30,378 nucleotides of DNA, from the NCBI GenBank assembly GCA_945861145.1, contig CAMATL010000013.1, forward strand, positions 1 to 30,378. Reading direction: 5' to 3'. Below the pieces are notes generated by a model. That model worked only from the letters and a program-made list of their open reading frames with translations, was not told where the DNA came from and ran no database searches. Source of the DNA: a candidate division TM6 bacterium GW2011_GWF2_37_49 (lineage in GTDB: Bacteria > Babelota > Babeliae > Babelales > RVW-14). Shown one piece after another: positions 1-30,378 of this stretch (within the stretch, counting starts at the first letter, position 1; each line of letters starts with the position of its first letter). The translations under genes were made by a program, and so were the position numbers.

Positions 1-1361
1 TTCAGCGTCAAGGTGTAACAGCGCATGATCGAGTGATTATTTACTACGAAAATAGTGTTGAATTCTACGTTGGTTACTATGCAGCCTGGATGCTGCATGC
101 AGTGGCAACACCAGTCAATACCTATTTGCATGCAAAAGAATTGGCTCACGTCATCGCTGATGCTGAGCCAAAAATTATTTTTACTCAGACCTCATTTGTT
201 GCTTTGCTAGAAGGCCTCGTAACTGATGGTCTTTTAGCCGTTTTGCCACCAGTTTTGACTGGTGAGGTAATTGATTGGACGGCGATGACACTGGGTGAGG
301 CAATTATTCCAAGCGCTACCTTGAAGCCTGACGATCTTGCTTTATTGCTTTACACATCAGGAACAACTGGCGCACCTAAGGGCGTGATGCTTTCATCGCG
401 CAACGCGCTTACCAATGCATTGCAAGTGTATCCACGATTTAAGATGGCTGGCTTGAATGACGGTGAACGCTTTTTCTGTGTGTTGCCATTATTTCACGCA
501 TTTGCGCAAGTTGCCTGTATTTGGTTTGCTGCGCTTACCTCTTCAACCGTTATTATTGTGCCACGCATTGACCGCAAACTTATTCTTGAAGGTTTGCAAA
601 ACGGACCTACGGTGTTTTTTGGGTTTCCTGCACTTTATGGTCTACTATGCTTGATGAAAACAGCACCACTCGATACCATAAAACTGTTTGTGTCTGGAGC
701 TGATGCATTGCCTGATAAAATTAGAGCAGGCTTTGCTATGATTTACGGTCGGCGTATTTGCTCAGGTTATGGCCTAACTGAGACATCACCGGTAGTTGCA
801 ATTAATAGTGAAAATGAAGAGCGACCTACCAATGAAGTCGGTCGTCCCGTGTGTGGCTTAGAGATGCAATTGCGCGGCGAGAATGGTGAACTCGTTGAGC
901 AGGGCAGTGTGGGCACCTTGTGGCTTAAGGGTGGCAACATTATGCTTGGTTATTACCGCAGCCCAGAAGCTACATCTCAGATTCTTGTTGATGGCTGGCT
1001 TAACACTGGCGATCTGGTAAGCTTAGATGCTCAAGGACGGATAGCAATACGAGGCCGCAGTAAAGATTTGATTATTCACAAGGGATTTAATATCTATCCG
1101 CAAGAGATAGAAAACGTGCTACTTAAACATCCTAGTGTGTTCAAGGCGGCAGTGATTGGTAAGGCGGAAGATATGAGCGGGCAGGTGCCCGTGGCTTACG
1201 TGGCGGTACGTAGTGCTGACCACAAGATGACTGAAGAGGGATTGAGGAAATTGTGTAATGAATATTTGGCTGCGTATAAAATGCCGCGCCAGATAATATG
1301 CCTTGAGGATTTGCCGATGAATGCGACAGGAAAGGTCGATAAGAAGCAGCTCAAGCAGTAA
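1..1361 (+). CDS. AMP-forming acyl-CoA synthetase (long-chain-fatty-acid--CoA ligase family); 5' end lies upstream of the window
   Basis: The frame of the listed ORF 33..1361 is open back to position 3 with no stop. It carries the AMP-binding signature YTSGTTGAPKG, the GYGLTE motif and the TGDL motif, and ends in the typical C-terminal ...MPRQI...LPMNATGKVDKKQL region. The conserved motifs sit closer to the ORF start than in full-length enzymes, so about 80-100 N-terminal residues are missing. Confidence 0.85.
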   Translation, partial: QRQGVTAHDRVIIYYENSVEFYVGYYAAWMLHAVATPVNTYLHAKELAHVIADAEPKIIFTQTSFVALLEGLVTDGLLAVLPPVLTGEVIDWTAMTLGEAIIPSATLKPDDLALLLYTSGTTGAPKGVMLSSRNALTNALQVYPRFKMAGLNDGERFFCVLPLFHAFAQVACIWFAALTSSTVIIVPRIDRKLILEGLQNGPTVFFGFPALYGLLCLMKTAPLDTIKLFVSGADALPDKIRAGFAMIYGRRICSGYGLTETSPVVAINSENEERPTNEVGRPVCGLEMQLRGENGELVEQGSVGTLWLKGGNIMLGYYRSPEATSQILVDGWLNTGDLVSLDAQGRIAIRGRSKDLIIHKGFNIYPQEIENVLLKHPSVFKAAVIGKAEDMSGQVPVAYVAVRSADHKMTEEGLRKLCNEYLAAYKMPRQIICLEDLPMNATGKVDKKQLKQ

Positions 1362-1371
1362 TGGGGTTACG

Positions 1372-2679
1372 ATGTCTATGAGTATTTCGACTGAGTTACT
1401 ACTATTTGCTGTATGTATGTTTTTTGCAGCGCTGTTTGCGTTTTTGGAAACAGCATTCACAGCTCTCCGGCTCTTCAAGCTTAAAGAGCTTGCAGCGTCG
1501 GTAGCAAAATACAAAGCACTTTTTGAATCATGGGAAAAGAATCCGCAACGGATTTTGATTACCATTTTAATTGCTAATAATTTTGCTCATGTTCTTACTT
1601 CGGTGCTTATTTCGCATATCATGCAGCGTTCTTTTGGATCCATTGGGCTTGCTGTCGGTGTTGCTGTAGCCACCGTAGCGATTCTTATTTTTGGTGAGAT
1701 TATCCCAAAAAGTTTTGCAAAAACGCACCATGAAAAACTATTCGCCTCATTTTTATGGCTCATTAATTTGCTATTTCATCTCTTGTATCCATTTGTTACA
1801 GGCCTGCTGCGTATTGCAGATGTCTTTTTGACCAAGGTTGGTGGGCAGCATGTGCTAGAAAAGCAGGCTGATATTTCTGAAAAAGAAATTGAATTTTTGA
1901 TTGATTACAGTGATGAAAAAGGCTTAATGGAGACTGAAAAGACTGAAATGTTACAAAACATTTTTAGCCTTGGGCAGACGCAAGTGCGCGAGATTATGAT
2001 CCCTAAAAATAATGTGGTAGCGATCAATGCGCAATCCAGCTTGCAAAATGCTATGGAAGTTTTGAGTGCATCACGCTTTTCACGTCTACCTGTTTATGAA
2101 GATAAAGAAGATAATATTGTTGGCATAATTCATCAAAAAGACATTTTTGATTTACTGTCCAACAATAAAATAGAAACCTCATCACTTGCGCTGCTCATAC
2201 GGCCAATTCTTTTTATACCAGAAACCAAGCGAATTAATCAGCTGCTCAGTGAATTTTTGAAAAAACGCATGCATATGGCTGGTATTGTCGACGAGTATGG
2301 CTGCTTGAGTGGCATCATCACGCTTGAAGATATTCTCGAAGAGATTGTTGGTGATATTGCTGACGAACATGAAAAAATTAATTCACTCATTGTCCCACTT
2401 GACCAAGGTGGCTGGCTTGTAGATGCAAGCGTTGAGCTTGATGAGCTGGCAGATTTGCTCCGCATCAAGTTTGATGTTGATTCTTCAGTGACCTTGGGTG
2501 GTTTTTTGGCTGAGCGACTTCAGCATCTGCCTAAAAAAGGCGAGCGCTTGTTGTATGAGAGTTATTATTTCCAGGTCCAGCAGGCAAATACCCGCAAGGT
2601 TTTTCAGGTATTAATTTTTCAAAATCAAGAACCGATAATTTCTGATTCTGATCGGCATTTGTTCGGAGATGATCAATAA
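1372..2679 (+). CDS. CorC/CNNM (HlyC/TlyC) family Mg/Co transporter: DUF21 membrane domain + CBS pair + CorC_HlyC C-terminal domain
   Basis: N-terminal hydrophobic DUF21-like segment, followed by a central CBS pair (REIMIP...VAIN / ...GIVDEYG...GIITLEDILEEIVGDI) and a C-terminal transporter-associated domain. The listed ORF begins at 1321 inside the upstream gene. The first ATG after the upstream stop (1372) is the more likely start. Confidence 0.8.
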   Translation: MSMSISTELLLFAVCMFFAALFAFLETAFTALRLFKLKELAASVAKYKALFESWEKNPQRILITILIANNFAHVLTSVLISHIMQRSFGSIGLAVGVAVATVAILIFGEIIPKSFAKTHHEKLFASFLWLINLLFHLLYPFVTGLLRIADVFLTKVGGQHVLEKQADISEKEIEFLIDYSDEKGLMETEKTEMLQNIFSLGQTQVREIMIPKNNVVAINAQSSLQNAMEVLSASRFSRLPVYEDKEDNIVGIIHQKDIFDLLSNNKIETSSLALLIRPILFIPETKRINQLLSEFLKKRMHMAGIVDEYGCLSGIITLEDILEEIVGDIADEHEKINSLIVPLDQGGWLVDASVELDELADLLRIKFDVDSSVTLGGFLAERLQHLPKKGERLLYESYYFQVQQANTRKVFQVLIFQNQEPIISDSDRHLFGDDQ

Positions 2680-2721
2680 AATCCACATAAGCCGTTCTTA
2701 GCGAGAGTAGTATAATCGACG

Positions 2722-4398
2722 ATGAAACAGCTTAAACGCCTTTGGGCGTACACGAAACGTTATTGGAAGATGTTGGCAGCATCGCTTTCTTCGGCCGCCT
2801 TATTCGGCGTAGTTGCCGCGGGTCCGACCTATCTTTTAAAGCGGGTTGTAGATGATATTTTTGTGAATAAAAATCATCATCTCATTCTTCCCATGGCCTT
2901 TGTATTGGTATTTATTTTTGCCTGCAAGGGCATTTTTAGTTTTTTGACTTCATACACCATGCATTGGGTTGGGCATCGCGTTGTTAACGACATACGTTCC
3001 GATTTGTTGGTAAGCGTTATGTGTTATCCGCTGAGTTTTTTTCAGGCGATGACGACAGGGCAGCTTATGTCACACTTTCTCAATGATGTACAGATGATGC
3101 AAAACGCCGCATCGGCGACCATAAAAAACGGTGTGCGAAGCCTTTTTGAAACAATGTTTTTGATTACTTTTGCTTTTCTTCAAAACTGGCAGCTAGCACT
3201 CATGATGGTGTTAGTGGGGCCGGTGATGGGTGTGATTATTAAAAAAATGGGCGCATCAATCAAGCGTTCATCATATCGCATCCAGCAAGAAGTAGGATCG
3301 CTCAGTGATCAGCTACAAGAAACGTTTAGCGGCATGCGTGAAGTGAAGGCTTTTAATGCTGAAGCTTACCATATTTCTCGCTTCGACAACCAGCTCCAAA
3401 GATTTTTTACGGCGACTATGCGTTTTGTTAAAGCTGAAGCACTGCTTCCTTCGCTCATTGAGCTGGTAACCATGGTTGGTGCAGCGCTTGCGTTTTATGT
3501 GGCAGCACAGCAGGTGATCAGTGGCTACATCACCCCCGGGCAATTAACGTCATTTGTGGCGGCATCACTTTTGGCCTATGCGCCGATGAAGCGACTTATC
3601 AATGTGTATGGTGAAATTCAATATGCTTTGGCTGCAGCAGATCGTGTTTTTATGCTGATGGATCGTGTGGTGCCTGCGCAACGCATTGGGCAGCACATAT
3701 CGTTTAAAGAGCAAATTTCATTCAATAATTTATCATTTGCCTACGCGCCAGACCGCCCGGTACTGCGCAATATTAATTTGACACTAAAAAAAGGCGAGCG
3801 GGTTGGCATTGTTGGGCCTTCTGGAGGGGGCAAGAGCACGTTGATTGACCTTCTGCTTGGCTTTATCACTCCGATTGACGGGACCATTACCATTGATGGC
3901 CAGGTGCTTACGCTGGGGAATGGTGCGCAGTGGCGTCACTATGTTGGTTATGTTGGCCAGCGGCCATTTTTGTTTAATGATACCGTACAAAACAATGTGA
4001 TGTATGGTCGAACTAAATTGAATCAAGAATCTATTCAGACGGCAATTGAAGCGGCTGATGCTCAAGATTTTGTCTGTGCGTTAGCAAAGGGATACGACAC
4101 CATGCTGGGTGAAAACGGCAATCTCTTGTCTGGCGGGCAACGACAACGGTTAACGATTGCACGAGCGCTTGCTGGGCGCCCACAATTATTAATTTTTGAT
4201 GAAGCGACTGCATCGCTTGATGCAGCTTCTGAAGATGAAATAAAAAACTCATTACAGCGCTTGCCTGCCGATGTGACCGTAATTATCGTTACGCATCGAG
4301 CCTCATTGCTTAAAGCCGTAGATCGAGTATTGCTTGTGGATGACAATTCGGTGCGTGTTGTACTCAAAGATCAGGCGCTGCGTTCGGTAGCGGTCTAA
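2722..4398 (+). CDS. ABC exporter, fused permease + ATPase (MsbA/lipid A exporter-like)
   Basis: An N-terminal domain with six predicted transmembrane helices, followed by Walker A GPSGGGKST, the ABC signature LSGGQRQRLTIARAL and Walker B LLIFDEATASLD. Confidence 0.9.
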   Translation: MKQLKRLWAYTKRYWKMLAASLSSAALFGVVAAGPTYLLKRVVDDIFVNKNHHLILPMAFVLVFIFACKGIFSFLTSYTMHWVGHRVVNDIRSDLLVSVMCYPLSFFQAMTTGQLMSHFLNDVQMMQNAASATIKNGVRSLFETMFLITFAFLQNWQLALMMVLVGPVMGVIIKKMGASIKRSSYRIQQEVGSLSDQLQETFSGMREVKAFNAEAYHISRFDNQLQRFFTATMRFVKAEALLPSLIELVTMVGAALAFYVAAQQVISGYITPGQLTSFVAASLLAYAPMKRLINVYGEIQYALAAADRVFMLMDRVVPAQRIGQHISFKEQISFNNLSFAYAPDRPVLRNINLTLKKGERVGIVGPSGGGKSTLIDLLLGFITPIDGTITIDGQVLTLGNGAQWRHYVGYVGQRPFLFNDTVQNNVMYGRTKLNQESIQTAIEAADAQDFVCALAKGYDTMLGENGNLLSGGQRQRLTIARALAGRPQLLIFDEATASLDAASEDEIKNSLQRLPADVTVIIVTHRASLLKAVDRVLLVDDNSVRVVLKDQALRSVAV

Positions 4399-4525
4399 AA
4401 ATAGTAAAAGGCCCCCGAGATTTCTCTCGAGGGCCTTTTTTCATTACTAAAAGTGCTCACACCTAAGCAGCTTTATTATCTTTGTCTTTTTCTTGTTAAC
4501 CAAGCGTGCCAAGGAACGCCGGCAA
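4396..4525. repeat. Direct-repeat copy (~94% identity) of 6677..6807: terminator plus degraded flotillin C-terminal codons (minus strand reads ...LPAFLGTLG-stop)
   Basis: Direct nucleotide comparison with 6677..6807 shows 8 mismatches over about 130 bp. In this copy Gln -> stop (gttgacc -> gttaacc). Confidence 0.85.
4406..4441. terminator. Rho-independent bidirectional terminator (A-tract, 11-bp stem with one mismatch, T-tract); copy 1 of a duplicated element
   Basis: aaaa GGCCCCCGAGA tttc TCTCGAGGGCC tttttt lies immediately after the ABC-exporter stop codon. Confidence 0.7.
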
Positions 4526-4526
4526 A

Positions 4527-5027
4527 TTAATCTTCATCTATATAAATTGATATAATTTTTTCAGGACGTTCCGGTCCAGAAATAGGACAATCATATTGAA
4601 ACCTTTGCCTTGCAGTTTGAAAGTTTTCAAACTGACTAGTGTAACCATTGATAGAAGATCTATCGTTAAATAACGACGGATACGTTTGATCAAGGATAAC
4701 AAACGCCCCACTATTCTTCAGAATGACATCTCCACAATGAAATATCTTCGTAAAATCATCTGATTCTAGTGGCCCTGCAGCAAGGGGAATAACATGTATT
4801 TGTACATTCTCTTTTTTATAAACGCGCACTCCAGTACCTGAATCAACGGTCTTTTCCCATCCTCCATCTTCTCTAATCACAAGCGGATCTCGAGGATCAC
4901 GAAAACAACTAAATGATGGATCAACAAGAAAAATATAAATAGGGACTGTTGGGTGTTGTCCTATAAACTCTTGTAAATACAGTGGAAATTGTTGATCTCG
5001 AGCTTCTTGGATAATACTGTTACGCAA
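4527..5027 (-). CDS. Hypothetical protein (166 aa), no recognisable family; stop codon is the first triplet of a 1.27-kb insertion in the flotillin-tail remnant
   Basis: Clean ORF whose TAA (4527-4529) directly abuts the end of the repeat copy. Lies downstream of the 201-aa ORF on the same strand, with a 35-bp gap. Confidence 0.5.
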   Translation of the reverse strand: MRNSIIQEARDQQFPLYLQEFIGQHPTVPIYIFLVDPSFSCFRDPRDPLVIREDGGWEKTVDSGTGVRVYKKENVQIHVIPLAAGPLESDDFTKIFHCGDVILKNSGAFVILDQTYPSLFNDRSSINGYTSQFENFQTARQRFQYDCPISGPERPEKIISIYIDED

Positions 5028-5062
5028 ATAATTAGGCCTATTAAGAAAATCAACGTAACAAC

Positions 5063-5668
5063 CTAATGCAAAAATAAAACCGCAGGTTCTTGAATCGGCT
5101 CAGCTAGCTGATGTAAATGTTGAAATAACACTTCTCTAACTTGCTTATTTTTTTCTCTCACTGCAGTCTTAACACTTTTATCACCAACCTCAAGCGTTGG
5201 CAACGCCCAAGCAACCTGCTCGTCTAAAGCTTGATAATCTGTGTCAGAATCTAGTCGATACATACTAAAAAGCTTTCTTGAAAGAAGATAAATTTGAAAA
5301 AAATGTTGTAATCCTGGGTCAGCAAATGGCTGAAAATCAGCAGAATAACCTGGTGTAATAGCATACTCCCAACCAGTTATATCATTAGGTCTTTGACTGG
5401 ACCGTAAACTGTCTTTATAGTTCTCAAATTTTGAGAATTCAGCTTTTGCCGCATTATATTCTTCAGCTGAGATATTAAAACTCTTTTGCCATGCGTCCTC
5501 TTGAGCCTGTCGCCAAACAGCTTCTTCAGTTGGTAGCTCTGAATACCTGTAGAAATACCCCATCGGCTTTACATTCAAACTAACAAAAGTCAGCATCAGC
5601 ATACAACTCAACACTTGTCGAACAAAATTCATACAAACCCCGCACAAACTTATCAATGCAATTAACAT
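5063..5668 (-). CDS. Hypothetical protein (201 aa), probably exported: hydrophobic N-terminal stretch, possible alternative start MNFVRQ at 5632
   Basis: N-terminus ...CMLMLTFVSLNVKP resembles a signal peptide. No recognisable domain. Co-oriented with 4527..5027. Confidence 0.5.
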   Translation of the reverse strand: MLIALISLCGVCMNFVRQVLSCMLMLTFVSLNVKPMGYFYRYSELPTEEAVWRQAQEDAWQKSFNISAEEYNAAKAEFSKFENYKDSLRSSQRPNDITGWEYAITPGYSADFQPFADPGLQHFFQIYLLSRKLFSMYRLDSDTDYQALDEQVAWALPTLEVGDKSVKTAVREKNKQVREVLFQHLHQLAEPIQEPAVLFLH

Positions 5669-5796
5669 ATCCTATTCATAAGCTTAGTAGCGATATATTC
5701 AAACAGTCAATATAAAAGTGCTAATTAATCATCTTTTTTATATTGATCACGCACGCCTAAGAAGGCTTGAGAACTCTTGCTTACCCTGATTTTTAT

Positions 5797-5856
5797 ACAA
5801 AAACTAATGCCACTCATTGCTGCAATATCATGCAACGGCGGTAGCGACTTGACCAT
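5797..5856. repeat. Second piece of the degraded flotillin 3'-end copy (~86% identity to 6812..6871); minus strand reads ...MVKSLPPLHDIAAMSGI
   Basis: Aligns to the intact flotillin codons ...SMVKSLPPLHDIAALSGI. Together with 4396..4525 it forms one remnant, split by the 4526..5796 insert, which sits exactly where the intact copy has gtct. Confidence 0.8.
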
Positions 5857-5962
5857 GCAGCTCATAGCCCGACTCAAACCCTAGTCATTTAGGACGAAAA
5901 CATTGTAGTTATTGCATGAAATAGTACCTTAATGATAGTCTCTTTGGAGATAGGAGGACCTT

Positions 5963-6283
5963 ATGATCACAAAAGAATTATTTGATGAGATCACACGTCG
6001 TTTAGTTCAAGCATACGATCCTGAAGCAATTTATCTTTTTGGATCTTACGCATGGGGTTCACCAACCGATGATAGCGACGTTGATCTTGCAATTATTGTA
6101 CGGGTAGCAAACCCTCGCCGTATTAAACGTACACTTGCCGCTTCAGAAGCATTATGGGGACTCGGCATCTCCAAAGACGTAATCGTTTACACGCAAGAAG
6201 AATTTGCTCGTGCAGCAGAACATCCTTCAACACTGGCCCATAAAATTTTACAAGAGGGACATGTGTTGTATGGAAAGGCATGA
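5963..6283 (+). CDS. Minimal nucleotidyltransferase (MNT, NTP_transf_2-type), antitoxin-like partner of the downstream HEPN protein
   Basis: Contains the G-S-x9-13-D-x-D motif (LFGSYAWGSPTDDSDVDL). Small at 106 aa. RBS ggagataggagga lies upstream. Confidence 0.8.
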   Translation: MITKELFDEITRRLVQAYDPEAIYLFGSYAWGSPTDDSDVDLAIIVRVANPRRIKRTLAASEALWGLGISKDVIVYTQEEFARAAEHPSTLAHKILQEGHVLYGKA

Positions 6284-6686
6284 ACTATGGCTTTATAAAG
6301 CTGAGGGGGATCTGGCTCTTGCGATAGAGGCATTGGCTATACCAAATGAAAAAATTCGGGATGCCGCAATTTATCACACGCAACAAGCTGCTGAAAAAGC
6401 ATTAAAGGCTTTTCTCGTTTTTAAGCGCGAACCATTACTCAGAACACACGACCTAGAAGATCTTCTCTGGATATGCATGAAGCATGATATTTCGTTCAAT
6501 TATCTTTTTAGATTTGCAGCACAGCTCAATCCTTTAATTATGGAATATCGCTATCCACTCGAAGATTTTGATGAACCTCAAACACCGTTGCCTGAAGAGT
6601 TAAGAGAGGCAATAGAAGCCGCAACAGAGGTTTTTAAGTTTGTAGTCGATATGATCGCAACTGATTCCGTCAGCAGTAAAAAATAG
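6270..6686 (+). CDS. HEPN-domain protein (PF05168-like), toxin-like partner of the MNT
   Basis: Contains ...HTQQAAEKALKAFLVFKREPLLRTHDLEDLL (an R-x6-H-type HEPN motif). Overlaps the MNT gene by 14 bp. Start chosen at ATG 6270, which has an acceptable spacing to the GAGGGA upstream. Alternative start ATG 6261. The listed ORF begins further upstream at 6204. Confidence 0.75.
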   Translation: MERHELWLYKAEGDLALAIEALAIPNEKIRDAAIYHTQQAAEKALKAFLVFKREPLLRTHDLEDLLWICMKHDISFNYLFRFAAQLNPLIMEYRYPLEDFDEPQTPLPEELREAIEAATEVFKFVVDMIATDSVSSKK

Positions 6687-6687
6687 T

Positions 6688-6724
6688 AAAAGGCCCACGG
6701 AATTTCTCTCGAGGGCCTTTTCTC
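6688..6724. terminator. Copy 2 of the duplicated terminator-like element (weaker stem than copy 1), between the convergent HEPN and flotillin genes
   Basis: aaaaGGCCCacggaatttctctcGAGGGCCttttctc. Confidence 0.45.
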
Positions 6725-6744
6725 ATTACTAAAAGTGCTCACAC

Positions 6745-8097
6745 CTAAGCAGCTTTATTATCTTTGTCTTTTTCTTGTTGACCAAGCGTGCCGAGGAACG
6801 TTGGTAAGTCTATGCCACTCAACGCTGCAATATCATGCAACGGCGGCAGTGATTTGACCATGCTGCTCATAAAGTTTGCGGTAGATGAGCCACCCTTGTC
6901 GCCATTGCCACTGTCCCAAACCGTGATCTTATCAATCTTAAGATTTTTGATCGCTTCGGTTTGGAGCTTGACCATTTCTTCCATCTTTTCGACTAAGAGC
7001 ATGGTTGCAGCTTCGCGAGGGTTACCACCGCAAGCATTAACCAACATACGGTAACCATCTGCCTTAGCAGCCAATACCTTCAAGGTACCTTCAGCTTCAG
7101 CCTGCTTAAGGGCAATTACAGCTGCTGCTTTACCGGTAGCTTCAATTCTTTCACGATCAGCCTCAGCCGCTGCATCGATCGATATTTTACGCTTTTCAAT
7201 TTCTTTGGGCACAATTTGCTCTGCTTCAAGACGCGCAAGCTCAGAAAGGCTTTTTGCTCTGCTGATCTCAGCATTTGATTGCTGTTGTGACACCTGGCCA
7301 CGCATAGCCGCTTCTGATTCACGTTGCAAAAGTTCTGCATTAAATGCTGCAATTCTTGCTCGTGCATCGTTTTCGCCCTGTACCGCTTCAGCATTAAAGC
7401 TGGTTACTTTGATACGACGTTCGCGATCCGCTTCTGCACTACCAATATCGCCGCGCTTTTCTTGTTCAGCCACATCTACTTTAGCTTGGTTGATAGCGGT
7501 TGAAGCCGCTTTTTTACCAATGCTTTCAATATAACCAGACTCATCCGTGATATCGGTGATGTTTACGTTAAGCAACATCAAACCAATTTTACGAAGCTCA
7601 GGCTCAATGTGCTTGCGAATTTCCATCAAAAAGCGCTCACGGTCTTGGTTGATTTCTTCAATACGCAAAGAAGCAACCGTCAAACGTAGCTGACCAATAA
7701 TGATTTCAGTCGCCATCATCTCAATGCCTTTGATTGGCAAGCCCAACAAGCGAACTGATGCGTTATTCATCGCTTCAGCTGTCGTATCAATCGCCACCGT
7801 AAAAGTACTTGGCACGTTGATACGAATATTTTGCTGAGACAGCGCCGACTTAAGCGGGATGTGCAAAGTAATCGGGGTCAAATCGAGATAATCATAATCT
7901 TGGATCAATGGCCACACAAAGGTACCACCGCCATGATAACATCTAACCGACTCGCCGCCCGTCACCTTACCATACACGGCTAAGATGCGGTTTGATGGAC
8001 AACGCTTGTAGCAATTGGCCAAAAACACGAAGGTGAAAAAAATGAACGCTGTGGCTGCTACAATCGCAGCTACAAAAAAGTTAATCGTTACAAACAT
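6745..8097 (-). CDS. Flotillin-like SPFH/band-7 protein (FloA/YqiK-type)
   Basis: N-terminal transmembrane helix, an SPFH domain, then a long Ala/Glu-rich coiled-coil region (EAEQIVPKEIEKRKISIDAAAEADRERIEATGKAAAVIALKQAEAEG...). Confidence 0.85.
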   Translation of the reverse strand: MFVTINFFVAAIVAATAFIFFTFVFLANCYKRCPSNRILAVYGKVTGGESVRCYHGGGTFVWPLIQDYDYLDLTPITLHIPLKSALSQQNIRINVPSTFTVAIDTTAEAMNNASVRLLGLPIKGIEMMATEIIIGQLRLTVASLRIEEINQDRERFLMEIRKHIEPELRKIGLMLLNVNITDITDESGYIESIGKKAASTAINQAKVDVAEQEKRGDIGSAEADRERRIKVTSFNAEAVQGENDARARIAAFNAELLQRESEAAMRGQVSQQQSNAEISRAKSLSELARLEAEQIVPKEIEKRKISIDAAAEADRERIEATGKAAAVIALKQAEAEGTLKVLAAKADGYRMLVNACGGNPREAATMLLVEKMEEMVKLQTEAIKNLKIDKITVWDSGNGDKGGSSTANFMSSMVKSLPPLHDIAALSGIDLPTFLGTLGQQEKDKDNKAA

Positions 8098-8169
8098 GTT
8101 ACGACTCCTTACCTCTAAAGATGTTTAATAAAAATCACATTTATGGACATACTGATAAGATATACCAGC

Positions 8170-8433
8170 TCACTTAAAAAATCTTTTTGTTGTTTGAGCG
8201 TAGACTTGGATTTGCGGTTTTTTTATCCACACAGTCACCACAATCATCAGCCATACTGTAATCACAGCACATGAAATAGCTGAAGAAACGGATAGCCCAA
8301 AATAAACTCCAACAACGCACAACACAATTTGTGTGGCTAGCACGGTGGCAATCCTGGGAACTACAAGCAACAAAAGTAAACTTACGGTGAGCGCAACAGT
8401 AGCGGCTATCAAAAAATCTGATGTTATAACCAT
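8170..8433 (-). CDS. Small polytopic membrane protein (87 aa) between NfeD and flotillin
   Basis: Strongly hydrophobic throughout, with AAGGAG six nt upstream of the ATG. The overlapping 88-aa Cys-rich frame (8174..8440) is rejected. Confidence 0.5.
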   Translation of the reverse strand: MVITSDFLIAATVALTVSLLLLLVVPRIATVLATQIVLCVVGVYFGLSVSSAISCAVITVWLMIVVTVWIKKPQIQVYAQTTKRFFK

Positions 8434-8460
8434 GTTGCAACTCCTTAATTACTTAACTAT

Positions 8461-8613
8461 TTAATTGATACAGCCCTTGCATCGGCTATCTAAGCAGCCA
8501 CAAGAAAAAGCTCGCAGATACGAAGAAAATGACACATAACGCCTGTACAGGCTTGCCAAAACAATGCCGGCAAACGTACCAGGCAACAGAAAATGAATAA
8601 ATCCAGATAACAT
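8461..8613 (-). CDS. Possible 50-aa single-TM peptide (MLSGFIHFLLPGTFAGIVLASLY...), too short to appear in the ORF track
   Basis: ATG lies 12 nt after the NfeD stop codon, with AAGG upstream. Contains one hydrophobic helix. Support is weak. Confidence 0.2.
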   Translation of the reverse strand: MLSGFIHFLLPGTFAGIVLASLYRRYVSFSSYLRAFSCGCLDSRCKGCIN

Positions 8614-8624
8614 ATAAAAAAACC

Positions 8625-9200
8625 TTAAACTTTAAACTGTTCTACGACTACGGTGTGCTCATCAACAACGGCTACCACTCGTACGTGAACAAAAGAATCA
8701 ATCTCAGCGCCTTCATGCGCTTTAGCAGCAAGTTCACGCGTCATACCACGCACTTCCACCTGCACCTTGCCATCTTCTGTAGCTGTGATGCGCTGGTATA
8801 CAATGGCTGGCAACCCAATCGCCTCTTCAATGCGAAACACGGTGCCATGACTGGTCACATGGGATGCGCCATAAAAAATGGCCCCAACAAGCAACATCAT
8901 GAAACAACCAGCCAACAATGCAAGCCCAAGCGTCAGCCCAAACGGGTAATCAAGCTGATGGCGCAACCCAAGACCAAGCAATCCAAACACCATTAAAAAA
9001 CCGGTAAGGGTGTGCAAGGTCAAAAATTTAAACGTTGGCTCAACATCTTCATGATGATGGTCGGCATCATCAGCATCACCAAATACACTGCCAGAAAGCA
9101 TCAACAAGCCGCGCAGAGCAAACAAGGTAACGCCGGTAATTGCGCATACCAAAAATATTAAATCGGCAGAGCCGTGAATAGAGCTTAGATAGGTGAACAT
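8625..9200 (-). CDS. NfeD-like membrane protein (short YuaF-type: TM helices + C-terminal OB-fold), partner of flotillin
   Basis: Hydrophobic N-terminal half. The C-terminal VFRIEEAIG...GKVQVEVRGMTRELAAKAHEG...VHVRVVAVVDEHTVVVE resembles the NfeD beta-barrel. Sits upstream of flotillin on the same strand. Confidence 0.7.
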   Translation of the reverse strand: MFTYLSSIHGSADLIFLVCAITGVTLFALRGLLMLSGSVFGDADDADHHHEDVEPTFKFLTLHTLTGFLMVFGLLGLGLRHQLDYPFGLTLGLALLAGCFMMLLVGAIFYGASHVTSHGTVFRIEEAIGLPAIVYQRITATEDGKVQVEVRGMTRELAAKAHEGAEIDSFVHVRVVAVVDEHTVVVEQFKV

Positions 9201-9438
9201 GGCTCACTCCTCAGGGAAAAAGAACCAAATTTATTAACAATAATGACGTTAAGCTATCGAAAATACTAACCCCTCGATGCCTTCGACAAGCTCAGGACTG
9301 TCGGGATATTTAAATTAATCGGGGCGATCGGGGTTGATTTTTATTTTATTAGCTCTTCAACTCCGAGCATGGTGAGTGTCCACCTAAGCCTTGGCGCAGG
9401 CTGGATGTATCGAACCATAAAATTCAAACGACCACCGA

Positions 9439-9466
9439 ATTCTATCAGGTGCTGGACAAAAGTCAA
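9439..9466 (-). promoter_or_regulatory. Near-consensus sigma70 promoter on the minus strand (TTGACT, 16-bp spacer, TAGAAT) reading toward the NfeD-flotillin operon; implies a ~230-nt leader
   Basis: Read on the reverse complement: ttgacttttgtccagcacctgatagaat. Confidence 0.35.
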
Positions 9467-9674
9467 CATCCTTTTTTGCCCATATTGCGCAATACATGGC
9501 GCATATGCCGCAACAACAACTCATTTAATGCACAGGCAGCAGATAACAGGCTAAGAGGTGCAACAAATAATCGTAATCGCGCCTGCCCGCGGGCAAAATA
9601 AATATTAATCGCAGGTTCAACCTTGAAGTGCATTGCAAAATACCAAGGGGCGCACGCCACTATATTTGACTGCG

Positions 9675-10514
9675 CTACTCGATATCAAAATCAAAATAAG
9701 TATCAGGGAATGGCTCATTATTGAGCGTGTAGTGCCACCATTCTTGCTCGTAAGCGCGAAAGCCCTGTTTTTCCATTTTAGTGCGCAGGTAATTGCGTTG
9801 AGTGGCGCACTCATCAGCTACCTTAGGGCTACTATGGTGTGATGCTTGATCCAAAAGATCCCAGCTTGAGCCCATGTCTACAGTGCCGTCATCAAGAAAA
9901 GGCAACGTCTCACAGCCTTTTACTGAACGAAGCGCAAAGATTGGTGCTTTGAGCTTGCCATCCACTTTGATTATTGAAAGGTCGATCGTGCTGCCGCGTG
10001 TATGGCCAGATTTTTTAGCAACATAACCACGGTCAAAAACATTTCTTTTATCGATTTTTGGGTAGTATTTTGCTTTCATTGCTTGGTCGTTTAAATCTTC
10101 GCTCCAGCGCATAAAGTGATTAACTGCTTTTTGAGGGCGATAAGCATCGTACACAACGAGGCTATAGCCATTCTCTAAGAGCTCTTTTTGAACCTTGCTC
10201 AGTGCTTGCGCCGCCTGCTTGGTTATGACAATACGAGCTGCTTTGTAACCGTCAACCCTTGCGCCAACAAAGTTTTCCGTCGAAAAATAACGCACTGATG
10301 CTTGTATGGTTTTATCCTGCTCATCCAGGTACACAAAGCCTTCTGGGATTGAAAAGCATGTGGCAGCAAAAACAGCAACAAACGCTACTGAGAGCTCAAG
10401 GCCGCGTAAAAACCTAATAATCATAGGATAATCCTTTCTTGATTTGTGCTTACCCATCATCATAGCCATGTCCTTAACCCTTGTACAACAGGGCTTGATC
10501 AACAAACAACTCAT
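9675..10514 (-). CDS. ddpX: D-alanyl-D-alanine dipeptidase, peptidase family M15D (VanX/DdpX-like), with an N-terminal signal or anchor sequence
   Basis: LVVYDAYRPQKAV, the zinc-ligand region SGHTRGSTIDLS and EQEWWHYTL all match the DdpX/VanX family. The true start may be the internal MIIRFL (hydrophobic leader). Confidence 0.8.
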   Translation of the reverse strand: MSCLLIKPCCTRVKDMAMMMGKHKSRKDYPMIIRFLRGLELSVAFVAVFAATCFSIPEGFVYLDEQDKTIQASVRYFSTENFVGARVDGYKAARIVITKQAAQALSKVQKELLENGYSLVVYDAYRPQKAVNHFMRWSEDLNDQAMKAKYYPKIDKRNVFDRGYVAKKSGHTRGSTIDLSIIKVDGKLKAPIFALRSVKGCETLPFLDDGTVDMGSSWDLLDQASHHSSPKVADECATQRNYLRTKMEKQGFRAYEQEWWHYTLNNEPFPDTYFDFDIE

Positions 10515-10745
10515 TTATTTCTTCTAAGCTCAATTGCTTAAAAATCTTCATGGCGACACTTTTTCTGCTTACCCTGAATTATATCAGGGACGGTGGCACA
10601 CTTCATCCTAGAATTTCCCTTTCATTATTGACTTTGCCCCTGCCATATTTCAAATTATTTTATTTTTGATTGCAAATAGAAATTAAAATAATGTAGGCTG
10701 AATAAATGAGTAATAGTTTTACTAAACCAAATCCAGGAGATATCC

Positions 10746-11096
10746 ATGAAGAACATGAACAAACTTTTCTTAATGTCTGCTCTTTTATTAGCAGCAAGTT
10801 CAACAAGTTACGCTGTAATGAATTTGCAACTCGATAATGATCGAGCTGAAGCTCTAACTGCACATTTTGCTCAACCTTTGGCCGATGGCCGAATGCACGA
10901 AGCTGTTAATGCCAACAGTCAAGAAACTGTTGAAGTTAGCAGCAAATGGCTAAACAATGAGGTTGTTGTTACTTGGAAAAATGCAGCTGGCGAAGTGAAG
11001 GATACGGATACTGTCCACTTCGACAATGCTAATGAAACTCTTAAATCTTCGTCTGATGATGACCAAGGCGACGGTCACGCAGACAAATTACGCTAA
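10746..11096 (+). CDS. Small secreted protein (116 aa), unknown function
   Basis: Signal peptide MKNMNKLFLMSALLLAASSTSYA. RBS ccaggagatatcc upstream. A terminator follows. Confidence 0.6.
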   Translation: MKNMNKLFLMSALLLAASSTSYAVMNLQLDNDRAEALTAHFAQPLADGRMHEAVNANSQETVEVSSKWLNNEVVVTWKNAAGEVKDTDTVHFDNANETLKSSSDDDQGDGHADKLR

Positions 11097-11137
11097 TCCA
11101 GCACCGTAATTTTTTTAATTCTAGATTAGAATTGTAG

Positions 11138-11169
11138 GGCCTTGGTTTTAAAAACCAAGGCTCTTTTTA
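11138..11169 (+). terminator. Rho-independent terminator
   Basis: GCCTTGGTTTT a AAAACCAAGGC followed by tcttttt. Confidence 0.75.
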
Positions 11170-11285
11170 ATTAGATCTCTTCCGAAACTTAAACTTTTAA
11201 TGTAACAGACTCAAATTCAAACTCTGCGTAACCTTCAGTTTGTGGTACACTGGATCAAACATGGCCATACAAAGAAGGATCTGGT

Positions 11286-12536
11286 ATGATTACGCGCGTC
11301 ACAGGGACTGAAGATTTACTTGATTTACGACTCTATAATTTTCTTATTTCTACAGCAAAAAAACATTTTGAGAGTTTTAATTTCAATGAAATAAGAACTC
11401 CAATCATCGAATACACACCATTGTTTGTACACTCGCTCGGCGAGCAAACCGACGTGGTCTCAAAAGAGATGTACGTATTCTTACAGGATCAAGAAAAATC
11501 AGTCTGCTTACGCCCAGAAATGACCGCATCCACTATTCGCGCTTGTTTTGAAAATCGCGTTGAGCGCTTCCCCTGGAAAGTGTTCTCATTCGGACCAATG
11601 TTTCGCCGCGAACGCCCTCAAAAAGGCCGTTTACGCCAATTTCATCAATTCAACGTGGAAATTATTGGCGCACAATCAATCATGCACGATGCACACTTAA
11701 TCAAAATGTTAGACACATTATTCAGCAAATCGCTTCAGCTTGAACATTATGTAATTAAAACTAATTTTCTCGGCTGCTTAAACGACCGTCAAACACATAA
11801 AGCTGCACTGATTGATTTTTTAAACCAACACAGCGCCAGCATTTGCGAGACCTGCCAAAAGCGAAAAGATGCCAACACGTTGCGCGTGTTTGACTGCAAA
11901 AATGCCGCCTGCCAAAAATTATATACCACAGCCCCCTTCATCATTCAGCACCTCTGTACCGGCTGCTCTGATGAATGGACAGCGCTGCAAGACCAGCTTC
12001 GCTTGCTCGGTGTAAACTCAATCATCGATAACGCATTGGTGCGCGGTCTTGATTATTACCAAAAAACAGTATTTGAATTTTCATCCAATCAGCTAGGCTC
12101 CCAGTCAGCATTCTGCGGTGGTGGTCGCTACCATCTTGGCAAAGAAGTTGGTGCAACTGAAGATTATCAAAGCGTCGGGGTAGGAATAGGCATTGAGCGA
12201 GTTCTTATGCTGCTTGAGCTCATTCAAGATAAGTTGACACTCGAAAACCCTCAGCGCCTGCACATGATAATCCCAATGACAACAGCTCAAGACACATTAG
12301 GATTATTATTGGCGCATGAATTGCGTCGTGAAAACTTGGCCTGCGACATTATCCTTGATAAAGCATCTGCCACCAACATGATGAAAAAAGCCAACAAGAT
12401 GAGCGCCGCCTGGGTACTACTCATTGGTGAAACCGAACAACAACAAAATACGGTTATGCTAAAAAATATGATGACCGGCGAATCAACGCCGGTCAAACAA
12501 GATGAACTGATCAAAAAATTAAAAGCTAATACTTAA
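11286..12536 (+). CDS. hisS: Histidine--tRNA ligase (class IIa aaRS with C-terminal anticodon-binding domain)
   Basis: N-terminal ITRVTGTEDLL, motif 2 FRRERPQKGRLRQFHQ, motif 3 GGGRYHLG, and a C-terminal anticodon-binding domain (AWVLLIGETEQQQNTVMLKNMMTGE). RBS AGAAGGA upstream. Confidence 0.9.
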   Translation: MITRVTGTEDLLDLRLYNFLISTAKKHFESFNFNEIRTPIIEYTPLFVHSLGEQTDVVSKEMYVFLQDQEKSVCLRPEMTASTIRACFENRVERFPWKVFSFGPMFRRERPQKGRLRQFHQFNVEIIGAQSIMHDAHLIKMLDTLFSKSLQLEHYVIKTNFLGCLNDRQTHKAALIDFLNQHSASICETCQKRKDANTLRVFDCKNAACQKLYTTAPFIIQHLCTGCSDEWTALQDQLRLLGVNSIIDNALVRGLDYYQKTVFEFSSNQLGSQSAFCGGGRYHLGKEVGATEDYQSVGVGIGIERVLMLLELIQDKLTLENPQRLHMIIPMTTAQDTLGLLLAHELRRENLACDIILDKASATNMMKKANKMSAAWVLLIGETEQQQNTVMLKNMMTGESTPVKQDELIKKLKANT

Positions 12537-12540
12537 TAAA

Positions 12541-13287
12541 TTAAGCCTTGCTCTCAATTAAAGGGTGCGCCGTAGCGCCCTCTTGAGGCTGTAGTTCTAG
12601 ATTTTCGTGATAACGGATATAGGCTTCAACCTGTAAAATCCGTTTGATCTGCGCTTGAAATCCAAAATTGTAACGTGAGAAGCTGATGTTTAAATCTTTA
12701 CGAATGCTTTTCACGTACTTTTTGATGAACCGAACTTTTTCTTTAATGTAGATGAAAAAATCATCCGGTTCTGACATCCAAGCAACTACTTGCCCCGGCA
12801 AATCATTTCCCATGAAAAGCCCGAAGTAGTTGATCTCGCTATCAATCTCAATAATAATATTGTCCAAAAGCCCTGCATACTGAGTCACGCTTTCTTCAGA
12901 TTTTCTGTACTCATCCTGATGGATTTGTACCTTACCTGAAGTTACCAAGGTGCCAACCTTCTCTTTGATAAAGAGGCTTTGGCGCATTGCTTCATCACGC
13001 TTTTGCAGTACTTCATTTTTCAATTCAATAAGGCATAATAATACATCTTCAACAAGCCGCTTATCACCAACAGTAAGAGGTTTAACCAGAATAATTTTTT
13101 TATTCGCCTTAGTTAAATTATCCAAAAAATGTTGGTACTCTTCTGTCGACAACGTTTTGAGTTGACGGTTAAGCTCAAGCGAATCTTCAACCAAAAGCTC
13201 TTGGTCTTGTACTGCTTCTTCAAAGCTTGAAGCATTTAATGCTTCTGAAGGTGTAGTGATCATGTCTTTATTTTCTAATTCCATCAT
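12541..13287 (-). CDS. Hypothetical protein (248 aa), Glu/Lys/Leu-rich, no recognisable family
   Basis: Clean ORF convergent with hisS, only 4 bp apart, with no intervening terminator. Confidence 0.5.
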   Translation of the reverse strand: MMELENKDMITTPSEALNASSFEEAVQDQELLVEDSLELNRQLKTLSTEEYQHFLDNLTKANKKIILVKPLTVGDKRLVEDVLLCLIELKNEVLQKRDEAMRQSLFIKEKVGTLVTSGKVQIHQDEYRKSEESVTQYAGLLDNIIIEIDSEINYFGLFMGNDLPGQVVAWMSEPDDFFIYIKEKVRFIKKYVKSIRKDLNISFSRYNFGFQAQIKRILQVEAYIRYHENLELQPQEGATAHPLIESKA

Positions 13288-13839
13288 GCTTCCAATCTCA
13301 CGGTAATTAAAAATGTTGACTGAAAAACAAGTTTATCTATGTTAAAAAAAATAGCAAAATCGAAAAATATTCTAAAAAAAACGCCGCATCCTTGACTTTA
13401 TCATTTCACAAGTTTGGTCAAATATTATTTTCCAATTGAAAAATATAAATCCAACTAATCTTACAAGAAAAGACGCTTGAACTCAACCCACAAATGCTTT
13501 CAAATAAAACCAATCATCCATGGCTGCCTTTGGTTAAAAAATTCAAACTGACAGTATTAACTTCTCTTAAAAAGAACCAATTCAACGACCCAATAGGCTC
13601 TTAACTAAAATACTAAATTGTTATCAACAACATTGTTGGTAACCTAATCGAGTGCTTGGGAAAGCCCTTGCCTAGAGAGCTTGCCTGCAATGTGTCCCAA
13701 AATTATACAGTTGCTTGCCCACCGACTAGCCCACTCTTTTAGGCAATGTTTACATAAAGTTTTTTTTTACGACACAACAGTAAAAAACCTCTTTAAAATC
13801 GATTAATTTTGTATACTTATCAAAAAACTTGCTGAAAGG

Positions 13840-15297
13840 TTGATCATGAAAACAGACTTAGGTTTTTCGTTCTTGCCGGTCACCTGCGACAGTGCAAAAA
13901 TAAATATCGGCTCTACATTCGTTGCATGCGATGGATCGCAGTTTCGCGGCATTGATTTTATACCACAAGCAATAAGAAATGGCGCTGCGCGGATCATTGC
14001 AGGCATACAATACACCCAAGAACTCGCAACTTTTGAACAACAATATCCACGTGTTATATTCTCATATACCTCAGACCCGCGCAAAGCGCTGGCCGAAGAA
14101 GCAGCCAAGGCGCACGGTTATCCAACAAAAAAGCTTCGCATTGTTGGTATCACAGGCACCAAAGGAAAAAGCACCATCACCCATCTCGTCGATCACATGC
14201 TGCGCACAGCAGGCCGCAAAACAGCACTGATCGGTGGTGTTGCAAATAAAATCTTAGATACGTCAATACCAAGCTCACTCACCACACCAAACAGTGATTT
14301 CTTACAAGCTTTTTTTGCTGCTTGCGTTGAAGAAGGTGTTGATACGGTAGTTATGGAAGTTTCATCCCATGCATTAAGTCTAGACCGCGTGCACAGCATT
14401 AAATTTGATGCGGTTGGTTTTACTAATCTGGCGCAAGATCATCTCGATTTTTATGGCACAATGGCAGCCTACTGCGACGCAAAACTATTACTTTTTAATC
14501 AACTTAAACCAACTGGCCATGCAATCATTAACCTTGATCATCCATGGGGGCAATATGTAGAAGAAGCCGCCAAAACGCAACTAAACCAGCAACAAATAAT
14601 CACGATCAGCAAGCAAAAACCAGCAACCGCCACGCTCGCTATTTTAGATAGCAGCCTTGCAGGCCTTGAGCTTTCAGTCACGAATTATTTACATGATAAC
14701 TCGCTGTATCTTACCAGTAGTTATCTTTTTGGCGCCCCCTATGCTTACAATATTGCCATGGCTGCACTTATTGGCCAGTCACTTGGCATTGCAGATGAAA
14801 TAATTACTCAAGCATTAACATCCTTCACTGGCACGCCAGGACGCTTACAACTCCATGTTTTAAAAAATGGTGCAAAAGCTTTTGTTGATTTCGCCCACAG
14901 CGGGCCTCCGATGGAAGCAGTCCTGCAGATGCTCAGGCCGCTCACCGACAATCTCATTGTATTGTTTGGCTGTGGCGGTGATCGCCCCAAGGAGCGACGC
15001 TTTTTAATGCCGCGAGCTGCGGCAGCCTTTGGTGATCATATTATTATTACAGAAGACAACCCGCGAACTGAAGACCGGTTACAAATTTTACGCGACATCG
15101 AAGCGAATATTCCGCCAGAAGCGCAACACAAAACACAAACGATCCAGGATCGCCGCCAAGCAATCGCAGCAGCCGTTAGCCTCGCCACAACACCGTCAAG
15201 CATTGTGGCCATCCTAGGCAAGGGTCATGAGCCATACCAAATCATTGGCACAACTCATCACCACTTCGATGATTTCGAAGAAATTAAAAATTTTTAA
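13840..15297 (+). CDS. murE: UDP-N-acetylmuramoyl-L-alanyl-D-glutamate--2,6-diaminopimelate ligase
   Basis: Mur-ligase P-loop GITGTKGKSTITHL and the MurE-specific DNPR motif (TEDNPRTED). Lies on its own, not inside a division-cell-wall (dcw) cluster. Confidence 0.85.
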   Translation: MIMKTDLGFSFLPVTCDSAKINIGSTFVACDGSQFRGIDFIPQAIRNGAARIIAGIQYTQELATFEQQYPRVIFSYTSDPRKALAEEAAKAHGYPTKKLRIVGITGTKGKSTITHLVDHMLRTAGRKTALIGGVANKILDTSIPSSLTTPNSDFLQAFFAACVEEGVDTVVMEVSSHALSLDRVHSIKFDAVGFTNLAQDHLDFYGTMAAYCDAKLLLFNQLKPTGHAIINLDHPWGQYVEEAAKTQLNQQQIITISKQKPATATLAILDSSLAGLELSVTNYLHDNSLYLTSSYLFGAPYAYNIAMAALIGQSLGIADEIITQALTSFTGTPGRLQLHVLKNGAKAFVDFAHSGPPMEAVLQMLRPLTDNLIVLFGCGGDRPKERRFLMPRAAAAFGDHIIITEDNPRTEDRLQILRDIEANIPPEAQHKTQTIQDRRQAIAAAVSLATTPSSIVAILGKGHEPYQIIGTTHHHFDDFEEIKNF

Positions 15298-15301
15298 GGA
15301 T

Positions 15302-16918
15302 TTATGACTCTAAAATTTTGAAACAACGTGCTTCATAATCCCAGATAACGATTACACGAGGAATATCAAATCTATCGTTATGCATGTCCCAATGAAGCAC
15401 CGTTGCATCGCCTTCTTCAAATAATTCTTTAGTGCCAAAATTTGTACCACGATCTTGAAACGAAAATTTTTGCGCCTTGTTAAGCCTCATCTCAAGAATG
15501 CCATCGCTCAATAATTTTGCTTGCATATGAATAGGCTCCTTATCTGGCATAAATTCAGTCCACACAAAAGCGCCCTTGTCATAATAAATTGGGGTTGTCT
15601 CTGGGAAACCATTCATGTAAAAGGCCTGTGCAACACTGGTACAAAACCAACCAAAAGGTAATCCTGCAAAGCAGATAGGTCCGGGTCTATCTTTCAATTG
15701 CACCACTAACTCTTTAACGGCAGTATTAATATTTGCAAGCACCTGCTCACGCTCATGTAGAAAAAATGGAAATACTGCGGCATTAAAAACGATAAGCCCC
15801 GCAAAGCACCAGGCTTTGGGTTTAAAAGGTAAATCATTTTCAAAAACAAGCAGAAGAATCGCTGCAACAAAAAAAAGTAGCGCTTCGTACATAAAGCGAG
15901 ACGTGTAAAATCGAATCACTGCCGGCCAAGCAAAGGCAATACTGCTCGCAAACAAAAACAGCACCATTGATTTTTTACGGCATTTAAAAAACAACCATAC
16001 TAAAAAAGCTACTACTAAAATTATCAACGATCCTTTACGTAAGCGGTTGCCACCACCTACAAATCCTAGATTGGTTAGATCAACAAGCCAAGTAACATAG
16101 TTCAAAAATTGATCTTTTAAGAAAGCAAAAAAAGCAAATCCAGGCTTAGTAACCCAGGTCAAATCGCCTTCTGATGATTTAAGAGGAAAGCGACTAACCC
16201 GCCAACCAAGATACCCAACAACAGGCACAAGCGCGCTCACGAATAGCCAAGCTTTATCTCGCACGCATCGCCAGTTCCAGATACACGCAAAGGCTACCCA
16301 TAACGGTAGTACCAGTATAGTTTCACGCGTTAAAAGAGAACAACAACTTAATACTATCATTGGCAGAAGTAGAAATTTATTACGAGATACTTCAAACCGA
16401 AGATACAACACAGCTATCAGCAGAGTGAAAAATAGTGCTAAAAGATGTTGCTGAGCCGTTGCCCACCCAAACCAATTCAACATAGATAAATGAAATAAAA
16501 AATACCCAGCACCCAGAGCGGCGACGCTTAATGAAAAATACCGCTTGAAAACAATCCACACGAGCACCGCATTTAAGCCATGCAGAAGGGATGAAACTAG
16601 TAAATAACCATAAGGAGAAAATCCAAAAAGAAGATATTGCACCCCATAAAAACCATAAAGTAATGGCCGGTACAATACAGCAAAAAATGACTGCTCCGGG
16701 GCTATATAATTAGAAGGCTGCATAAAAGTATGTAATCCAATCTCGGTAAAAAAATTACCTAACTCGCGCAAAGCTTCAATTTTACCATGCCACACAAGCC
16801 CAAAATCATCAACACCAAAACCCCATGAAAGATAGGGTAAGCCGAGAACAATTAATGCTATAGCCACTAAAAATATAGGTGCAATTTTTTGCATTTTTCT
16901 ACATTGAAGCAGTATCAT
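15302..16918 (-). CDS. GT-C fold membrane glycosyltransferase, PMT/ArnT-like (GT39/GT83-like), 538 aa
   Basis: About 11 predicted transmembrane helices and a first-loop acidic motif WGFGVDDFG, followed by a soluble C-terminal domain. AAAGGAG lies 5 nt upstream of the ATG. Paralogous to 29594..30378. Confidence 0.65.
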   Translation of the reverse strand: MILLQCRKMQKIAPIFLVAIALIVLGLPYLSWGFGVDDFGLVWHGKIEALRELGNFFTEIGLHTFMQPSNYIAPEQSFFAVLYRPLLYGFYGVQYLLFGFSPYGYLLVSSLLHGLNAVLVWIVFKRYFSLSVAALGAGYFLFHLSMLNWFGWATAQQHLLALFFTLLIAVLYLRFEVSRNKFLLLPMIVLSCCSLLTRETILVLPLWVAFACIWNWRCVRDKAWLFVSALVPVVGYLGWRVSRFPLKSSEGDLTWVTKPGFAFFAFLKDQFLNYVTWLVDLTNLGFVGGGNRLRKGSLIILVVAFLVWLFFKCRKKSMVLFLFASSIAFAWPAVIRFYTSRFMYEALLFFVAAILLLVFENDLPFKPKAWCFAGLIVFNAAVFPFFLHEREQVLANINTAVKELVVQLKDRPGPICFAGLPFGWFCTSVAQAFYMNGFPETTPIYYDKGAFVWTEFMPDKEPIHMQAKLLSDGILEMRLNKAQKFSFQDRGTNFGTKELFEEGDATVLHWDMHNDRFDIPRVIVIWDYEARCFKILES

Positions 16919-17039
16919 GCCACTCCTTTATTTAACAATAATTCGGCGCCATACCAACAGGATGCATTGCACCTTCTCCAAAAATTAGTATGCTCAGAAC
17001 GTTGCAAAGCACAAGGAAGAGTAATGAAGAGGAGAGGTA

Positions 17040-19130
17040 ATGAGAGCAATCAGTCATTGGTTTGGCACCAATAAATTACGTGCATTATTTATAAGCACGG
17101 TGTTCATTAAACTGTTTTTTATCATTTTGTTTTGTTCCGAATTTGTTCCAAAATTCTTCCTCCCCTTTGTTGACCACTTTGTTAATAACTGGGGAGATCC
17201 TTGGCAACATTTTTGGCGACAAGGCAACGGCATAGAATTTCCTTACAACCCATTGATGTTGTATATTTTGGCCATTTTTGTAAAATTCGGCCAATTACTA
17301 CATGCCCCTGTTTTTTTAACTGAAATATTGCTCAAATTACCCATTCTTGCCGCTGACTGTCTTCTTACTTATCTCATGCTGCGATCCTGTAGAGGTAAAG
17401 CGCTTGAAACACTCTTCTTTCTCTCTTTTTCACCAATATTAATCTACGCCTCGTTTATGCATACTCAACTGGATATCATTCCCACAGCATTACTGTTTTT
17501 AGCCATCTATCTGATTCGATTTCAGCCGTCACGTATCGCTGGTGGTATTTTTGGCAACACGCTTGTCGCTGGTAGTGTGTTTGGCGCCGCGCTTGCTACC
17601 AAGCTTCATGTTGCGGCTGCAGGTCCACTCCTAGCAATCTATCTTTGGAAAAATAAAGGCTGGCGCATCGGACTACTATTCACAACTATGGCCACAACCG
17701 TTTATGCCTTTTTTATAACACCTTTTTTATTCTCAGAAGGGTTTTATCGCATGGTACTTACCCATCCAAAGCAAATGATGGTATTTGATGTATTTGCTCA
17801 ACTGGGACAATTAAAAATACTCGTCCCTGTATTTTCTTTAATGGTTTTATATGGTCGTTTTTTGACCTATAAAAAAATCAACCTTGACCTACTCGAAAGC
17901 TTTTTAGCAATCACTTTTGCCACACTCGTATTTTTTATTATTCCTGCGCCAGCATGGTATGTGTGGATGCTACCATTTATTGCATTGCTTTTCATACGCA
18001 ATTACCAACAAAACAGCCTCTTAGTCTTTCTGTACCTTGCGCTCAATGTTAGTTATCTGATTTTTTTTGTTTTCTTTTATCGTGAAGCGGGCATGCAAGA
18101 TTTGCTGCTTTTCGGGCAATCACTTAACTTCAAAATCCACCATGAAAAATTAGCTAATCTTTCTTTTACCTTGCTCGAAAGTATCTTATTTCTTGTCATC
18201 TATTTTGTTTATAAAGCAGGCATCAAAAGTAATGAGCTCTACGCGCGCCAACAAAATTTGGTTATAGGCATCAGTGGAGATAGTGGCACTGGGAAGAGCA
18301 CGCTCATGAAACAATTTATCGAAATTTTTAACGTCAAGGCAACTCTTATTGAAGGTGATGGAGATCACCGATGGGAGCGAGGCGATACACATTGGCAAGA
18401 AATTACTCACCTCAATCCTAAAGCAAATTTTTTGCATCGGCAGGCAGAACACATACTGCTTTTAAAAAATCACCAACCCGCGTGGCGCACCAACTATAAT
18501 CACCACACTGGCAAATTTGATGCCCCGCAAAAAATAGAACCTACTGACTTTATTCTTCTCAGCGGCTTACACCCGCTCTACTTACCAAAGATGCGCAAAC
18601 TTATAGACGTTAAAATTTATCTTGATCCTCAAGAAAAGATCAAACGACACTGGAAAATTACACGTGATATGCGCGAACGCGGTCACAGCAAAGACCATAT
18701 CTTAGAACAAATGGACCGCCGCACAAATGACATTAAAAAATATATTGATCCTCAAAAAGAATTTGCTGACATCATAATTCATTATTTTACTACTGATGAC
18801 TTTGAAGTAGGCTTTACTCAAGCACAATTCGCAAAACAGCTCAAAATTACCTTTGATTCCAGTATTAAAATTGAGCCTCTCTTGCAAATACTTATTCAGG
18901 CCCAGGTCAATACAGAATGGAATTATGCTGATGATTTACGCACTCAGGAATTAATTTTAGATAAGCCTTTAGATGCTCAAATTTTATGCCAACTACACAC
19001 CGATTTATTACCAAATATTGAAGAGCTCTTAGCAAGCAAGCTTGAGTGGCTTGACGGATACGATGGATTTGTGCAATTTATTTGCTTAATGGTTGTTAGT
19101 GAAAAAATGAAGGAGCGTCATGCAAGCTAA
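17040..19130 (+). CDS. Fusion protein: N-terminal polytopic membrane domain (~420 aa, unknown family) + C-terminal phosphoribulokinase/uridine-kinase family P-loop kinase
   Basis: C-terminal domain carries IGISGDSGTGKSTL, YNHHTGKFD, LLSGLHPLY, DVKIYLD...WKITRDMRERGHS and YIDPQKEFADIII, which are strong PRK-family signatures. The N-terminal half is uniformly hydrophobic. Confidence 0.75.
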   Translation: MRAISHWFGTNKLRALFISTVFIKLFFIILFCSEFVPKFFLPFVDHFVNNWGDPWQHFWRQGNGIEFPYNPLMLYILAIFVKFGQLLHAPVFLTEILLKLPILAADCLLTYLMLRSCRGKALETLFFLSFSPILIYASFMHTQLDIIPTALLFLAIYLIRFQPSRIAGGIFGNTLVAGSVFGAALATKLHVAAAGPLLAIYLWKNKGWRIGLLFTTMATTVYAFFITPFLFSEGFYRMVLTHPKQMMVFDVFAQLGQLKILVPVFSLMVLYGRFLTYKKINLDLLESFLAITFATLVFFIIPAPAWYVWMLPFIALLFIRNYQQNSLLVFLYLALNVSYLIFFVFFYREAGMQDLLLFGQSLNFKIHHEKLANLSFTLLESILFLVIYFVYKAGIKSNELYARQQNLVIGISGDSGTGKSTLMKQFIEIFNVKATLIEGDGDHRWERGDTHWQEITHLNPKANFLHRQAEHILLLKNHQPAWRTNYNHHTGKFDAPQKIEPTDFILLSGLHPLYLPKMRKLIDVKIYLDPQEKIKRHWKITRDMRERGHSKDHILEQMDRRTNDIKKYIDPQKEFADIIIHYFTTDDFEVGFTQAQFAKQLKITFDSSIKIEPLLQILIQAQVNTEWNYADDLRTQELILDKPLDAQILCQLHTDLLPNIEELLASKLEWLDGYDGFVQFICLMVVSEKMKERHAS

Positions 19131-19830
19131 TCACAATCGACGCATTATTAAGGGCTTGCTTTTCGATCTTGATAACACATTGTATCATTATAATCCTGCT
19201 CATGAAGCTGGACTCAGTGCTGTTTTTAAAACACTCAGTCAACAAGTAACTCAATCTCCAGCAGAATTATCTACCGTTTACGAGCAGGCAAAGCAACAGG
19301 TTAAACACCGACTTCATAGTACCGCAGCTTCTCATCATCGACTACTATATCTTCAAGCTATGCTTGAACTGCTTGGGCTTTTCTCTCCCACCCTTACCCA
19401 AGATCTTTACAACCATTACTGGAATGCATTTTTTGCAGCCATGCAACCAATTACAGGGATGAGTGAAACCCTGCATAGATTAGCAAAAAGCTATAGTATC
19501 GGAATAGTAACTAATTTTGTTGCAGACATTCAGTATCGAAAACTTGAACAACTCGGTATTGCAAACCTCATAAGCCATCTCGTCACAAGCGAAGAAATAG
19601 GCTGCGAAAAACCTGATCCAAGAGTCTTTTTTGCCGCTTGTAAAAAAATGCAGCTACAAGCAGATGAGGTATGCATGATCGGTGACGATCTAGAGATTGA
19701 TATAATTCCTGCACAACATTTAGGCATGGAAACTTATTGGCTGGTCCCACAAACCAGTACTACAAAACAAGAGCATTCATTGTTTAAAACATGTTCGACC
19801 TTCTATGACATCGAAGAGAGATTACAATGA
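19120..19830 (+). CDS. HAD-superfamily hydrolase (subfamily IA-like phosphatase)
   Basis: Motif I FDLDNTLY, motif II IGIVTNF and motif IV GDDLEIDI. Overlaps the upstream gene by 11 bp. Confidence 0.8.
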   Translation: MQANHNRRIIKGLLFDLDNTLYHYNPAHEAGLSAVFKTLSQQVTQSPAELSTVYEQAKQQVKHRLHSTAASHHRLLYLQAMLELLGLFSPTLTQDLYNHYWNAFFAAMQPITGMSETLHRLAKSYSIGIVTNFVADIQYRKLEQLGIANLISHLVTSEEIGCEKPDPRVFFAACKKMQLQADEVCMIGDDLEIDIIPAQHLGMETYWLVPQTSTTKQEHSLFKTCSTFYDIEERLQ

Positions 19831-20924
19831 CAACAATCTTAGACCTTATTGAACTTTCAAAATGGGCCGGCCAACGCTTTGACCTCGTGCAAGCTGGCGG
19901 GGGTAACTCATCATTTAAAACTGATGATAACCAAATGTTTATTAAAGCATCTGGCATTAGTTTAAGCGAAGTAAGCACATCAAATGGTTTTGTTACCGTT
20001 GATTTAGTCCCCTTGCGCAAAGGGCTTACAAAGCTACACAAACAACAAGAAACCCTTGATAAAAAAGCGCTCGAAGCTGCTGCAGAAGAACTTCTAGCTA
20101 AAGTAAAAACAGCAACCAACGTCGCTCGCCCATCAATCGAGACCTTTTTACATGCTTATCTTGAGACCTATGCTATGCACACTCACGGCATTGTAGTTAA
20201 CACAATTGCTTGTCGTAAAAATTGGCGCGAAACTTTTGAGCAAATTTTCCCCGAGAGCCTCTGTGTTTCCTATAAAACACCAGGCATTGAGCTCGCGCTT
20301 GAACTCGACCTACAAGTCAGCGCCTACATCAAAGAAAAAGGCAAGAAACCAAGTATTATTTTTTTACAAAATCACGGGCTCATTGTCAGCGCACCAACAG
20401 CGGCTGAAGTTAAATTTTTGACCGAAGAAGTTACGATTAAACTCGAACAATTTCTTAATATCACCAACAATACGTACCGCTTAACATCAGTGATTTCGGA
20501 AAACATACACAACGTATTTGGCGCCAGCAAGGTTTCCTACCTTTCTAACGACGCAGGCCTACGCGAGCTAATTATTAATGCAAAGCCTTTATTTTTCCAA
20601 CGACCATTTACCCCTGACACACTCGTGTATTGCGGCGTGCGCCTGCTCGTCCTCAATGATTTTGACGATGCAGACACACTAACTAAATATAAAGAAAATT
20701 TCACAGAAATTCCTCGTGTTATTATTTGCCGCGATCTGATATTTTTCATTGCAGATTCAGTACGCAAAGCACGCGAGATCGAAGAAGTACTGAAATTTCA
20801 CCTTGCAGTACTTGTGATTAATGTCACCCAAAATATTCAACCACAAGACATTCAATTCTTGGAAGAAGAAGAGCTTAATTATTTAGCCAAATGGGATGCT
20901 GAAAAGTACCGTCAGGCAGTTTAA
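19827..20924 (+). CDS. Class II aldolase/adducin-family domain protein (ribulose-5-P 4-epimerase / MtnB-dehydratase-like N-terminal domain) + C-terminal domain of unknown function
   Basis: AGGGNSSFK (substrate-phosphate-binding GN-S motif), the HTHG metal-ligand pair and the NHGLIVSA motif. ATGA overlap with the HAD gene. Confidence 0.65.
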   Translation: MTTILDLIELSKWAGQRFDLVQAGGGNSSFKTDDNQMFIKASGISLSEVSTSNGFVTVDLVPLRKGLTKLHKQQETLDKKALEAAAEELLAKVKTATNVARPSIETFLHAYLETYAMHTHGIVVNTIACRKNWRETFEQIFPESLCVSYKTPGIELALELDLQVSAYIKEKGKKPSIIFLQNHGLIVSAPTAAEVKFLTEEVTIKLEQFLNITNNTYRLTSVISENIHNVFGASKVSYLSNDAGLRELIINAKPLFFQRPFTPDTLVYCGVRLLVLNDFDDADTLTKYKENFTEIPRVIICRDLIFFIADSVRKAREIEEVLKFHLAVLVINVTQNIQPQDIQFLEEEELNYLAKWDAEKYRQAV

Positions 20925-20926
20925 AT

Positions 20927-20969
20927 AAAAAGAGAGATCCCTGGCCCTTGCCAGGGATCTCTCTTTTTA
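20927..20969 (+). terminator. Strong rho-independent terminator, bidirectional in form (A-tract, 14-bp perfect stem, T-tract)
   Basis: aaaAGAGAGATCCCTGGcccttgCCAGGGATCTCTCTttttt. Confidence 0.85.
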
Positions 20970-20987
20970 AGTCGAAAGAAAACCCAC

Positions 20988-22697
20988 ATGCACATCATTA
21001 TCCCAATGTCTGGCGTAGGCGCACGATTTCAAGCCGCAGGATACAAAGACCCCAAGCCTCTTATCTTGGTAGATGGCAAACCAATTATTGAGCATGTGGT
21101 TAATCTTTTTCCAGGCGAAACAAAATTCACCTTCATCTGCAATGAAGAGCATTTACAAACCACCGCAATGCGTGAAATCTTACAACGCATTGCTCCCTTA
21201 AGCTCCATTGCAAGCATCCCTCCACACAAGTTAGGCCCCGTATTTGCAACACTGCAAATGCAAGATTTAATCGATGACCAAGAAGAAGTAATCGTTAATT
21301 ATTGCGATTTTGGCACCTACTGGGATTACCAAGATTTTTTAAGCCACACGCGCAATCGCGCCGCCGCCGGAGCTATTCCAGCCTATCGAGGTTTTCATCC
21401 CCACATGCTTGGTACCACTAACTACGCATTTATTAAAGATTCAAATCAATGGCTAGAAGCCATTAAAGAAAAAGAACCTTGGACCAATAATCGCCTGCAA
21501 GAATATGCCTCCAATGGCACCTATTATTTCGCACGCGGCAGCTACGTAAAAAAATATTTTGAACAGGCAATCAAGCGCAATTTAAGCATCCCCGGTGCGA
21601 CCGGTGCGAATGGCGAATTTTATGTAAGCCTTGTGTACAACCTCATGGTTGAAGACAAATTACCAGTCTCAATCTACGAAATTCAGCATATGCTGCAGTG
21701 GGGAACCCCGCAAGATTTACGCGAATACGAAGCCTGGTCTGGCTATTTTCGCCAGCTTGTGGAAAAACCAAGCATCTCTCAATCTGTTGAACAGCGGAGC
21801 GTTAACCTTATCCCGCTCGCAGGGCGCGGCAAACGATTTGCTGACGAAGGCTACACTACACCAAAGCCTTTAATTCCAGTCAGCGGTAAGCCCATGATTG
21901 TACAAGCAGCGGCAGCACTGCCACGAGCAGAACAGCAAATATTTGTGTGTTTACAAGATCATTTAAATACCGCCCCGCTTAAACAAGCACTTAAGCAGGC
22001 CTACCCTCATGCATCGGTGATTGGTATCAATGCCGTCACAGAAGGGCAAGCTTGTACGTGCGCCATTGGATTGAATAATGTTGCCCCTGAAGCACCTGTT
22101 ACTATTGGCGCTTGTGACAACAGCATGCTTTTCGATAGAAAAAAGTATGAGGCTTTGCGCGATCGCGCTGATGTCGATGCCATCATATGGACATTTAAAA
22201 ATCATCCTTCTGCAAAAACTAATCCACAAATGTACGGGTGGGTTATCACTGATGATCAAAATAAGGCCGTAGGCGTTTCAGTAAAAAAAGCAATCTCATC
22301 TACGCCTGAAAAAGACCATGCCATTGTTGGTGCTTTTTATTTTAAAAAAGCAGCTCATTTCACGGCAGGACTTGAATCACTCTATAAAAACAATATTCGC
22401 ATAAATAATGAATTTTATGTCGACAGCCTCTGCGGAGAGCTGATCAAACTCGGGCTCAATGTTTATGTCTTTGAAGTTGATTTTTATGTGTGCTGGGGAA
22501 TCCCAAACGATTTACGCACCTTCAATTACTGGCAAAGCTTTTTCCATAAGTGTTCATGGCACCCCTACTCAATCAGCAAGGATCATATGGTTGCAGCTGA
22601 GGCTCAACAAAAGCTCATTGAGGAAGCAACAACATTTGCACAATCATGTGACTCTTTTTATAGTTCGCAATCAAACGATTTAGCAAAAACGATTTAG
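20988..22697 (+). CDS. Protein with two tandem sugar-phosphate nucleotidyltransferase (NTP_transferase/GxGxR-type) domains
   Basis: Each half begins with the nucleotidyltransferase signature: IIPMSGVGARF...PKPLILVDGKPIIEHV and LIPLAGRGKRF...PKPLIPVSGKPMIVQA. Confidence 0.7.
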   Translation: MHIIIPMSGVGARFQAAGYKDPKPLILVDGKPIIEHVVNLFPGETKFTFICNEEHLQTTAMREILQRIAPLSSIASIPPHKLGPVFATLQMQDLIDDQEEVIVNYCDFGTYWDYQDFLSHTRNRAAAGAIPAYRGFHPHMLGTTNYAFIKDSNQWLEAIKEKEPWTNNRLQEYASNGTYYFARGSYVKKYFEQAIKRNLSIPGATGANGEFYVSLVYNLMVEDKLPVSIYEIQHMLQWGTPQDLREYEAWSGYFRQLVEKPSISQSVEQRSVNLIPLAGRGKRFADEGYTTPKPLIPVSGKPMIVQAAAALPRAEQQIFVCLQDHLNTAPLKQALKQAYPHASVIGINAVTEGQACTCAIGLNNVAPEAPVTIGACDNSMLFDRKKYEALRDRADVDAIIWTFKNHPSAKTNPQMYGWVITDDQNKAVGVSVKKAISSTPEKDHAIVGAFYFKKAAHFTAGLESLYKNNIRINNEFYVDSLCGELIKLGLNVYVFEVDFYVCWGIPNDLRTFNYWQSFFHKCSWHPYSISKDHMVAAEAQQKLIEEATTFAQSCDSFYSSQSNDLAKTI

Positions 22698-22756
22698 CCG
22701 CTACCAAGACAGCTTGAATATTTAAACCTACCTGCACTCAAAAGCCCTGGCAATTC

Positions 22757-22785
22757 TTGACAACAGCTATAAACCCGCGCTAAAT
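22757..22785 (+). promoter_or_regulatory. Sigma70-type promoter of cassette copy 1 (TTGACA, 17-bp spacer, CTAAAT); 48-nt leader conserved with copy 2
   Basis: ttgacaacagctataaacccgcgctaaat. Paralogous block at 25674..25702. Confidence 0.55.
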
Positions 22786-22833
22786 TTCGCCCAGTTAGTC
22801 ATTTATTGCTGATTCCTATTTGAAAGGGCTATC

Positions 22834-23199
22834 ATGGATTTAATTATGAGATGTAATAAGTGCAACAGAGAGGTTCATTTTGCTGAATTTATGGGGTATG
22901 CAACAGGATATTTGCTTGAAAAAATTGGTCCTATGTTATTAGAGGCGACCGTTAAGGCCCTTATTGCATGTCTTACAGCCACAGCAGAAAAATCCTCACC
23001 AAATGCACCTACAGAAATCACCTTACAAACCAGAGGGGTGGTAGATAATACAATGGCTGGTATAGCTCTTTACTTTAAAATTGCCTGCCCTGATTGCAAA
23101 CAATGCTGCTGGCAAGCAGCTTCTACACCTAACGTAGAAATTCAAAAAAAGGCCATACCAAAGAGTCCCCAAAAAAAAGAAGTCTCTACTTCAACTTAA
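22834..23199 (+). CDS. Small cytoplasmic CxxC...CPDC (zinc-ribbon-like) protein with Lys/Ser/Thr-rich C-terminal tail; family A, copy 1
   Basis: MDLIMRCNKCNREVHFAEFMGYA...IACPDCKQCCW...KKAIPKSPQKKEVSTST. Paralogous to 25751..26095. Confidence 0.6.
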   Translation: MDLIMRCNKCNREVHFAEFMGYATGYLLEKIGPMLLEATVKALIACLTATAEKSSPNAPTEITLQTRGVVDNTMAGIALYFKIACPDCKQCCWQAASTPNVEIQKKAIPKSPQKKEVSTST

Positions 23200-23237
23200 T
23201 TTGAAAATTAATTATAAATCGAAGAAAGGGGAGTGTA

Positions 23238-23759
23238 ATGAATGTTTATCAAATTATGTTTATTAGCATACTTGTAGTATCAACACCGCTGATTGCATGG
23301 GACAACAAGGATGTCAATCAAGAATTAGAAATTTCTTGCAATGCTGATTTAACTTCACTTCTCAATGAAAACATCTCCAAATTCACTGTCATGGCTGTTA
23401 AAGCTAACTCGGTGGTAGTTTTTTTTGATGAAAAATTCAATGGCAACCCAGAATTAATTTGTACAAACTGCAGCAGAAGACTTTCTTATGCTGAATTTTT
23501 TGGTGTTATTGGAGCCATGACACTACAAAAAGTGCTAACAAGTAGCGATAAGTTTGAAGTTGTCATCTCTTTTTTTGACTCATTTACTAAGTTACTTGAA
23601 GCAGAAAATTTGGCCGTAATTGCAGCTTTCATGCTGGAATCAATTAAAAAAAAAGATGATCTGAGGAGCTATCCATGCCCAGATTGCAAGAAAAGTAACT
23701 CATGGATTTATGCCCCATATGAATCAGAAGTCAACGCAAAAATCAAAGCCCAGGCATAA
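23238..23759 (+). CDS. Secreted CxxC...CPDC protein; family B, copy 1, distantly related to family A
   Basis: Signal peptide MNVYQIMFISILVVSTPLIA. Core CTNCSRRLSYAEFFG...YPCPDCKKSNSW. RBS aaaggggag. Paralogous to 26134..26670. Confidence 0.6.
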   Translation: MNVYQIMFISILVVSTPLIAWDNKDVNQELEISCNADLTSLLNENISKFTVMAVKANSVVVFFDEKFNGNPELICTNCSRRLSYAEFFGVIGAMTLQKVLTSSDKFEVVISFFDSFTKLLEAENLAVIAAFMLESIKKKDDLRSYPCPDCKKSNSWIYAPYESEVNAKIKAQA

Positions 23760-23787
23760 CTGCTAAAAAAATCTACCACTCACTTTG

Positions 23788-24023
23788 TTGAAGTTGATTT
23801 TTATGTGTGTTGGGGAATCCCAAACGATTTACGCACATTCAATTACTGGCAAAGCTTTTTCCATAAATGTTCATGGCACCCCTACTCAATCAACAAGGAT
23901 GATATGATTGCAGCTGAGGCTCAACAAAAGCTCATTGAGGAAGCAACAACATTTGCACAATCATGTGACTCTTTTTTTACTTCTCAGTTGAGTAAAAAAA
24001 AGGTGACTGAATTATGCAAATAA
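23788..24023 (+). pseudogene. Duplicated 3' fragment of the nucleotidyltransferase gene (~97% identity to 22471..22659). It has no ATG (the listed ORF 23805..24023 starts at a GTG) and preserves a different, probably ancestral, C-terminus overlapping the GNAT start
   Basis: 6 mismatches over about 190 bp against 22471..22659. Homology fades over the next ~13 bp in both copies. In-frame remnant reads ...VCWGIPNDLRTFNYWQSFFHKCSWHPYSI... Confidence 0.75.
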
Positions 24024-24514
24024 GATCACTAACTCAAAAAGATTGGTTAATTTGGAAGAAAATTCGATTAGAAGCTCTAAAAGATTCGCCCGAAAATTTT
24101 GGATCCGCTCATGAAGAAGAATCAAATTGGAAAGGTTCAGATTTTCGAAATAGCTTACAAAAAAACAATATCTTTGGAGCCTTCATTAACCATGAACTTA
24201 TAGCTTGCGCTGGATTTTATAAAATGAATTCACTCAAAACAAAACATCGAGGTGTTATTTGGGGGGTATATACACAGCCTGAACACAGATTGAAAGGCGC
24301 ATCCAACAGCTTAATTGAAGCTATTATTATTCATGCCAAAGAACATGTAATACAAATACATTTAACTTGTGTAACAACAAATCTTGGCGCAATTAAGCTT
24401 TATCAAAAACATGGTTTTTTAATTTATGGAACTGAACCTCGCTCGCTCAAAATTGATGATATATTTTTTGACGAACACTTGATGATTTTTGTATTTAACA
24501 AAGATTCGCAATAA
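24014..24514 (+). CDS. GNAT-family N-acetyltransferase
   Basis: Acetyl-CoA-binding motif HRLKGASNSLIEAII in a 166-aa protein. RBS aaggtga upstream. Confidence 0.75.
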   Translation: MQIRSLTQKDWLIWKKIRLEALKDSPENFGSAHEEESNWKGSDFRNSLQKNNIFGAFINHELIACAGFYKMNSLKTKHRGVIWGVYTQPEHRLKGASNSLIEAIIIHAKEHVIQIHLTCVTTNLGAIKLYQKHGFLIYGTEPRSLKIDDIFFDEHLMIFVFNKDSQ

Positions 24515-24559
24515 TCAAACTATACTCTTCATGGTTGAAAAACAGGATTTTGGTGGATC

Positions 24560-24627
24560 CCGGCTCGCAGGCCGGGATGACAGGAGAGGAATGACCTTCT
24601 ACATTGTCATCCCGCCCTGCGAGCCGG
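24560..24627. repeat. GC-rich 23-bp inverted repeat (22/23 match) with a 22-nt spacer, between convergent genes; REP/MITE-like palindrome or bidirectional terminator
   Basis: CCGGCTCGCAGGCCGGGATGACA ... TGTCATCCCGCCCTGCGAGCCGG. Each arm also carries an internal CCGG...CCGG mini-palindrome. Confidence 0.6.
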
Positions 24628-24708
24628 AATACATTCTTGATATAAAAAAGTCAGTATTTTCAAGAGGGTTGAGTATAATATCAATATTTACTCCAGAATT
24701 CACTTACA

Positions 24709-25599
24709 TCATCCCTCGCGCTTGTAATCGGCAAGTACTTCATCAATAACTCGCCAAGATTTTTCTATCTCAAGGCTATTGGTGCCAGGCAGTGCAGCAC
24801 ATACGATTAAAGCCTTCCACAGGGCCCATCCTCGCCCACGCGCCCAAGTGGCACTATCGAGTGGCAGTGCTGCTCGAAATACATCTCGGCTCTCCCCTTT
24901 GAATAATGTCCAAGCAATCACCAAATCACAAGCAGGGTCGCCGACACCAGAACAACCAAAATCAATGACGGCGCTCAACGCGCCATTTTCAACTAATAGA
25001 TTCCCGACAGCAACATCCCCGTGAAACCAGACAGGAAAGCCTTGCCAGGAGGACTCAAGAGCTTTATCCCATACGGCAGTGACCGCGGCAACATCAATCG
25101 CATCGGCAAGAATCGCGAGCGATTGTCTTATTTCAGCATCATAAATTAACAGTGGCCCGCCACAGCGAGAAAAATTATGTGGTCCTCCGGTAGAGTCGAT
25201 TCGCTGCAGAGCAACTAAAAATTCGGCCAAGGCGGTGGCAAATTGCCACAGGTCAGCAATCCGCTCGATCGACACCGTTTCGCCATCAAGCCACTTATAA
25301 ATAGACCAATGCCATGGATACCCTTGGGCAGGCTTACCCATAGCCAAAGGAACAGGAATCGGGAGAGGCAGAAGTGGAGCCAATTTTGGCAACCAACAAT
25401 GTTCTTTTTCCACCGACGAAACATACTCCTCAGCACTCGGTAGCCGAACTGTCATCTGCTCACCGAGATGAAAAGTTCTGTTGTCCCATCCGCCAAACTC
25501 AACCGGCTTAACCGGAAGGTCAGCCCATTGCGGAAATTGCACGGCAACAAGGCGGCGAACAAGAGCGGCATCAATATGAATTTTGTCTGTGTTTGGCAT
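24709..25599 (-). CDS. APH-fold small-molecule kinase (aminoglycoside/choline/sugar phosphotransferase family), compositionally foreign
   Basis: Contains the catalytic HGDVAVGNLLV and IDFGCSGVGDPACDL motifs. Sampled stretches are 48-57% GC against about 36-40% for neighbouring genes. Amino-acid composition is Ala/Leu/Trp/Gly-rich, typical of a high-GC donor. Confidence 0.75.
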   Translation of the reverse strand: MPNTDKIHIDAALVRRLVAVQFPQWADLPVKPVEFGGWDNRTFHLGEQMTVRLPSAEEYVSSVEKEHCWLPKLAPLLPLPIPVPLAMGKPAQGYPWHWSIYKWLDGETVSIERIADLWQFATALAEFLVALQRIDSTGGPHNFSRCGGPLLIYDAEIRQSLAILADAIDVAAVTAVWDKALESSWQGFPVWFHGDVAVGNLLVENGALSAVIDFGCSGVGDPACDLVIAWTLFKGESRDVFRAALPLDSATWARGRGWALWKALIVCAALPGTNSLEIEKSWRVIDEVLADYKREG

Positions 25600-25673
25600 A
25601 ATTATTTCCTATCAAAAATTTGCATTAGCACTGCAAGCCTCACATCCCTAAGTCTTAACAACCCTCAGGGGCC

Positions 25674-25702
25674 TTGACAATAGCTAGAAATCCGCGTTAA
25701 AT
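25674..25702 (+). promoter_or_regulatory. Sigma70-type promoter of cassette copy 2 (TTGACA, 17-bp spacer, TTAAAT)
   Basis: ttgacaatagctagaaatccgcgttaaat, with the same 48-nt distance to the ATG as copy 1. Confidence 0.55.
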
Positions 25703-25750
25703 TTCGCCCAGTTAGTCATTTATTGATGGTTCCTCAGCGAAAGGATTATC

Positions 25751-26095
25751 ATGGATTTACGAATACGATGTAATAATTGTGAGCGAGAAATGCACTTTTT
25801 TGAATTTATGGGGTATGCAGAAGTGTATTTGGTGACTGCTATTGGAGCAGTTTTAGCACCTTTTGCACTAAAAAAACTCGTTGATTATCTTGCAACACCA
25901 ATAACTACACCTCCAACAAAGGGGCTAATTGATATGCCAATGGCCACATTCGCTCGTCAATTTTTTATTAAATGCCCAGATTGTGGTGAATGTTTTTGGC
26001 AACCAGCTTCTGAACCTAAAACAACTACAATATTTCTGAAAAAAAAGGCCACACCAAAAAGTACCAAAAAGAAGGAAGTTACCACTTCAGTTTAA
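25751..26095 (+). CDS. Small cytoplasmic CxxC...CPDC protein with Lys/Ser/Thr-rich tail; family A, copy 2
   Basis: MDLRIRCNNCEREMHFFEFMGYA...IKCPDCGECFW...KKKATPKSTKKKEVTTSV. About 45% identical to 22834..23199. Confidence 0.6.
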   Translation: MDLRIRCNNCEREMHFFEFMGYAEVYLVTAIGAVLAPFALKKLVDYLATPITTPPTKGLIDMPMATFARQFFIKCPDCGECFWQPASEPKTTTIFLKKKATPKSTKKKEVTTSV

Positions 26096-26133
26096 TTTTA
26101 AAATTAATTAAAAATCGGAGAAAGGAGGATGTA

Positions 26134-26670
26134 ATGAAGCTCTTTAAAATCATATTCTTTATCTTGCTCATGATACCATCATCATCATCAGCAGGATCGG
26201 CTAAAAACACAACCTCCAAGAAACCGTTGGTTTATTCCGCAGAGAAAACACCACCCATCTTCCATAGCAACACCTTCAGCTATCTTGCTATGATTCTAAC
26301 AATGGCCCAAATTACAACTCCTTACATAGAAAAACACGGCGTCCACCCTAGATTAACATGCACAGGCTGTGACAAAATGCTTTCACACATGGAGTTTTTT
26401 ACTGAAGCACAAAGTACGATTTTACTTAAAATAATGTTAGGCACTGATGAAATCGAGATCTTTAAGTCTTTTATAAATAAATTTGCTGAATTACTCATAG
26501 CAGAAAATTACGATGCAATCGCAGCATTCATGATAGAATCACTTCAAAATAAAGATATTATCTCTCGGCCTTGCCCAAGCTGTAATAAAAATGCCTGGGT
26601 TTATAAGCCTGGCGATTTAAATCCAGGTACCAATACAAAAGACCATCCTATTCAACATACTGCCACATAA
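26134..26670 (+). CDS. Secreted CxxC...CPSC protein; family B, copy 2
   Basis: Signal peptide MKLFKIIFFILLMIPSSSSA. Core CTGCDKMLSHMEFF...AENYDAIAAFMIESL...RPCPSCNKNAW. About 45% identical to 23238..23759 over the core. Confidence 0.6.
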   Translation: MKLFKIIFFILLMIPSSSSAGSAKNTTSKKPLVYSAEKTPPIFHSNTFSYLAMILTMAQITTPYIEKHGVHPRLTCTGCDKMLSHMEFFTEAQSTILLKIMLGTDEIEIFKSFINKFAELLIAENYDAIAAFMIESLQNKDIISRPCPSCNKNAWVYKPGDLNPGTNTKDHPIQHTAT

Positions 26671-26676
26671 AAAAAT

Positions 26677-27396
26677 TTATCGCTCATTCTGCTGCGGCAA
26701 TTTTTTACGCAAGCTAGCCGAATAGCTCATCGTCCTCGCAATTAATTTCCAGCGAGCTTTTAAGCCTGAATTCCATGAAGATGAGCCGAATTGGCGAGGC
26801 CCAAATGAGACTTGAAAACGAATCAATTTAAGACCAAGCTTTTTTGCCATGTAACAGGCGTACAAATCAAGCGAAAAATCATGTGGCGGGTTTTTCCACT
26901 GCTCAAAAAAACTACGATGAAATATATTTGGCTGGGCATTTATATCCCAGAGAGGCGTCTGCAAATACAGTGTTTCAAACGCGCTCATACCCACGGTAAA
27001 AAACTGATCAAAAATAGGCCGCCCCGCGCGAGCGCCCTTCACAAATAATTTTTCAGATACTGAGCTTTTAGCGATAATGTCATACGCACGAACCACGTCT
27101 CTTGGATCTGCTTGCAGGTCTGCATGCGTCCAACCAAGCAGCTCTCCCGTTGCCACACGCAGCCCACTCAAAATTCCAAAACCGTAACCCTGATTTTTTT
27201 CAACGCGAGTAGTTTTTGCAAACTCGTAACGAGGAAGTAAAGCGGCAAGCACTGCGGCAGTCTCATCAAACGAACCATTATCTACAAGCATCACTTCAAT
27301 ATCTCGATCACCAATAACATCGGCAAAACGATCAAGTAAAAAGGGGATACTTTTTGATTCATTGTAACAAGGCACAATAATTGATAACTTCTTCAT
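26677..27396 (-). CDS. GT2-family glycosyltransferase (dolichyl/polyprenyl-phosphate sugar synthase-like), soluble form
   Basis: LSIIVPCYNE...VMLVDNGSFD...(DxD region) GWTHADLQADP, the N-terminal GT-A fold signatures. GGGAG RBS upstream. Confidence 0.75.
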   Translation of the reverse strand: MKKLSIIVPCYNESKSIPFLLDRFADVIGDRDIEVMLVDNGSFDETAAVLAALLPRYEFAKTTRVEKNQGYGFGILSGLRVATGELLGWTHADLQADPRDVVRAYDIIAKSSVSEKLFVKGARAGRPIFDQFFTVGMSAFETLYLQTPLWDINAQPNIFHRSFFEQWKNPPHDFSLDLYACYMAKKLGLKLIRFQVSFGPRQFGSSSWNSGLKARWKLIARTMSYSASLRKKLPQQNER

Positions 27397-27432
27397 TTAC
27401 TCTACTCCCATTCCCTTTGCAAGGATGCACAC

Positions 27433-28488
27433 ATGCACACAACGACTGTTAAAAAAACATTACTCAAAGCTTGGCTTACATTCTCAGATTTTTTCTACAA
27501 AACAGTTGAAGCGCTGCCTTCAACTGTTTTTTCGCTGGTAGCAACACTACCAATCCTTATTTTCTGGTTATTGATGGTGTATAAAAAACCGATTAACCAC
27601 TTGCCAGCAATTTTTTATCAAGATCAACTAATACAAACGGCTAGCTCGTGGTTCAACCTACCACAAGATCCTACCTCACTGCCAGCAAGTTTTTTGATTT
27701 TTGGGTTACACACAATCAACATCAGTCTTTTTCTATATCTAGCACGCCCCTACCTTTCCAAATTAATGTTGCTCTGGGCGTGCTGGTATATTGGCATCCA
27801 CCCCAGTCATCAATTATGGCTCGGCAAGCTTGAATATTTACCCTACCTGCTTGAATGCATGATGGTCTTGATTACAATCATTTCGATAAAAAAAACCTCC
27901 GCTACAAATGCAATACCACTCAAACGTTTTTTCATTATAGCTCTTATGTTGGGCCTCTGGTTACCCATCAATATCTGGTTTGGCGCTGCATGCGCCACGT
28001 TGGCTGCTGCTTATTTTTGGCCTCTACCGACAACGCAACTAACAATACTTATGAGCAGCTACGCAATTGCACAACTTATTACAATCGTGCAAGGCTTTAC
28101 TATCAATGCAACAGCAATTTTTTTAAACTTACGGCAGACCTTGGTAGCCCTTTTTGGCCTAGGCTGGATTCCAAGCTCTCAACAATGGCTACGTTACTGT
28201 TTTCTTATTTTTTGGGCAGCAAGCTTAATTGGTCTTTTCCTACATACAACTAAGCGTCGCCAAGCAGGACTACTCTTGCTAGCCATTACTGCATACCTAG
28301 TACCGCAAATTTTCATAAAAATGCATCCTGCGTATGTCTACATAGCACTGCCAGCATTCATTACCTCACTTGGTCTGCTTTATGAAAACACGGGCGAAGC
28401 TGATATGCGCAGCGTTATAAAAAGCCTTATCATCCCAATCTACGCCTCTTTTTTATTTAACGTAGTCATGATTTTATTTTGGGCGTAG
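27433..28488 (+). CDS. Polytopic integral membrane protein (351 aa), unknown family; candidate flippase or GT-C-type partner
   Basis: Hydrophobic throughout (about 9-10 helices). AAGGA upstream. Start codon is only 36 bp from the divergent GT2 start. Confidence 0.5.
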   Translation: MHTTTVKKTLLKAWLTFSDFFYKTVEALPSTVFSLVATLPILIFWLLMVYKKPINHLPAIFYQDQLIQTASSWFNLPQDPTSLPASFLIFGLHTINISLFLYLARPYLSKLMLLWACWYIGIHPSHQLWLGKLEYLPYLLECMMVLITIISIKKTSATNAIPLKRFFIIALMLGLWLPINIWFGAACATLAAAYFWPLPTTQLTILMSSYAIAQLITIVQGFTINATAIFLNLRQTLVALFGLGWIPSSQQWLRYCFLIFWAASLIGLFLHTTKRRQAGLLLLAITAYLVPQIFIKMHPAYVYIALPAFITSLGLLYENTGEADMRSVIKSLIIPIYASFLFNVVMILFWA

Positions 28489-28626
28489 CTCTGCTAATGA
28501 TTCGATAAATTTTGCACATTACAAAATAATCCATACCTCATCATGCATGGGGCTGAATGAGCTATGGATTATTTTTAAAAAATTGTTTAGCCTCACAAAA
28601 AGAGTGTTTAGCTAGAAAGAGTTGTA

Positions 28627-29613
28627 ATGAAGACACCACTTCTTTCTGTGGTCATTCCCCTGCTTAATGAAGAAAAGAATCTGCTTCCTTTATACGGTGA
28701 GCTCTCAACAACCACCAAACAGTTGGAGCATTTTAAACATTACGAATTCATTTTTGTTAACGATGGTAGCTGCGACAATTCATTAGATGTTCTAAAAAAA
28801 CTCGCAACGGCTGATGACCGGGTTAAGATCATCTCATTTATAAGAAATTTTGGTCACGAAAATGCCACGTATGCCGGCATACATCATGCCAAAGGTGATG
28901 CGGTTGTTTTAATTGATGCGGACCGCCAAGACCCTGCGGATCTAATTATTGAATTTGAAAAACATTACATAGAAGGCTATGACATTGTTTTTGGTCAACG
29001 CACAAAACGCCTGAACGAATCTTGGTTAAAAAAATGCACTTCTACCCTTTTCTACCCACTCTTTAAAAAATTAACAAAAGTTGATATGCCCTCAAATACA
29101 GGTGATTTTTGCTTGCTAAGCCGTAAGGCAGTAACAACCTTCAAGCTCTTACCAGAAAACCAAGTATTTGTGCGCGGCCTTATTTATTGGTCAGGACTCC
29201 CCAAAAAAGCAGTCCCTTTCGTACGGCGTAGCCGTGCCAGCGGTACATCAAAATACAACTACACAAAACTTACAATCTTTGCCCTAGAAAATATTATTTC
29301 ATTTTCTACCGTTCCAATGTATGCACTTGTATTTGGATCTCTTGGCCTTATAGCTTTATGCAGTCTTGGTGGGCTCATCGCCTTAGTTATGAAAATACTG
29401 GGACTAGTTGTTATGACAGGGTGGACTTCTTTGATGTTGGCACTACTCTTTTTATTTGCCTGCAATTTTTTTGCACTGGGAATTTTAGGCATCTACATCA
29501 GCAAAATCTTCCAGGAATTAAAACAACGGCCAATGTTTGTGGTAAGTGAGCTCATCGGCATTGAAGCAAATACAACTGCCATAGGAGCGAATTATGCTTA
29601 CCTTAAAAAATAA
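28627..29613 (+). CDS. GT2-family polyprenyl-phosphate glycosyltransferase with two C-terminal TM helices (ArnC/GtrB/DPM1-like)
   Basis: LSVVIPLLNEE...FIFVNDGSCD...VLIDADRQDP, plus the C-terminal hydrophobic pair YALVFGSLGLIALCSLGGLIALV / TSLMLALLFLFACNFFALGILGIYI. Confidence 0.8.
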   Translation: MKTPLLSVVIPLLNEEKNLLPLYGELSTTTKQLEHFKHYEFIFVNDGSCDNSLDVLKKLATADDRVKIISFIRNFGHENATYAGIHHAKGDAVVLIDADRQDPADLIIEFEKHYIEGYDIVFGQRTKRLNESWLKKCTSTLFYPLFKKLTKVDMPSNTGDFCLLSRKAVTTFKLLPENQVFVRGLIYWSGLPKKAVPFVRRSRASGTSKYNYTKLTIFALENIISFSTVPMYALVFGSLGLIALCSLGGLIALVMKILGLVVMTGWTSLMLALLFLFACNFFALGILGIYISKIFQELKQRPMFVVSELIGIEANTTAIGANYAYLKK

Positions 29614-30378
29614 CCTACAAACACGTCTCTTTGTTGCAGCCAGTATTGCTATCAGTATTATTTGCATACTTGGTCTACCATTCACAAAATGGGGCTTTAA
29701 AACGGACGATTGGGCAAATATTTTACACAGCCAATTATCATCATGTAATGATGTTAAAACCTTGTTTACAGAAGGCAATATGGAAAGTATTAATCACCCA
29801 TCAAATATGGATACTGATACTGGATCATTCTTACAAGGCTTGTACCGCCCCATGTCTTTTATTTTTTATTACCCACAAACATTACTTTTTGGCACACAAG
29901 CTTACGGCTATTTTTTGGTTACCGTAGCAATACACGCCCTTAATGCTGGGTTATTTTTCTTAATCCTCAGTAGTTTTTTTAGCATCGGCGCATCATTTTT
30001 AGCAGCCCTTTTTTTTGGTTTTCACCCAAGCCTGCAAAACTGGTTAGGATGGATCAGCGCTCAAACTTACTTTATTGAGCTACTGCTTTTAGGATGTATT
30101 TTTGTCTCTTTTTATCAGTGGCTACAAACTCGGCACATGAGATGGTACACACTTTCAATAACATTATTTTTCATAAATTTATTACTCAAGGAAGCGACAA
30201 TCATTCTTCCTGCATGGATTTTTCTTGCTACCCTGATGTACACAAAAACAACTTTAAAAACTTGCTGGCTCGCTTTTAAAAACTCACTAGGCTTCATTGC
30301 AGTAGCCGGTGCATACTGCCTCTGCAGACTCTATTCCATGCCCTTTAGTAGCAGCAATACAACAACGCTTGGCTTTGC
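29594..30378 (+). CDS. Second GT-C (PMT/ArnT-like) membrane glycosyltransferase, paralog of 15302..16918; 3' end beyond the window, so absent from the ORF track
   Basis: Hand-translated: 261 codons with no stop. LGLPFTKWGFKTDDWANILH, LYRPMSF, GYFLVTVAIHALNAG, LQNWLGWISAQ and LLKEATIILPAWIF align with LGLPYLSWGFGVDDFGLVWH, LYRPLLY, GYLLVSSLLHGLNAV, LNWFGWATAQ and LLTRETILVLPLWV of the other gene. Overlaps the GT2 stop by 20 bp. Confidence 0.7.
   Translation, partial: MLTLKNNLQTRLFVAASIAISIICILGLPFTKWGFKTDDWANILHSQLSSCNDVKTLFTEGNMESINHPSNMDTDTGSFLQGLYRPMSFIFYYPQTLLFGTQAYGYFLVTVAIHALNAGLFFLILSSFFSIGASFLAALFFGFHPSLQNWLGWISAQTYFIELLLLGCIFVSFYQWLQTRHMRWYTLSITLFFINLLLKEATIILPAWIFLATLMYTKTTLKTCWLAFKNSLGFIAVAGAYCLCRLYSMPFSSSNTTTLGF

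Follow-up and report, generated by a model that had tools for sequence, protein, structure and literature searches.

Genes and repeats at the locus

The window, a stretch of 30,378 nucleotides on a metagenome contig of an uncultured bacterium, contains an MsbA-like gene and a flotillin gene that converge on one another, and the gap between them holds two inserts together with duplicated target sequence. The features are:

2722-4398, plus strand: MsbA-like ABC transporter gene (Pfam ABC_membrane and ABC_tran), the left conserved flank
4397-4525, no strand assigned: copy A1, a bidirectional terminator hairpin (4406-4439) and the final 21 codons of a flotillin remnant
4526-5806, minus strand: cargo W, a nested insertion of 1281 bp with one gene of about 380 aa and its upstream region
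4527-5027, minus strand: ORF166, which encodes the C-terminal half of the cargo W protein (from comparison with proteins P0001 and P0004)
5063-5668, minus strand: ORF201, the N-terminal half of the same gene, with a hydrophobic N-terminus (from protein comparison)
5807-5866, no strand assigned: copy A2, flotillin remnant, codons about 409-428, translation MSCMVKSLPPLHDIAAMSGI
5867-6678, plus strand: MNT-HEPN cassette of 812 bp, a 96-nt upstream region followed by MNT and HEPN
5963-6283, plus strand: MNT (Pfam PF18765/PF01909)
6270-6686, plus strand: HEPN (Pfam PF05168)
6679-6871, no strand assigned: copy B, a weakened terminator hairpin (6688-6721) and the final 41 codons of flotillin, whose gene is intact
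6745-8097, minus strand: flotillin (SPFH/Band 7) gene, intact, 450 aa (Pfam Band_7), the right conserved flank

The MsbA-like gene, with its TAA stop codon at 4396-4398, adjoins the site in every strain variant compared. On the other side, positions 6748-6871 are the last 41 flotillin codons, because the stop codon is at 6745-6747; proteins P0013-P0016 are close alleles of this flotillin. The duplicated target amounts to 193 bp, the terminator plus those 41 codons. An earlier, sequence-only reading had recognized a bidirectional terminator with some 40 flotillin codons, giving 6677-6871 where 6679-6871 is correct, and had proposed that the same sequence recurs upstream in two pieces. Repeat search and pairwise alignment bear out the duplication, with small shifts in coordinates. 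Copy A1 (4397-4525) is identical to copy B (6679-6807) at 120 of 129 positions, or 93%, close to the 94% that had been reported for 4396-4525 against 6677-6807. Copy A2 (5807-5866) matches 6812-6871 at 54 of 60 positions (90%); that match had been set 10 bp off, at 5797-5856, and its identity put at 86%. In the window the repeat copies differ at 15 positions. The 34-nt hairpin pattern is found at only two places in the window, with none expected in shuffled sequence, and the flank-to-flank local alignment scores 293 versus a shuffle maximum of 25. Folding energies for the two strands are -22.7 and -27.5 kcal/mol for the hairpin of copy A, and a weaker -17.2 and -18.6 kcal/mol for that of copy B. 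The flotillin remnant is pseudogenised, as had been read, by the change of a Gln codon to TAA (plus-strand TTA at 4496-4498 versus TTG at 6778-6780).

The MNT/HEPN pair that had been placed at 5963-6686, between the outer repeat copies, is confirmed by the Pfam matches of both genes. The two overlap by 14 nt, the HEPN stop codon falls within the first bases of copy B, and the pair is probably of the toxin-antitoxin type. A small Pol-beta-type nucleotidyltransferase gene that overlaps a downstream HEPN gene is also the arrangement of the type VII HEPN/MNT (HepT/MntA) systems, such as Shewanella SO_3165/3166 (PDB 5yep family). The likeness has limits: the present HEPN belongs to PF05168 and not to the HepT/DUF86 class, and MNT scores 46 bits with the NCBIfam MntA model (NF047752), under the equivalog cut-off of 60 bits. 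The match of MNT to MntA in the PDB is weak (E=1e-3), and its G-S-x10-D-x-D motif is readable in FGSYAWGSPTDDSDVDL. An alignment of eight HEPN homologues contains no conserved Rx4-6H RNase motif; the invariant residues include T59-H60-D61-L62 and R94-Y95-P96, and no invariant Arg precedes a His by 4-6 residues. A search for relatives of the HEPN protein with a solved structure gave none.

The nested segment interrupts the remnant precisely, as had been reported: cargo W replaces exactly the gtct that stands at 6808-6811 in copy B, although the alignment leaves its right edge ambiguous by about 3 nt. Its extent had been given as 4526-5796 (1271 bp) and becomes 4526-5806 (1281 bp), because the second repeat piece sits 10 bp further on. 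The stop codon of ORF166, formerly described as the first triplet of the insert, is in fact at 4527-4529, the second to fourth bases. The two ORFs had been called co-oriented and of unknown function; co-oriented they are, and no function has been assigned, but they are halves of one gene split by a homopolymer frameshift. P0001 (201 aa, 98% identical) extends ORF166 upstream, P0004 (276 aa) reads through both halves, and ORF201 is shortened by the loss of one base in a T run near 5068. Only four remote homologues of ORF166 were found among 1.84 billion representatives, an AF2 model of it (pLDDT 65) gave no fold match, and ORF201 had no match in Pfam, NCBIfam or PADLOC. Both inserts are of foreign composition: GC3 is 0.27 and 0.33 in MNT-HEPN and 0.22-0.30 in cargo W, versus about 0.44 in the flanking core genes.

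Strain variants and the order of insertions

Is there an empty site in relatives, as the sequence-only reading had suggested looking for? Three contigs of the same species, at 92-99% identity, have it, with MsbA, terminator and flotillin convergent and the MNT-HEPN cassette missing. In two of them (L017, 98-99% identical to the window, and L019) the MsbA stop is followed by one terminator and then by the flotillin 3' end, and the repeat is present once; the third (L016, 92-95% identical) has the same arrangement. The architecture of the window recurs in L012, L027 and L029. A further type, in L021 and L022, carries an AAA_35 ATPase gene as cargo and has MNT-HEPN beside an uninterrupted remnant, with a third terminator copy; the remnant, at 13741-13940 in L021, still has the gtct. 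The order in L021 is HEPN' (91 nt), T2, flotillin remnant, MNT-HEPN, T3, flotillin, that is, with a second partial unit in tandem. In this type a 291-bp repeat that includes 91 nt of the HEPN 3' end is present in copies 98.3% identical, and a stretch of 99 nt is shared at 100% identity by terminator copies T1 and T2.

Junction J1 (5866|5867, where copy A2 ends) and junction J2 are identical in window-type and L021-type strains, which points to a single origin for the MNT-HEPN insertion. Because the remnant of L021 and L022 is uninterrupted while the cassette junction is the same as the window's, MNT-HEPN came first and the 1.28-kb insertion second. The two successive insertions that had been read from the window are thus borne out by the empty sites and by an intermediate whose remnant contains gtct. 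The locus is more dynamic than two insertions would make it: there is the strain type with three terminators, there is the other cargo, and there are mosaics. In L027, copy A is of the window type and copy B of the L021 type. Relative to L012, the window shows indels at 5068 and 5148 and 26 differences clustered in the flotillin tract 6793-7546, which appears to have been imported, so that import, and not decay of the remnant, would account for part of the divergence between the window's two repeat copies. The mosaic and the clustered tract both fit exchange by homologous recombination in the flanks.

Might the duplication and nesting be a chimera of co-occurring strains, made by metagenome assembly? 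The window is a metagenome contig, several strain types occur within one sample series, and in one contig (L025), which might itself be such a chimera, two architectures are linked through a 99-nt repeat. We nevertheless regard an assembly artefact as extremely improbable for the window. Its junctions recur in other samples and with other assemblers (L012, L013, L027, L029, L030 and L032) and are identical in at least six independent assemblies, which include ENA k141 contigs, Logan contigs and an NCBI MAG; the copies, with their 15 differences, are shorter than k=141; and the Logan contig L013 spans the A1/cargo junction.

Possible routes of insertion and spread

How did the two inserts enter? 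Searches that included Pfam, NCBIfam and PADLOC scans revealed no integrase, transposase, tRNA or Rfam family at the locus, and across the four locus states examined, the window's and those of the strain variants, no tyrosine or serine recombinase is present. A repeat search detected no inverted repeats at 4526/5806 or 5867/6678, and at the ends of cargo W neither terminal inverted repeats nor a target duplication. The earlier statement that no integrase, transposase or inverted repeats were left behind agrees with these scans. An IS element, transposon or MITE was rejected on the same grounds, inverted repeats and transposase being absent and cargo W having removed 4 bp of target instead of duplicating it. 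No donor locus of the MNT-HEPN cassette was found.

Integrase-mediated islands classically leave direct repeats that consist of the 3' end of a target gene, while the gene itself stays whole, and the present locus resembles this, since target 3'-end direct repeats bracket the insert and flotillin is intact. One might think, then, of an element that integrated site-specifically at the flotillin 3' end and brought a replacement end with it, the 193-bp repeats being attL and attR and the integrase having since been deleted. In translation the remnant resembles a functional allele, the one in the relative P0014 (AAM...LPAF). These states are ancestral, however: L014, L012 copy B and the empty sites have them in part. 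The empty-site strains L017 and L019 have a single resident copy from which copy A1 hardly differs, and the copies within each genome share strain-specific states. The whole unit spans just about 1 kb, its repeats are long, and no recombinase is found in any of the four locus states. Related cassettes, moreover, duplicate other, unrelated genes over other lengths and with no common core: one related MNT-HEPN pair elsewhere is flanked by a duplication of 48 nt of the recJ 3' end (L038), and another by a duplication of at least 30 nt of a membrane-protein gene (L033). An integrative remnant is accordingly a very unlikely explanation.

We think it likely that a duplicative first insertion was followed by a nested second one and by reshuffling through recombination. 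The ancestral state is MsbA, one bidirectional terminator and flotillin. The 812-bp MNT-HEPN cassette then entered with duplication of 193 bp of target, an event that left flotillin intact, let MsbA keep a terminator and placed a dead flotillin 3' remnant on the MsbA side. Later, the 1281-bp segment with its one gene, now frameshifted, entered the remnant. The first insertion was presumably illegitimate, recombinase-independent and duplicative, with template switching and staggered-break fill-in as candidate routes. The AAAAAATAG end is native to HEPN, because homologues end ...SSKK or ...ATKK; the 8-nt AAAAATAG is therefore common to cassette and target, where it stands just past the MsbA stop. 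Joining at this microhomology, between the native HEPN end and the sequence after the MsbA stop, is possible.

Homology-facilitated illegitimate recombination and microhomology-mediated template switching have reportedly been described elsewhere; they are experimentally defined in transformable bacteria, unlike the present process, which we infer from sequence. The likenesses are insertions that lack a transposase signature, a duplicated target of variable length, and a junction, J2, that may be microhomologous through the 8 nt of AAAAATAG.

Ordinary homologous recombination would afterwards have spread and rearranged the islet: it would pass from strain to strain when the flanking genes crossed over, and arrays would arise when the repeats crossed over unequally. 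Deletion between the repeats would otherwise remove the insert precisely, and the toxin-antitoxin pair may penalise it, while the dead remnant may serve as a harmless landing pad for more cargo. The empty sites of L017 and L019 could be such secondary precise deletions and not sites that were never occupied. The concerted similarity of the repeat copies in any one genome could reflect gene conversion, or repeated excision and reintegration, instead of one duplication in situ.

A Campbell-type integration is the other route to be weighed. A circle of about 1 kb (5867-6871, 1005 bp), made up of MNT-HEPN, the terminator and the flotillin 3' end, would enter an empty site by a single RecA-dependent crossover in roughly 190 bp of homology; recombination between direct repeats would form the circle, re-entry would make the flanking repeats, and repetition would make tandem arrays. 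The topology of the product is exactly that of a single crossover, L021 holds a second partial unit in tandem, and L027 has the recipient-type copy A and donor-type copy B that a single crossover predicts. For the related pair in the Logan contig L033, the same 30-mer stands at both ends, so that in the k=31 assembly graph the contig closes into a cycle of 1040 bp. The 30-nt exact repeat alone can yield that cycle, however, and L034, which comes from a different sample, does not close fully into one. The strain mosaics fit equally well with a double crossover in the flanking genes. Such integration accounts for spread and arrays but not for origin: a first illegitimate event is still required, because the circle must already hold the target's sequence. 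We consider the circle possible but rather unlikely.

Do the duplications beside flotillin, recJ and the membrane-protein gene, which differ in length and share no core, reflect a common process? One could propose that the MNT-HEPN cassettes of this lineage, about 0.8-1 kb in size, insert in a recombinase-independent and duplicative manner, copying 30-200 bp of the target 3' end, and that the repeat-flanked unit can amplify in tandem and may circularise, the TA pair perhaps preventing its repeat-mediated loss. We hold this to be a doubtful proposal, offered as speculation.

Accessory genes beside a housekeeping gene

Taken as a whole, the locus is probably a strain-variable accessory islet in the gap between the convergent MsbA-like and flotillin genes, and it is best read as being of the "minimal mobile element" type. 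In the Neisseria minimal mobile elements (Saunders & Snyder 2002, as taken up in PMC1797815), alternative small cassettes, or nothing, lie between two conserved genes, mobility genes are lacking, and homologous recombination in the flanks is given as the means of exchange. The states of the present site are likewise empty, MNT-HEPN with the cargo W gene, and MNT-HEPN with the AAA ATPase; it too lacks its own transposase, integrase and terminal repeats, and recombination mosaics are seen. It differs in that the first cassette is bracketed by the 193-bp target duplication, which would seed tandem arrays and nested insertions, and in that the host is uncultured and natural transformation is not known for it.

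As a kind of locus, the islet is a well-documented and fairly ordinary accessory-gene hot spot. What it offers, for a single small site of an uncultured bacterium, is a natural series that is unusually complete, from empty site to cassette with target duplication, to nested second insertion, to tandem array with alternative cargo. The series shows how accessory genes may pile up by a housekeeping gene without a mobility enzyme, and how a dead remnant may become a landing pad. Should it be coincidence that related MNT-HEPN pairs repeatedly have target duplications around them, the locus is a case of ordinary population-level variation in gene content. If it is not, these long duplications could indicate an uncharacterised insertion route, and the pairs could be addiction modules that stabilise otherwise unstable insertions.

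A duplicated flotillin end around two inserts

The end of the flotillin gene and its terminator occur twice in the window, which comes from a metagenome contig (ERZ27280245). The features of the locus are as follows.

Features of the locus
2722-4398, plus strand: MsbA-like ABC transporter gene
4397-4525: copy A1, made up of a terminator hairpin (4406-4439) and the final 21 codons of a flotillin remnant
4526-5806: 1281-bp insert
5807-5866: copy A2, a further 20 codons of the remnant
5867-5962: 96-nt spacer
5963-6283: MNT (PF18765/PF01909)
6270-6686: HEPN (PF05168), its first 14 nt shared with MNT
6679-6871: copy B, hairpin (6688-6721) and the last 41 flotillin codons
6745-8097, minus strand: intact flotillin gene (Band_7)

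The sequence-only reading had proposed this duplication, and it is borne out: A1 matches copy B at 120 of 129 positions and A2 at 54 of 60, although the second interval had been placed 10 bp off, so that the nested insert, given as 1271 bp, is 1281 bp long after the shift. It was right that the insert replaces gtct (6808-6811 in copy B) and that a Gln codon of the remnant has become a stop, CAA to TAA, read as TTA at 4496-4498 on the plus strand. The two flanks align with a score of 293 (25 at most in shuffles), and the window holds just two occurrences of the hairpin pattern, with a chance expectation of 0. The copy A hairpin is strong (-22.7 and -27.5 kcal/mol) and that of copy B is weaker (-17.2 and -18.6 kcal/mol). 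Both inserts lack terminal inverted repeats, a short duplication of the target, and any transposase or integrase; no tRNA or Rfam family was found in the region.

What does the nested insert carry? It had been read as two unknown ORFs, but these are one gene, here called cargo W, since a single protein, P0004 (276 aa, to its contig end), spans both. In the window the gene is broken by loss of a single T in a T run near 5068, and in the related contig L012 by loss of one base in a different run, at 5148; it is intact in at least one strain, the source of P0004. These differing homopolymer breaks could be decay or phase variation. The N-terminus of the protein is hydrophobic, and Pfam, NCBIfam and PADLOC gave no match; a word-indexed search returned only the protein itself, and a full HMMER search returned 4 remote homologues, all uncharacterised, among 1.84 billion representatives. 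An AF2 model of modest confidence (pLDDT 65) gave no significant Foldseek match in the PDB (TM <=0.37). GC3 is 0.22-0.30 for cargo W, 0.27 for MNT and 0.33 for HEPN, compared with about 0.44 in neighbouring core genes, and the low values of both inserts are consistent with foreign origin.

States of the site within one species

Exact-protein look-ups of 90%-cluster members retrieved the same locus from many other assemblies, and four states, E, W, A and WA, are found within one species. The empty site, which the earlier reading suggested seeking in relatives, is state E: the MsbA stop is followed by a lone terminator and the 3' end of flotillin, and the repeat is in single copy. It is present in L016 (92-95% identical to the window), L017 (98-99%) and L019 (NCBI MAG GCA_947445965.1). 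The window architecture, state W, recurs in L012, L027, L029 and L030, and individual junctions of this state are also spanned by short Logan contigs. State A, carried by L021 (GCA_945869805.1) and L022, has three successive terminator copies, T1 to T3, in the following order.

Order of features in state A
First: MsbA, then T1, a terminator copy of 99 nt that includes 9 codons of the remnant
Second: 1875-bp segment with a 519-aa AAA_35 ATPase gene (L021:11775-13649)
Third: 91 nt of the HEPN 3' end, then T2
Fourth: 195-nt remnant, uninterrupted, with gtct still present
Fifth: MNT-HEPN, T3 and flotillin

In state WA, seen in L025, a T1-type copy and the ATPase cargo (L025:10816-11382) come after the W array; both cargos thus appear to share one array, on a contig that is possibly chimeric. 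By eye, the ATPase has Walker A (GKTT) and Walker B (FIDEID) motifs and a C-terminal ...D...ELK stretch resembling a PD-(D/E)xK nuclease; in L021 and L022 this cargo takes the place of part of one repeat unit.

The junction of remnant and cassette (J1, 5866|5867, where the remnant meets GCCCGACTC) and that of the HEPN end and terminator (J2, 6678|6679) are identical in W and A; therefore the MNT-HEPN insertion was a single event. Because the remnant is uninterrupted in A, the 1.28-kb insertion postdates it, and the order of two insertions first proposed is supported.

More distant relatives from flotillin scans of genome and metagenome contigs, at 59-87% amino-acid identity, lack the MsbA-flotillin adjacency and are uninformative on the empty site. 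We note that a sister species (L014 and L015, flotillin 92% identical in nucleotides) has kept the flotillin operon with both outer neighbourhoods different: MsbA is absent, ankyrin-repeat genes are nearby and a VanX-like gene has moved elsewhere. This makes the 3' side of flotillin a general breakpoint for rearrangement. Between flotillin stop and terminator, L016 (11365-11410) and L014 (11368-11418) have about 40 extra nt holding a second hairpin (ATTTTCGCTnAGCGAAAAT), which is lost in the window lineage; L021-type strains have a different spacer there.

Recombination and the origin of the duplication

The window and L012 are 99.2% identical across 10.9 kb, and 26 of their 84 differences fall within 6793-7546, the 3' half of flotillin, a density of 3.4% versus about 0.3% elsewhere. 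This clustering indicates a homologous-recombination tract starting inside copy B. At 5 of the 6 positions where its copy B differs from that of the window, L012 has the copy-A state, so that part of the divergence between the window copies is an imported flotillin allele and not decay. A synonymous bias between the copies, considered as a sign that the remnant came from another lineage, was dropped because window copy B lies in the imported tract; counted against L012 copy B, the differences are 4 synonymous versus 3 other, which is uninformative. Elsewhere, 10799-11177 has about 40 differences from L012 in less than 400 bp; the segment, either hypervariable or replaced, overlaps an ORF at 10746-11096 (116 aa, signal-peptide-like N-terminus) and its 3' flank.

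Strain-specific states recur among the repeat copies of any one genome. Window copies A and B have two derived changes in common, T1, T2 and T3 of L021 have a different spacer in common, and L027 pairs a copy A of window type with a copy B of L021 type. Such patterns fit homologous recombination between strains together with gene conversion or unequal crossover between copies. L021 also contains a 291-bp repeat, 98.3% identical and including HEPN sequence, as would be left behind if the ATPase cargo had partly overwritten a second tandem unit.

What kind of event first placed the cassette? A transposase does not fit a 193-bp target duplication around an 812-bp insert; template switching or the filling-in of a long staggered break would. 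So would a single crossover with a circle already carrying the target sequence, which would account for spread and arrays but leaves the origin unexplained. One illegitimate duplicative insertion is therefore favoured, which would have been followed by ordinary homologous recombination. An 8-nt microhomology at J2 is possible. Close HEPN homologues end natively ...SSKK or ...ATKK, so the AAAAAATAG end belongs to the cassette; the empty site has TAAAAATAG directly after the MsbA stop. For the same reason homology extending into the MsbA end (4383-4396 versus 6665-6678) was rejected, and only AAAAATAG is common to both.

After the duplication each convergent gene has a terminator and flotillin is intact. 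The 193-bp repeats would allow the insert to be lost precisely, so that preferential retention of an addictive toxin-antitoxin pair lying between them would be predicted from what is known of chromosomal toxin-antitoxin loci.

Related pairs and known systems

Is the flanking duplication peculiar to this locus? In L038, from another organism and with a HEPN 49% identical to that of the window, the MNT-HEPN pair has a 48-nt remnant of the recJ 3' end on one side (90% identical; L038:2345-2392 and 3175-3222) and the intact, convergent recJ on the other, an arrangement matching the one in the window; the flanks align with a score of 71 against a shuffle maximum of 27. In L033 and L034 (HEPN 76% identical), the 30 nt past the HEPN stop also occur roughly 1 kb upstream, within the 3' part of the membrane-protein gene that precedes the pair; the L033 copies (1-30 and 1041-1070) are exact, due to which the Logan contig closes on itself as a 1040-bp cycle. 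No flanking duplication was found in L041 (48% identical) or around plasmid-borne pairs of Ilyobacter, Cetobacterium and Bacillus (31-37% identical), and an Azospirillum pair is borderline (score 35 versus a shuffle maximum of 31). Flanking duplication at three of four loci among the closer relatives is suggestive, although it does not amount to a survey. An alignment of six cassette upstream regions has no conserved motif or shared recombination site upstream of MNT, and no HEPN relatives were found in viral contigs. A palindromic intergenic repeat of the GGATCCCGG...CCGGGATGACA type lies at 24554-24630, at L001:9704-9898 and, downstream of another MNT-HEPN pair, at L035:940-1000; with copies both in the window and in contigs from related organisms, it resembles a dispersed REP/MITE-like element.

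The MNT-HEPN pair is like type VII HepT/MntA in gene organisation and MNT motif, but MNT scores 46 bits, below the MntA cut-off of 60, and a conserved Rx4-6H motif is lacking in HEPN; we therefore call it a toxin-antitoxin-type pair rather than a proven member of that type. The direct repeats resemble the attL and attR of integrase-mediated islands, whereas the defining recombinase is absent in every locus state. The locus behaves like the Neisseria minimal mobile element, in which, as described, alternative small cassettes lie between conserved genes and mobility genes are absent (PMC1797815).

The locus is a strain-variable islet carrying a toxin-antitoxin cassette, of a kind already known, and the initial interpretation is supported and extended beyond its original claim. 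Its interest is moderate, and lies in a complete evolutionary series and in related MNT-HEPN pairs found repeatedly beside long duplications of host-gene ends.

Follow-up and report, generated by a model that had tools for sequence, protein, structure and literature searches.

Duplicated gene ends beside accessory genes in a candidate division TM6 bacterium: probable traces of homology-assisted insertion

Introduction

How do accessory genes come to lie between two long copies of the end of a chromosomal gene? The question arises twice in the DNA analyzed here, a stretch of 30,378 nucleotides (the window) from a candidate division TM6 bacterium GW2011_GWF2_37_49, once beside a flotillin gene (site 1) and once beside a sugar-phosphate nucleotidyltransferase gene, NT (site 2). 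A first-pass annotation had described both sites as foreign cargo held between direct duplications of about 190-200 bp of the target gene's 3' end, and had suggested for them one common mode of acquisition, the integration of circularized DNA through a short patch of homology, as opposed to transposition or tRNA-targeted integrases. Here we compare both sites with related assemblies and weigh the explanations for their shared structure.

Results

A split duplicate with two cargos at the flotillin site

The repeated unit at site 1 is 193 nt long and joins 66 nt of intergenic DNA, including a terminator hairpin, to the 127 nt at the end of flotillin. The other copy of the unit is broken into two parts, B' and A', with cargo on both sides of A'. 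The features are as follows.

2722 to 4398, plus strand: ABC transporter (MsbA-like; Pfam ABC_membrane and ABC_tran), a core gene convergent with flotillin
4397 to 4527, minus strand: B', the ABC-proximal part of the duplicate, 93-95% identical to 6679-6809
4528 to 5804, minus strand: cargo 2, two ORFs (4527-5027, 166 aa; 5063-5668, 201 aa)
5805 to 5866, minus strand: A', a 5'-truncated flotillin fragment (MSCMVKSLPPLHDIAAMSGI) and the other half of the split duplicate, 90% identical to 6810-6871
5867 to 6678, plus strand: cargo 1, a promoter region and an MNT-HEPN toxin-antitoxin-type pair (Pfam, PADLOC)
5963 to 6283, plus strand: MNT nucleotidyltransferase (Pfam Polbeta/NTP_transf_2; PADLOC match PDC-S09)
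6270 to 6686, plus strand: HEPN (Pfam HEPN)
6679 to 6871, minus strand: the intact unit H (B plus A), made up of the terminator, a spacer and the functional 3' end of flotillin (127 nt)
6745 to 8097, minus strand: flotillin (SPFH/Band 7; Pfam Band_7), complete

B' contains a terminator hairpin (4406-4439, a terminator-like site), a spacer and the final 63 nt of flotillin in a dead form that bears a nonsense change (CAA to TAA), while A' encodes Met at a position where all sampled functional alleles of the species encode Leu. The MNT-HEPN pair (5963-6686) is placed between A' and the intact unit. The repeat reported at this site by the first-pass annotation is therefore real with the correction that its second copy is split, and because the unit includes 66 nt of intergenic terminator DNA it is not purely a gene 3' end, a description that is accurate for NT. 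Cargo stop codons or terminators had also been thought to stand in for the displaced gene ends. The reverse was found: flotillin and NT keep complete native ends, and it is unit H, part of the duplicated chromosomal DNA, that provides the stop codon of HEPN (TAG, 6684-6686). The repeat might conceivably extend about 45 nt further, into the ABC 3' end (in the HEPN tail), with a shuffle p of about 0.0005-0.01 depending on the window length used.

The related assembly L008 presents the empty state of this site. Flotillin and the ABC gene are convergent there, the latter 109 nt from the flotillin stop, with one complete copy of the unit and nothing missing; the insertion therefore added DNA and duplicated its target without deleting any, a one-copy naive allele with no target loss being seen by comparison at site 1 only. 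The flotillin tail of the window matches that of L008, and the two proteins differ at one residue (listed as 100%). MNT-HEPN is absent from L008 and adjoins flotillin in at least 10 assemblies. Alignment to L008 further shows that cargo 2 separates B' from A' cleanly, at a cost of no more than 2 nt and without a duplication of its own. Its ORFs gave no Pfam or PADLOC match; the same cargo recurs at 99% identity in L014 (where two frameshifts compensate each other), L016, L017 and L019.

Variants of the flotillin site among related strains

The site 1 architecture is also present in at least five other assemblies (L014, L017 and L019, with variant arrangements in L015 and L016). The junction between A' and the MNT-upstream region is the same in every strain examined closely (L015 and the window), and L014-L022 are collinear across it at 99%. 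Across the site, five cargo junctions fall at five positions of the unit (approximately 6588, 6665, 6771, 6809/10 and 6871, a spread of about 280 nt), and the events at site 1 were therefore not site-specific.

A further module, X, carries an AAA-ATPase gene. Its left junction is identical in both strains that contain it, but it adjoins the ABC gene in L015 and HEPN in L016, the latter position being read from the last 567 nt of one contig. L015 also has a 291-nt repeat (98.3% identity) that includes 91 nt of HEPN, together with a 99-nt repeat. The positions of X and the L015 repeat are both what one would expect from unequal crossing-over between repeat copies, or from excision followed by reintegration. 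L015 is also adequately described as a tandem duplication of cargo plus unit whose interior was then replaced by the AAA-ATPase gene (291-nt and 99-nt repeats, 98-100%). This speaks for an origin of the repeats in situ, by local tandem duplication of a gene end (through replication template switching, MMBIR or unequal sister-chromatid exchange), with foreign DNA captured at the interior or later replacing it, and no homology-guided import.

Among strains whose cargo is 99% identical, the flotillin-proximal repeat exists as two classes of allele that diverge by about 11%, so later allelic replacement or gene conversion must have overwritten copies. Dating the duplication by copy divergence was dropped for this reason. 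The overwriting also weakens any argument from the divergence of the copies, which in their present state cannot prove a diverged origin over one in situ, and it prevents a test for reciprocal donor and recipient chimerism around a crossover, for which outgroup polarization of the NT copies is mixed.

A length of about 190-200 nt was considered as a mechanistic constant. This idea was weakened, because the 190-nt repeat around X is explicable as replacement inside a tandem duplicate and because repeats elsewhere measure 139 nt (L012) and 291 nt (L015).

A probable resident cassette and a probable newcomer at the NT site

Site 2 comprises the following features.

20988 to 22697, plus strand: NT, a two-domain sugar-phosphate nucleotidyltransferase (Pfam NTP_transferase/NTP_transf_3), complete
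22471 to 22669, plus strand: repeat copy 1, the functional NT 3' end
22736 to 23787, plus strand: CxxC cassette 1, with a conserved promoter-like site (22757-22786) and genes for two paralogous CxxC...CPxC proteins (121 aa, 22834-23199; 173 aa, 23238-23759)
23788 to 23986, plus strand: repeat copy 2, a 5'-truncated NT remnant (ORF 23805-24023), kept in L004
24014 to 24514, plus strand: GNAT acetyltransferase (Pfam)
about 24540 to 24625: palindromic element between GNAT and APH
24709 to 25599, minus strand: APH phosphotransferase (Pfam), GC-rich
25673 to 26670, plus strand: CxxC cassette 2 (114 aa, 25751-26095; 178 aa, 26134-26670), without a flanking repeat
26677 to 27396, minus strand: GT2 glycosyltransferase (Pfam), a core gene convergent with NT in relatives

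The repeat at this site is as first described. Both copies correspond to sequence within the final 227 nt of NT and align without gaps over 199 nt at 95% identity (9-10 mismatches), with a longest shared identical run of about 68 nt, and the two-gene CxxC cassette lies between them. The stop codon of the remnant ORF overlaps the GNAT start. GC content in the GNAT-palindrome-APH block (24014-25599), whose APH gene is GC-rich, reaches 0.486, compared with about 0.40, and the best plasmid matches of APH are in Sinorhizobium, Criblamydia and Legionella. Over the promoter and first gene of cassette 1, cassette 2 shows 75-80% nucleotide identity. No PADLOC match was obtained for the CxxC proteins, GNAT or APH; the CxxC protein had no match in the viral contigs searched and a single locus in the metagenome search.

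NT relatives were searched through the close variant P0001, the window NT protein itself having no exact look-up match. The orthologues (76-82%) sit in the same PRK-HAD-aldolase-NT context, with different cargo in different relatives: GT2 directly overlaps the NT end in L005, which has no cargo there, two other genes separate NT and GT2 in L006, and L012 has CxxC cassettes only, the equivalents of cassette 1 lying directly 3' of NT with no NT repeat between. A close naive strain was not found among the relatives of site 2; a genome-contig search with MurE returned only two distant relatives, and L003 was uninformative.

Because L012 has NT followed by CxxC without a repeat, and because the copy 1 tail (SQSNDLAK) matches the L012 tail (SQPNSLAK), the CxxC cassette looks resident at site 2, and the block of NT remnant, GNAT and APH, with copy 2, looks like the newcomer. 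The expectation that the foreign DNA is what lies between the repeats is thus probably inverted here. Outgroup polarization of the NT copies is mixed, with ancestral states in each and no clear "original", and the copy 1 and copy 2 tails each resemble the tail of a different outgroup. At least one other assembly, L004, has this architecture; it differs from the window strain by only 1.1%, with both copies conserved. The repeat copies had probably already diverged when they were joined, judging from this conservation, the 9-10 differences in 199 positions, the ancestral states in each NT copy and, at site 1, the ancestral Met codon of A', which none of the sampled functional alleles of the species has. 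These same observations speak against an origin of the repeats in situ, since the window copies are 5-10% apart, A' carries a codon found in no functional allele of the species, and the two NT tails point to different outgroups. Taking the L015 arrangement and the overwriting of copies into account as well, we regard an in situ origin as unlikely.

Assembly artifacts and recombinases

The window forms one end (30,378 bases) of a MEGAHIT (k141) metagenome contig of 40,058 bases, and several strains are present in the sample series, a setting in which strain variants could be concatenated in one contig. However, the longest identical run between repeat copies (about 68 nt) is shorter than k = 141, the junctions of cargo and repeat are unique sequence, and L004, L014, L017 and L019, with variants in L015 and L016, yielded this architecture in independent assemblies of different samples, made with different assemblers. 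The chance that the duplications were made by the assembly is therefore, in our estimation, minute. Further gene-end duplications are present in the relatives L015, L016 and L012.

A Pfam search of the window's main ORFs and of the variant cargos found no transposase or integrase domain, tyrosine and serine recombinases included, and the window contains no detectable tRNA, tmRNA or Rfam element. No inverted repeats of at least 40 nt were found, and no convincing motif or microhomology is shared by the repeat boundaries of the two sites. These results bear out the absence of a transposon or tRNA-targeting integrase footprint. They also bear on a rival account in which an integrase, since lost or acting in trans, placed at the 3' end of a protein gene an element that brought its own substitute gene end (CIME-like remnants). 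The geometry is the same as that of such islands, with an intact end on one side and a slightly different displaced end on the other, and the cargo includes toxin-antitoxin or defense-type genes. Nevertheless, in addition to the missing recombinase domains, the cargos measure only 0.8-1.9 kb, the five site 1 junctions lie at different positions and have no common motif, and the repeat boundaries at one site have no sequence in common with those at the other. We consider an integrase origin very improbable.

Discussion

We favor, with moderate confidence, a model in which the repeats arise by homology-assisted recombination between differently loaded, diverged haplotypes at hotspots between convergent gene ends. 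In this model the gaps between convergent core genes (ABC and flotillin; NT and GT2) act as accessory-gene hotspots in an uncultured bacterial population, probably Dependentiae- or Babeliales-like, and each long direct repeat would be the scar of an insertion-duplication event. Incoming DNA would stem from a diverged relative with the same core-gene end beside different cargo, and would be joined by homologous exchange in or beyond the gene 3' end together with a single illegitimate joint about 130-230 nt upstream of the stop. Such a combination would trap a 5'-truncated, dead copy of the gene end between two sets of cargo and leave the functional gene end complete. The repeat copies could then serve as substrates for ordinary homologous recombination, through which modules may spread, duplicate, permute and be deleted.

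The unique joints of the two sites, 23787/23788 at site 2 and 5866/5867 at site 1, are candidates for the illegitimate step, with no more than about 2 nt shared at the NT joint. Cargo 1 has two non-native junctions (A' with the MNT-upstream region, and HEPN with B), and at least one earlier illegitimate event is therefore needed. The recombination pathway, and which haplotype was donor and which recipient, we infer; the donor haplotype was not recovered, either as NT-GNAT without cassette 1 or as MNT-HEPN without the duplicate. Circular single-crossover and linear versions of the model, the latter of the type of homology-facilitated illegitimate recombination (HFIR), cannot be separated here, as the same product would follow from a linear exchange between haplotypes that is homologous on one side and illegitimate on the other. 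Nor is this a universal mode of acquisition, because cargo 2, CxxC cassette 2 and the different cargos of L005 and L006 show no such footprint.

A bolder extension would treat the unit of gene end and bidirectional terminator (about 100-290 nt) as a portable, recombinase-free attachment site, with RecA looping out cassettes as circles that re-insert at other copies in the same or another strain. We think this doubtful. If true, it would amount to a self-insulating cassette array that resembles an integron but has no integrase, and the similar repeat lengths (190, 193 and 199 nt) would reflect a length optimum.

The two sites show a known process at work in nature and reveal no new mechanism. 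Homology-assisted capture of foreign DNA is documented in the laboratory, and clear natural footprints outside polymorphic-toxin loci have seldom been pointed out. The empty, occupied, nested and permuted states of one site, seen in different samples of one uncultured lineage, provide a small natural series on the growth of integrase-free hotspots at convergent gene ends. For annotation they carry a warning, in that 5'-truncated gene-end fragments beside toxin-antitoxin or resistance-type genes are not necessarily marks of a transposon or prophage.

Comparison with known systems

Target-site duplications of transposons measure 2-15 bp, in contrast to the 190-290 nt repeats here, which are accompanied by neither terminal inverted repeats nor a transposase. 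Integron cassette arrays differ in that no intI gene and no attC-like element at the cassette boundaries was found, the cassettes having promoter-like sites of their own. The elements e14 and phage 21 integrate at the icd 3' end and carry a replacement gene end. The resulting direct repeats of the target 3' end, about 100-200 bp long and slightly diverged with the functional gene preserved, resemble those described here, but such islands depend on an integrase and a fixed crossover core, both absent here, and our junctions vary.

Campbell-type integration, in which a circular molecule with a patch of chromosomal homology enters by a single crossover (insertion-duplication), shares with our sites a cargo flanked by direct repeats of the homology patch, no loss of target and no dedicated recombinase. 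In E. coli, recircularized DNA integrating by a single crossover gave duplications of 109-950 bp in 56 of 60 clones (PMC3240628), a range that includes the lengths found here. The known cases are laboratory constructs or plasmids, whereas no circle, replicon or vector is visible in the window and the cargo units would be 1.0-1.3 kb. HFIR in natural transformation, which combines a homologous anchor in a core gene with a single illegitimate joint, would explain both the scatter of the junctions and entry beside a conserved gene. Canonical HFIR, however, usually removes about as much recipient DNA as it inserts and has joint microhomology of 3-10 bp (PMC3240628); here the target was duplicated instead (by comparison with L008), and the NT junction shows about 2 nt at most.

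The displaced 3' ends of T6SS/Rhs arrays have been attributed to HFIR-like events (PMC5361080), and a toxin-like array of this orphan 3'-end type occurs in the related MAG locus L005. Our targets are housekeeping-type genes (Band_7 flotillin and NTP-transferase) and not polymorphic toxins, and the fragments are dead remnants in place of reusable toxin tips. At rhs, cdiA and T6SS effector-immunity loci a new end with its cargo enters upstream of the old gene end, which persists downstream, with a conserved stretch, as a repeat; the arrays that accumulate in this way are rearranged through homologous recombination (PMC5361080). Old gene ends are likewise kept here, as the NT remnant at 23788-24023 and the flotillin remnants A' and B'.

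Direct repeats at two convergent gene pairs

A repeat search of the entire window returned two long direct-repeat systems, each in a gap between convergent core genes: site 1 lies between an ABC transporter gene and flotillin, and site 2 between a nucleotidyltransferase gene (NT; 569 aa, two-domain by Pfam) and a GT2 glycosyltransferase gene.

Features of the two repeat systems (window positions)
4397-4527: B', one piece of the second copy of the site-1 unit
4528-5804: cargo 2, two unknown ORFs, exactly between B' and A'
5805-5866: A', the other piece of the second copy
5963-6686: MNT-HEPN toxin-antitoxin-type pair, between A' and the intact unit
6679-6871: intact unit; terminator hairpin, spacer and last 127 nt of flotillin (6745-8097, minus strand)
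22471-22669: NT repeat copy 1, functional 3' part of NT (20988-22697)
23788-23986: NT repeat copy 2, NT remnant truncated at its 5' side

The long gene-end repeats reported in the first-pass annotation are real at both sites and recur in other assemblies, but the site-1 unit also includes a terminator and spacer, and its second copy is split. The proposal that stop codons or terminators of the cargo replace the displaced gene ends was not borne out, as both functional genes retain their full native ends and it is HEPN that borrows a chromosomal stop codon, supplied by the duplicated sequence. Cargo 2 lacks a duplication of its own, with at most 2 nt lost at insertion. At site 2 the repeat copies align without gaps over 199 nt at 95% identity; the frame of copy 2 (23805-24023) ends in a stop overlapping the start of the acetyltransferase gene GNAT (24014), and the tail encoded by copy 1 (..SQSNDLAKTI) is similar to that of NT in the related locus L012 (..SQPNSLAKDL..).

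A' encodes ..AAMSGI, whereas all sampled functional alleles of the species, including that of the cargo-free locus L008, encode ..AALSGI, so the flotillin allele now present is not the source of A'. Methionine at this position also occurs in 83-91% homologues.

Three smaller features were observed in these genes. The ~45 nt that close the ABC gene (4353-4398) and the ~45 nt that close HEPN, past its Pfam domain (6635-6680), show weak gapped similarity (shuffle p ~0.0005-0.01), and the duplicated unit may once have extended into the ABC 3' end. Two compensating 1-nt indels in cargo 2, at 5068 and 5148, distinguish the window (gene calls of 201 and 166 aa) from locus L014 (187 and 201 aa); calls of 187 and 201/202 aa also appear in L016 and L019, and the 187-aa gene in L020. 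A frameshift may be present in one of the two versions. At NT codon ~203 (window ~21590), the window NT and the 98% variant P0001/L004 differ by an in-frame indel of 18 nt (PTSATS).

The architectures in independent assemblies

The window forms the 30,378-base end of a 40-kb contig assembled with MEGAHIT (ENA analysis ERZ27280245), and the longest identical run between the NT copies is ~68 nt. Assembly duplication, named earlier as a finding that would overturn the proposal, is contradicted by the same architectures in independent assemblies. That of site 2 is found in L004, an independent contig from another sample (98.9% identity over 7.4 kb), which keeps both NT repeat copies with the exception of one SNP; that of site 1 is found at 99% identity in L014, L017 and L019, with variant arrangements in L015 and L016. 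On these comparisons, the repeat structures are not an assembly artefact.

Site 1 across strains

MNT-HEPN adjoins flotillin in at least 10 assemblies, and the joint between A' and the region upstream of MNT is identical wherever compared, and so arose once. L015 (GCA_945869805.1) has the order ABC, B (99 nt), the AAA-ATPase gene X, a segment comprising 91 nt of the HEPN 3' end with B' and A', MNT-HEPN, B, A and flotillin, with repeats of 291 nt at 98.3% and 99 nt at 100% identity. L016 shares the joint between B(99) and X (99.85% over 666 nt), but there it follows MNT-HEPN instead of ABC, a placement based on the final 567 nt of a single contig. The same joint with different neighbours indicates that the repeat copy occupied by module X varies from strain to strain. 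Unequal crossing-over between the copies, or excision from one and reintegration at another, would account for this.

The site-1 cargo joints fall at five different places in unit coordinates (~6588, 6665, 6771, 6809/10 and 6871), and no common motif was present among the five. Among strains 99% identical in the adjacent cargo, the unit next to flotillin has two classes of allele ~11% apart, which shows that this copy was later overwritten; because of that overwriting, the 5-10% divergence between copies in the window is of no use for dating or as a test of chimerism. Three unrelated sequences serve as the short spacer from terminator to flotillin stop in the loci compared (window 6679-6871, L008, L010, L011, L015, L016 and L017). 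Together, allele classes and spacer versions mark a sharp recombination boundary at the joint between HEPN and the unit.

Probable resident and incoming sequence at site 2

The segment between the NT repeats had been taken as cargo, a reading that is probably inverted. In L012, NT is followed by a Cx173-like gene, a promoter, a Cx114-like and a Cx178-like gene (Cx names give protein length in aa), an array of CxxC cassettes with no NT repeat, and the window minus 23788 to ~25654 is roughly collinear with this arrangement. Furthermore, the Cx173 family matched only 11 cluster representatives among 1.84 billion, a number more in keeping with a resident family confined to this lineage than with a cassette of wide mobility. 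On the simplest reading, site 2 combines two haplotypes, one supplying the left part (NT-cassette 1...) and the other the right part (NT-GNAT-APH-cassette 2...). They would meet at one illegitimate joint, 23787|23788, 227 nt upstream of the second haplotype's NT stop, a product compatible with either haplotype as donor.

The two-gene cassettes (window 22736-23759 and 25655-26670; L012 698-2186) each encode two proteins: a small one of 114-121 aa, with CxxC...CPDC and a tail rich in Lys, and a larger one that has a signal peptide and the same CxxC...CPxC module. A promoter-like site and 5' leader (TTGACA-18-TAAATT) are conserved at ~80% nt, more strongly than the second gene (32% aa). The 3' ends of the large genes in L012 (1050-1188 and 2050-2188) are 91% identical over 139 nt, against ~34% for the remainder of the proteins, a pattern left either by gene conversion of the tandem paralogues or by a further gene-end duplication of the same kind.

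The phosphotransferase gene APH (24709-25599) has a GC content of 0.486 against a background of ~0.40, and the plasmid-borne genes closest to it are from Sinorhizobium (65%), Criblamydia sequanensis (61%) and plasmids of Legionella pneumophila (55%), the last annotated as fused GNAT/APH. Several of these hosts are also found in amoebae, a hint that genes are exchanged in that setting. Between GNAT and APH lies a GC-rich palindromic element (~24540-24625; cccggctcgcaggccgggatgaca ... tgtcatcccgccctgcgagccgg), which resembles a small MITE/REP-type repeat and, among the fetched loci, has an exact match outside the window solely in L004, at the same position.

Variable gaps and the extent of the footprint

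The named HisS, flotillin and NT homologues belong to MAGs of Candidatus Babeliales, Dependentiae and TM6 (55-62% identity for HisS); judged by this similarity rather than by a phylogeny, the host is probably an uncultured bacterium of the same group. At site 1, L008 (93-98% nt identity) has flotillin and the ABC transporter convergent, 109 nt apart, with a single unit copy and no cargo. At site 2, the MAG locus L005 has NT and the convergent GT2 gene in direct overlap, and relative to L005 all of window ~22570 to 26732 is extra; two unrelated genes occupy the gap in L006, and CxxC cassettes follow NT in L012.

A common footprint, as first proposed, holds for both window sites but not for several other insertions: long flanking repeats are absent at cargo 2, CxxC cassette 2, the L006 cargo and a 7-kb insert in L005, whose internal repeats are of polymorphic-toxin orphan type. 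Overall, repeat lengths are 99, 139, 190, 193, 199 and 291 nt, and the likeness of the two in the window may be chance.

The L005 insert (2993-9787; GCA_023249935.1), between aldolase and NT, carries RecT, an MBL-fold (Apyc1-like) protein, a 1264-aa protein and then small genes, with a 160-400-nt repeat present three times and encoding SSSP(D/N)EGLPEPK..PGFD.DEEV; it resembles polymorphic-toxin loci in which orphan ends have been displaced. Window 10631-11205 (a 116-aa ORF region) and 13306-13754 (upstream of MurE), at 69-81% identity to L008 in surroundings of 92-98%, may be further variable spots.

A proposed mechanism for gene-end duplication

Pfam searches of the main window ORFs and of the variant cargos gave neither an integrase nor a transposase, and tRNA and Rfam searches were likewise negative. 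The junctions are scattered, and the target sequence is duplicated rather than deleted. The original assignment to a homology-assisted class, neither transposition nor integrase-driven, is upheld by these observations. Together with published precedents, they lead us to favour homology-assisted insertion-duplication between diverged haplotypes, with homologous recombination among the repeat copies as a later step, as the origin of the repeats; the circular version, as originally put forward, and a linear one would lead to the same product. When recircularised DNA integrated by a single crossover, 56 of 60 clones carried the homology duplicated over 109-950 bp, whereas true homology-facilitated illegitimate recombination (HFIR) experimentally produced deletions (PMC3240628). 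In T6SS and Rhs arrays, old gene ends are displaced and retained behind a newly arrived end, an outcome ascribed to HFIR-like events (PMC5361080). The gene-end duplications described here would represent a natural instance of a known, homology-assisted process.

Follow-up and report, generated by a model that had tools for sequence, protein, structure and literature searches.

The region from 15302 to 30378 in a 30,378-nucleotide stretch of DNA (hereafter the window, at its full length) from a Dependentiae bacterium (candidate division TM6 bacterium GW2011_GWF2_37_49) holds two different sugar-decoration systems together with lineage-specific passengers, and is not one duplicated island. We consider it fairly likely that both serve extracytoplasmic glycosylation and that their sugars are delivered directly from polyprenyl phosphate. 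A first-pass annotation of this DNA had described a single glycosylation island with duplicated components; each of the components it listed is present as an intact open reading frame at its coordinates (the contig end cuts the last gene), and its lipid-carrier logic of a GT2 plus a GT-C enzyme is retained here, while the duplicated island is replaced by two unrelated systems. No tRNA was found in the window, and the base composition of 15302–30378 is the same as that of the remainder, so that “island” is only a descriptive term. The 15 kb are moreover modular, since in one relative the right-hand block (the APH-fold kinase, a CxxC pair, the short GT2 and the 351-aa protein) is located at another genomic site, despite a fusion protein that is 91% identical to the copy in the window.

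A phosphoribulokinase-fold domain fused to a GT-C fold, and its partner enzymes

The core of system 1 is an operon (17040–20924, plus strand) encoding a kinase, a HAD phosphatase and an aldolase-fold enzyme, with overlapping stop and start codons. The kinase noted in the first-pass annotation is indeed present, but it makes up only the C-terminal part of a 696-aa fusion protein, and the N-terminal domain of about 400 aa (17040..18236) had been overlooked. This domain has about 12 TM helices and the polytopic membrane fold of solved GT-C enzymes, and is ALG3/PIG-M/PimE-like. The distribution of K and R residues, from which the loop orientation was deduced, suggests an N-in/C-in topology, which would place the loop following TM1 on the extracytoplasmic side; in 39 of 40 sequences this first loop carries a D or E immediately before an invariant FPY. 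That the membrane domain is no transferase, and is instead an anchor, a sensor of lipid-carrier status regulating the kinase, or a flippase, with all transfers left to variable polytopic proteins, appears rather unlikely to us. Large additional polytopic proteins, highly variable, are found beside the cassette in 59 of 80 loci, so that a conserved fusion GT-C domain and variable extra GT-C candidates coexist.

The C-terminal domain (18237..19130, plus strand) has the complete fold of a class II phosphoribulokinase (PRK; plant/cyanobacterial/archaeal type) and the signature motifs. It scores 206.4 bits against the NCBIfam PRK profile (cutoff 236), covering profile positions 6–192 of 326, and true PRKs match it about 30 orders of magnitude better than uridine kinases, over the whole PRK fold of about 300 aa and with the sugar-phosphate-binding motifs aligned. 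The HAD-IA phosphatase that follows (236 aa, 19120..19830, plus strand; Pfam HAD_2, 2e-26) overlaps the end of the fusion gene by 11 nt and conserves the DxD, T/S, K and GD..D motifs. Its best NCBIfam match is ribulose-1,5-bisphosphate (RuBP) 5-phosphatase, with 166.3 bits against a cutoff of 330, which does not reach the equivalog level for the haloarchaeal enzyme (NF053830); the PRK and HAD matches are thus both below their NCBIfam equivalog cutoffs. One could suppose that the lipid-carrier scheme is right but that the kinase substrate is not ribulose-5-phosphate, the product being another activated sugar (hexose, heptose or deoxy sugar). We regard this as unlikely, given the breadth and the margin of the PRK match and the fact that the best match of the HAD independently indicates RuBP.

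The third gene (365 aa, 19827..20924, plus strand; Pfam Aldolase_II, 7e-16) starts within the stop of the HAD gene and encodes a class II aldolase-fold enzyme with a C-terminal extension of about 150 aa, whose closest NCBIfam families are rhamnulose-1-P aldolase N-domains. Conservation of E105, H118, H120 and H183 reaches at least 95% among 71 homologs, and these residues form the pattern of a catalytic Glu and three Zn-binding His that characterises the class II aldolase/epimerase/dehydratase superfamily; we take them to correspond to E73, H92, H94 and H155 of FucA. Downstream lies a tandem sugar-phosphate nucleotidyltransferase (569 aa, 20988..22697, plus strand), matched by Pfam NTP_transf_3 and NTP_transferase in two stretches. 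GxGxR(F) and the Lys are kept in both halves, which occur as separate genes in viral contigs, and the protein is 58–60% identical across phyla.

The candidate polyprenyl-phosphate glycosyltransferase of system 1, judged by sequence, is a short soluble GT2 (239 aa, 26677..27396, minus strand; Pfam GT2, 2e-18) that carries no TM segment and lies 4 kb from the operon on the opposite strand. Its best PDB relatives are ArnC (7e-11) and the dolichol-P-mannose synthase DPMS (1.5e-8), and it shares 58–62% identity with the GT2 encoded after GtrA in the Flavobacterium, Paenibacillus and Oceanidesulfovibrio cassettes. The aldolase-like, HAD, nucleotidyltransferase and GT2 proteins retain their catalytic residues, in the window's copies as well.

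Distribution of the cassette and a possible route to an activated sugar

Relatives of the fusion number 291 among 185,579 species genomes, and the full-length protein (37–50% identity) is present in all 80 retrieved cassette loci. It co-occurs there with the aldolase-like gene (72/80), the HAD (67/80), the tandem nucleotidyltransferase (62/80), the short GT2 (60/80), a PLC/GDPD-like phosphodiesterase (59/80) and GtrA (about 30/80), many of the absences being due to contig ends. The gene order is usually fixed, extends over more than ten phyla, and the same gene set appears in the PGAP annotation of an E. coli plasmid (NZ_CP145712.1). Phage and giant-virus contigs contain PRK-like, aldolase-like and one or two nucleotidyltransferase genes without any GT2 or GT-C, the HAD and PLC/GDPD-like genes being sometimes present and sometimes missing; such a set of soluble enzymes fits a nucleotide-sugar module. 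We found no paper describing this cassette, which is widespread yet unstudied.

The Dependentiae copies do not have the GtrA and PLC/GDPD-like genes conserved elsewhere. No GtrA was detected in the window by tblastn with queries from two cassette loci (L003 and L004), nor was PF04138 among the scanned open reading frames. The short GT2 adjoins GtrA in other genomes, and in a close relative it is not adjacent to the operon. Taken together, this means that the local pathway may be incomplete or may be completed from elsewhere in the genome.

We propose with moderate confidence that system 1 leads from ribulose-5-phosphate via RuBP to a nucleotide sugar and then to a polyprenyl-phosphate sugar, as part of the two-system scheme. 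At the cytoplasmic face of the membrane, the fusion's PRK domain would convert ribulose-5-phosphate to RuBP, and the HAD phosphatase would then strip the 5-phosphate to give ribulose-1-phosphate, so that the phosphate is shifted to the other end of the sugar. The aldolase-fold enzyme would remodel this ketopentose-1-phosphate, the simplest option being a retro-aldol/aldol epimerisation, and the two-domain nucleotidyltransferase would yield a nucleotide-activated sugar, with the PLC/GDPD-like phosphodiesterase added at this step in most other genomes; the folds, motifs, paralogy, gene fusion, operon overlaps and co-occurrence across phyla are observed, and we infer the substrates, the sugar, its acceptors and the order of these last three steps. 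The short GT2 would place the sugar on polyprenyl phosphate, and after flipping (by GtrA elsewhere) the fusion's GT-C domain, the neighbouring PMT_2-like GT-C protein or both would transfer the sugar to a surface glycan or another acceptor. In nucleotide-heptose biosynthesis, a kinase, the HAD phosphatase GmhB and a nucleotidyltransferase act such that one end of the sugar is phosphorylated, the original phosphate removed and the product nucleotidylated. System 1 may use the same tactic, by analogy, in swapping the phosphate between sugar ends before nucleotidylation. The heptose kinases are however of the GHMP or ribokinase type rather than PRKs, system 1 has no GmhA isomerase, and it has additional parts: an aldolase-fold enzyme, one more nucleotidyltransferase domain and, in other genomes, a phosphodiesterase.

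Alternatively, the three enzymes of the operon (kinase, HAD phosphatase and aldolase-fold enzyme) could form a catabolic shunt, in which ribulose-5-P is phosphorylated to RuBP, dephosphorylated to ribulose-1-P and cleaved into DHAP and glycolaldehyde, and which neighbours glycosylation genes by chance. The family of the best HAD match and the retained catalytic residues of the aldolase-fold enzyme would suit such a shunt, and exactly this enzyme pair is found in a haloarchaeal pathway (PMC9700705). We nevertheless hold it to be very improbable: the kinase is fused to a GT-C domain in 80 of 80 loci, the three genes stand in a fixed arrangement with those for the tandem nucleotidyltransferase, the short GT2 and GtrA in more than ten phyla and on plasmids, and nucleotidyltransferases accompany the kinase and aldolase genes in viruses. 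There is also no evident gain in spending ATP on RuBP merely to cleave it, and the window encodes neither R15P isomerase nor glycolaldehyde reductase.

Returning to the biosynthetic reading, one point weighs against it: the phosphate of ribulose-1-phosphate is on a non-anomeric carbon, so that a simple NDP-sugar made from it would be no glycosyl donor. The fusion of a Calvin-cycle-type kinase to a membrane transferase suggests that an activated sugar is made by a route not yet described, and we tentatively put forward, as a possibility that is well short of probable, that the PRK-fused cassette and its soluble viral version represent such a route, with RuBP as an intermediate of glycan synthesis. 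Kinase and phosphatase together would move the phosphate (C5 to C1), and the aldolase-fold enzyme would fix the stereochemistry. The PLC/GDPD-like enzyme and both nucleotidyltransferase domains would make a genuine glycosyl donor from the ketopentose phosphate, possibly through a 1,2-cyclic phosphate that relocates the phosphate to the anomeric C2. If so, RuBP would have a role in glycan synthesis, and not in carbon fixation or nucleoside catabolism, and the route could supply the donor long sought for ketopentofuranoses, among them xylulofuranose, whose biosynthesis genes are unknown in E. coli O95/O97 and chloroviruses (PMC7685785, PMC9614988).

Relation to known glycosylation systems

The proposed scheme, in which a GT2 loads the sugar onto polyprenyl phosphate, a small flippase carries it across and a variable GT-C enzyme attaches it outside, follows the logic of the three-component Gtr systems of O-antigen glucosylation (GtrA flippase, GtrB polyprenyl-phosphate glucosyltransferase and a serotype-specific GT-C) and of their Gram-positive counterpart CsbB/GtcA/YfhO. 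The 328-aa GT2 of the window matches GtrB over its full length, and the pairing of conserved donor-side genes with variable transferases in the cassette loci is reminiscent of the serotype-specific transferases. The window does however not contain GtrA, and the GT2 of system 1 is short and soluble, unlike GtrB with its TM helices. Gtr systems use UDP-glucose, whereas system 1 encodes a dedicated set of five or six enzymes for sugar activation and a kinase-fused GT-C domain. As for ArnC/ArnT, the combination of an ArnC-like GT2 with a GT-C is similar, and ArnT is among the fold matches. Among solved structures, ArnC comes first for the short GT2 and second for the long one; but the long GT2 is much nearer to GtrB than to ArnC and the GT-C proteins are not specifically ArnT-like. 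Neither a formyltransferase/decarboxylase, an aminotransferase nor a deformylase of the ArnA/ArnB/ArnD types was found by Pfam and NCBIfam in all open reading frames of 15302–30378, and a Pfam scan of the same region gave no MIR domain. The membership in arn, gtr or pmt loci that had been envisaged is therefore not borne out, as GtrA, the Ara4N genes and the MIR domain are all missing from the region.

Pentose-phosphate-derived sugars are also placed on polyprenyl phosphate and added outside by a GT-C enzyme in the mycobacterial decaprenyl-phospho-arabinose pathway and in the PRPP-dependent pentofuranose systems, the latter consisting of a polyprenyl phosphoribose synthase, a MATE flippase and a GT136 GT-C (Kelly et al. 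2024, PMC11127046). They further resemble the cassette in involving a phosphatase of the HAD type and, as proposed here, a step of epimerisation. The cassette differs in that its entry is via a PRK-type kinase and its activation via nucleotidyltransferases and a GT2, without UbiA-type synthase, PRPP, MATE or DprE1/E2; UbiA-type synthase and MATE flippase domains gave no match in any open reading frame of the region in the Pfam and NCBIfam scans. The haloarchaeal RuBP phosphatase shares an operon with a class II aldolase whose substrate is ribulose-1-phosphate (PMC9700705). This non-carboxylating pentose bisphosphate pathway resembles system 1 in its operon of HAD and class II aldolase-fold genes and in RuBP as the implied intermediate, but here a PRK would supply RuBP instead of ribose-1,5-bisphosphate isomerase, the HAD score does not reach the family cutoff, and the context is biosynthetic (nucleotidyltransferase, GT2, GT-C) where the haloarchaeal one is catabolic.

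System 2, the GT-C paralogs and the passengers

System 2 begins with a GtrB-type polyprenyl-phosphate glycosyltransferase (328 aa, 28627..29613, plus strand). In phmmer it matches Synechocystis GtrB (5EKP) over its full length (E 1.7e-71, residues 5–313) and ArnC with E 3.5e-34, it scores 231 bits against NCBIfam PgfS (positions 3–304 of 308), and it has the two C-terminal hydrophobic TM segments of the GtrB type at 223–295. Both GT2s are thus relatives of GtrB, ArnC or dolichol-P-mannose synthase, and not the capsule enzymes without lipid-P linkage that the first-pass annotation had allowed for. The next gene, for a PMT_2-like GT-C protein (29594..30378, plus strand), overlaps the GtrB-type gene by 20 nt at its start, so that the two are translationally coupled, and is truncated by the contig end. 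Its product is 100% identical to the first 261 aa of a 602-aa protein in the sister genome L088, where two more paralogs (542 aa and at least 293 aa) follow. From these similarities, system 2 is read as a classical GtrB-type GT2 heading an array of PMT_2-like GT-C proteins; the former would make a second polyprenyl-phosphate sugar and the several paralogs would use it.

At the other end of the region, a 538-aa protein (15302..16918, minus strand) is encoded divergently from the fusion operon. The two bracketing proteins are genuine paralogs, 33% identical over 230 aa with E 6e-37, and as GT-C-like proteins they are not the unrelated transporters that had been considered. Their distant homologs are PMT_2+TPR proteins, some with a precomputed PF13231 match. 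The Pfam PMT_2 match of the 538-aa protein (E 1e-3, 19.6 bits) is below the cutoff of 26.1 bits and the cut-off paralog has none, which does not qualify either as a PMT (GT39) enzyme. The paralogs share an invariant DD directly after TM1 (D37-D38). The 538-aa protein also has YRP, H113 and H143, and the top 21 PDB matches of its model in Foldseek are all GT-C enzymes (PglB, STT3, ArnT, AftA, ALG9), with E values of 4e-4 to 0.1 for a model of only moderate quality (pLDDT 67). It is accordingly a candidate GT-C enzyme on this predicted structure. The position and orientation of its gene beside the fusion are the same in L006, L007 and L008, and it is probably the acceptor-specific transferase of system 1. 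Between the two GT2s lies the gene for a 351-aa polytopic membrane protein (27433..28488, plus strand) of an orphan family with only 2 clusters in 1.84 billion representatives, which is always divergent from the short GT2 in relatives. It contains a GT-C (PMT_2) core motif, with an hhalign probability of 94% (E 1e-7) to the GT-C paralog family over 71 columns that cover H..N...HPS..W.G, and is possibly a transferase or a flippase substitute.

Two pairs of CxxC proteins share a CxxC...EF...CPxC pattern in all four members. Pair 1 (22834–23199, 121 aa, and 23238–23759, 173 aa; plus strand; no Pfam match) is within a 1.1-kb insertion (22670..23787), and pair 2 (25751–26095, 114 aa, and 26134–26670, 178 aa; plus strand, together 25751..26670) belongs to the same lineage-specific four-Cys family. 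The insertion is missing in L088, which aligns with 96.5–97% identity on both sides, and is flanked by a 96% direct repeat of the 3′ end of the nucleotidyltransferase gene (22600–22669 and 23917–23986); the sequence comparison thus marks pair 1 as a recent insertion. All four had been described as secreted, which agrees with the N-terminal signal or anchor of the 173-aa protein and the signal peptide-like N-terminus of the 178-aa protein, but not with the 121-aa and 114-aa forms, which have no such hydrophobic N-terminus. With 8 members among 5.8 billion proteins the family is tiny; it is missing from all 80 cassette loci elsewhere, and with one pair recent and two forms without export signal, the proposed role of these proteins as acceptors is left unsupported.

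This bears on the view of a single 15-kb island in which all components are duplicated for two donors or acceptors and the CxxC proteins are glycosylated. Two GT2s, at least two GT-C paralogs and two CxxC gene pairs would speak for it, as would the CxxC pair kept beside the short GT2 in relatives and the C-terminal CxxC tails rich in Ser, Thr, Pro and Lys. Yet the GT2s differ in type (about 26% identity at the N-terminus only, one being soluble and the other GtrB-like), the sugar-synthesis genes are single copy, and the Ser/Thr-rich tails sit on the forms without export signals; conserved synteny says little about a functional link when the relatives are this close, and the recent arrival of pair 1 and the restricted range of the family point the same way. 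We therefore consider this view highly unlikely and retain two distinct systems with passengers. A GNAT acetyltransferase (166 aa, 24014..24514, plus strand; Pfam Acetyltransf_1, 4e-16) is such a passenger or an accessory gene outside the conserved cassette, being present in L088 and in none of the 80 cassette loci. The APH-fold kinase (296 aa, 24709..25599, minus strand; Pfam APH, 9e-41) matches resistance APH/Mph families weakly, and adjoins the CxxC pair in the relatives L086, L087 and L088.

Gene content and two proposed glycosylation systems

The window makes up the final 30.4 kb of a metagenomic contig of 40 kb (ENA ERZ27280245). Its nearest named relatives are Candidatus Dependentiae/Babeliales, and the genes listed by the first-pass annotation are all present as intact open reading frames where it had placed them. 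Pfam and NCBIfam profiles place a PRK/uridine-kinase domain at residues 408-587 of the 696-aa product of 17040-19130. They further identify a phosphatase of the HAD type at 19120-19830, a protein with a class II aldolase fold at 19827-20924 and, at 20988-22697, a nucleotidyltransferase with two domains, together with a GNAT, an APH-fold kinase (24709-25599) and two GT2 glycosyltransferases, one short (239 aa, 26677-27396, minus strand) and one long (328 aa, 28627-29613). Stop and start codons overlap at three junctions: from the gene for the 696-aa fusion to that for the HAD, from the HAD gene to the one for the aldolase-like protein, and from the long GT2 to the final ORF, a truncated GT-C paralog. 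These gene sets therefore form operons. The principle proposed previously, a lipid-carrier GT2 working with a GT-C transferase, is retained, but the structure read into the region, one system in duplicate, is replaced by two distinct systems: a cassette built on the fusion of a PRK-like kinase with a GT-C domain (system 1), and a GtrB-type set which is no copy of it (system 2). Neither is, strictly speaking, a member of the arn, gtr or pmt systems. A horizontally acquired island was also considered and rejected, as the region has neither a tRNA nor an integrase and its composition shows no break.

Full-length similarity to Synechocystis GtrB (E 1.7e-71) and two TM segments at the C terminus characterise the long GT2. 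In the sister genome GCA_945869805.1 (L088), whose DNA is 96.5-97% identical to the window, the truncated GT-C paralog is 602 aa long and is the first of three consecutive PMT_2-like paralogs that follow the GtrB-type GT2 in a stretch continuing past the window end (L088:13455-17787); the other two have 542 and at least 293 aa. In system 2, a donor enzyme of the classical GtrB type serves several GT-C transferases.

The truncated ORF (at 29594) and the 538-aa protein at the other end of the region (15302-16918, minus strand) are paralogs, with 33% identity (E 6e-37). Relatives of the 538-aa protein are very few, and the distant ones are PMT_2 proteins with TPR tails; the alignment of this family contains an invariant DD right behind TM helix 1, as well as YRP and two histidines. 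Its AlphaFold model is of moderate quality (pLDDT 67), and the first 21 PDB matches of this model are all GT-C structures (PglB, STT3, ArnT, AftA and ALG9; E 4e-4 to 0.1). Comparing a profile of the GT-C alignment A2 with the PDB was uninformative for the membrane domain, the results being dominated by the TPR repeats of the distant homologs. We accept the two bracketing proteins as members of the PMT_2/ArnT-like class of GT-C-type transferases. They are not PMT proper, as the Pfam score is below the cutoff and they have no MIR domain. Counting the three L088 paralogs, the 538-aa gene, a 351-aa relative and the fusion, at least six GT-C-type genes are found within approximately 20 kb of this small-genome intracellular bacterium. 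If the inference holds, the presence of five or more such genes in one neighbourhood points to an elaborately decorated Dependentiae surface.

The fusion protein and its cassette in other genomes

At the sequence level, the kinase domain of the fusion is closer to cyanobacterial PRK (E 2e-41) than to uridine kinase (1.5e-11), and the PRK motifs are all aligned (P-loop, DH..R, LDP(K/R)AN, YxHxTG, GLHP and WKIxRDxxERGHS). The fusion is predicted to have around 12 TM helices with both its N and C ends inside, judging from the AF2 helices and the short loops rich in K/R (a crude hydropathy script gave overlapping segments), which would place the kinase in the cytoplasm. The motifs conserved in the membrane domain, which are an acidic residue before an invariant FPY, NPW, HSQLDxIPT and STKLHV, are predicted to lie in outward-facing loops, as in active GT-C enzymes. 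Scanning one genome per species returned 291 relatives of the fusion, and full-length versions with about 40-45% identity are found in Flavobacterium, Paenibacillus, Oceanidesulfovibrio, Poseidonibacter, Omnitrophota, Nitrospirota and Melainabacteria. Two copies occur in some Melainabacteria (L012 and L017 in one Obscuribacterales MAG, L011 and L020 in another), one within a full cassette and the other alone beside a 579-aa polytopic protein.

The neighbours of the fusion in three genomes inspected gene by gene are a HAD, an aldolase-like protein, a tandem nucleotidyltransferase, GtrA, a short GT2, a conserved protein of about 196 aa and a large polytopic protein. The window proteins are 40-41% (HAD), 39-43% (aldolase-like), 58-60% (tandem nucleotidyltransferase) and 58-62% (239-aa GT2) identical to these. 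Accordingly, the short GT2 gene, located 4 kb from the kinase operon and on the opposite strand, belongs with it. Among 80 cassette loci retrieved from other genomes, where gene order is mostly constant and contig ends account for many absences, the fusion is found beside the aldolase-like gene in 72, the HAD in 67, the tandem nucleotidyltransferase in 62, the short GT2 in 60, the ~196-aa protein in 59 and GtrA in about 30. The ~196-aa protein has no Pfam or PDB sequence match, and is described as PLC/GDPD-like on account of its H-R...E-x-D...H-D motif and of its PGAP name in an E. coli plasmid (PI-PLC/glycerophosphodiester phosphodiesterase family member).

One to three extra large polytopic ORFs flank the cassette in 59 of the 80 loci. 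They fall into 44 sequence clusters, the 538-aa protein of the window grouping with its counterparts in three loci (L006-L008). None of the ten extra proteins compared with Pfam had a significant family; one of them gave a sub-threshold match to DUF6159. Their variability resembles that of the acceptor-specific transferases of gtr systems, and they are candidate GT-C proteins.

The whole cassette adjoins IS26 on the E. coli IncR plasmid NZ_CP145712.1 (L090, 6022-14984), from a human stool isolate, with genes for the tandem NTP-transferase, GtrA, GT2, the PI-PLC/GDPD-like protein, the fusion (as “uridine kinase”), HAD, class II aldolase and a hypothetical protein of 586 aa; a frog isolate has an identical copy. 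This plasmid-borne version would be tractable for experiments. The cassette was also considered as the source of xylulofuranose in E. coli O95/O97, but it is present in only two of 5,426 E. coli genomes, both times on plasmids, which leaves no link as far as DNA similarity can be detected.

Proposed sugar-activation pathway

The top family match of the HAD, below the cutoff, is the haloarchaeal RuBP 5-phosphatase, which yields ribulose-1-phosphate and whose gene shares an operon with one for a class II aldolase that acts on this compound (PMC9700705). The aldolase-fold protein of the window retains the Glu and three His that an active metal enzyme should have, the GxGxR signatures are intact in both halves of the nucleotidyltransferase, and the best solved relatives of the short GT2 are ArnC and dolichol-phosphate mannose synthase. 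The PRK and HAD assignments, the haloarchaeal precedent and the intact motifs together lead us to propose a route from ribulose-5-phosphate. The PRK domain would convert it to ribulose-1,5-bisphosphate (RuBP) and the HAD would produce ribulose-1-phosphate, which would be turned into a remodelled ketopentose phosphate and then a nucleotide sugar; the short GT2 would transfer the sugar to polyprenyl phosphate, and the GT-C domain would transfer it outside. Ribulose-1-phosphate would not yet be a true glycosyl donor because its phosphate is off the anomeric carbon, and one may speculate that this step is bridged by the phosphodiesterase-like protein together with the second domain of the nucleotidyltransferase.

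The strongest indication that the soluble enzymes jointly make a nucleotide-activated sugar comes from viruses, as no GT2 or GT-C was found in the phage, IMG/VR and giant-virus loci examined. Synechococcus phages S-SM2 (L091) and Bellamy have the tandem nucleotidyltransferase (42-44% identity), adjoined in S-SM2 by a class II aldolase gene. The IMG/VR contigs (L092-L107) contain a stand-alone PRK-like kinase beside genes for an aldolase-like protein and a nucleotidyltransferase, whose two NTP halves are separate genes in some contigs. This set includes three giant-virus MAGs (L093, L099 and L100), two of which (L093 and L100) also have HAD and PLC/GDPD-like genes. The nucleotide sugar would be used by ordinary transferases in viruses, while in bacteria it would be routed via the lipid carrier.

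Literature searches returned only related systems and no description of the fusion or its pathway. The cassette is a new form of the three-component glycosylation theme, and its sugar-activation pathway is probably new. Should the inference be right, a kinase of the Calvin-cycle type has been recruited to begin surface-sugar synthesis, in a module common to cyanophages, giant viruses, E. coli plasmids and more than 10 phyla of bacteria. The nucleotide-sugar pathway would then be new, as would the GT-C family with its unusual architecture, carrying the cytoplasmic first and the extracytoplasmic last step on one polypeptide, and would provide a testable candidate for the entry of ketopentose or other pentose residues into glycans.

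Local layout in Dependentiae and the CxxC proteins

Dependentiae are obligate intracellular bacteria of protists. The window and all Dependentiae loci fetched lack both GtrA and the PLC/GDPD-like gene. In a relative with a 91% identical fusion protein (L002), the five-gene core (GT-C, fusion, HAD, aldolase-like and nucleotidyltransferase) is still beside hisS and murE, and a block comprising the APH kinase, the CxxC pair, the short GT2 and the 351-aa membrane protein is on a separate contig. Downstream of the nucleotidyltransferase, a NAGPA-family phosphodiester glycosidase (L002:16477-17655) replaces the CxxC/GNAT/APH block, and the slot upstream of hisS is occupied by a 537-aa leucine-rich-repeat protein, unlike in the window. 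The 351-aa family has only two other clusters among 1.84 billion representatives, and has an H..N...HPS..W.G core in common with the GT-C paralogs (hhalign probability 94%, E 1e-7). In three related genomes, the APH-fold kinase adjoins the CxxC pair and the short GT2. Its fold takes in anomeric sugar kinases, and this enzyme might feed one of the glycosylation systems instead of conferring antibiotic resistance.

The four CxxC proteins have CxxC...EF...CPxC in common, with an N-terminal hydrophobic signal in the 173-aa and 178-aa forms only. Pair 1 sits on a 1.1-kb insertion that is missing from L088 and has on either side a direct repeat (96% identity) of the 3' end of the nucleotidyltransferase gene (22600-22669 and 23917-23986). 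The two CxxC units are 73-80% identical in DNA, which indicates that the insert derives from a diverged copy. The first-pass annotation put these proteins forward as candidate acceptors. This is not retained, given that pair 1 is inserted and that the family is tiny and lineage-specific (eight members in 5.8 billion proteins, all from close relatives) and absent from all 80 of the other cassette loci. A functional link to the short GT2 is possible, since the pair stays beside it in relatives.

Elsewhere in the window, overlapping nucleotidyltransferase (Polbeta/NTP_transf_2) and HEPN genes (5963-6686) have the typical layout of a HEPN/MNT toxin-antitoxin system. A VanX-type D-Ala-D-Ala dipeptidase (Peptidase_M15, 9675-10514) is located close to a MurE-type ligase (13840-15297), indicating that this bacterium retains peptidoglycan-related genes.

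Follow-up and report, generated by a model that had tools for sequence, protein, structure and literature searches.

Three adjoining genes of the candidate division TM6 bacterium GW2011_GWF2_37_49, coding for a membrane-bound kinase, a HAD phosphatase and a class-II-aldolase-fold protein, form the 5' half of a widespread, conserved and horizontally mobile cassette, as judged from comparison of related loci. The cassette is apparently undescribed. We propose, with a probability of about 0.6, that it makes a dedicated sugar donor, with which a glycan or lipid of the envelope would be decorated on the outer side of the cytoplasmic membrane. Its central protein carries a phosphoribulokinase (PRK)-type domain with an intact ribulose-5-phosphate (Ru5P) site, permanently joined to a predicted glycosyltransferase within a sugar-activation and lipid-carrier operon of many phyla. 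If the proposal is correct, envelope glycans would be made by way of ribulose-1,5-bisphosphate (RuBP), an undiscovered nucleotide sugar and lipid-linked sugar would exist, and 'PRK' matches in metagenomes would be no proof of autotrophy.

Gene layout and spread of the cassette

The window, i.e., the whole stretch of 30,378 nt that was analysed, comprises positions 1-30,378 of contig CAMATL010000013.1 (assembly GCA_945861145.1, forward strand). The fusion gene (17040-19130, plus strand) codes for a 696-aa protein with a polytopic N-terminal domain of the GT-C-fold glycosyltransferase-like type (residues 1-400, 17040..18239) and a C-terminal PRK-type kinase domain (residues 404-696, 18249..19130, PF00485). 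It is followed on the same strand by genes for a 236-aa HAD-IA phosphatase resembling RuBP 5-phosphatase (19120-19830; HAD_2, NF053830) and a two-domain class-II-aldolase-fold protein of 365 aa (19827-20924; Aldolase_II). The HAD start codon ATG at 19120 lies within the end of the fusion ORF and is preceded by AGGAG, giving an 11-bp overlap, while the HAD and aldolase-II genes overlap by 4 bp (ATGA). Median gaps across the related loci are likewise -11 and -4 bp. The three ORFs, their overlaps and all motifs quoted in the sequence-only reading are present in the sequence and its translations.

That reading confined the unit to these three genes. They are real, but two more members of the conserved unit had been missed: a double (internally duplicated) sugar-phosphate nucleotidyltransferase gene with two NTP_transferase-type stretches (20988-22697, plus strand) and a gene for a small soluble GT2, a candidate polyprenyl-phosphate sugar synthase (26677-27396, minus strand, PF00535). 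The surroundings had been described as a glycosyltransferase island, which agrees with the presence of this GT2 gene, a second one (28627-29613, plus strand) and a gene divergent from the fusion gene (15302-16918, minus strand), whose product is a polytopic membrane protein that has a soluble C-terminal part and a weak PMT_2 match. The window also encodes an APH-family kinase, which does not recur as part of the cassette.

In a pattern scan of species-representative genomes, 291 stretches were confirmed to encode a relative; they come from more than 15 phylum-level groups. Synteny was counted in 80 related loci and in a stricter subset of 47 loci that have 7 kb or more of sequence on each side. 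The usual order is fusion, HAD, aldolase-II, double nucleotidyltransferase, (GtrA), GT2 and (GDPD-like). Since the same genes follow in the same order in most loci (aldolase-II in 73 of 80, HAD beside the fusion gene in 68), the arrangement is far beyond chance. The nucleotidyltransferase is found in 68 and the GT2 in 57 of the 80 loci. Among the 47 complete loci, aldolase-II is present in 43, nucleotidyltransferase in 42, HAD in 39, GDPD-like in 36, GT2 in 35 and GtrA in 18. The trio is therefore not a peculiarity of this genome, as it co-occurs in many genomes of many phyla. The cassette was also found on plasmids of E. coli (33-kb), Azospirillum and Hirschia; in the latter two it lies within polysaccharide loci that also encode Wzm/Wzt-type ABC transporters. 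Orphan copies of the fusion gene exist as well, with no HAD, aldolase-II or nucleotidyltransferase genes nearby. No prior description of the cassette was found in the literature, in agreement with the earlier statement that this is not a described pathway.

Kinase and membrane domains of the fusion protein

The Pfam PRK domain (PF00485) covers residues 408-587 of the fusion protein with E=1.6e-40. PRKs from the PDB (6hzk, 6kev, 6gve) match the kinase domain with E~2e-41, compared with 1.5e-11 for a PDB uridine kinase. The score with NF005655 (PRK07429) is 206.4 bits, below the cutoff of 236, with model positions 6-192 of 326 aligned; the E. coli plasmid homologue scores 205.5 bits over positions 5-259. 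Uridine kinase models perform far worse: 79.9 bits against a cutoff of 220 for TIGR00235 and 79.5 against 180 for NF004018. The assignment to the PRK family is thus upheld by Pfam, NCBIfam and PDB comparisons, and a better alignment to uridine/cytidine kinases, the outcome that would have spoken against it, was not observed.

Eleven residues (K419, D440, H443, R447, Y486, H488, K539, R542, D543, R547, and R561) are invariant in 57 of 57 relatives and correspond to the P-loop, the catalytic Asp and the Ru5P-phosphate ligands of PRK. The roles of these PRK residues were established previously, the named ligands being R64, Y103, H105, R159, D160, and R164 of CrPRK and K142 and R164 of TePRK (10.1101/422709; PMC6800369). 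Judging by its sequence, the kinase domain is PRK-like rather than uridine-kinase-like and is predicted to convert Ru5P and ATP into RuBP. Its strong similarity to plant/cyanobacterial type II PRK (6hzk, 6kev, 6gve, 6h7g) extends over about 180 residues and includes the P-loop, the catalytic Asp and every Ru5P-phosphate ligand named above. In contrast to type II PRK, it is joined to a 400-residue membrane domain and stays below the curated PRK cutoff.

PRK and RuBisCO are regarded as signature enzymes of the Calvin cycle. PRK-like genes of heterotrophs have so far had no explanation, to our knowledge. Unlike the setting of Calvin-cycle PRK, no RuBisCO match was found among the window ORFs scanned, clustering of the 80 loci gave no conserved family of RuBisCO size, and cassette hosts include heterotrophs, all in line with the earlier conclusion that the locus does not serve the Calvin cycle.

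The N-terminal domain is polytopic, has a long first outer loop with short helices and can be superposed on solved GT-C enzymes, although the helix count in the structure model leaves its topology ambiguous. Its best structural matches use polyprenyl- or dolichyl-phosphate-sugar donors and it is closer to PIG-M/ALG3/ALG6 than to ArnT/GtrC. The comparison with GT-C folds proposed along with the sequence-only reading has therefore revealed such a fold. The term "membrane-anchored kinase" was right about the membrane domain but understated it: on the structural model, the anchor is probably an enzyme itself, a predicted GT-C transferase. Joining of the PRK-type kinase to the GT-C domain is near-obligate in the family.

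Enzymes of sugar conversion, activation and transfer

The window HAD protein matches HAD_2 (E=2e-26) and carries the HAD motifs, confirming its identification as a phosphatase of this superfamily. Its top NCBIfam model is NF053830, ribulose-1,5-bisphosphate 5-phosphatase, with E=8.5e-49 and 166 bits, below the cutoff of 330. All 29 cassette HADs tested match this model, whose E-values (down to 4e-56) surpass those of every other family, and the catalytic motif residues D16, D18, K164, D189, and D194 are invariant in the 29 sequences.

The class-II aldolase/adducin fold noticed earlier is borne out by the Aldolase_II match (residues 7-202 of 365, E=7e-16) and by a confident structure model, which has an extra second domain. 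A putative three-His metal site and a Glu/Asp acid-base residue are conserved. The protein is far below the cutoffs of the known subfamilies: 17 bits vs 400 for fucA, 20 vs 137 for mtnB (TIGR03328), and 19.5 vs 251 for the AraD-like model, while the FucA-type TIGR01086 gives E=0.003. Its best NCBIfam matches are N-domains of bifunctional aldolase/SDR proteins (about 64 bits vs cutoffs of at least 686).

The same HAD subfamily followed by a class-II-aldolase-fold gene occurs in the haloarchaeal non-carboxylating pentose bisphosphate pathway, where RuBP 5-phosphatase converts RuBP into ribulose-1-phosphate (Ru1P) and shares an operon with a class-II aldolase (PMC9700705). Both that pathway and the route proposed here use RuBP without RuBisCO. 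The haloarchaeal pathway is catabolic and obtains RuBP from nucleosides via R15P isomerase (PMC9700705), whereas in the cassette PRK would form RuBP from Ru5P, and the route would lead on to a nucleotidyltransferase and glycosyltransferases. The cassette aldolase-fold protein also differs from the haloarchaeal one in having a second domain and in not being FucA-type.

Both halves of the nucleotidyltransferase retain GxGxRF...KPL and WGTP motifs. The gene is usually located directly after the aldolase-II gene, and its product is 50-67% identical in 68 of the 80 loci. The GT2 family of the cassette (50-62% identity in 57 of the 80 loci) was recognised in the window by its profile, which matches the 26677-27396 ORF at E=9e-108; here the gene is displaced by 4 kb and inverted relative to the other cassette genes. 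The best PDB relatives of its product are ArnC (7e-11), DPMS and GtrB. GtrA of other cassette loci was identified by PF04138. Neither GtrA nor GDPD-like genes were found in the window, and GtrA is missing from many other loci too. The 15302-16918 membrane protein, whose PMT_2 match is below cutoff (E=0.0011), is conserved only in Dependentiae-like relatives among the 80 loci, while other cassettes have unrelated membrane proteins of 520-650 aa in its place. It is possibly a second, acceptor-specific GT-C. An orphan fusion copy of Obscuribacterales is located back-to-back with a gene for a clear PMT_2 protein (E=5e-19).

Three-component systems such as GtrA/GtrB/GtrC of Shigella and Salmonella, ArnC/ArnT and the PRPP-based pentofuranose systems with GT136 (PMC11127046) likewise co-encode a GT2, a GtrA-family protein and a GT-C, are mobile and often lie within, or are added to, polysaccharide loci. 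In the window, the GT2 and GT-C parts of such a trio are present and GtrA is not. The co-encoded ArnC/DPMS/GtrB-like GT2 and GtrA make a polyprenyl-phosphate-linked sugar a candidate donor for the GT-C domain. Unlike these systems, the cassette encodes a dedicated precursor branch of four enzymes (PRK-type kinase, HAD phosphatase, class-II-aldolase-fold protein and double nucleotidyltransferase), usually a GDPD-like enzyme and often a second variable membrane protein; its GT-C is joined to a kinase and resembles PIG-M/ALG3/ALG6 more than the ArnT/GtrC of those systems.

The nucleotide-heptose route, consisting of GmhA, the HldE/HddA kinase, the GmhB HAD phosphatase and the HddC/HldE nucleotidyltransferase, follows the same logic: a monophosphate is converted into a bisphosphate, HAD removes the distal phosphate and the remaining one is nucleotidyl-activated. 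All enzyme families differ from those of the cassette, and the hydroxyl that receives the phosphate is anomeric in the heptose kinase reaction but, in that of PRK, the primary one at C1 of a ketose.

Proposed pathway and alternative readings

From the observed domain identities, folds, catalytic-residue conservation, gene order, translational coupling, and taxonomic and plasmid spread we infer a pathway, including its substrates and products, the direction of dephosphorylation, the chemistry of the third step, the nucleotide used and the acceptor. The cytoplasmic PRK-type domain would phosphorylate Ru5P at C1 to RuBP, and the translationally coupled HAD would remove the 5-phosphate to give Ru1P. 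The class-II-aldolase-fold enzyme may then remodel Ru1P via metal-stabilised enediolate chemistry; it would epimerise, dehydrate or isomerise the sugar phosphate and cause no net cleavage. The double nucleotidyltransferase would turn the product into a nucleotide-activated sugar, which the small GT2 would put onto polyprenyl phosphate. GtrA, if present, would flip the lipid-linked sugar, and the fused GT-C domain and/or the second variable GT-C-like protein would transfer it to the acceptor. The earlier suggestion of a route from a pentulose phosphate to an activated donor for lipid-linked sugar decoration is thus supported, as it fits the RuBP-phosphatase-like HAD, nucleotidyltransferase, GT2, GtrA and GT-C fold. 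RuBP does not occur naturally in E. coli, whose growth is strongly restricted when prk is expressed on its own (PMC7714395). Since the cassette nevertheless occurs on E. coli plasmids and the fusion and HAD genes overlap, a RuBP consumer appears to be needed.

Several points speak against this proposal. The phosphate of Ru1P is on a primary, not the anomeric, carbon, so the chain of kinase, phosphatase, nucleotidyltransferase and GT2 alone would give no glycosyl donor and an extra chemical step is required. Both the kinase (206 vs 236) and the HAD (166 vs 330) fall short of the curated NCBIfam cutoffs, carbon could be diverted to DHAP and glycolaldehyde if the aldolase-fold protein is a genuine aldolase, and the fusion topology is ambiguous. 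The window lacks GtrA and GDPD-like genes and has its GT2 4 kb away on the opposite strand. The joining of the first and the last enzymes in one protein has no explanation.

The anomeric-phosphate problem would be solved by the window's own enzymes if the aldolase-fold protein made an aldose-1-phosphate from the ketose-1-phosphate, by chemistry of the MtnA or ribose-1,5-bisphosphate-isomerase type carried out by another fold. This would yield an NDP-pentofuranose (Ribf or Araf type) as the donor and make the cassette a PRPP-independent counterpart of three-component pentofuranose systems, which are established (PMC11127046) and whose logic suits the GT2, GtrA and GT-C parts. We consider this rather unlikely: ribose-1-phosphate could be obtained more cheaply via phosphopentomutase, and two intact nucleotidyltransferase sites and the GDPD-like enzyme are left unexplained. 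Besides, we know of no class-II-aldolase-fold enzyme catalysing such an isomerisation. The near-obligate GT-C fusion, which suggests physical coupling of the kinase to a membrane step, the orphan fusion copies and the sub-cutoff kinase score could instead mean that the PRK-like domain makes no free RuBP but acts on a lipid- or polymer-linked sugar or another ketose phosphate, or regulates GT-C by binding ATP, leaving the HAD and aldolase-fold genes as a separate precursor branch. This is improbable in our opinion, as invariance of all catalytic and Ru5P-phosphate-binding PRK residues would hardly be expected of a domain with a very different substrate or none, and the tight translational coupling to the RuBP-phosphatase-like HAD is conserved.

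The likeness to haloarchaea, in both the HAD match and the succeeding aldolase-fold gene, would also suit a catabolic or detoxifying shunt from Ru5P via RuBP and Ru1P to DHAP and glycolaldehyde, with glycosylation genes as mere neighbours. It is very unlikely, because spending ATP on Ru5P catabolism is pointless where the pentose phosphate pathway exists, the kinase is joined to a GT-C domain, the nucleotidyltransferase and GT2 are as conserved as the trio, the aldolase-fold protein, with its extra domain, does not belong to the FucA type, and the clustered loci show no R15P isomerase or nucleoside phosphorylase. Source annotations label the fusion 'uridine kinase', and MtnB too has a class-II aldolase fold; yet an ordinary uridine/cytidine kinase, or a methionine-salvage or 5-deoxyribose-type MtnB/DrdA module, standing beside sugar genes by chance is effectively refuted by the PRK scores, PDB matches and invariant Ru5P-site residues. 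The low MtnB score and the lack of a conserved MtnA or MtnK-like partner in the clustering also agree with the earlier exclusion of canonical methionine salvage.

As a further elaboration of the proposed donor pathway, Ru5P might be converted into a ketopentofuranosyl donor of the ribulo- or xylulofuranose type, giving PRK and RuBP an anabolic role apart from CO2 fixation. Removal of the 5-phosphate would allow furanose closure, one nucleotidyltransferase site would activate the 1-phosphate, the GDPD/PI-PLC-like enzyme would cyclise the product to a 1,2-cyclic phosphate opening to the anomeric 2-phosphate, and the second site would make a true NDP-ketofuranose, from which GT2 would load the sugar onto polyprenyl phosphate for GT-C transfer. 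We regard this version as improbable too. The activated precursor of ketopentofuranose residues is unknown (PMC7685785), so this would be the first biosynthetic route to them, and the fusion, which is abundant in Melainabacteria, would then bear on the origin of plant-type PRK.

The fusion and its overlapping partners

The 696-aa fusion (17040-19130, + strand), the 236-aa HAD phosphatase (19120-19830, +) and aldolase-II, a class-II-aldolase-fold protein of 365 aa (19827-20924, +), form an overlapping trio, and all the motifs quoted for them in the sequence-only reading were found in the translated ORFs. The start codon of the HAD ORF lies inside the end of the fusion ORF (11-bp overlap), with an AGGAG motif upstream of it, and the aldolase-II ORF begins in an ATGA stop/start shared with the HAD ORF (4-bp overlap). 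The Pfam profile search proposed along with these assignments upheld them: PRK (phosphoribulokinase) at residues 408-587 of the fusion (E=1.6e-40), HAD_2 in the 236-aa ORF (E=2e-26) and Aldolase_II at residues 7-202 of the 365-aa ORF (E=7e-16). The glycosyltransferase neighbourhood was likewise recovered, in the form of two GT2 genes and a membrane protein with weak PMT_2 similarity around the trio, and none of the window ORFs scanned matches RuBisCO, in line with the earlier remark on its absence. The window makes up the final 30 kb of a metagenome contig of 40 kb (ENA ERZ27280245), and its closest relatives are Candidatus Dependentiae/Babeliales. Promoter and terminator scans gave no more matches than in shuffled sequence.

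In public annotation the fusion is labelled ‘uridine kinase’, ‘phosphoribulokinase’ or ‘hypothetical protein’. Judged by its sequence, the kinase domain is PRK-like rather than a uridine kinase. Among NCBIfam models it is matched best by the cyanobacterial-type PRK subfamily (206 bits against a cutoff of 236), with the uridine kinase models at about 80 bits for cutoffs of 180-220. The sequence-only reading was to be given up if the domain aligned better to uridine/cytidine kinases, and this was not seen: among solved structures, cyanobacterial and plant PRKs match at E~2e-41 and uridine kinases at 1.5e-11. PRK structure papers name Arg64, Tyr103 and His105 of CrPRK as ligands of the phosphate of ribulose-5-phosphate (Ru5P), and Arg159, Asp160 and Arg164 of CrPRK and Lys142, Asp146 and Arg164 of the T. 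elongatus enzyme as catalytic-loop residues. Mapped by alignment with 6hzk, the equivalents in the fusion are R447, Y486, H488, K539, R542, D543, R547 and R561. These eight residues, like K419, D440 and H443, are the same in 57/57 family members. The sole varying position among those mapped is the equivalent of CrPRK Arg67, which the PRK structure paper itself terms non-conserved. On model scores, structure matches and the invariant PRK residues, the uridine kinase annotation was rejected. By curated score the cassette proteins fall outside the PRK, RuBP (ribulose-1,5-bisphosphate) phosphatase, FucA, MtnB and AraD equivalog families, yet the fusion possesses the PRK catalytic residues.

The membrane domain, which Pfam does not recognise, has a GT-C fold. 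The comparison with GT-C folds suggested earlier gave GT-C enzymes as the best matches, headed by GPI mannosyltransferase I (28.1) and followed by ALG3 (27.8), ALG6 (25.7), PIG-U (23.2), PimE (20.6) and ArnT (18.3), then by OST, PMT and Aft enzymes. The matched enzymes take polyprenyl- or dolichyl-phosphate-linked donors, with the exception of PIG-U, which is non-catalytic. Used as the sole query against 1.84 billion representatives, the membrane domain found 416 proteins at E≤1e-10. Since most of the best 150 measure 660-750 aa, and those below this size resemble fragments of truncated contigs, this GT-C family seems to occur almost exclusively fused to the kinase. The acidic residues that never vary in it are D106 and D145, and they include none in the first outer loop. 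The helix count is ambiguous (12 vs 13 crossings), and the K/R-rich flank following the last helix favours a cytoplasmic location of the kinase.

A larger conserved cassette

Homologs of the entire fusion, with 37-77% identity, are encoded in, among other groups, Dependentiae, Melainabacteria/Obscuribacterales, Leptospiraceae, Paenibacillus, Clostridium, Flavobacterium and Cytophagaceae, Campylobacterales, Omnitrophota, Chlamydiae, Cloacimonadota, Nitrospirae, Planctomycetales, Bacteriovoracales and Methylomonas. When one genome per species was scanned with a pattern, 411 stretches matched, and 291 of them encode a relative. The gene-neighbourhood comparison called for in the sequence-only reading showed that the trio co-occurs across many phyla, so the other outcome named there as a refutation, no co-occurrence outside this genome, was not seen either. 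Searching 80 fetched loci by tblastn with the window's proteins detected aldolase-II in 73/80, HAD in 68/80, the 569-aa double nucleotidyltransferase (20988-22697 in the window) in 68/80 and the small GT2 (26677-27396) in 57/80. ORF clustering of the same loci added two more members, a protein of ~197 aa in 53 loci and, in 28, one of the GtrA family (PF04138). For 47 loci, 7 kb or more was available on both sides; among these, aldolase-II is found in 43, the nucleotidyltransferase in 42, HAD in 39, the 197-aa protein in 36, GT2 in 35 and GtrA in 18. The trio is half of a larger conserved cassette.

The most frequent gene order is fusion, HAD, aldolase-II, nucleotidyltransferase, (GtrA), GT2 and the 197-aa protein, with median intergenic distances of -11 bp (fusion–HAD), -4 bp (HAD–aldolase-II), +1 bp (aldolase-II–nucleotidyltransferase) and 0 bp (GT2–197-aa protein). 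GT2 is displaced relative to this order in the window, and family profiles run against all six frames found neither GtrA nor the 197-aa protein gene there. Two ORFs directly 3' of the window's nucleotidyltransferase (22834-23199 (+), Cys-rich with motifs CNKCN and CPDCKQC, and 23238-23759 (+)) match no family and lack relatives among the 80 loci. Between the nucleotidyltransferase and GT2 there are also a GNAT acetyltransferase (24014-24514 (+)) and an APH-family kinase (24709-25599 (-)), neither of which is kept with the cassette at other loci. Elsewhere, this Dependentiae-like contig encodes a VanX-type D-Ala-D-Ala dipeptidase (PF01427, E=2e-39), with MurE a few kb away (9675-10514 (-) and 13840-15297 (+)).

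The top NCBIfam model of the window's HAD is RuBP 5-phosphatase (NF053830, E=8.5e-49, below the equivalog cutoff). All 29 cassette HADs tested match this model; its best E-value (4e-56) surpasses that of every other family, and the scores again stay below the equivalog cutoff. The nucleotidyltransferase is an internal duplication retaining GxGxRF...KPL and WGTP motifs in both halves. GT2 has generic matches on NCBIfam, and its nearest solved relatives, with modest scores, are the polyprenyl-phosphate glycosyltransferases ArnC, dolichol-phosphate-mannose synthase and GtrB. The 197-aa protein is putatively GDPD-like, based on its RefSeq name (PI-PLC/GDPD family member) and on the invariant residues H6-R7, E24-x-D26 and H38 and on D39, which is conserved to 90% or more; this H-R / E-x-D / H-D arrangement agrees with the catalytic pattern of the PI-PLC/GDPD superfamily. 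A sequence search of PDB gave no significant match for it.

A further polytopic membrane protein of ~520-650 aa, which varies between lineages, is encoded in many cassettes; in the window it is represented by a divergently oriented 538-aa ORF. Pfam matches to these proteins were limited to the weak PMT_2 hit of the window and a clear one (PMT_2-family GT-C, E=5e-19) encoded back-to-back with an orphan second fusion copy (locus L013, 7953-12142; also L016 and L019). The orphan belongs to Obscuribacterales MAGs already possessing a full cassette (L008, L007), and no HAD, aldolase-II or nucleotidyltransferase gene is located near it. Melainabacteria cassettes (loci L030, L031, L059 and others) carry paralogous ~530-aa membrane proteins without a family match 3' of the GDPD-like gene, as a tandem pair in 11 loci. 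In Leptospiraceae and on an E. coli plasmid the same position is occupied by a different membrane protein family (~547-586 aa).

A model of the pathway and its gap

We regard the following as the best-supported model, in which folds, residues and synteny are observed and we infer every substrate. The PRK domain would convert Ru5P to RuBP, and HAD would remove the 5-phosphate to give ribulose-1-phosphate (Ru1P), a step the cassette would share with haloarchaea, where it was demonstrated for the haloarchaeal enzyme (PMC9700705). The aldolase-fold enzyme may then remodel Ru1P into another sugar phosphate, which the nucleotidyltransferase would turn into an NDP-sugar and GT2 into a polyprenyl-phosphate sugar. 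GtrA would flip this product, and a GT-C would transfer the sugar to an envelope acceptor. Such a cassette would work like the Gtr/Arn-type three-component glycosylation systems, joined to a ‘kinase, bisphosphate, HAD, nucleotidyltransferase’ branch resembling heptose activation. RuBP is foreign to E. coli, and prk expression alone strongly restricts its growth (PMC7714395), so a coupled RuBP consumer is needed, which offers a reason why the overlap of fusion and HAD is conserved.

The chief chemical gap of the model is that the phosphate of Ru1P is non-anomeric. Either the aldolase-fold enzyme makes an aldose-1-phosphate or, as we speculate, the phosphate is shifted to C2 via nucleotide activation and GDPD-type cyclisation. 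The shift would account for the two nucleotidyltransferase sites, but is weakened by the window, where the GDPD-like gene is missing. Methionine salvage, in its canonical form already set aside in the sequence-only reading, was rejected on family scores, locus comparison and ORF clustering across the 80 loci. Searches of the full-text literature turned up neither the fusion nor the cassette, and a single apparent co-mention proved to be unrelated. Overall, the cassette holds a potentially new metabolic branch which is readily testable.

Plasmid-borne copies and phage relatives

An E. coli IncR plasmid of 33 kb (NZ_CP145712.1, 6022-14984) carries a complete cassette, in the order nucleotidyltransferase, GtrA, GT2, GDPD-like, ‘uridine kinase’, HAD, aldolase-II and 586-aa membrane protein; an IS26 transposase gene follows ~1.6 kb downstream of the last. 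Only 2/5,426 complete E. coli genomes (from human stool and a bullfrog) have the cassette, both on a plasmid. A link to the xylulofuranose (Xulf) side chains of E. coli O95/O97 or Yersinia was considered, and on this count the cassette was rejected as a general Xulf source for E. coli. A gammaproteobacterial copy used as query in a distant DNA search returned nothing, although such a search would have overlooked the E. coli plasmid copy as well. The cassette is also plasmid-borne in Hirschia baltica and Azospirillum brasilense, within polysaccharide loci with Wzm/Wzt-type ABC transporter genes, the Azospirillum locus additionally including gmd and more glycosyltransferases. The proteobacterial plasmid cassettes (L082, L084, L085) form a much more divergent clade than the other loci (L004-L081), with identities to the window of 28% (fusion), 25-26% (aldolase-II), 46-47% (nucleotidyltransferase) and 48-54% (GT2); the family is therefore wider than the 291 pattern-scan stretches.

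A double nucleotidyltransferase with 42-44% identity is also encoded by cyanophages, namely Synechococcus phage S-SM2 (GU071095.1, 7001-10309) and phage Bellamy. In S-SM2 its gene is placed two genes 5' of one for a short class-II aldolase. The surrounding island is one of sugar biosynthesis, has no PRK or HAD matches to the window's proteins and includes transketolase-like, carbohydrate kinase and phosphoheptose isomerase genes.

Follow-up and report, generated by a model that had tools for sequence, protein, structure and literature searches.

Some prophages and islets insert at the 3' terminus of a host gene, for example a tRNA gene, and bring a replacement 3' end with them. Polymorphic-toxin systems with orphan modules (cdiA-CT, rhs, tpsA) combine a large toxin gene, whose C-terminal toxin domain varies, with cognate immunity genes and with orphan 3' fragments that share a homology handle. 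For E. coli, it was shown experimentally that incoming linear DNA circularizes and then undergoes a RecA-dependent single crossover, and homology-facilitated illegitimate recombination (HFIR) has been documented in naturally competent species (PMC3240628 for both). In Streptococcus pneumoniae, the transformation-triggered tandem duplications comprise 100-900 kb of resident DNA between existing repeats (PMC3784515).

The locus described here lies in a window of 30,378 nt, the whole stretch of DNA that was analyzed, in which the 3' end of a tandem sugar-phosphate nucleotidyltransferase (NT) gene occurs twice, once on either side of a cassette of two small genes (cassette 1). The window contains the filled allele of an insertion/deletion polymorphism among strains at a locus for glycan biosynthesis, and the additional unit was probably gained by a Campbell-type crossover.

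The repeat and the genes around it

The longest direct repeat found in the window by a repeat search paired 22471-22669 with 23788-23986 (199 nt, 95%). Pairwise alignment and a four-way comparison delimited a core of 189 nt with 96.8% identity (Table 1), the six mismatches being at 22493, 22520, 22550, 22576, 22584, and 22590 in copy-A numbering. The left edge of the repeat was sharp, beginning TTGAAGTTGA; to the right of the core, 4 of the next 12 nt differed and the similarity was then gone, a fade over about 15 nt. A 189-nt match with six mismatches within 30 kb cannot have arisen by chance. An earlier note on this DNA had reported the duplication, its six mismatches, and an identity of about 97%, all of which were reproduced, but it had ended the second copy at 23977, which is one base too far, as the core ends at 23976. 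Its reading of both C termini and of a downstream stop codon overlapping the GNAT start codon agreed as written with the translated open reading frames.

Table 1. Positions of the features discussed, numbered from the first letter of the window
Feature	Position	Strand	Remarks
Intact tandem NT gene	20988..22697	+	569 aa; insert-derived tail ...SFYSSQSNDLAKTI; ORF list and Pfam
Repeat copy A	22471..22659	+	Inside the intact NT gene; equals the single copy of empty-site strains at 6/6 variable sites
Stretch of 69 nt, 100% common to both copies	22591..22659 (= 23908-23976)	+	Follows the last mismatch (22590/23907) and precedes the first one in the tail (22660/23977)
Filled-allele-specific tail (codons YSSQSNDLAKTI and stop) and 58-nt spacer	22660..22755	+	Missing from empty-site strains
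Cassette 1 promoter-like site, TTGACA-18-TAAATT	22757..22786	+	Promoter scan; same site before cassette 2 at 25674-25703
Cassette 1 gene 1	22834..23199	+	121 aa, CxxC...CPDC; predicted zinc ribbon and three helices
Cassette 1 gene 2	23238..23759	+	173 aa, same CxxC...CPDC layout; N-terminal hydrophobic leader, signal-peptide-like by eye
GT2 3'-end remnant	23764..23790	-	Stop and codons ...QQSEW on the minus strand; 18-27 nt
Repeat copy B	23788..23976	+	Promoterless NT 3' fragment; six bases, all in the first 120 nt, absent from every empty-site or copy-A sequence
Empty-site-allele tail (...FTSQLSKKKVTELCK and stop)	23977..24023	+	10-nt overlap with the GNAT start; also found at the end of the full-length NT proteins P0211 and P0212
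GNAT N-acetyltransferase	24014..24514	+	33% GC; translationally coupled to NT in the empty allele
APH-family phosphotransferase	24709..25599	-	Convergent with GNAT across hairpin 24554-24633
Cassette 2 (114-aa and 178-aa genes)	25673..26670	+	Resident counterpart of cassette 1
GT2 glycosyltransferase	26677..27396	-	3' end adjoins cassette 2; source type of the remnant

The NT protein had two matches to Pfam NTP_transferase and two to NTP_transf_3. Its homologues were conserved only up to about residue 553, and the alternative tails of 14-17 residues lie beyond the conserved domain. The open reading frame of the downstream NT fragment runs past the GNAT ATG at 24014 to a stop at 24021-24023. 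The closest relative of the NT came from a groundwater MAG, and the nearest named relatives of the GNAT were from Berkiella and Legionella at 55-62%.

All six mismatches were found to be changes of copy B and fell within its first 120 nt, the last 69 nt of the two copies being identical. That none of the six falls outside these 120 of 189 nt is, however, only weakly significant, (120/189)^6 = 0.065. As read from the sequence, the changes in the conserved stretch were synonymous in 3/3 cases, and those in the variable stretch were S>N, H>D, and V>I. Since the three changes in the conserved stretch were all synonymous, copy B varies in the manner of a functional gene, and the six were deemed to be foreign-allele differences rather than the product of decay; in-situ decay of copy B was rejected on this synonymous/nonsynonymous pattern together with the identical 915-bp right flank. 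In some filled strains (L061, L062, L077, and L079) copy B is a mosaic and copy A is normal, from which it was deduced that later conversion or inter-strain recombination reshaped the repeat. The mosaics are best read as conversion by, or recombination with, the empty allele. They were also considered as the reciprocal product of a second independent crossover, which was rejected as copy A of L077 is normal.

The promoter-like site and the leader that precede cassette 1 were conserved in four cassette variants. Cassettes 1 and 2 had 75-80% nucleotide identity in their conserved parts, while their proteins were 48% and 30% identical. The four cassette proteins gave no match in Pfam, NCBIfam, PADLOC, or PHROGs. 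An AlphaFold model of the 121-aa protein (pLDDT 75) had no significant fold match in the PDB, and the sole match of the 173-aa protein in a word-based homologue search was itself. Scans of JGI metagenomes gave no match for the family of cassette gene 1 and none for the 3' end of the repeat. Cassette 1 was near-monomorphic, with three segregating sites in 1.1 kb (9-10 contigs), and this low variation points to a recent event.

Between cassette 1 and copy B lies the end of a GT2 gene in minus orientation. The remnant region matched the sequence after cassette 2 at 27/31 nt in L063, an empty-site assembly, and at 22/31 nt in the window, where GT2 ends ...QQNER; the remnant proper matched L063 at 26/27 nt. 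Its last TTG (23788-23790) is common to GT2 and NT and forms a microhomology at the novel junction.

The window also holds a second, older case of the same geometry, in which a copy of about 195 nt (terminator and 3' end of an SPFH gene) flanks an MNT-HEPN pair, the unit being 1005 bp. A look-up with the SPFH protein for an empty site of this second duplication returned the source contig only.

Filled and empty alleles

The empty site predicted by the earlier note, in which NT is followed directly by GNAT, was observed in three independent assemblies, L063 (= NCBI GCA_945869805.1), L065, and L068. In these, the NT is full-length (572-578 aa), ends ...SFFTSQLSKKKVTELCK, and overlaps the GNAT ATG; cassette 1 is missing, and the order is NT overlapping GNAT, APH (-), cassette 2, GT2 (-). 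The filled structure was observed in contigs from 12 metagenome samples (L056, L061, L062, L064, L066, L067, L071, and L077-L082). A duplicated tail without the cassette, which that note had named as evidence against an insertion, was present in none of the genomes examined. The same note regarded the NT-GNAT arrangement as ancestral; this holds relative to the present event only, as in the related lineages L083 and L084 the NT, with tails of its own, runs directly into a cassette promoter. A third arrangement was seen for P0204 (an NT about 92% identical), where the NT is followed by an 85-aa minus-strand gene and then NAGPA, and at least five arrangements downstream of NT were counted among relatives.

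The filled allele exceeds the empty one by exactly 1317 bp. No fixed differences between filled and empty were found over 22270-22659 (390 bp on the left) or 23908-24822 (915 bp on the right), whereas the rest of the locus differs by 3-5%. Within 22270-24822, the fixed differences form one contiguous block, 22660-23907, and the empty allele combines the copy-A bases at 6/6 sites with the right flank of copy B. Seven SNPs at 22084-22269 split all filled from all empty contigs, and it was concluded from these that neither a direct parent nor a direct descendant of the sampled filled alleles is among the sampled empties.

Route of gain and its alternatives

Three features agree with the proposed route. 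First, direct repeats of 189 nt bound the insert, and a single tail is found in the empty alleles L063, L065, and L068. Second, the repeat copies are hybrid: what follows copy A from 22660 onward is foreign, as are the first 120 nt of copy B, and the distal parts equal the empty allele. Third, the GT2 remnant is joined to an internal NT position at TTG, a junction that is missing from the parental arrangement. The 1317-bp unit is probably a circularly permuted piece of a second allelic form of this locus (NT, cassette, convergent GT2 on the minus strand). It begins about 225 nt before the end of the NT of that form, takes in the NT tail proper to that form, the promoter, and both small Cys genes, and stops 18 nt into the GT2 3' end (the stop and five codons), its ends being joined at the TTG microhomology.

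Before integration the unit was most likely a small circle, which could have come from a circularized DNA fragment of a sister strain, the presumed donor, or from a loop-out of a tandem duplication. A circular intermediate appears plausible because circularization followed by RecA-dependent crossover is documented in E. coli. One event of general homologous recombination would then have taken place within the last 69 nt of the 189-nt NT patch, the identical stretch being the putative crossover interval. Such a crossover would have left an intact NT with an insert-derived end, a cassette with its own promoter, and a displaced NT 3' fragment, donor-type in its first 120 nt and native in the remainder, still overlapping GNAT; recombination between the two copies would reverse the event. 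Had the filled allele instead been converted to the empty one through a crossover in these 69 nt, the data would look the same, and both directions fit equally; the direction taken here is presumably insertion. None of the assembled contigs carried the copy-B bases followed by the A tail, which would be diagnostic of the circle; a donor allele, in which a full NT with all six bases of copy B would run into the A tail, cassette 1, and a full GT2, was not found, and the full-length NT proteins in the 90% cluster had the copy-A residues in 10/10 cases. The mismatch pattern fits the single crossover of a molecule with a homologous patch that the earlier note had put forward. The note's further suggestion of a long target duplication could not be maintained, as the insert itself brought in about 120 nt of foreign sequence in the downstream copy, which were not made from the target.

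The same final structure would be reached by HFIR with the roles swapped, which was the leading alternative but was considered unlikely. The recipient would have been NT (A tail)-cassette 1-GT2, and copy B would be wholly donor sequence. A linear NT-GNAT-APH-cassette 2-GT2 fragment would have been anchored by homology in GT2, its NT end joined illegitimately at TTG, 18 nt into the recipient GT2, and a later crossover of A with B would have deleted the cassette to give the present empty alleles. A microhomology of 3 nt, as at the novel junction, is what illegitimate joining typically leaves, related lineages are arranged NT-cassette, and the process is documented in naturally competent species (PMC3240628). 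Deletion between 189-nt repeats is easy and its product would be exactly the observed empty allele. However, this route requires a donor in which GNAT follows a full NT that has all six bases of copy B, and no such donor was observed; it also requires an extra step for the empties. The confinement of the filled/empty differences to one block would need every sampled empty to be a secondary A x B deletion, and the empties differ from all filled contigs at 22084-22269, which is unexpected for recent deletion derivatives. Simple HFIR into the empty allele is at odds with copy B, whose first 120 nt are foreign; HFIR therefore fits only if donor and recipient are exchanged and the empties are secondary.

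An in-situ tandem duplication, in which an NT-cassette-GT2 genome would have doubled its NT 3' end together with cassette 1, was deemed very unlikely. Joining at the TTG microhomology would yield the same novel junction, and transformation-stimulated cases are known (PMC3784515); the second cassette would later have been replaced by GNAT-APH-cassette 2, or the copies would have diverged. Copies made in this way would begin identical, yet copy A equals the empty allele at 6/6 sites and copy B does not, and the copy-B changes in the conserved stretch are synonymous, unlike decay. Furthermore, with only 30-48% protein identity to cassette 1, cassette 2 is no recent copy, and at least three events would be required.

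A mobile element (transposon, integrase-driven islet, or integron cassette), or programmed 3'-end switching as in the cdiA/rhs/tpsA orphan modules, was hardly credible. The layout is superficially similar in that an intact gene is followed by small genes and a promoterless 3' fragment with another C terminus, and in that the intact gene ends in insert-borne sequence, as where prophages supply a replacement 3' end. However, genes for a transposase, integrase, or recombinase are missing from the insert, its ends carry no inverted repeats, and no palindrome resembling attC was seen in 23760-23787; recombinases were likewise absent from the flanking genes examined. The duplication is not the target-site duplication of a transposase, as the earlier note had held: the two insert proteins have no transposase domain, and the repeat measures 189 nt, against 2-14 bp for a transposon, and homology flanks the crossover to the left and to the right. 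Cassette 1 carries its own promoter, at variance with an integron cassette. The alternative tails have 14-17 residues and lie past the conserved domain, and the insert ends in a fragment of the neighboring GT2, as expected of a chromosomal chunk and not of an element with defined ends. There was no tRNA in the window, and no Rfam family reached its gathering score, with sub-threshold hairpin matches only.

An assembly artefact, in which the repeat was misjoined or expanded, has a negligible probability: several short contigs do stop at the edges of the repeat (L062, L071, and L079) or within it (L069 and L070), but the same junctions recur in 12 samples and were recovered by several assembly pipelines, among them those behind Logan contigs and an NCBI MAG, the copies share only 69 nt of exact identity, the junction of GT2 remnant and NT is unique sequence, and linked SNPs also separate filled and empty contigs. 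Because the longest exact stretch of 69 nt is shorter than k=141 (from the k141_ names of most filled contigs), neither allele is a graph misjoin, and the artefact that the earlier note had allowed for was therefore excluded.

Meaning and comparison with known systems

With a Campbell-type crossover as the preferred reading, the locus presents a clean natural gene gain without mobile-element machinery. Metagenome contigs alone show both alleles, the 69-nt putative crossover interval, the illegitimate junction with its 3-nt microhomology, and the chromosomal origin of the insert. The junction downstream of NT is a hot spot at which alleles of the glycan locus are shuffled. Most sampled strains keep the second copy of the hypervariable two-gene Cys-protein cassette despite the deletion-prone repeat, and this retention hints that the cassette is useful to the cell. 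A broader reading, which is unlikely, is that in this lineage the NT tail and, more widely, the 3' ends of resident genes form a recurrent recombination handle on which modules of about 1 kb from circular DNA are stacked, the Cys-protein cassettes constituting a diversity locus. If so, cassette variants, with conserved promoter and leader and hypervariable coding sequence, would be added or lost by recombination at the NT tail. The event is a fresh instance of a known process and a mechanistically ordinary gain of genes, and no known principle is overturned.

Among the systems described above, the polymorphic-toxin orphan modules are set apart by the gene concerned, which here is a sugar-phosphate nucleotidyltransferase with ends of 14-17 residues after the conserved domain. 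With the prophages and islets of gene 3' ends, the locus shares a gene that stays intact with an insert-borne end and an original 3' end left beyond the insert; those elements, however, use an integrase, a short core, and one-sided homology, whereas the present insert lacks an integrase and its homology reaches 120 nt further upstream than the putative crossover interval. The merodiploids of S. pneumoniae (PMC3784515) are alike in the pairing at a repeated segment, the duplication-bordered structure, and the lack of a mobile-element enzyme; unlike them, 1.3 kb of allelic foreign DNA was added here and the repeat was made by the event. HFIR in natural transformation likewise combines one homologous joint with one at a 3-nt TTG, and foreign genes are gained beside a homologous anchor, but in its simple form it predicts a copy B that is wholly resident-type, and here the first 120 nt are foreign.

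Campbell-type integration differs in that the incoming DNA here is an allelic piece of the same locus and not a plasmid, and in that the present case is a natural polymorphism in uncultivated freshwater or groundwater bacteria with a putative circle. The agreement lies in the direct repeats of a homologous patch that flank the insert, of which the empty site has one copy, in repeats that are hybrids of resident and incoming sequence, and in reversibility with no need of an element-encoded enzyme.

The repeat at the end of the nucleotidyltransferase gene

The longest direct repeat of the window, located by a repeat search, pairs 22471-22669 with 23788-23986. It brackets cassette 1, one of two units made of a promoter and two genes for small Cys proteins. 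The earlier note had described a duplication of the 3' end of the tandem sugar-phosphate nucleotidyltransferase gene (NT) flanking this cassette, and this was borne out by a base-by-base comparison, which gave a 189-nt core (copies A and B) with six mismatches, at 22493, 22520, 22550, 22576, 22584 and 22590. Similarity starts abruptly on the left and fades on the right, where 4 of the following 12 nt are mismatched before it is lost. The longest exact identity between the copies is 69 nt.

The single NT tail of the empty allele, in which NT leads directly into the GNAT acetyltransferase gene, has the copy A base at six of six variable sites and then the C-terminus of copy B (the B tail). Copy B is therefore the one with the six unusual bases. 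Three are synonymous changes within the strongly conserved stretch VCWGIPNDLRTFNYWQSFFHKC; the remaining three (S>N, H>D and V>I) fall in the poorly conserved stretch beyond HPYS. This pattern is suggestive, being based on six sites, of a functional diverged allele rather than a decaying fragment. In four filled contigs, that is, contigs with cassette 1 between the copies, copy B is mosaic (TAA then GCG). In L077, copy A was also visible beside it and was unaltered, and the mosaic was therefore attributed to non-reciprocal conversion or to recombination with the empty allele.

Features of the NT region and of the second insertion (window coordinates; blank, none given)
Feature	Coordinates	Strand	Remarks
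Membrane/PRK fusion, HAD phosphatase, class II aldolase, NT			start of region, in this order
Inverted repeat	20926-20969		perfect, 20 nt, 4-nt loop; in 63-nt aldolase-NT gap
Intact NT	20988-22697		569 aa, two nucleotidyltransferase domains; contains copy A
NT tandem repeat	21594-21611		9-bp, coding; linker between the two domains
Copy A core	22471-22659		
Cassette 1 promoter and leader	22745-22833		promoter-like site 22757-22786; genes of 121 and 173 aa; after NT
Copy B core	23788-23976		promoterless NT fragment; frame ends ...SFFTSQLSKKKVTELCK, 10-nt overlap with GNAT ATG
GNAT			after copy B
Hairpin	24554-24633		GC-rich, 29-nt arms, 90% complementary; between convergent GNAT and APH
APH-family kinase		minus	after hairpin
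Cassette 2 promoter and leader	25660-25750		promoter as in cassette 1, 25674-25703; genes of 114 and 178 aa; after APH
Cassette 2 gene 2	26134-26670		hydrophobic N-terminal leader
GT2		minus	after cassette 2; more glycosyltransferases beyond
SPFH/Band_7 gene	6745-8097	minus	
SPFH-end repeat, part 1	6679-6807 = 4397-4525		93%
SPFH-end repeat, part 2	6812-6871 = 5807-5866		90%
MNT (NTP_transf_2/Polbeta) + HEPN pair	5963-6686		between SPFH-end repeats; unit 1005 bp
Two ORFs of unknown type	4527-5027, 5063-5668	minus	in 1.28-kb block

Filled and empty alleles

The filled order (A, cassette 1, B, GNAT) recurs in contigs of 12 samples, produced by several assembly pipelines (L056, L061, L062, L064, L066, L067, L071 and L077-L082), with ENA contig L064 (sample ERZ27280245) matching the window at 99.99% identity. 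The empty site that the earlier note proposed to look for was present in three assemblies (L063, NCBI GCA_945869805.1; L065; L068) with the predicted NT tail, where an NT of 572-578 aa runs straight into GNAT, without cassette 1 and with cassette 2. The names of most of these contigs contain k141_ (k = 141). Since exact identity between the copies does not exceed 69 nt, neither allele can be a graph misjoin of the other's reads, and linked SNPs also distinguish filled from empty contigs. The assembly artefact considered in that note is thus not the case; both alleles are real.

The filled allele is the empty one with exactly 1317 bp added. Divergence across strains is 3-5% in this locus, which is a mosaic produced by recombination. 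Within 22270-24822, all fixed differences between filled and empty alleles fall in a single contiguous block, 22660-23907, consisting of the A-specific tail, cassette 1, the 28 nt after it and the first 120 nt of copy B; none occur over 22270-22659 or 23908-24822. Seven SNPs at 22084-22269 split all filled from all empty contigs, ruling out that the sampled filled and empty alleles are direct parent and offspring. Cassette 1 is nearly monomorphic (three segregating sites per 1.1 kb, 9-10 contigs), from which the filled structure was deduced to be young or lately spread.

Cassette genes and other variable points

The proteins of 121 and 114 aa are 47-48% identical and those of 173 and 178 aa 30-33%, and conservation of the cassette promoter, leader and intergenic region is far above that of the proteins. 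The promoter (TTGACA-18-TAAATT) and a leader of ~50 nt (CCCAGTTAGTCATTTATTG..GAAAGG..TATCATGGA) are kept in four cassette variants (the two in the window; L083, 95-195; L084, 330-416) whose proteins are only 41-51% identical. They may serve as a regulatory site or an RNA, for which Rfam gave no matching family. C7, C10, E18, C85, P86, C88 and W93 are invariant in the small family of the 121-aa protein, which has 23 representatives. The protein is predicted to fold as a zinc ribbon that clasps three helices (pLDDT 75), and comparison with the PDB gave no significant match. The product of cassette 2 gene 2 appears to be fast-evolving, with only 77-90% protein identity between strains (window; L063, 12118-12645; L079, 3462-4007) against about 97% DNA identity in their flanks, and is possibly surface-exposed or secreted.

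In more distant relatives (76-92% NT identity), NT is followed by GT2(minus) directly, by a 245-aa minus-strand gene and then GT2, or by an 85-aa minus-strand gene and then NAGPA, which makes the NT 3' end a hot spot of structural change. The arrangement was probably NT-cassette-GT2 at first; GNAT-APH would then have entered between NT and the cassette, and the second cassette would have been gained last. GC content is 33% for GNAT, about 49% for APH and about 41% for the window. Contig L069 (1-3682) has GNAT and a variant of the hairpin followed by an Xaa-Pro aminopeptidase (AMP_N/Peptidase_M24) rather than APH, and the hairpin therefore marks another rearrangement breakpoint.

The aldolase-NT side is a further variable point of the same locus: in L060 (groundwater MAG nzgw201, 82% NT identity), about 7 kb (2993-9787) are inserted between the two genes, with RecT, a metallo-beta-lactamase-fold protein, three small ORFs and a 1264-aa protein. 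The inverted repeat in the aldolase-NT gap of the window looks like a terminator or attenuator, and Rfam gave nothing beyond sub-threshold sRNA-like matches. The NT linker repeat varies between strains by an extra run of 0, 18, 27 or 36 nt (0, 2, 3 or 4 additional 9-nt units); its protein sequence is PGATGAN in the window, and most other strains have PGPTSATSATGAN.

A second, older insertion at 4397-6873 has the same geometry as that at NT. Its repeat is a copy of ~195 nt comprising a terminator hairpin and the SPFH/Band_7 gene's final ~41 codons; the left pseudo-copy has an in-frame stop and is interrupted by the 1.28-kb block.

Origin of the insert and proposed route of integration

The 28 nt past the cassette 1 stop codon (compared over 23760-23790) match the L063 sequence after cassette 2 at 27/31 positions and the window's own at 22/31. 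Read on the minus strand, they give a stop and ...QQSEW, where the window GT2 has ...QQNER. The insert therefore terminates in GT2 sequence, from the 3' end of an allele of that gene, and the donor arrangement was deduced to be NT(A tail)-cassette 1-GT2(minus). The sequences GT2 ...CACTTTGTTG|CTGCGG and NT ...GTCTTTG|AAGTTGA meet in the filled allele as CACTTTGTTG|AAGTTGA, a 3-nt TTG microhomology. Adjacency of NT and cassette was found in two related lineages, L083 and L084, where the NT tail leads directly into the conserved promoter, each with a cassette gene (58% and 48% identity, respectively, to the 121-aa protein). Databases returned no full-length NT with the six B-type bases (either predicted parent).

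In topology, the filled allele corresponds to Campbell-type additive integration: a unit of 1317 bp, with its ends joined at TTG, would have undergone one crossover inside the identical 69 nt (22591-22659); copy A would then be resident up to the crossover with an incoming tail, and copy B incoming up to the crossover with a resident tail. Such a single crossover accounts for an intact NT with a new end, for foreign bases confined to the 5' part of copy B and for flanks that both equal the empty allele. The insert encodes two small Cys proteins only, and repeat, domain-family and tRNA searches found no transposase, integrase, attC, terminal inverted repeats or tRNA.

The reverse direction, in which an A x B crossover in the 69 nt would turn filled into empty, leaves data identical to those of insertion. 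Homology-facilitated illegitimate recombination could likewise yield the observed structure, with linear DNA of a GNAT-type strain anchored in GT2 and joined at TTG into a recipient of the form NT-cassette 1-GT2; secondary deletions would then follow. This route requires an unobserved donor and accounts for the contiguity of the differences only if all sampled empty alleles are secondary deletions. The observation of the earlier note is confirmed and its interpretation, with a single crossover among the fitting routes, is supported; it is now refined as to insert origin, crossover interval and junction. Circularization of incoming linear DNA followed by a RecA-dependent single crossover has been documented in experiments (PMC3240628), a route matching the Campbell-type model proposed here; the event adds a new example to a known process.

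Follow-up and report, generated by a model that had tools for sequence, protein, structure and literature searches.

A single-chain tandem sugar-phosphate nucleotidyltransferase and its likely role in a mobile envelope-glycosylation cassette

Introduction

Nucleotide-sugar synthesis sets which sugars microbes can display. The window analysed in this study (the whole 30,378-nucleotide stretch of DNA, whose positions are used throughout) encodes a 569-residue protein in which two nucleotidyltransferase (NTase) domains follow one another in the same chain, and the question raised by this locus is what such a protein would do with two active sites. A sequence-only reading of this DNA had proposed either two substrates or one regulatory half. 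Overall, our analysis suggests that the protein is likely to serve the nucleotide-activation step of a conserved gene cassette that spreads horizontally and probably adds an unusual sugar to the cell envelope. Each site most likely has its own ligand, be it two substrates, two nucleotides, or one substrate plus one effector.

Results and Discussion

Two nucleotidyltransferase domains in one polypeptide

20988..22697, plus strand: tandem sugar-phosphate nucleotidyltransferase; ORF with ATG start, 569 amino acids, stop included
20988..21773, plus strand: N-terminal NTase domain (residues 1-262); passes the PF00483 cutoff alone (30.3 bits)
21801..22592, plus strand: C-terminal NTase domain (residues 272-535); found by self-alignment (E=4e-33), and its profile matches PDB entry 4evw (1e-15) and GlmU
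22593..22697, plus strand: C-terminal tail (residues 536-569); defined by family alignment and overlapping a repeated segment at 22471-22669

BLASTP self-comparison of residues 1-270 with residues 271-569 revealed 27% identity over about 260 residues (E=4e-33), a sequence similarity far above chance. Each half opens with GxGxRF...PKPLI.V.GKP(I/M)I, as the sequence-only reading had stated, and its claim of two paralogous NTase domains in one polypeptide agrees with the self-alignment, Pfam, PDB profiles and an AlphaFold2 model. The internal duplication is ancient, and self-alignment together with family conservation found neither half to be degenerate. Analysis of the whole protein against Pfam gave 50.8 bits for PF12804 (cutoff 27) and 49.4 bits for PF00483 (cutoff 21.2). 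The N half alone passes the latter cutoff and the C half alone falls slightly under each of the two, with 24.3 bits for PF12804 and 17.8 bits for PF00483. In the PDB profile search, the N-half and C-half profiles each matched GlmU and 4evw.

The alignment-based AlphaFold2 model (pLDDT 92.1, pTM 0.88) contains two NTase-fold domains, and the model and Foldseek together identified the Rossmann-like alpha/beta NTase fold. Foldseek returned 681 PDB matches at E<=1e-3, of which the best 50 are sugar-1-phosphate NTases throughout; the PDB structural matches each span one half of the protein (TMq about 0.35). Both domains together superpose at 1.6 A on an independently predicted giant-virus homologue, which along with the high pTM indicates that the inter-domain geometry in the models is fixed; this bears on the pseudo-dimer that the sequence-only reading had proposed. 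In the family alignment the C-terminal tail extends about 20 residues beyond the consensus, and its end (residues 560-569, pLDDT <50 in the AlphaFold2 model) is predicted to be disordered.

Catalytic positions and half-specific conservation

Seven canonical catalytic positions were checked and all are kept in both halves of the protein: G9, G11, R13, K23, D107, K162 and E210 in the N half, and G279, G281, R283, K293, D377, K433 and E475 in the C half, where family-wide conservation of each is 95% or higher. Loss of the catalytic loop residues from the second half, which would have marked it as a degenerate repeat, was thus not found in this protein. In each half the glycine loop and its lysine (G9-x-G11-x-R13...K23 in N, G279-x-G281-x-R283...K293 in C) show conservation of at least 95% and align with G14/G16/R18/K25 of GlmU, a comparison that had been recommended from the sequence. 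When the N-half profile was aligned with GlmU, the G-x-G-x-R, PK, metal-Asp and GEYY elements matched up, and the invariant pairs D107/D377 and K162/K433 are in register with the GlmU motifs 'YGD' and 'HK'.

Comparison of the two halves across the family revealed 24 positions that are invariant and carry the same residue in both. These form the catalytic core and include G9/G279, G11/G281, R13/R283, K23/K293, D107/D377, K162/K433 and E210/E475. A further 19 positions are invariant within each half and the residue differs between N and C halves, for example K81/T351, P84/Q354, F108/N378, E161/V432, R169/P440 and S214/D479. The 19 half-specific positions include the base-recognition loop and residues beside the metal Asp and the phosphate-binding Lys. 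Being invariant per half yet different between halves, they suggest two competent sites that differ in ligand specificity, a pattern compatible with two different ligands.

Among 118 diverse cluster representatives, the C-half catalytic set is intact in 108 (about 92% of clusters) and the N-half set in 90, with a further 22 representing a G11S variant of the latter. The C-half set is degenerate in rare lineages (L041, L043, L046, P0271, P0314 and P0372). In L041, L043 and L046 the glycine loop of the C half is destroyed and the N half, 61-62% (L041 and L046) or 57% (L043) identical to the 569-residue protein, is intact. An additional stand-alone NTase is present in L041, L046 and L056. The N-half set is lost in P0279, P0296 and P0344. 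Loss in these rare lineages hits either half and never both among the 118 representatives, so each site would be individually dispensable in some contexts. Judged by their residues, both NTase halves are apparently functional.

Conservation is not equal between the halves. In 165 sequences, 77 near-invariant positions were found in the N half versus 37 in the C half, and 64 versus 18 positions are invariant in one half only. This stronger constraint on the N half, the lineages with a destroyed C-half loop beside an intact N half, and the presence of the GMPPA/GMPPB complex among the structural neighbours argue for one catalytic half, probably the N half, and one regulatory half that binds a product or effector, as a covalent analogue of the GMPPA/GMPPB and GalF/GalU pairs or of the two subunit types (large and small) of ADP-glucose pyrophosphorylase (AGPase). 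Known regulatory NTase paralogues have altered catalytic residues. In this protein, by contrast, both halves carry the set GGRKDKE, the C-half positions are conserved to the extent given above, and in three representatives it is the N-half catalytic set that is lost instead; we therefore regard a purely regulatory half as rather unlikely.

The shared core residues, the decay of either half but never both, as redundancy predicts, and the high pTM of the model are also consistent with a covalent homodimer, in which both halves would share one reaction and one set of substrates, and the fusion would lock in place a dimer of the kind that 4evw and other single-domain relatives assemble without a covalent link. 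Such an arrangement is distinctly doubtful, since the halves are 27% identical to each other whereas orthologues across phyla are about 60% identical, 19 positions are frozen to different residues in each half, and the N-C order is constant.

Family size, distribution and domain fusions

Returning to two sites with different ligands, which we prefer, the tandem architecture was followed through the family. About 491 clusters at 50% identity were collected (E<=1e-30), and full-length relatives of the NTase are 58-98% identical to it. Its members are spread over many bacterial phyla, and some are carried by plasmids, such as an E. coli IncR plasmid, by Synechococcus cyanophages and by a giant virus. 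The N-C domain order is the norm. Among the best 150 of the roughly 491 cluster representatives, the tandem protein is fused to a family 2 glycosyltransferase (N-C-GT2) in five clusters, to a domain here called c3 at either end (N-C-c3 or c3-N-C) in four, to a HAD phosphatase (N-C-HAD) in one and to an aldolase-like protein (aldolase-N-C, P0339) in one. The giant-virus protein is organised as N-C-'phospholipase'. Neither a dedicated Pfam or NCBIfam model nor a characterised member was found for the family, and full-text searching retrieved nothing on the protein or its cassette.

A conserved gene cassette around the NTase

17040..19130, plus strand: fusion protein in which residues ~1-400 are a membrane domain of GT-C fold, a predicted glycosyltransferase, and residues ~404-590 are a P-loop kinase of the phosphoribulokinase/uridine-kinase family (PF00485, 1.6e-40)
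19120..19830, plus strand: HAD-family phosphatase (HAD_2, 2.1e-26), with an 11-nt overlap with the kinase gene
19827..20924, plus strand: class II aldolase-like protein of 365 amino acids with a C-terminal extension (PF00596, 7.4e-16), with a 4-nt overlap with the HAD gene
26677..27396, minus strand: GT2 glycosyltransferase of 239 amino acids (PF00535, 2.2e-18)

Comparative analysis of related loci revealed a conserved cassette that consists of a GT-C/phosphoribulokinase (PRK)-like kinase fusion, a HAD phosphatase, a class II aldolase-like protein, the tandem NTase and a GT2, joined at some loci by GtrA and by c3, a putative PLC/GDPD-like protein. The cassette is located in surface-glycan gene clusters, and a complete copy, flanked by IS26, is present on the E. 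coli plasmid NZ_CP145712.1; the NTase orthologue of the E. coli plasmid is WP_273683682.1. The upstream order of kinase, HAD and aldolase-like genes recurs in 30-33 of the 38 loci with enough upstream DNA, with counterparts of the kinase in 32, of the HAD in 30 and of the aldolase-like gene in 33. This recurrence, together with naturally occurring proteins that join the NTase to GT2, c3, HAD or the aldolase-like protein, places the NTase in the cassette and bears out the functional tie to the upstream genes that had been proposed for it. The aldolase-NTase-GT2 part occurs without kinase and HAD in three loci (L014, L022 and L028), so the pathway may not be strictly linear.

The kinase scored 206.4 bits against the NCBIfam phosphoribulokinase subfamily NF005655 (cutoff 236) and 80 bits against the uridine kinase model (cutoff 220); by these scores PRK is its nearest family, yet the kinase is not a member. 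The nearest NCBIfam model for the HAD is ribulose-1,5-bisphosphate 5-phosphatase (166 bits, under the cutoff of 330). As both score below their nearest curated cutoffs, their substrates are guesses. The N-terminal domain of the kinase protein gave no match to Pfam or PDB by sequence. Its 400 residues were modelled with a pLDDT of 92.4, and the best Foldseek matches are GPI mannosyltransferase I (GPI-MT-I) with Dol-P-Man (E=7e-5, TM 0.59), ArnT, ALG3, ALG6 and PimE. By this model the domain is of GT-C fold and a predicted transferase.

The aldolase-like gene stops 63 nt upstream of the NTase, and H109, H118, H120, H183 and E105 of its product are invariant. The best PDB match of this protein is the uncharacterised 3m4r (4.6e-27), and FucA matches at about 1e-6. 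The cyanophage gene SSM2_205 was considered as an orthologue of the aldolase-like gene and rejected (hhalign probability 0.1%).

Downstream of the NTase, the GT2 is displaced and inverted in this window; elsewhere it is the usual immediate neighbour. Orthologues that are 50-76% identical adjoin the NTase in 45 loci, and in 37 of the 43 loci with enough flank. Of 43 related loci, 22 contain GtrA (PF04138), and the plasmids of E. coli and Hirschia carry it as well. GtrA and c3 are both absent from the window by a sensitive HMM scan and, for GtrA, also by tblastn. A scan of 16800-24100 for promoters and terminators gave counts not above those of shuffled controls. The small Cys-rich ORFs matched no Pfam family; the 114-residue one showed a single weak, partial PHROGs match, to phrog_4875 (unknown function, E=0.0034).

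The c3 domain carries an invariant H-R-N...E-x-D...H-D pattern. Searches of Pfam (with one member and then with all 35), NCBIfam and PDB sequence profiles gave no match, and the PLC/GDPD assignment, drawn from the RefSeq product name and from a motif read by eye, is a guess. PI-PLC chemistry yields 1,2-cyclic phosphates. The two NTase sites could act in turn, with the phosphate being shifted between their two nucleotidyl transfers: site 1 would activate a ketose-1-phosphate supplied by the PRK-like kinase, HAD and aldolase-like enzymes, c3 would convert the product through a 1,2-cyclic intermediate to an anomeric 2-phosphate, and site 2 would form an NDP-ketose donor for GT2. This scheme would explain two sites with differing specificity residues, the fusion of c3 at either NTase end in four clusters and in the giant virus, and nearest families of kinase, HAD and aldolase that all act on ribulose phosphates. 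It is, however, wholly inferential, its PLC step depends on an identity for which the profile searches were blank, and both sites are still intact in the window and in its closest relative (L001), which have no c3; we consider it highly improbable.

DNA specific to the window and the downstream GNAT gene

22471..22669, unstranded: 199-nt direct repeat, copy 1, at the 3' end of the NTase gene (repeat family D1)
23788..23986, unstranded: 199-nt direct repeat, copy 2, 95% identical to copy 1

About 4 kb between the NTase and the GT2 is found in this window only; in L001 the two genes are adjacent. The 199-nt repeat brackets the first ~1.3 kb of this DNA. Copy 2 encodes a 72-residue fragment (ORF 23805-24023) that duplicates NTase residues ~497-565, and the C-half HMM matches the frame at 23760-24020 (E=7e-24). 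Copy 2 ends just 5' of a GNAT gene (24014-24514), which lies on the same strand as the NTase and 1.3 kb downstream of it.

The sequence-only reading had linked the GNAT to the NTase and to an N-acetylated product. The link failed in comparison, as no counterpart of the GNAT occurs in 55 related loci and the gene lies within the window-specific DNA; with no conserved link, the N-acetylated product is not supported. Hence a split GlmU-like system of NTase and GNAT making an N-acetylated NDP-sugar, for which the position and strand of the GNAT and the place of GlmU among the nearest characterised structural relatives of the halves could speak, deserves almost no credence, given the 0 of 55 loci, the position of the gene right after repeat copy 2, the adjacency of NTase and GT2 in L001 and a GlmU model (TIGR01173) score of 37.3 bits against a cutoff of 366.85.

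Proposed function and significance

For the preferred reading, an activation enzyme with two ligands inside a glycosylation cassette, the following route is proposed. The PRK-like kinase, HAD phosphatase and class II aldolase-family enzyme would produce an unusual sugar phosphate, a step suggested by the logic of the ADP/GDP-heptose route, in which a kinase is followed by a HAD phosphatase and an NTase. The substrate may derive from a pentose or pentulose. The tandem NTase would convert it with NTP to an NDP-sugar, and GT2 would transfer the sugar to polyprenyl phosphate, the lipid acceptor being suggested by the GtrA/GT-C context. The lipid-linked sugar would then be flipped, by GtrA where present, and the GT-C domain would pass it to an envelope acceptor. 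Against this route stand the absence of GtrA and c3 from the window, the window-specific DNA that parts GT2 from the NTase, and the likeness of GT2 to polyprenyl-phosphate transferases, which is weak and confined to the generic N-terminal region for ArnC and PpgS and weak and partial for Dol-P hexose transferase.

More tentatively, the protein may be a true dual-specificity activator that performs two different nucleotidyl transfers. It would then feed an undescribed polyprenyl-phosphate-linked pentose or pentulose donor. The PRK-like kinase, the 5-phosphatase-like HAD and the aldolase-family enzyme would build this sugar from a precursor resembling ribulose phosphate, and GT-C would attach it to the envelope. 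If true, this would constitute a new sugar-activation route, carried by a cassette that is mobile among bacterial phyla, plasmids, cyanophages and giant viruses.

The family is large and combines a fixed tandem architecture with two intact, differently specialised predicted sites, in a self-contained cassette with an unusual GT-C-kinase fusion. Both the activated sugar made by this cassette and the resulting envelope modification would probably be new, and such a modification could affect phage/host recognition. The E. coli IncR plasmid copy offers a tractable entry for experiments.

Comparison with known systems

Each half of the tandem NTase has the same fold as GlmU, RmlA and GalU (PF00483, PF12804), and shares with GlmU the in-register G-x-G-x-R...PK, metal Asp, phosphate-binding Lys and GE(Y/F)Y. 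Unlike GlmU, which has an LbetaH acetyltransferase domain, the tandem protein has a second NTase domain and no LbetaH domain. It carries W-G-T-P where W-x-D-x-G-T is usual. Among NCBIfam equivalogs 22 matches were obtained, all far under their cutoffs, such as rmlA_long (41.5 bits, cutoff 320), MurU (38.3, 250), galU (27.3, 327), ispD (25.8, 181) and HddC (15.3, 300). No solved structure with two NTase domains per chain in this manner was found, as the PDB matches cover one half. The closest solved relative of both halves is 4evw, a structural-genomics entry from Vibrio cholerae RC9 named 'nucleoside-diphosphate-sugar pyrophosphorylase' (N profile 5.5e-14, C profile 1e-15, Foldseek 7e-16, TMt 0.77). 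The two proteins have a common 'IPMAG..SRF..GY..PK' start; 4evw differs in being a single 255-residue domain with about 22% identity. A literature search found no paper on its function.

Two diverged NTase paralogues, one of them more constrained, are likewise found in GMPPB/GMPPA, GalU/GalF and the small and large subunits of ADP-glucose pyrophosphorylase. Those pairs are separate chains, whereas here the paralogues are fused and the less constrained half is catalytically complete in most clusters.

At the level of the cassette, the three-component Gtr systems (GtrA flippase, GtrB GT2 and GT-C transferase) resemble it in having GtrA (at about half of the loci), a small GT2 and a GT-C-fold domain. 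Unlike these systems, the cassette has its own module for sugar-phosphate and NTase supply, its GT-C shares a chain with a cytosolic PRK-like kinase, and its GT2 is without the C-terminal transmembrane helices of GtrB. The nucleotide-heptose pathway uses the HldE/HddA kinase, the GmhB HAD phosphatase and the HldC/HddC NTase. The cassette follows the same logic of kinase, HAD phosphatase and NTase in one operon but differs in its kinase, which is of the PRK/uridine kinase P-loop family, in an aldolase-like enzyme in place of the SIS isomerase, and in the tandem NTase. The nearest published system is the pentofuranose three-component system (Kelly et al. 2024, PMC11127046), which is different from the cassette in being PRPP-based, with a PRPP-dependent synthase, a MATE flippase, GT136 and no NTase.

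Two nucleotidyltransferase domains in one protein

The open reading frame described in the sequence-only reading as two tandem nucleotidyltransferase (NTase) domains was confirmed at exactly the coordinates proposed.

20988-22697, +, tandem NTase, ATG start, 569 aa

BLASTP comparison of residues 1-270 (N half) with residues 271-569 (C half) gave 27% identity over ~260 residues (E=4e-33), and the motif GxGxRF...PKPLI.V.GKP was found to open both halves, as claimed earlier. Searched separately, either half matched NTase models; the N half by itself scored above the PF00483 cutoff and the C half by itself slightly below both Pfam cutoffs. None of the curated NCBIfam equivalogs came near its cutoff for this protein (GlmU, 37 bits against 367; RmlA-long, 41.5 against 320), and its best solved relative by sequence is 4evw, an uncharacterised structural-genomics entry.

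Catalytic residues in the two halves

Profiles of the N half and of the C half were each in register with GlmU at the glycine loop, the PK lysine, the metal-binding aspartic acid, the E/H-K lysine and the GE(Y/F)Y motif, and these catalytic motifs are kept in both halves across 165 family members. Comparison of near-invariant positions among these members (77 in the N half versus 37 in the C half) revealed that the N half is more constrained. Alignment of 161 N halves with 161 C halves identified 24 positions that are invariant and identical between halves, including G9/G279, G11/G281, R13/R283, K23/K293, D107/D377, K162/K433, E210/E475 and D243/D508. At 19 further positions each half is invariant and the residue differs between halves, including K81/T351, P84/Q354, V85/A355, F108/N378, E161/V432, R169/P440, E172/D443 and S214/D479; 64 positions are invariant in the N half only and 18 in the C half only.

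The first seven of the identical pairs constitute the catalytic set, and the refuting case named in the sequence-only reading, a second half without the catalytic loop, does not apply to this protein. Among 118 diverse cluster representatives, the exact set was found in the N half of 90 (a further 22 carry G11S) and in the C half of 108. Rare lineages have lost the set from one half; either half is affected, never both. At two related gammaproteobacterial loci (L041 and L046) the C-half glycine loop is destroyed, and stand-alone NTase and HAD genes lie 3' of the tandem gene; at locus L043, where this loop is destroyed as well, the usual gene cassette is still present. In the variant mini-operon (L041:10001-13070, L046:2880-5924) this tandem NTase gene is followed by a HAD gene and then by the gene of a separate NTase of 245 aa; the mini-operon has no kinase, aldolase or GT2, and in L046 it adjoins a TagF-type CDP-alcohol phosphotransferase.

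The tandem NTase is real and, judged by its residues, both halves are catalytically equipped. Our reading is that the two sites are probably competent, with different, individually frozen specificities, serving either two reactions or catalysis plus regulation.

A six-residue insertion, PGATGA (residues 201-206, window 21588-21605), occurs in the N half. It is absent from nearly all of the other 164 aligned family members and is the least confident stretch within the N domain of the predicted structure (block pLDDT 70).

Predicted structure

The alignment-based AlphaFold2 model of the tandem NTase is confident (pLDDT 92.1, pTM 0.88). In a Foldseek search of the PDB it gave 681 matches at E<=1e-3, and the 50 best were all sugar-1-phosphate NTases (4evw, GalU, GlmU, RmlA, GMPPA/B). 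Each match spans one half (TMq ~0.35), and thus none of these solved structures has the tandem arrangement. The 716-aa Bodo saltans virus protein A0A2H4UUJ1 ('glycosyltransferase/phospholipase') superposed at 1.6 A rmsd (TMq 0.88, 47% identity) on both NTase domains together, so the inter-domain geometry is reproducible. In this viral protein a 'phospholipase' domain is fused to the tandem NTase.

Family size and distribution

A word-indexed search gave over 3,700 relatives, of which the 120 best all measure ~541-569 aa and show 58-98% identity. These bear only generic database names and belong to Bacteroidota, Paenibacillus, Campylobacterota, Babeliales and other groups. Among relatives with a named source, Dependentiae/Babeliales are closest. 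An exhaustive search of 1.84 billion representatives identified 491 clusters at E<=1e-30.

Domain architectures among the best 150 cluster representatives
N-C (plain): 128
N-C-GT2: 5
N-C-c3 or c3-N-C: 4
N-C-HAD: 1
Aldolase-N-C: 1
N-C-methyltransferase: present
Single halves: a few, one fused to an inositol-monophosphatase-family domain

An IncR plasmid of E. coli, plasmids of Hirschia and Azospirillum and the Synechococcus phages S-SM2 and Bellamy carry full-length relatives with 42-47% identity. Of 5,426 complete E. coli genomes, 2 have this copy. In one E. coli isolate from human stool, the whole cassette lies at 6022-14984 of an IncR plasmid of 33 kb (NZ_CP145712.1, locus L058), with an IS26 transposase ~1.6 kb 3' of it; an identical stretch was found on a plasmid from a bullfrog isolate. 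The cyanomyovirus genes (S-SM2, 154113-155681; also Bellamy) adjoin a different class II aldolase within a heptose/LPS-like sugar gene cluster, and their N-half loop shows the G11S variant. The family is large, uncharacterised and horizontally spreading.

The conserved gene cassette

Three genes precede the tandem NTase in the window, overlapping by 11 nt and 4 nt, with a 63-nt gap before the NTase.

17040-19130, +, kinase fusion
19120-19830, +, HAD
19827-20924, +, aldolase-like

The kinase fusion is unusual: one polypeptide is predicted to combine a polytopic glycosyltransferase domain of GT-C fold with a cytosolic P-loop kinase of the phosphoribulokinase/uridine-kinase family. Sequence searches with its N-terminal 400 aa gave no match; their model (pLDDT 92.4) has a GT-C fold resembling GPI mannosyltransferase I, ArnT, ALG3/6 and PimE, in agreement with the JGI label 'Gpi18-like mannosyltransferase' on some relatives. 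The fusion is kept across phyla (best 120 matches mostly ~660-750 aa) under the database names 'uridine kinase' or 'phosphoribulokinase' only. The kinase domain is nearest to a phosphoribulokinase subfamily (206 bits, below the 236 cutoff) and the HAD to ribulose-1,5-bisphosphate 5-phosphatase (166 bits, below the 330 cutoff). The aldolase-like protein retains the His/Glu metal-site pattern; among solved structures, 3m4r, itself uncharacterised, matched its sequence best.

The canonical gene order in 55 genome loci was kinase fusion, HAD, aldolase-like, tandem NTase, (GtrA), GT2, c3; the E. coli and Hirschia plasmids have the same parts in permuted order. Upstream, the kinase fusion was found in 32, the HAD in 30 and the aldolase-like gene in 33 of the 38 loci with at least 4.5 kb of sequence; downstream, GT2 was found in 37, c3 in 35 and GtrA (c6, PF04138) in 22 of the 43 loci with at least 2.5 kb. 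The c3 family, located outside the window (L002:7206-7790 and 34 other loci; L058:8785-9390), is soluble and ~195 aa long, with 30 invariant residues, among them H6, R7, N9, E24, D26, R28 and H38. Pfam, NCBIfam and PDB searches with c3 were all without match, and its RefSeq product name is PI-PLC/GDPD-family protein; several clusters, as well as Bodo saltans virus, have it joined to the tandem NTase.

L001, the closest relative, has ~7 kb (seven ORFs, 2968-10001) between the aldolase-like gene and the NTase, and five paralogous PMT_2-like membrane proteins lie 3' of the cassette (14495-21580). Their single window counterpart lies upstream (15302-16918, -; PMT_2 E=0.0011).

The window-specific stretch and the GNAT

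GtrA and c3 were not found in the window, and the GT2 lies ~4 kb from the tandem NTase. This intervening stretch has a counterpart in none of the 55 related loci; it contains a GNAT, an APH-family kinase and the following features.

22471-22669 and 23788-23986, 199-nt direct repeat, 95% identity, first copy the 3' end of the NTase gene
22834-23199 and 23238-23759, two-gene Cys-rich module, copy 1
25751-26095 and 26134-26670, two-gene Cys-rich module, copy 2
26677-27396, -, GT2, separated from the NTase by this stretch

The second repeat copy encodes a 72-aa fragment (ORF 23805-24023) matching NTase residues ~497-565, which lies immediately ahead of the GNAT gene and runs into its start; the repeat resembles the trace left by an insertion or a duplication. 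The small Cys-rich proteins (47% and 33% identity between copies) carry CxxC...CPxC motifs, and in each pair the larger protein begins with a signal-peptide-like sequence. No Pfam family covers these proteins, none of the 55 loci has a counterpart, and the only PHROGs match, weak and partial, was that of the 114-aa ORF to phrog_4875 (E=0.0034). The DNA flanking the modules is also repeated (families D2-D4).

The sequence-only reading had taken the neighbouring GNAT as consistent with an N-acetylated NDP-sugar or CDP-alcohol product. This link was not upheld: the stretch with the GNAT is absent from the 55 related loci and NTase and GT2 are adjacent in L001 (82% identity), hence the link rests on a gene order unique to the window.

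Two further genes, for a 351-aa polytopic membrane protein without family match (27433-28488) and a GT2 of 328 aa whose C-terminal region is hydrophobic (28627-29613), have counterparts in L001 alone (63% and 80% identity) and could have been added to the glycosylation locus in this lineage.

Proposed pathway

The cassette parts would together form a self-supplied route of lipid-linked glycosylation. The kinase, phosphatase and aldolase-family enzyme would make a sugar phosphate, which the tandem NTase would activate; GT2 would load the activated sugar on polyprenyl phosphate, GtrA, where present, would flip the lipid-linked sugar, and the GT-C domain would attach it outside the membrane. The leaning of the three upstream enzymes towards ribulose phosphates is no more than a lead to the identity of the sugar. 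In this conserved cassette, which is predicted to glycosylate the envelope, the tandem NTase would be the activation step; the pathway is probably a new route of sugar activation. The tandem NTase represents a new architecture on a well-known kind of enzyme, and the proposed first step of the pathway resembles the logic of the nucleotide-heptose route.

Follow-up and report, generated by a model that had tools for sequence, protein, structure and literature searches.

A bicistronic pair of cytoplasmic and exported paralogues sharing an undescribed four-cysteine domain in Dependentiae (TM6)

Two copies of a two-gene cassette lie within the stretch of DNA analyzed here (the window; 30,378 nt from a candidate division TM6 bacterium), and each of them encodes a short protein followed by a longer one with a signal-like N-terminus and a similar arrangement of Cys residues. 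The question is to which family these four proteins belong and why a cytoplasmic and an exported version should be encoded side by side.

Two cassettes and one protein family

The two homologous cassettes and their four ORFs are indeed present on the plus strand as initially annotated (Table 1), and no fifth member of the family was found by a six-frame HMM scan of the window. Each cassette is a self-contained bicistronic operon with its own promoter-like site, and the gap between the small and the large gene measures 38 nt instead of the 35 bp first given. The two small proteins match each other with a BLASTP E of 5e-35 and the two large proteins with an E of 8e-31; the identity, once put at ~45% for both pairs, is 47-52% in the small pair and 32-33% in the large pair, and the copies, residing in one genome, are paralogues and not orthologues.

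Table 1. Positions of the cassette genes and associated DNA elements in the window
Feature	Position	Strand	Description	Evidence
Left copy of 199-nt direct repeat	22471-22669	+	3' part of 569-aa double nucleotidyltransferase gene	
Promoter-like site, cassette 1	22757-22786	+	TTGACA, 18 nt, TAAATT	consensus scan 10/12
5' leader, cassette 1	22787-22833	+	conserved; TTCGCCCAG box and GAAAGG Shine-Dalgarno	
small1	22834-23199	+	121-aa cytoplasmic-type member	ORF; small-family HMM E 4.9e-39
Spacer, cassette 1	23200-23237	+	38 nt; GGGGAG Shine-Dalgarno for large1	
large1	23238-23759	+	173-aa member, Sec-like N-terminus	ORF; large-family HMM E 5.5e-47
Right repeat copy	23788-24023	+	remnant of nucleotidyltransferase 3' end, ORF 23805-24023	
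Promoter-like site, cassette 2	25674-25703	+	TTGACA, 18 nt, TAAATT; aligns with cassette 1 site	
small2	25751-26095	+	114-aa cytoplasmic-type member	ORF; HMM E 3.6e-42
large2	26134-26670	+	178-aa member, signal peptide MKLFKIIFFILLMIPSSSSA	ORF; HMM E 5.5e-45

All of the motifs originally quoted are present in the four proteins, and the second Cys of CxxC precedes the Glu of the EF motif by 8 residues in every one of them (C10-E18 in both small proteins, C78-E86 in large1, and C79-E87 in large2). In small1, CxxC occupies residues 7-10 and CPDC residues 85-88, with three helices between them, and W93 and a disordered tail of the Lys/Ser/Thr type come next; the domain Cys residues are 75, 78, 147, and 150 in large1, where W156 follows, and 76, 79, 147, and 150 in large2. 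Neither CxxC nor CPxC varies among the four window proteins or within the small family, and the four Cys residues are likewise invariant in 25 large-type sequences; deviating second knuckles occur outside those alignments (CNSVSC in L011 and CPES in L090). Apart from the four Cys, the family shows no conspicuously conserved polar or catalytic residues. The proposal that all four proteins form one family that has duplicated twice holds well: the small and large profiles align with an hhalign probability of 97.6% (E 3e-12) over 93 columns spanning both Cys knuckles, each profile matches the other type in HMM scans, and the predicted topologies agree.

The Sec-like N-termini first noticed in the large proteins are also recognized there by rule-based prediction and are absent from the small proteins. 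A hydrophobic 12-mer (KD 2.42) is located at the N-terminus of large1, and the same rule (a 12-mer with KD>=1.5 within the first 35 residues) detects such a segment in 27 of the 29 large-type representatives, most of which begin with MK; the exceptions are P0028, whose gene call is 5'-truncated, and P0047. In the small types, the knuckle is placed directly at the N-terminus.

Distribution in Dependentiae and the predicted fold

When 1.84 billion proteins were searched for the family with HMMER, 39 representatives were hit at E<=1e-3; all of these came from metagenomes or MAGs, and every traceable one belonged to Dependentiae. Indeed, P0042 and P0043 originate from a Candidatus Babeliales MAG and a Candidatus Dependentiae MAG, respectively, and the HisRS of L090 is closest to those of TM6 MAGs. 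The HisRS of the window itself is 82% identical to that of a groundwater MAG and 48-55% identical to the next-best matches, which are mostly labelled as Dependentiae/TM6, versus at most 39% for named other phyla. The small type comprises 34 clusters. The small proteins are ~90-140 aa long without an export signal, and the large ones are ~130-220 aa long with a variable N-terminal extension; tandem-domain versions and duplicates also occur in the family. At each of the eight other places where the DNA extends far enough (L010, L011, L013, two pairs at the P0032 locus, the P0027 locus, L087, and L090), the small gene precedes the large gene, and the spacers are short across all related loci, namely 25-41 nt.

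No Pfam family had been recognized at the outset, and a Pfam search of the four proteins and their relatives likewise gave nothing above the cut-off. More broadly, every match in the curated families of Pfam, NCBIfam, PHROGs, and PADLOC was below its cut-off, and solved structures gave neither a sequence-profile nor a fold match. The best sub-threshold matches in Pfam, NCBIfam, and PDB were all to zinc-ribbon knuckles. Among the candidates, the phage Mu protein Com (PF10122, Zn_ribbon_Com) was rejected; the best E was 0.0094, the matches, seen in 4 of the 13 small members, were limited to one knuckle and did not come close to the gathering score, and the window proteins did not match PF10122. 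We thus describe the proteins as an undescribed, lineage-restricted domain family so far traced only to Dependentiae (TM6), and it is highly probable that this description holds in all of its parts, namely an ancient bicistronic pair with a shared undescribed domain that is traceable to Dependentiae only.

AlphaFold predicts the same topology for the small and large proteins, that is, a CxxC hairpin, three helices, CPxC, and a strand, in models built on shallow alignments of 9 and 13 sequences. The model of small1 (pLDDT 75 overall, 80-91 over residues 1-50 and 71-100, and <50 in the tail 104-121) has strands at 4-7, 13-15, and 93-95. In large2, of which residues 51-160 average pLDDT 71-87 per 10-residue block, a hairpin at 73-84 and helices at 85-138 precede a strand at 155-157, the strands of the hairpin being 73-76 and 82-84. 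The shared domain would accordingly consist of CxxC and CPxC-x4-5-W knuckles separated by a three-helix bundle of ~60-90 residues, and the large protein has an extra N-terminal helix ahead of it that the small protein lacks. The knuckles are predicted to lie on beta-hairpins packed together as a small sheet, but they start 63-88 residues apart with the three helices filling the gap, and the fold is hence modelled not as a compact short-linker zinc ribbon but as a ribbon interrupted by a three-helix bundle. Zinc-ribbon small proteins such as phage Mu Com, YacG, and RNA polymerase subunit P/Rpo12 likewise have CxxC and CPxC knuckles, which are here predicted on converging beta-hairpins; their knuckles are, however, connected by a short loop, and one of the paralogues here is exported to where a Cys4 zinc site is unlikely.

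Age, control regions, and loss of the cassettes

The two cassettes are direct DNA repeats in register, with identities of 80% (22756-22914 versus 25673-25831), 75% (23144-23285 versus 26040-26181), and 73% (23568-23657 versus 26467-26556). The dS value is 0.97 in the small pair with dN/dS of ~0.4, and ~2 (saturated) in the large pair with dN/dS of ~0.3. The rapid diversification suggested earlier is therefore not what these values describe; given the high dS and the dN/dS of 0.3-0.4, the cassettes are old duplicates under purifying selection, and dN/dS does not point to positive selection between the two copies. As the pair also occurs in distant Dependentiae, the split into small and large proteins is far older than the duplication of the cassette. 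Between strains, omega of large2 is ~1.

The promoter and leader are kept well above the level of synonymous sites; the leaders of the two cassettes are 80-93% identical, whereas the synonymous sites of the genes are saturated or nearly so, and the 38-nt spacers are 75-85% identical. A sigma-70-like promoter site was also found in the relatives L007, L009, and L010. RNAalifold lent no support to RNA structure in the leader or spacer (consensus -4.8 and -2.6 kcal/mol, with covariation terms acting as penalties). Cassette 1 is further bracketed by the copies of a 199-nt repeat (22471-22669 versus 23788-23986, 95% identity), the trace of a recombination event that took place long after the two cassettes had diverged; the stop codon of the remnant ORF in the right copy overlaps the start of a GNAT gene at 24014.

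The module is dispensable in some lineages, in which ATG is lost in both genes (L007/L008) or the large gene is frameshifted (L087/L088). In L009, both large genes are intact, whereas the small genes are defective: one has been deleted and the other carries a frameshift (a copy may exist outside this 3.7-kb contig). The presence of the small protein in cis is therefore not a strict requirement.

What the pair may do

Because no polar or catalytic residues are conserved beyond the four Cys, we read the domain as a binding module and not as an enzyme. The best overall explanation, which we favor tentatively, is that the two are matched binding proteins without enzymatic activity, the small one being a partner of the exported large one. 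Within this, it is possible, albeit with less confidence, that the small protein is the cytoplasmic partner of the large one; this role is assigned to the small protein because its inter-knuckle region is more hydrophobic (median maximum KD19 of 1.63 versus 1.05 in the large type, Mann-Whitney p 4e-5) and because it has no extra N-terminal helix. In the cytoplasm, the Cys4 clasp of the small protein would hold Zn, and the same four Cys in the exported protein would more likely form two disulfides, two relatives having the altered second knuckle. The small protein may use its hydrophobic surface to contact either the precursor of the large protein or the membrane from its inner side, and may hold or tune the large protein ahead of Sec export. 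Once exported, the large protein would serve as a binding protein, be it in the periplasm, on the cell surface, or facing the protist host. In line with an exported role, 44% of CDS have signal peptides in the cultured Chromulinavorax destructans, in a set enriched in ORFans (PMC6561590). To our knowledge, dedicated cytoplasmic partners of Sec substrates are unusual.

A broader version, which is rather doubtful, would be a Dependentiae-specific two-compartment module with a new Cys4-clasped helical domain, zinc-bound inside and disulfide-bonded outside, where the small protein is a pre-export partner or the pair makes up the inner and outer halves of a device at the envelope or host interface. 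We know of no described arrangement of zinc/disulfide paralogues in two compartments. In design only, the pair may be likened to EsxA/EsxB (WXG100), adjacent small helical paralogues that would be expected to function together at matching levels. The Esx proteins lack a Cys clasp; they have a WXG motif, are both exported by a type VII system, and occur in Actinobacteria and Firmicutes, and none of the latter features is seen in the cassettes. A similar analogy, again of design only, may be drawn with LptC/LptA, adjacent paralogues of which one is at the inner membrane and the other has a signal peptide; these are beta-jellyroll proteins with a role in lipopolysaccharide transport and have no sequence or fold similarity to the cassette proteins.

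Alternatively, the small protein might be a nucleic-acid-binding autoregulator like phage Mu Com, which would bind the promoter, leader, or intergenic RNA and thereby control the downstream exported cargo. The zinc-ribbon knuckles, the sub-threshold Zn_ribbon_Com matches, the IMG label of P0042 (“phage FluMu protein Com”), the Lys-rich disordered tails of the window proteins, the first position of the small gene in the operon, and the 75-93% identity of the promoter/leader and spacer against near-saturated dS are all consistent with such a regulator. We nonetheless consider it unlikely; the leader and spacer have no conserved RNA structure, the tails are not consistently basic (those of P0042, P0052, and P0053 are net acidic), the Com matches cover a single knuckle far under the gathering score, and a regulator leaves unexplained why the whole domain is shared with an exported protein.

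Less likely still, both proteins might be directed to the protist host, the large one via Sec and a further step and the small one via another route, with its Lys-rich tail (clusters such as KKKATPKSTKKKE) resembling an NLS. Dependentiae live as obligate intracellular parasites and encode a great number of ORFans with signal peptides (PMC6561590). Those of Chromulinavorax destructans resemble the large proteins in phylum, Sec-type signal, lack of a recognizable domain, and presumed envelope or host role (PMC6561590), but here a cytoplasmic paralogue is invariably encoded ahead of the exported protein in the same operon, and the family, being common to distant Dependentiae, is not a true orphan. 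Expansion of the family and the highly variable mature N-terminus of the large proteins would also fit host-directed factors; against them, the small protein has no known secretion signal or system, the tails of several members are acidic, no eukaryote-like domain is present, and positive selection between the cassette copies is not evident.

The glycosylation island in which the cassettes had been placed is real in the window, where they lie between the double nucleotidyltransferase gene, GT2 genes, and a gene for a 351-aa polytopic membrane protein, but this setting is not conserved in other genomes. There, the neighbors vary and are mostly housekeeping genes, with the same pair adjoining gyrB, alaS/glyS-like genes, hisS/secA/bamA, or gltX. 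It is thus improbable that the adjoining glycosylation machinery acts on the exported proteins as substrates or includes them as accessory parts, even though the mature N-terminus of large2 is Ser/Thr/Pro-rich, an epimerase gene is found downstream in L090, and a nucleotidyltransferase gene also precedes the pair in L009 and L010; these two are of the same lineage as the window and hence not independent, no sugar genes are near the pair at the gyrB/MerR, alaS/glyS-like, and gltX/UDG loci, and the small cytoplasmic paralogue would be given no role.

Of the functions proposed in the initial annotation, the least favored and most improbable is that of a toxin/immunity pair duplicated and diversified by conflict, in which the large protein would be the exported toxin or bacteriocin and the small one would confer immunity from the cytoplasm: a two-gene module with duplicates and tandem-domain versions, the variable N-terminal region of the large proteins, and omega of ~1 for large2 would suit it, but L009, whose 3.7-kb contig has two large genes and no small gene in intact form, would poison itself unless a copy exists elsewhere, the pair is single-copy among housekeeping genes in a widespread Dependentiae, PADLOC and PHROG gave no match, no conserved residues look catalytic, and an immunity protein against an exported toxin is normally found at the site of toxin action and is not usually related to the toxin as a paralogue.

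In conclusion, Dependentiae are a widespread phylum of obligate protist parasites that is almost entirely uncultured, and much of their exported proteome is unannotated. The result presented here is a well-supported new domain without an assigned role and not a mechanistic discovery; the family is defined by two profiles and a predicted fold without a solved counterpart, and its operon rule is strict, with the cytoplasmic paralogue first and the exported paralogue second. The pair may represent a natural case in which one Cys4 fold is stabilized on both sides of a membrane, putatively by zinc inside and by disulfides outside, and, if the small protein is indeed a dedicated partner of a Sec substrate, this would be an unusual mode of export control.

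Paired genes and a shared four-Cys domain

Each of the two cassettes consists of a gene for a small, cytoplasmic-type protein and a downstream gene for a large protein with a Sec-like signal region. All four reading frames were found on the plus strand where the initial annotation had placed them (see the table), and a six-frame scan of the window with the family HMMs detected them and no further members. The cassettes are direct DNA repeats, with 80% identity between 22756-22914 and 25673-25831 and two more blocks pairing at 73-75%, and the small-to-large gap is 38 nt in both. The DNA identity is very uneven: namely, 80-93% over the promoter and leader, 75-85% over the small-gene 3' end and the spacer, and just 33-50% in the part of the large gene that encodes the signal peptide and the N-terminal extension. 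The promoter (TTGACA, 18 nt, TAAATT) and the leader are also retained at the related loci L007, L009 and L010 despite far-diverged coding regions. In BLASTP, small1 and small2 are 47% identical (E 5e-35), and large1 and large2 are 33% identical (E 8e-31).

Genes of the two window cassettes and small/large pairs at related loci
Gene or locus	Position	Strand	Content	Small-to-large gap	Neighbouring genes
small1	22834-23199	+	121 aa, ORF		
large1	23238-23759	+	173 aa, ORF		
small2	25751-26095	+	114 aa, ORF		
large2	26134-26670	+	178 aa, ORF		
L010			small then large	41 nt	
L011/L012			small then large	28 nt	adjoins gyrB
L013/L014			small then large	25 nt	between alaS-like and glyS-like genes
P0032 locus			two pairs, 101+170 aa and 136+307 aa		
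P0027 locus			one pair, 89+308 aa		
L087/L088			small, then frameshifted large		
L090			small then large	31 nt	adjoins hisS, secA, bamA

We also noticed two DNA elements near these genes. The 9-mer TTCGCCCAG is present in both window leaders (22786-22794 and 25703-25711) and again in L013, a distant Babeliales locus, at 1236-1244, 31 nt upstream of the small gene; this recurrence may be due to chance (roughly 2-5%) or may reflect a common start-site or operator element. A GC-rich inverted repeat (24554-24633; arms of 29 nt; -57.5 kcal/mol, z -8), which occurs once in the window, separates the convergent GNAT and APH genes. It probably terminates transcription from both sides or represents a small palindromic element; the sole Rfam matches in 22000-27500 were spurious miRNA models at this hairpin.

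That the small and large proteins belong to one family, as had been proposed, was upheld. From the window sequences alone, the link covers ~28 residues (hhalign probability 85%, BLASTP E 9e-5), and CxxC and EF are equally far apart in all four proteins. When a small profile of 13 sequences was aligned with a large profile of 25, 93 columns including both Cys knuckles (the CxxC and CPxC motifs) were matched with a probability of 97.6% (E 3e-12), and the HMM of each type hit the opposite type at E 6e-9 to 4e-3. The order of secondary-structure elements is, furthermore, common to the AlphaFold models of small1 and large2, which are predictions built on shallow alignments. In small1 (mean pLDDT 75; 80-91 across residues 1-50 and 71-100), strands are predicted at 4-7, 13-15 and 93-95 and helices at 16-31, 36-52 and 64-80, followed by a disordered tail. 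In large2 (10-residue block averages of pLDDT 71-87 over residues 51-160), the signal region and a low-confidence linker precede a helix at 46-68, strands at 73-76 and 82-84, helices at 85-101, 107-123 and 126-138, and a strand at 155-157. This shared order suggests, at the level of prediction, that the domain would be a zinc ribbon with a three-helix bundle inserted between its two knuckles, and the predicted fold is without a solved counterpart.

A family of Dependentiae with changing neighbours

In a word-indexed protein search, large1 retrieved itself only and the large-family alignment three proteins; an exhaustive HMMER search was therefore needed, and among 1.84 billion representatives it detected 39 proteins at E<=1e-3, 10 of which reached E<=1e-10. 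These relatives again fall into two types: small proteins of 86-137 aa with a knuckle inside the first 12 residues and the consensus M(K/R)CxxCxREMxxxEFxGYAEAYLLK ... TRGxxDxxMAGxANxFxIxCPxC...W, and large proteins of 127-220 aa with a hydrophobic N-terminus, in addition to three tandem two-domain proteins of the large type (269-308 aa). A further search gave 34 small-type clusters. With five close small-family members as the query, zero relatives were found in genome contigs, and the L009 contig only was hit in metagenome contigs. All of the family proteins found come from metagenomes or MAGs, and none bears a functional name.

The histidyl-tRNA synthetase (HisRS) of the window is 82% identical to that of a groundwater MAG; the next-best matches (48-55%) are mostly labelled Dependentiae or TM6, while named other phyla reach <=39%. 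Proteins P0042 and P0043 likewise come from a Candidatus Babeliales and a Candidatus Dependentiae MAG, respectively. Because the HisRS encoded beside the L090 pair is nearest to TM6 MAGs and yet shares 57% identity with the window HisRS, the family reaches across deep branches of a single phylum. As a separate observation, the gyrB-adjoining pair of the L011/L012 contigs (6001-6936; 137 aa and 164 aa) is a third, more distant one; these contigs share both samples of origin with the window contig, with similar GC (0.41) and a tetranucleotide correlation of 0.95, and may perhaps derive from one genome with it.

At every locus with enough DNA, the small gene is followed by the large one. Indeed, the large HMM matched the downstream ORFs in L011 (E 1e-19) and L090 (E 6e-27), neither of which had been used in model building. 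The neighbouring genes change between loci, and the pair is thus self-contained; the glycosylation setting described in the initial annotation surrounds the window cassettes but is not general.

Some features of these surroundings are worth recording. An APH/choline-kinase-family gene adjoins a cassette in the window (24709-25599, minus strand), in L007 (8543-9430) and at the unrelated P0032 locus, which may be a coincidence or a recurrent neighbour. Upstream, the products of an operon-like run (17040-22697) are a 696-aa member of the phosphoribulokinase/uridine-kinase family, a HAD phosphatase, a class II aldolase-like protein and a protein of 569 aa with two nucleotidyltransferase domains; the run may be a pathway to an unusual activated sugar and is entirely missing from L007. 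The aldolase-like and nucleotidyltransferase genes are separated by a perfect inverted repeat of 20 nt with a loop of 4 nt (20926-20969), probably a terminator or attenuator within this sugar operon.

Old duplication, recent rearrangement and decay

By the Nei-Gojobori method, dN and dS were 0.41 and 0.97 between small1 and small2, and 0.63 and ~2 (saturated) between large1 and large2. These estimates indicate an old cassette duplication with both genes under purifying selection, in place of the rapid diversification suggested earlier. Much younger is a 199-nt direct repeat of 95% identity flanking cassette 1 (22471-22669 and 23788-23986), which is a recent recombination scar; its right copy (23788-24023) is a leftover nucleotidyltransferase 3' end, in which the original stop is kept and overlaps the GNAT start. 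The repeat fits either a single-crossover insertion that brought in the gene end together with cassette 1 on one fragment, or insertion of the GNAT-APH block between cassettes that once lay side by side, as they do in L009.

L007 has cassette 2 only, and L009 has a large1-type gene, small2 and large2 in tandem. A large-type gene of L009 (1701-2186) is a hybrid, in which the N-terminal two-thirds are large2-like and the C-terminal third looks like the large1-type gene that lies 500 nt upstream; this mosaic suggests that the paralogues have undergone recombination or gene conversion.

Disabling changes, namely start-codon losses, a premature stop and frameshifts in homopolymer runs, are common to independent samples. 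L007 and L008, from two samples, share ATG-to-ATA in both genes and CGA-to-TGA in the small gene (9582-10489); a large-gene frameshift is common to L087 and L088 (4771-5426); and in L009 small1 is missing and small2 is frameshifted twice (1310-1670). The disabled gene differs by lineage, being the small one in some and the large one in others, and omega between the window and L007 is ~1 for large2 and 0.14 for small2. Given this decay in several lineages, the module is dispensable in some of them and is disappearing from some strains. The L009 frameshifts led us to consider whether the A7-A9 and T7 runs of the small genes might mediate phase variation, but such runs are expected from Lys codons in an AT-rich genome.

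A possible role for the pair

What is directly seen is a pair of genes that run in the same direction downstream of one conserved promoter and encode homologous domains with unlike N-terminal signals. Nothing but the four Cys, a Trp and hydrophobic positions is invariant in the family alignments, which suggests that the domain is a binding module and not an enzyme. The second knuckle is altered in exported relatives (CNSVSC in L011, CPES in L090), and this variability would be easier to reconcile with structural disulfides than with an obligatory metal site in the exported proteins. The inter-knuckle region is markedly more hydrophobic in the small type (median maximum 19-residue hydropathy score, KD19, 1.63 vs 1.05 in the large type; p 4e-5), and the helix preceding the domain in the large type is absent from the small type in the AlphaFold models; the small protein may accordingly expose a hydrophobic surface needing a partner, either a protein or a membrane. 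With such a surface in mind, we favour, tentatively and at well below even probability, a model in which the small protein would be the cytoplasmic partner of its exported paralogue.

The main rival is that the small protein acts as a Com-like autoregulator, a reading favoured by the conserved leader and the Lys-rich tails, but the tails are net acidic in several members and RNAalifold gave no supported structure in either leader or spacer. The pair could conceivably also act as host effectors or be tied to glycosylation, with nothing specific in favour of either. A toxin/immunity pair is disfavoured by the gene content of L009 and the housekeeping gene contexts.

As to location, a transmembrane helix in the small protein was set aside: KD19 is just 1.54 and 1.66 in the window proteins, helix 1 is charged, strongly positive residues after the segment conflict with an N-in topology, and AlphaFold predicts with high confidence that both knuckles come together. 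Peripheral membrane binding is possible. The large proteins were also considered as lipoproteins; although many carry a Cys towards the end of the signal region, a proper lipobox occurs in only a few members and in neither of those of the window.

In conclusion, the small and large proteins make up a real, phylum-restricted family with a strict paired architecture, which we count as a variation on the zinc-ribbon theme not described before.
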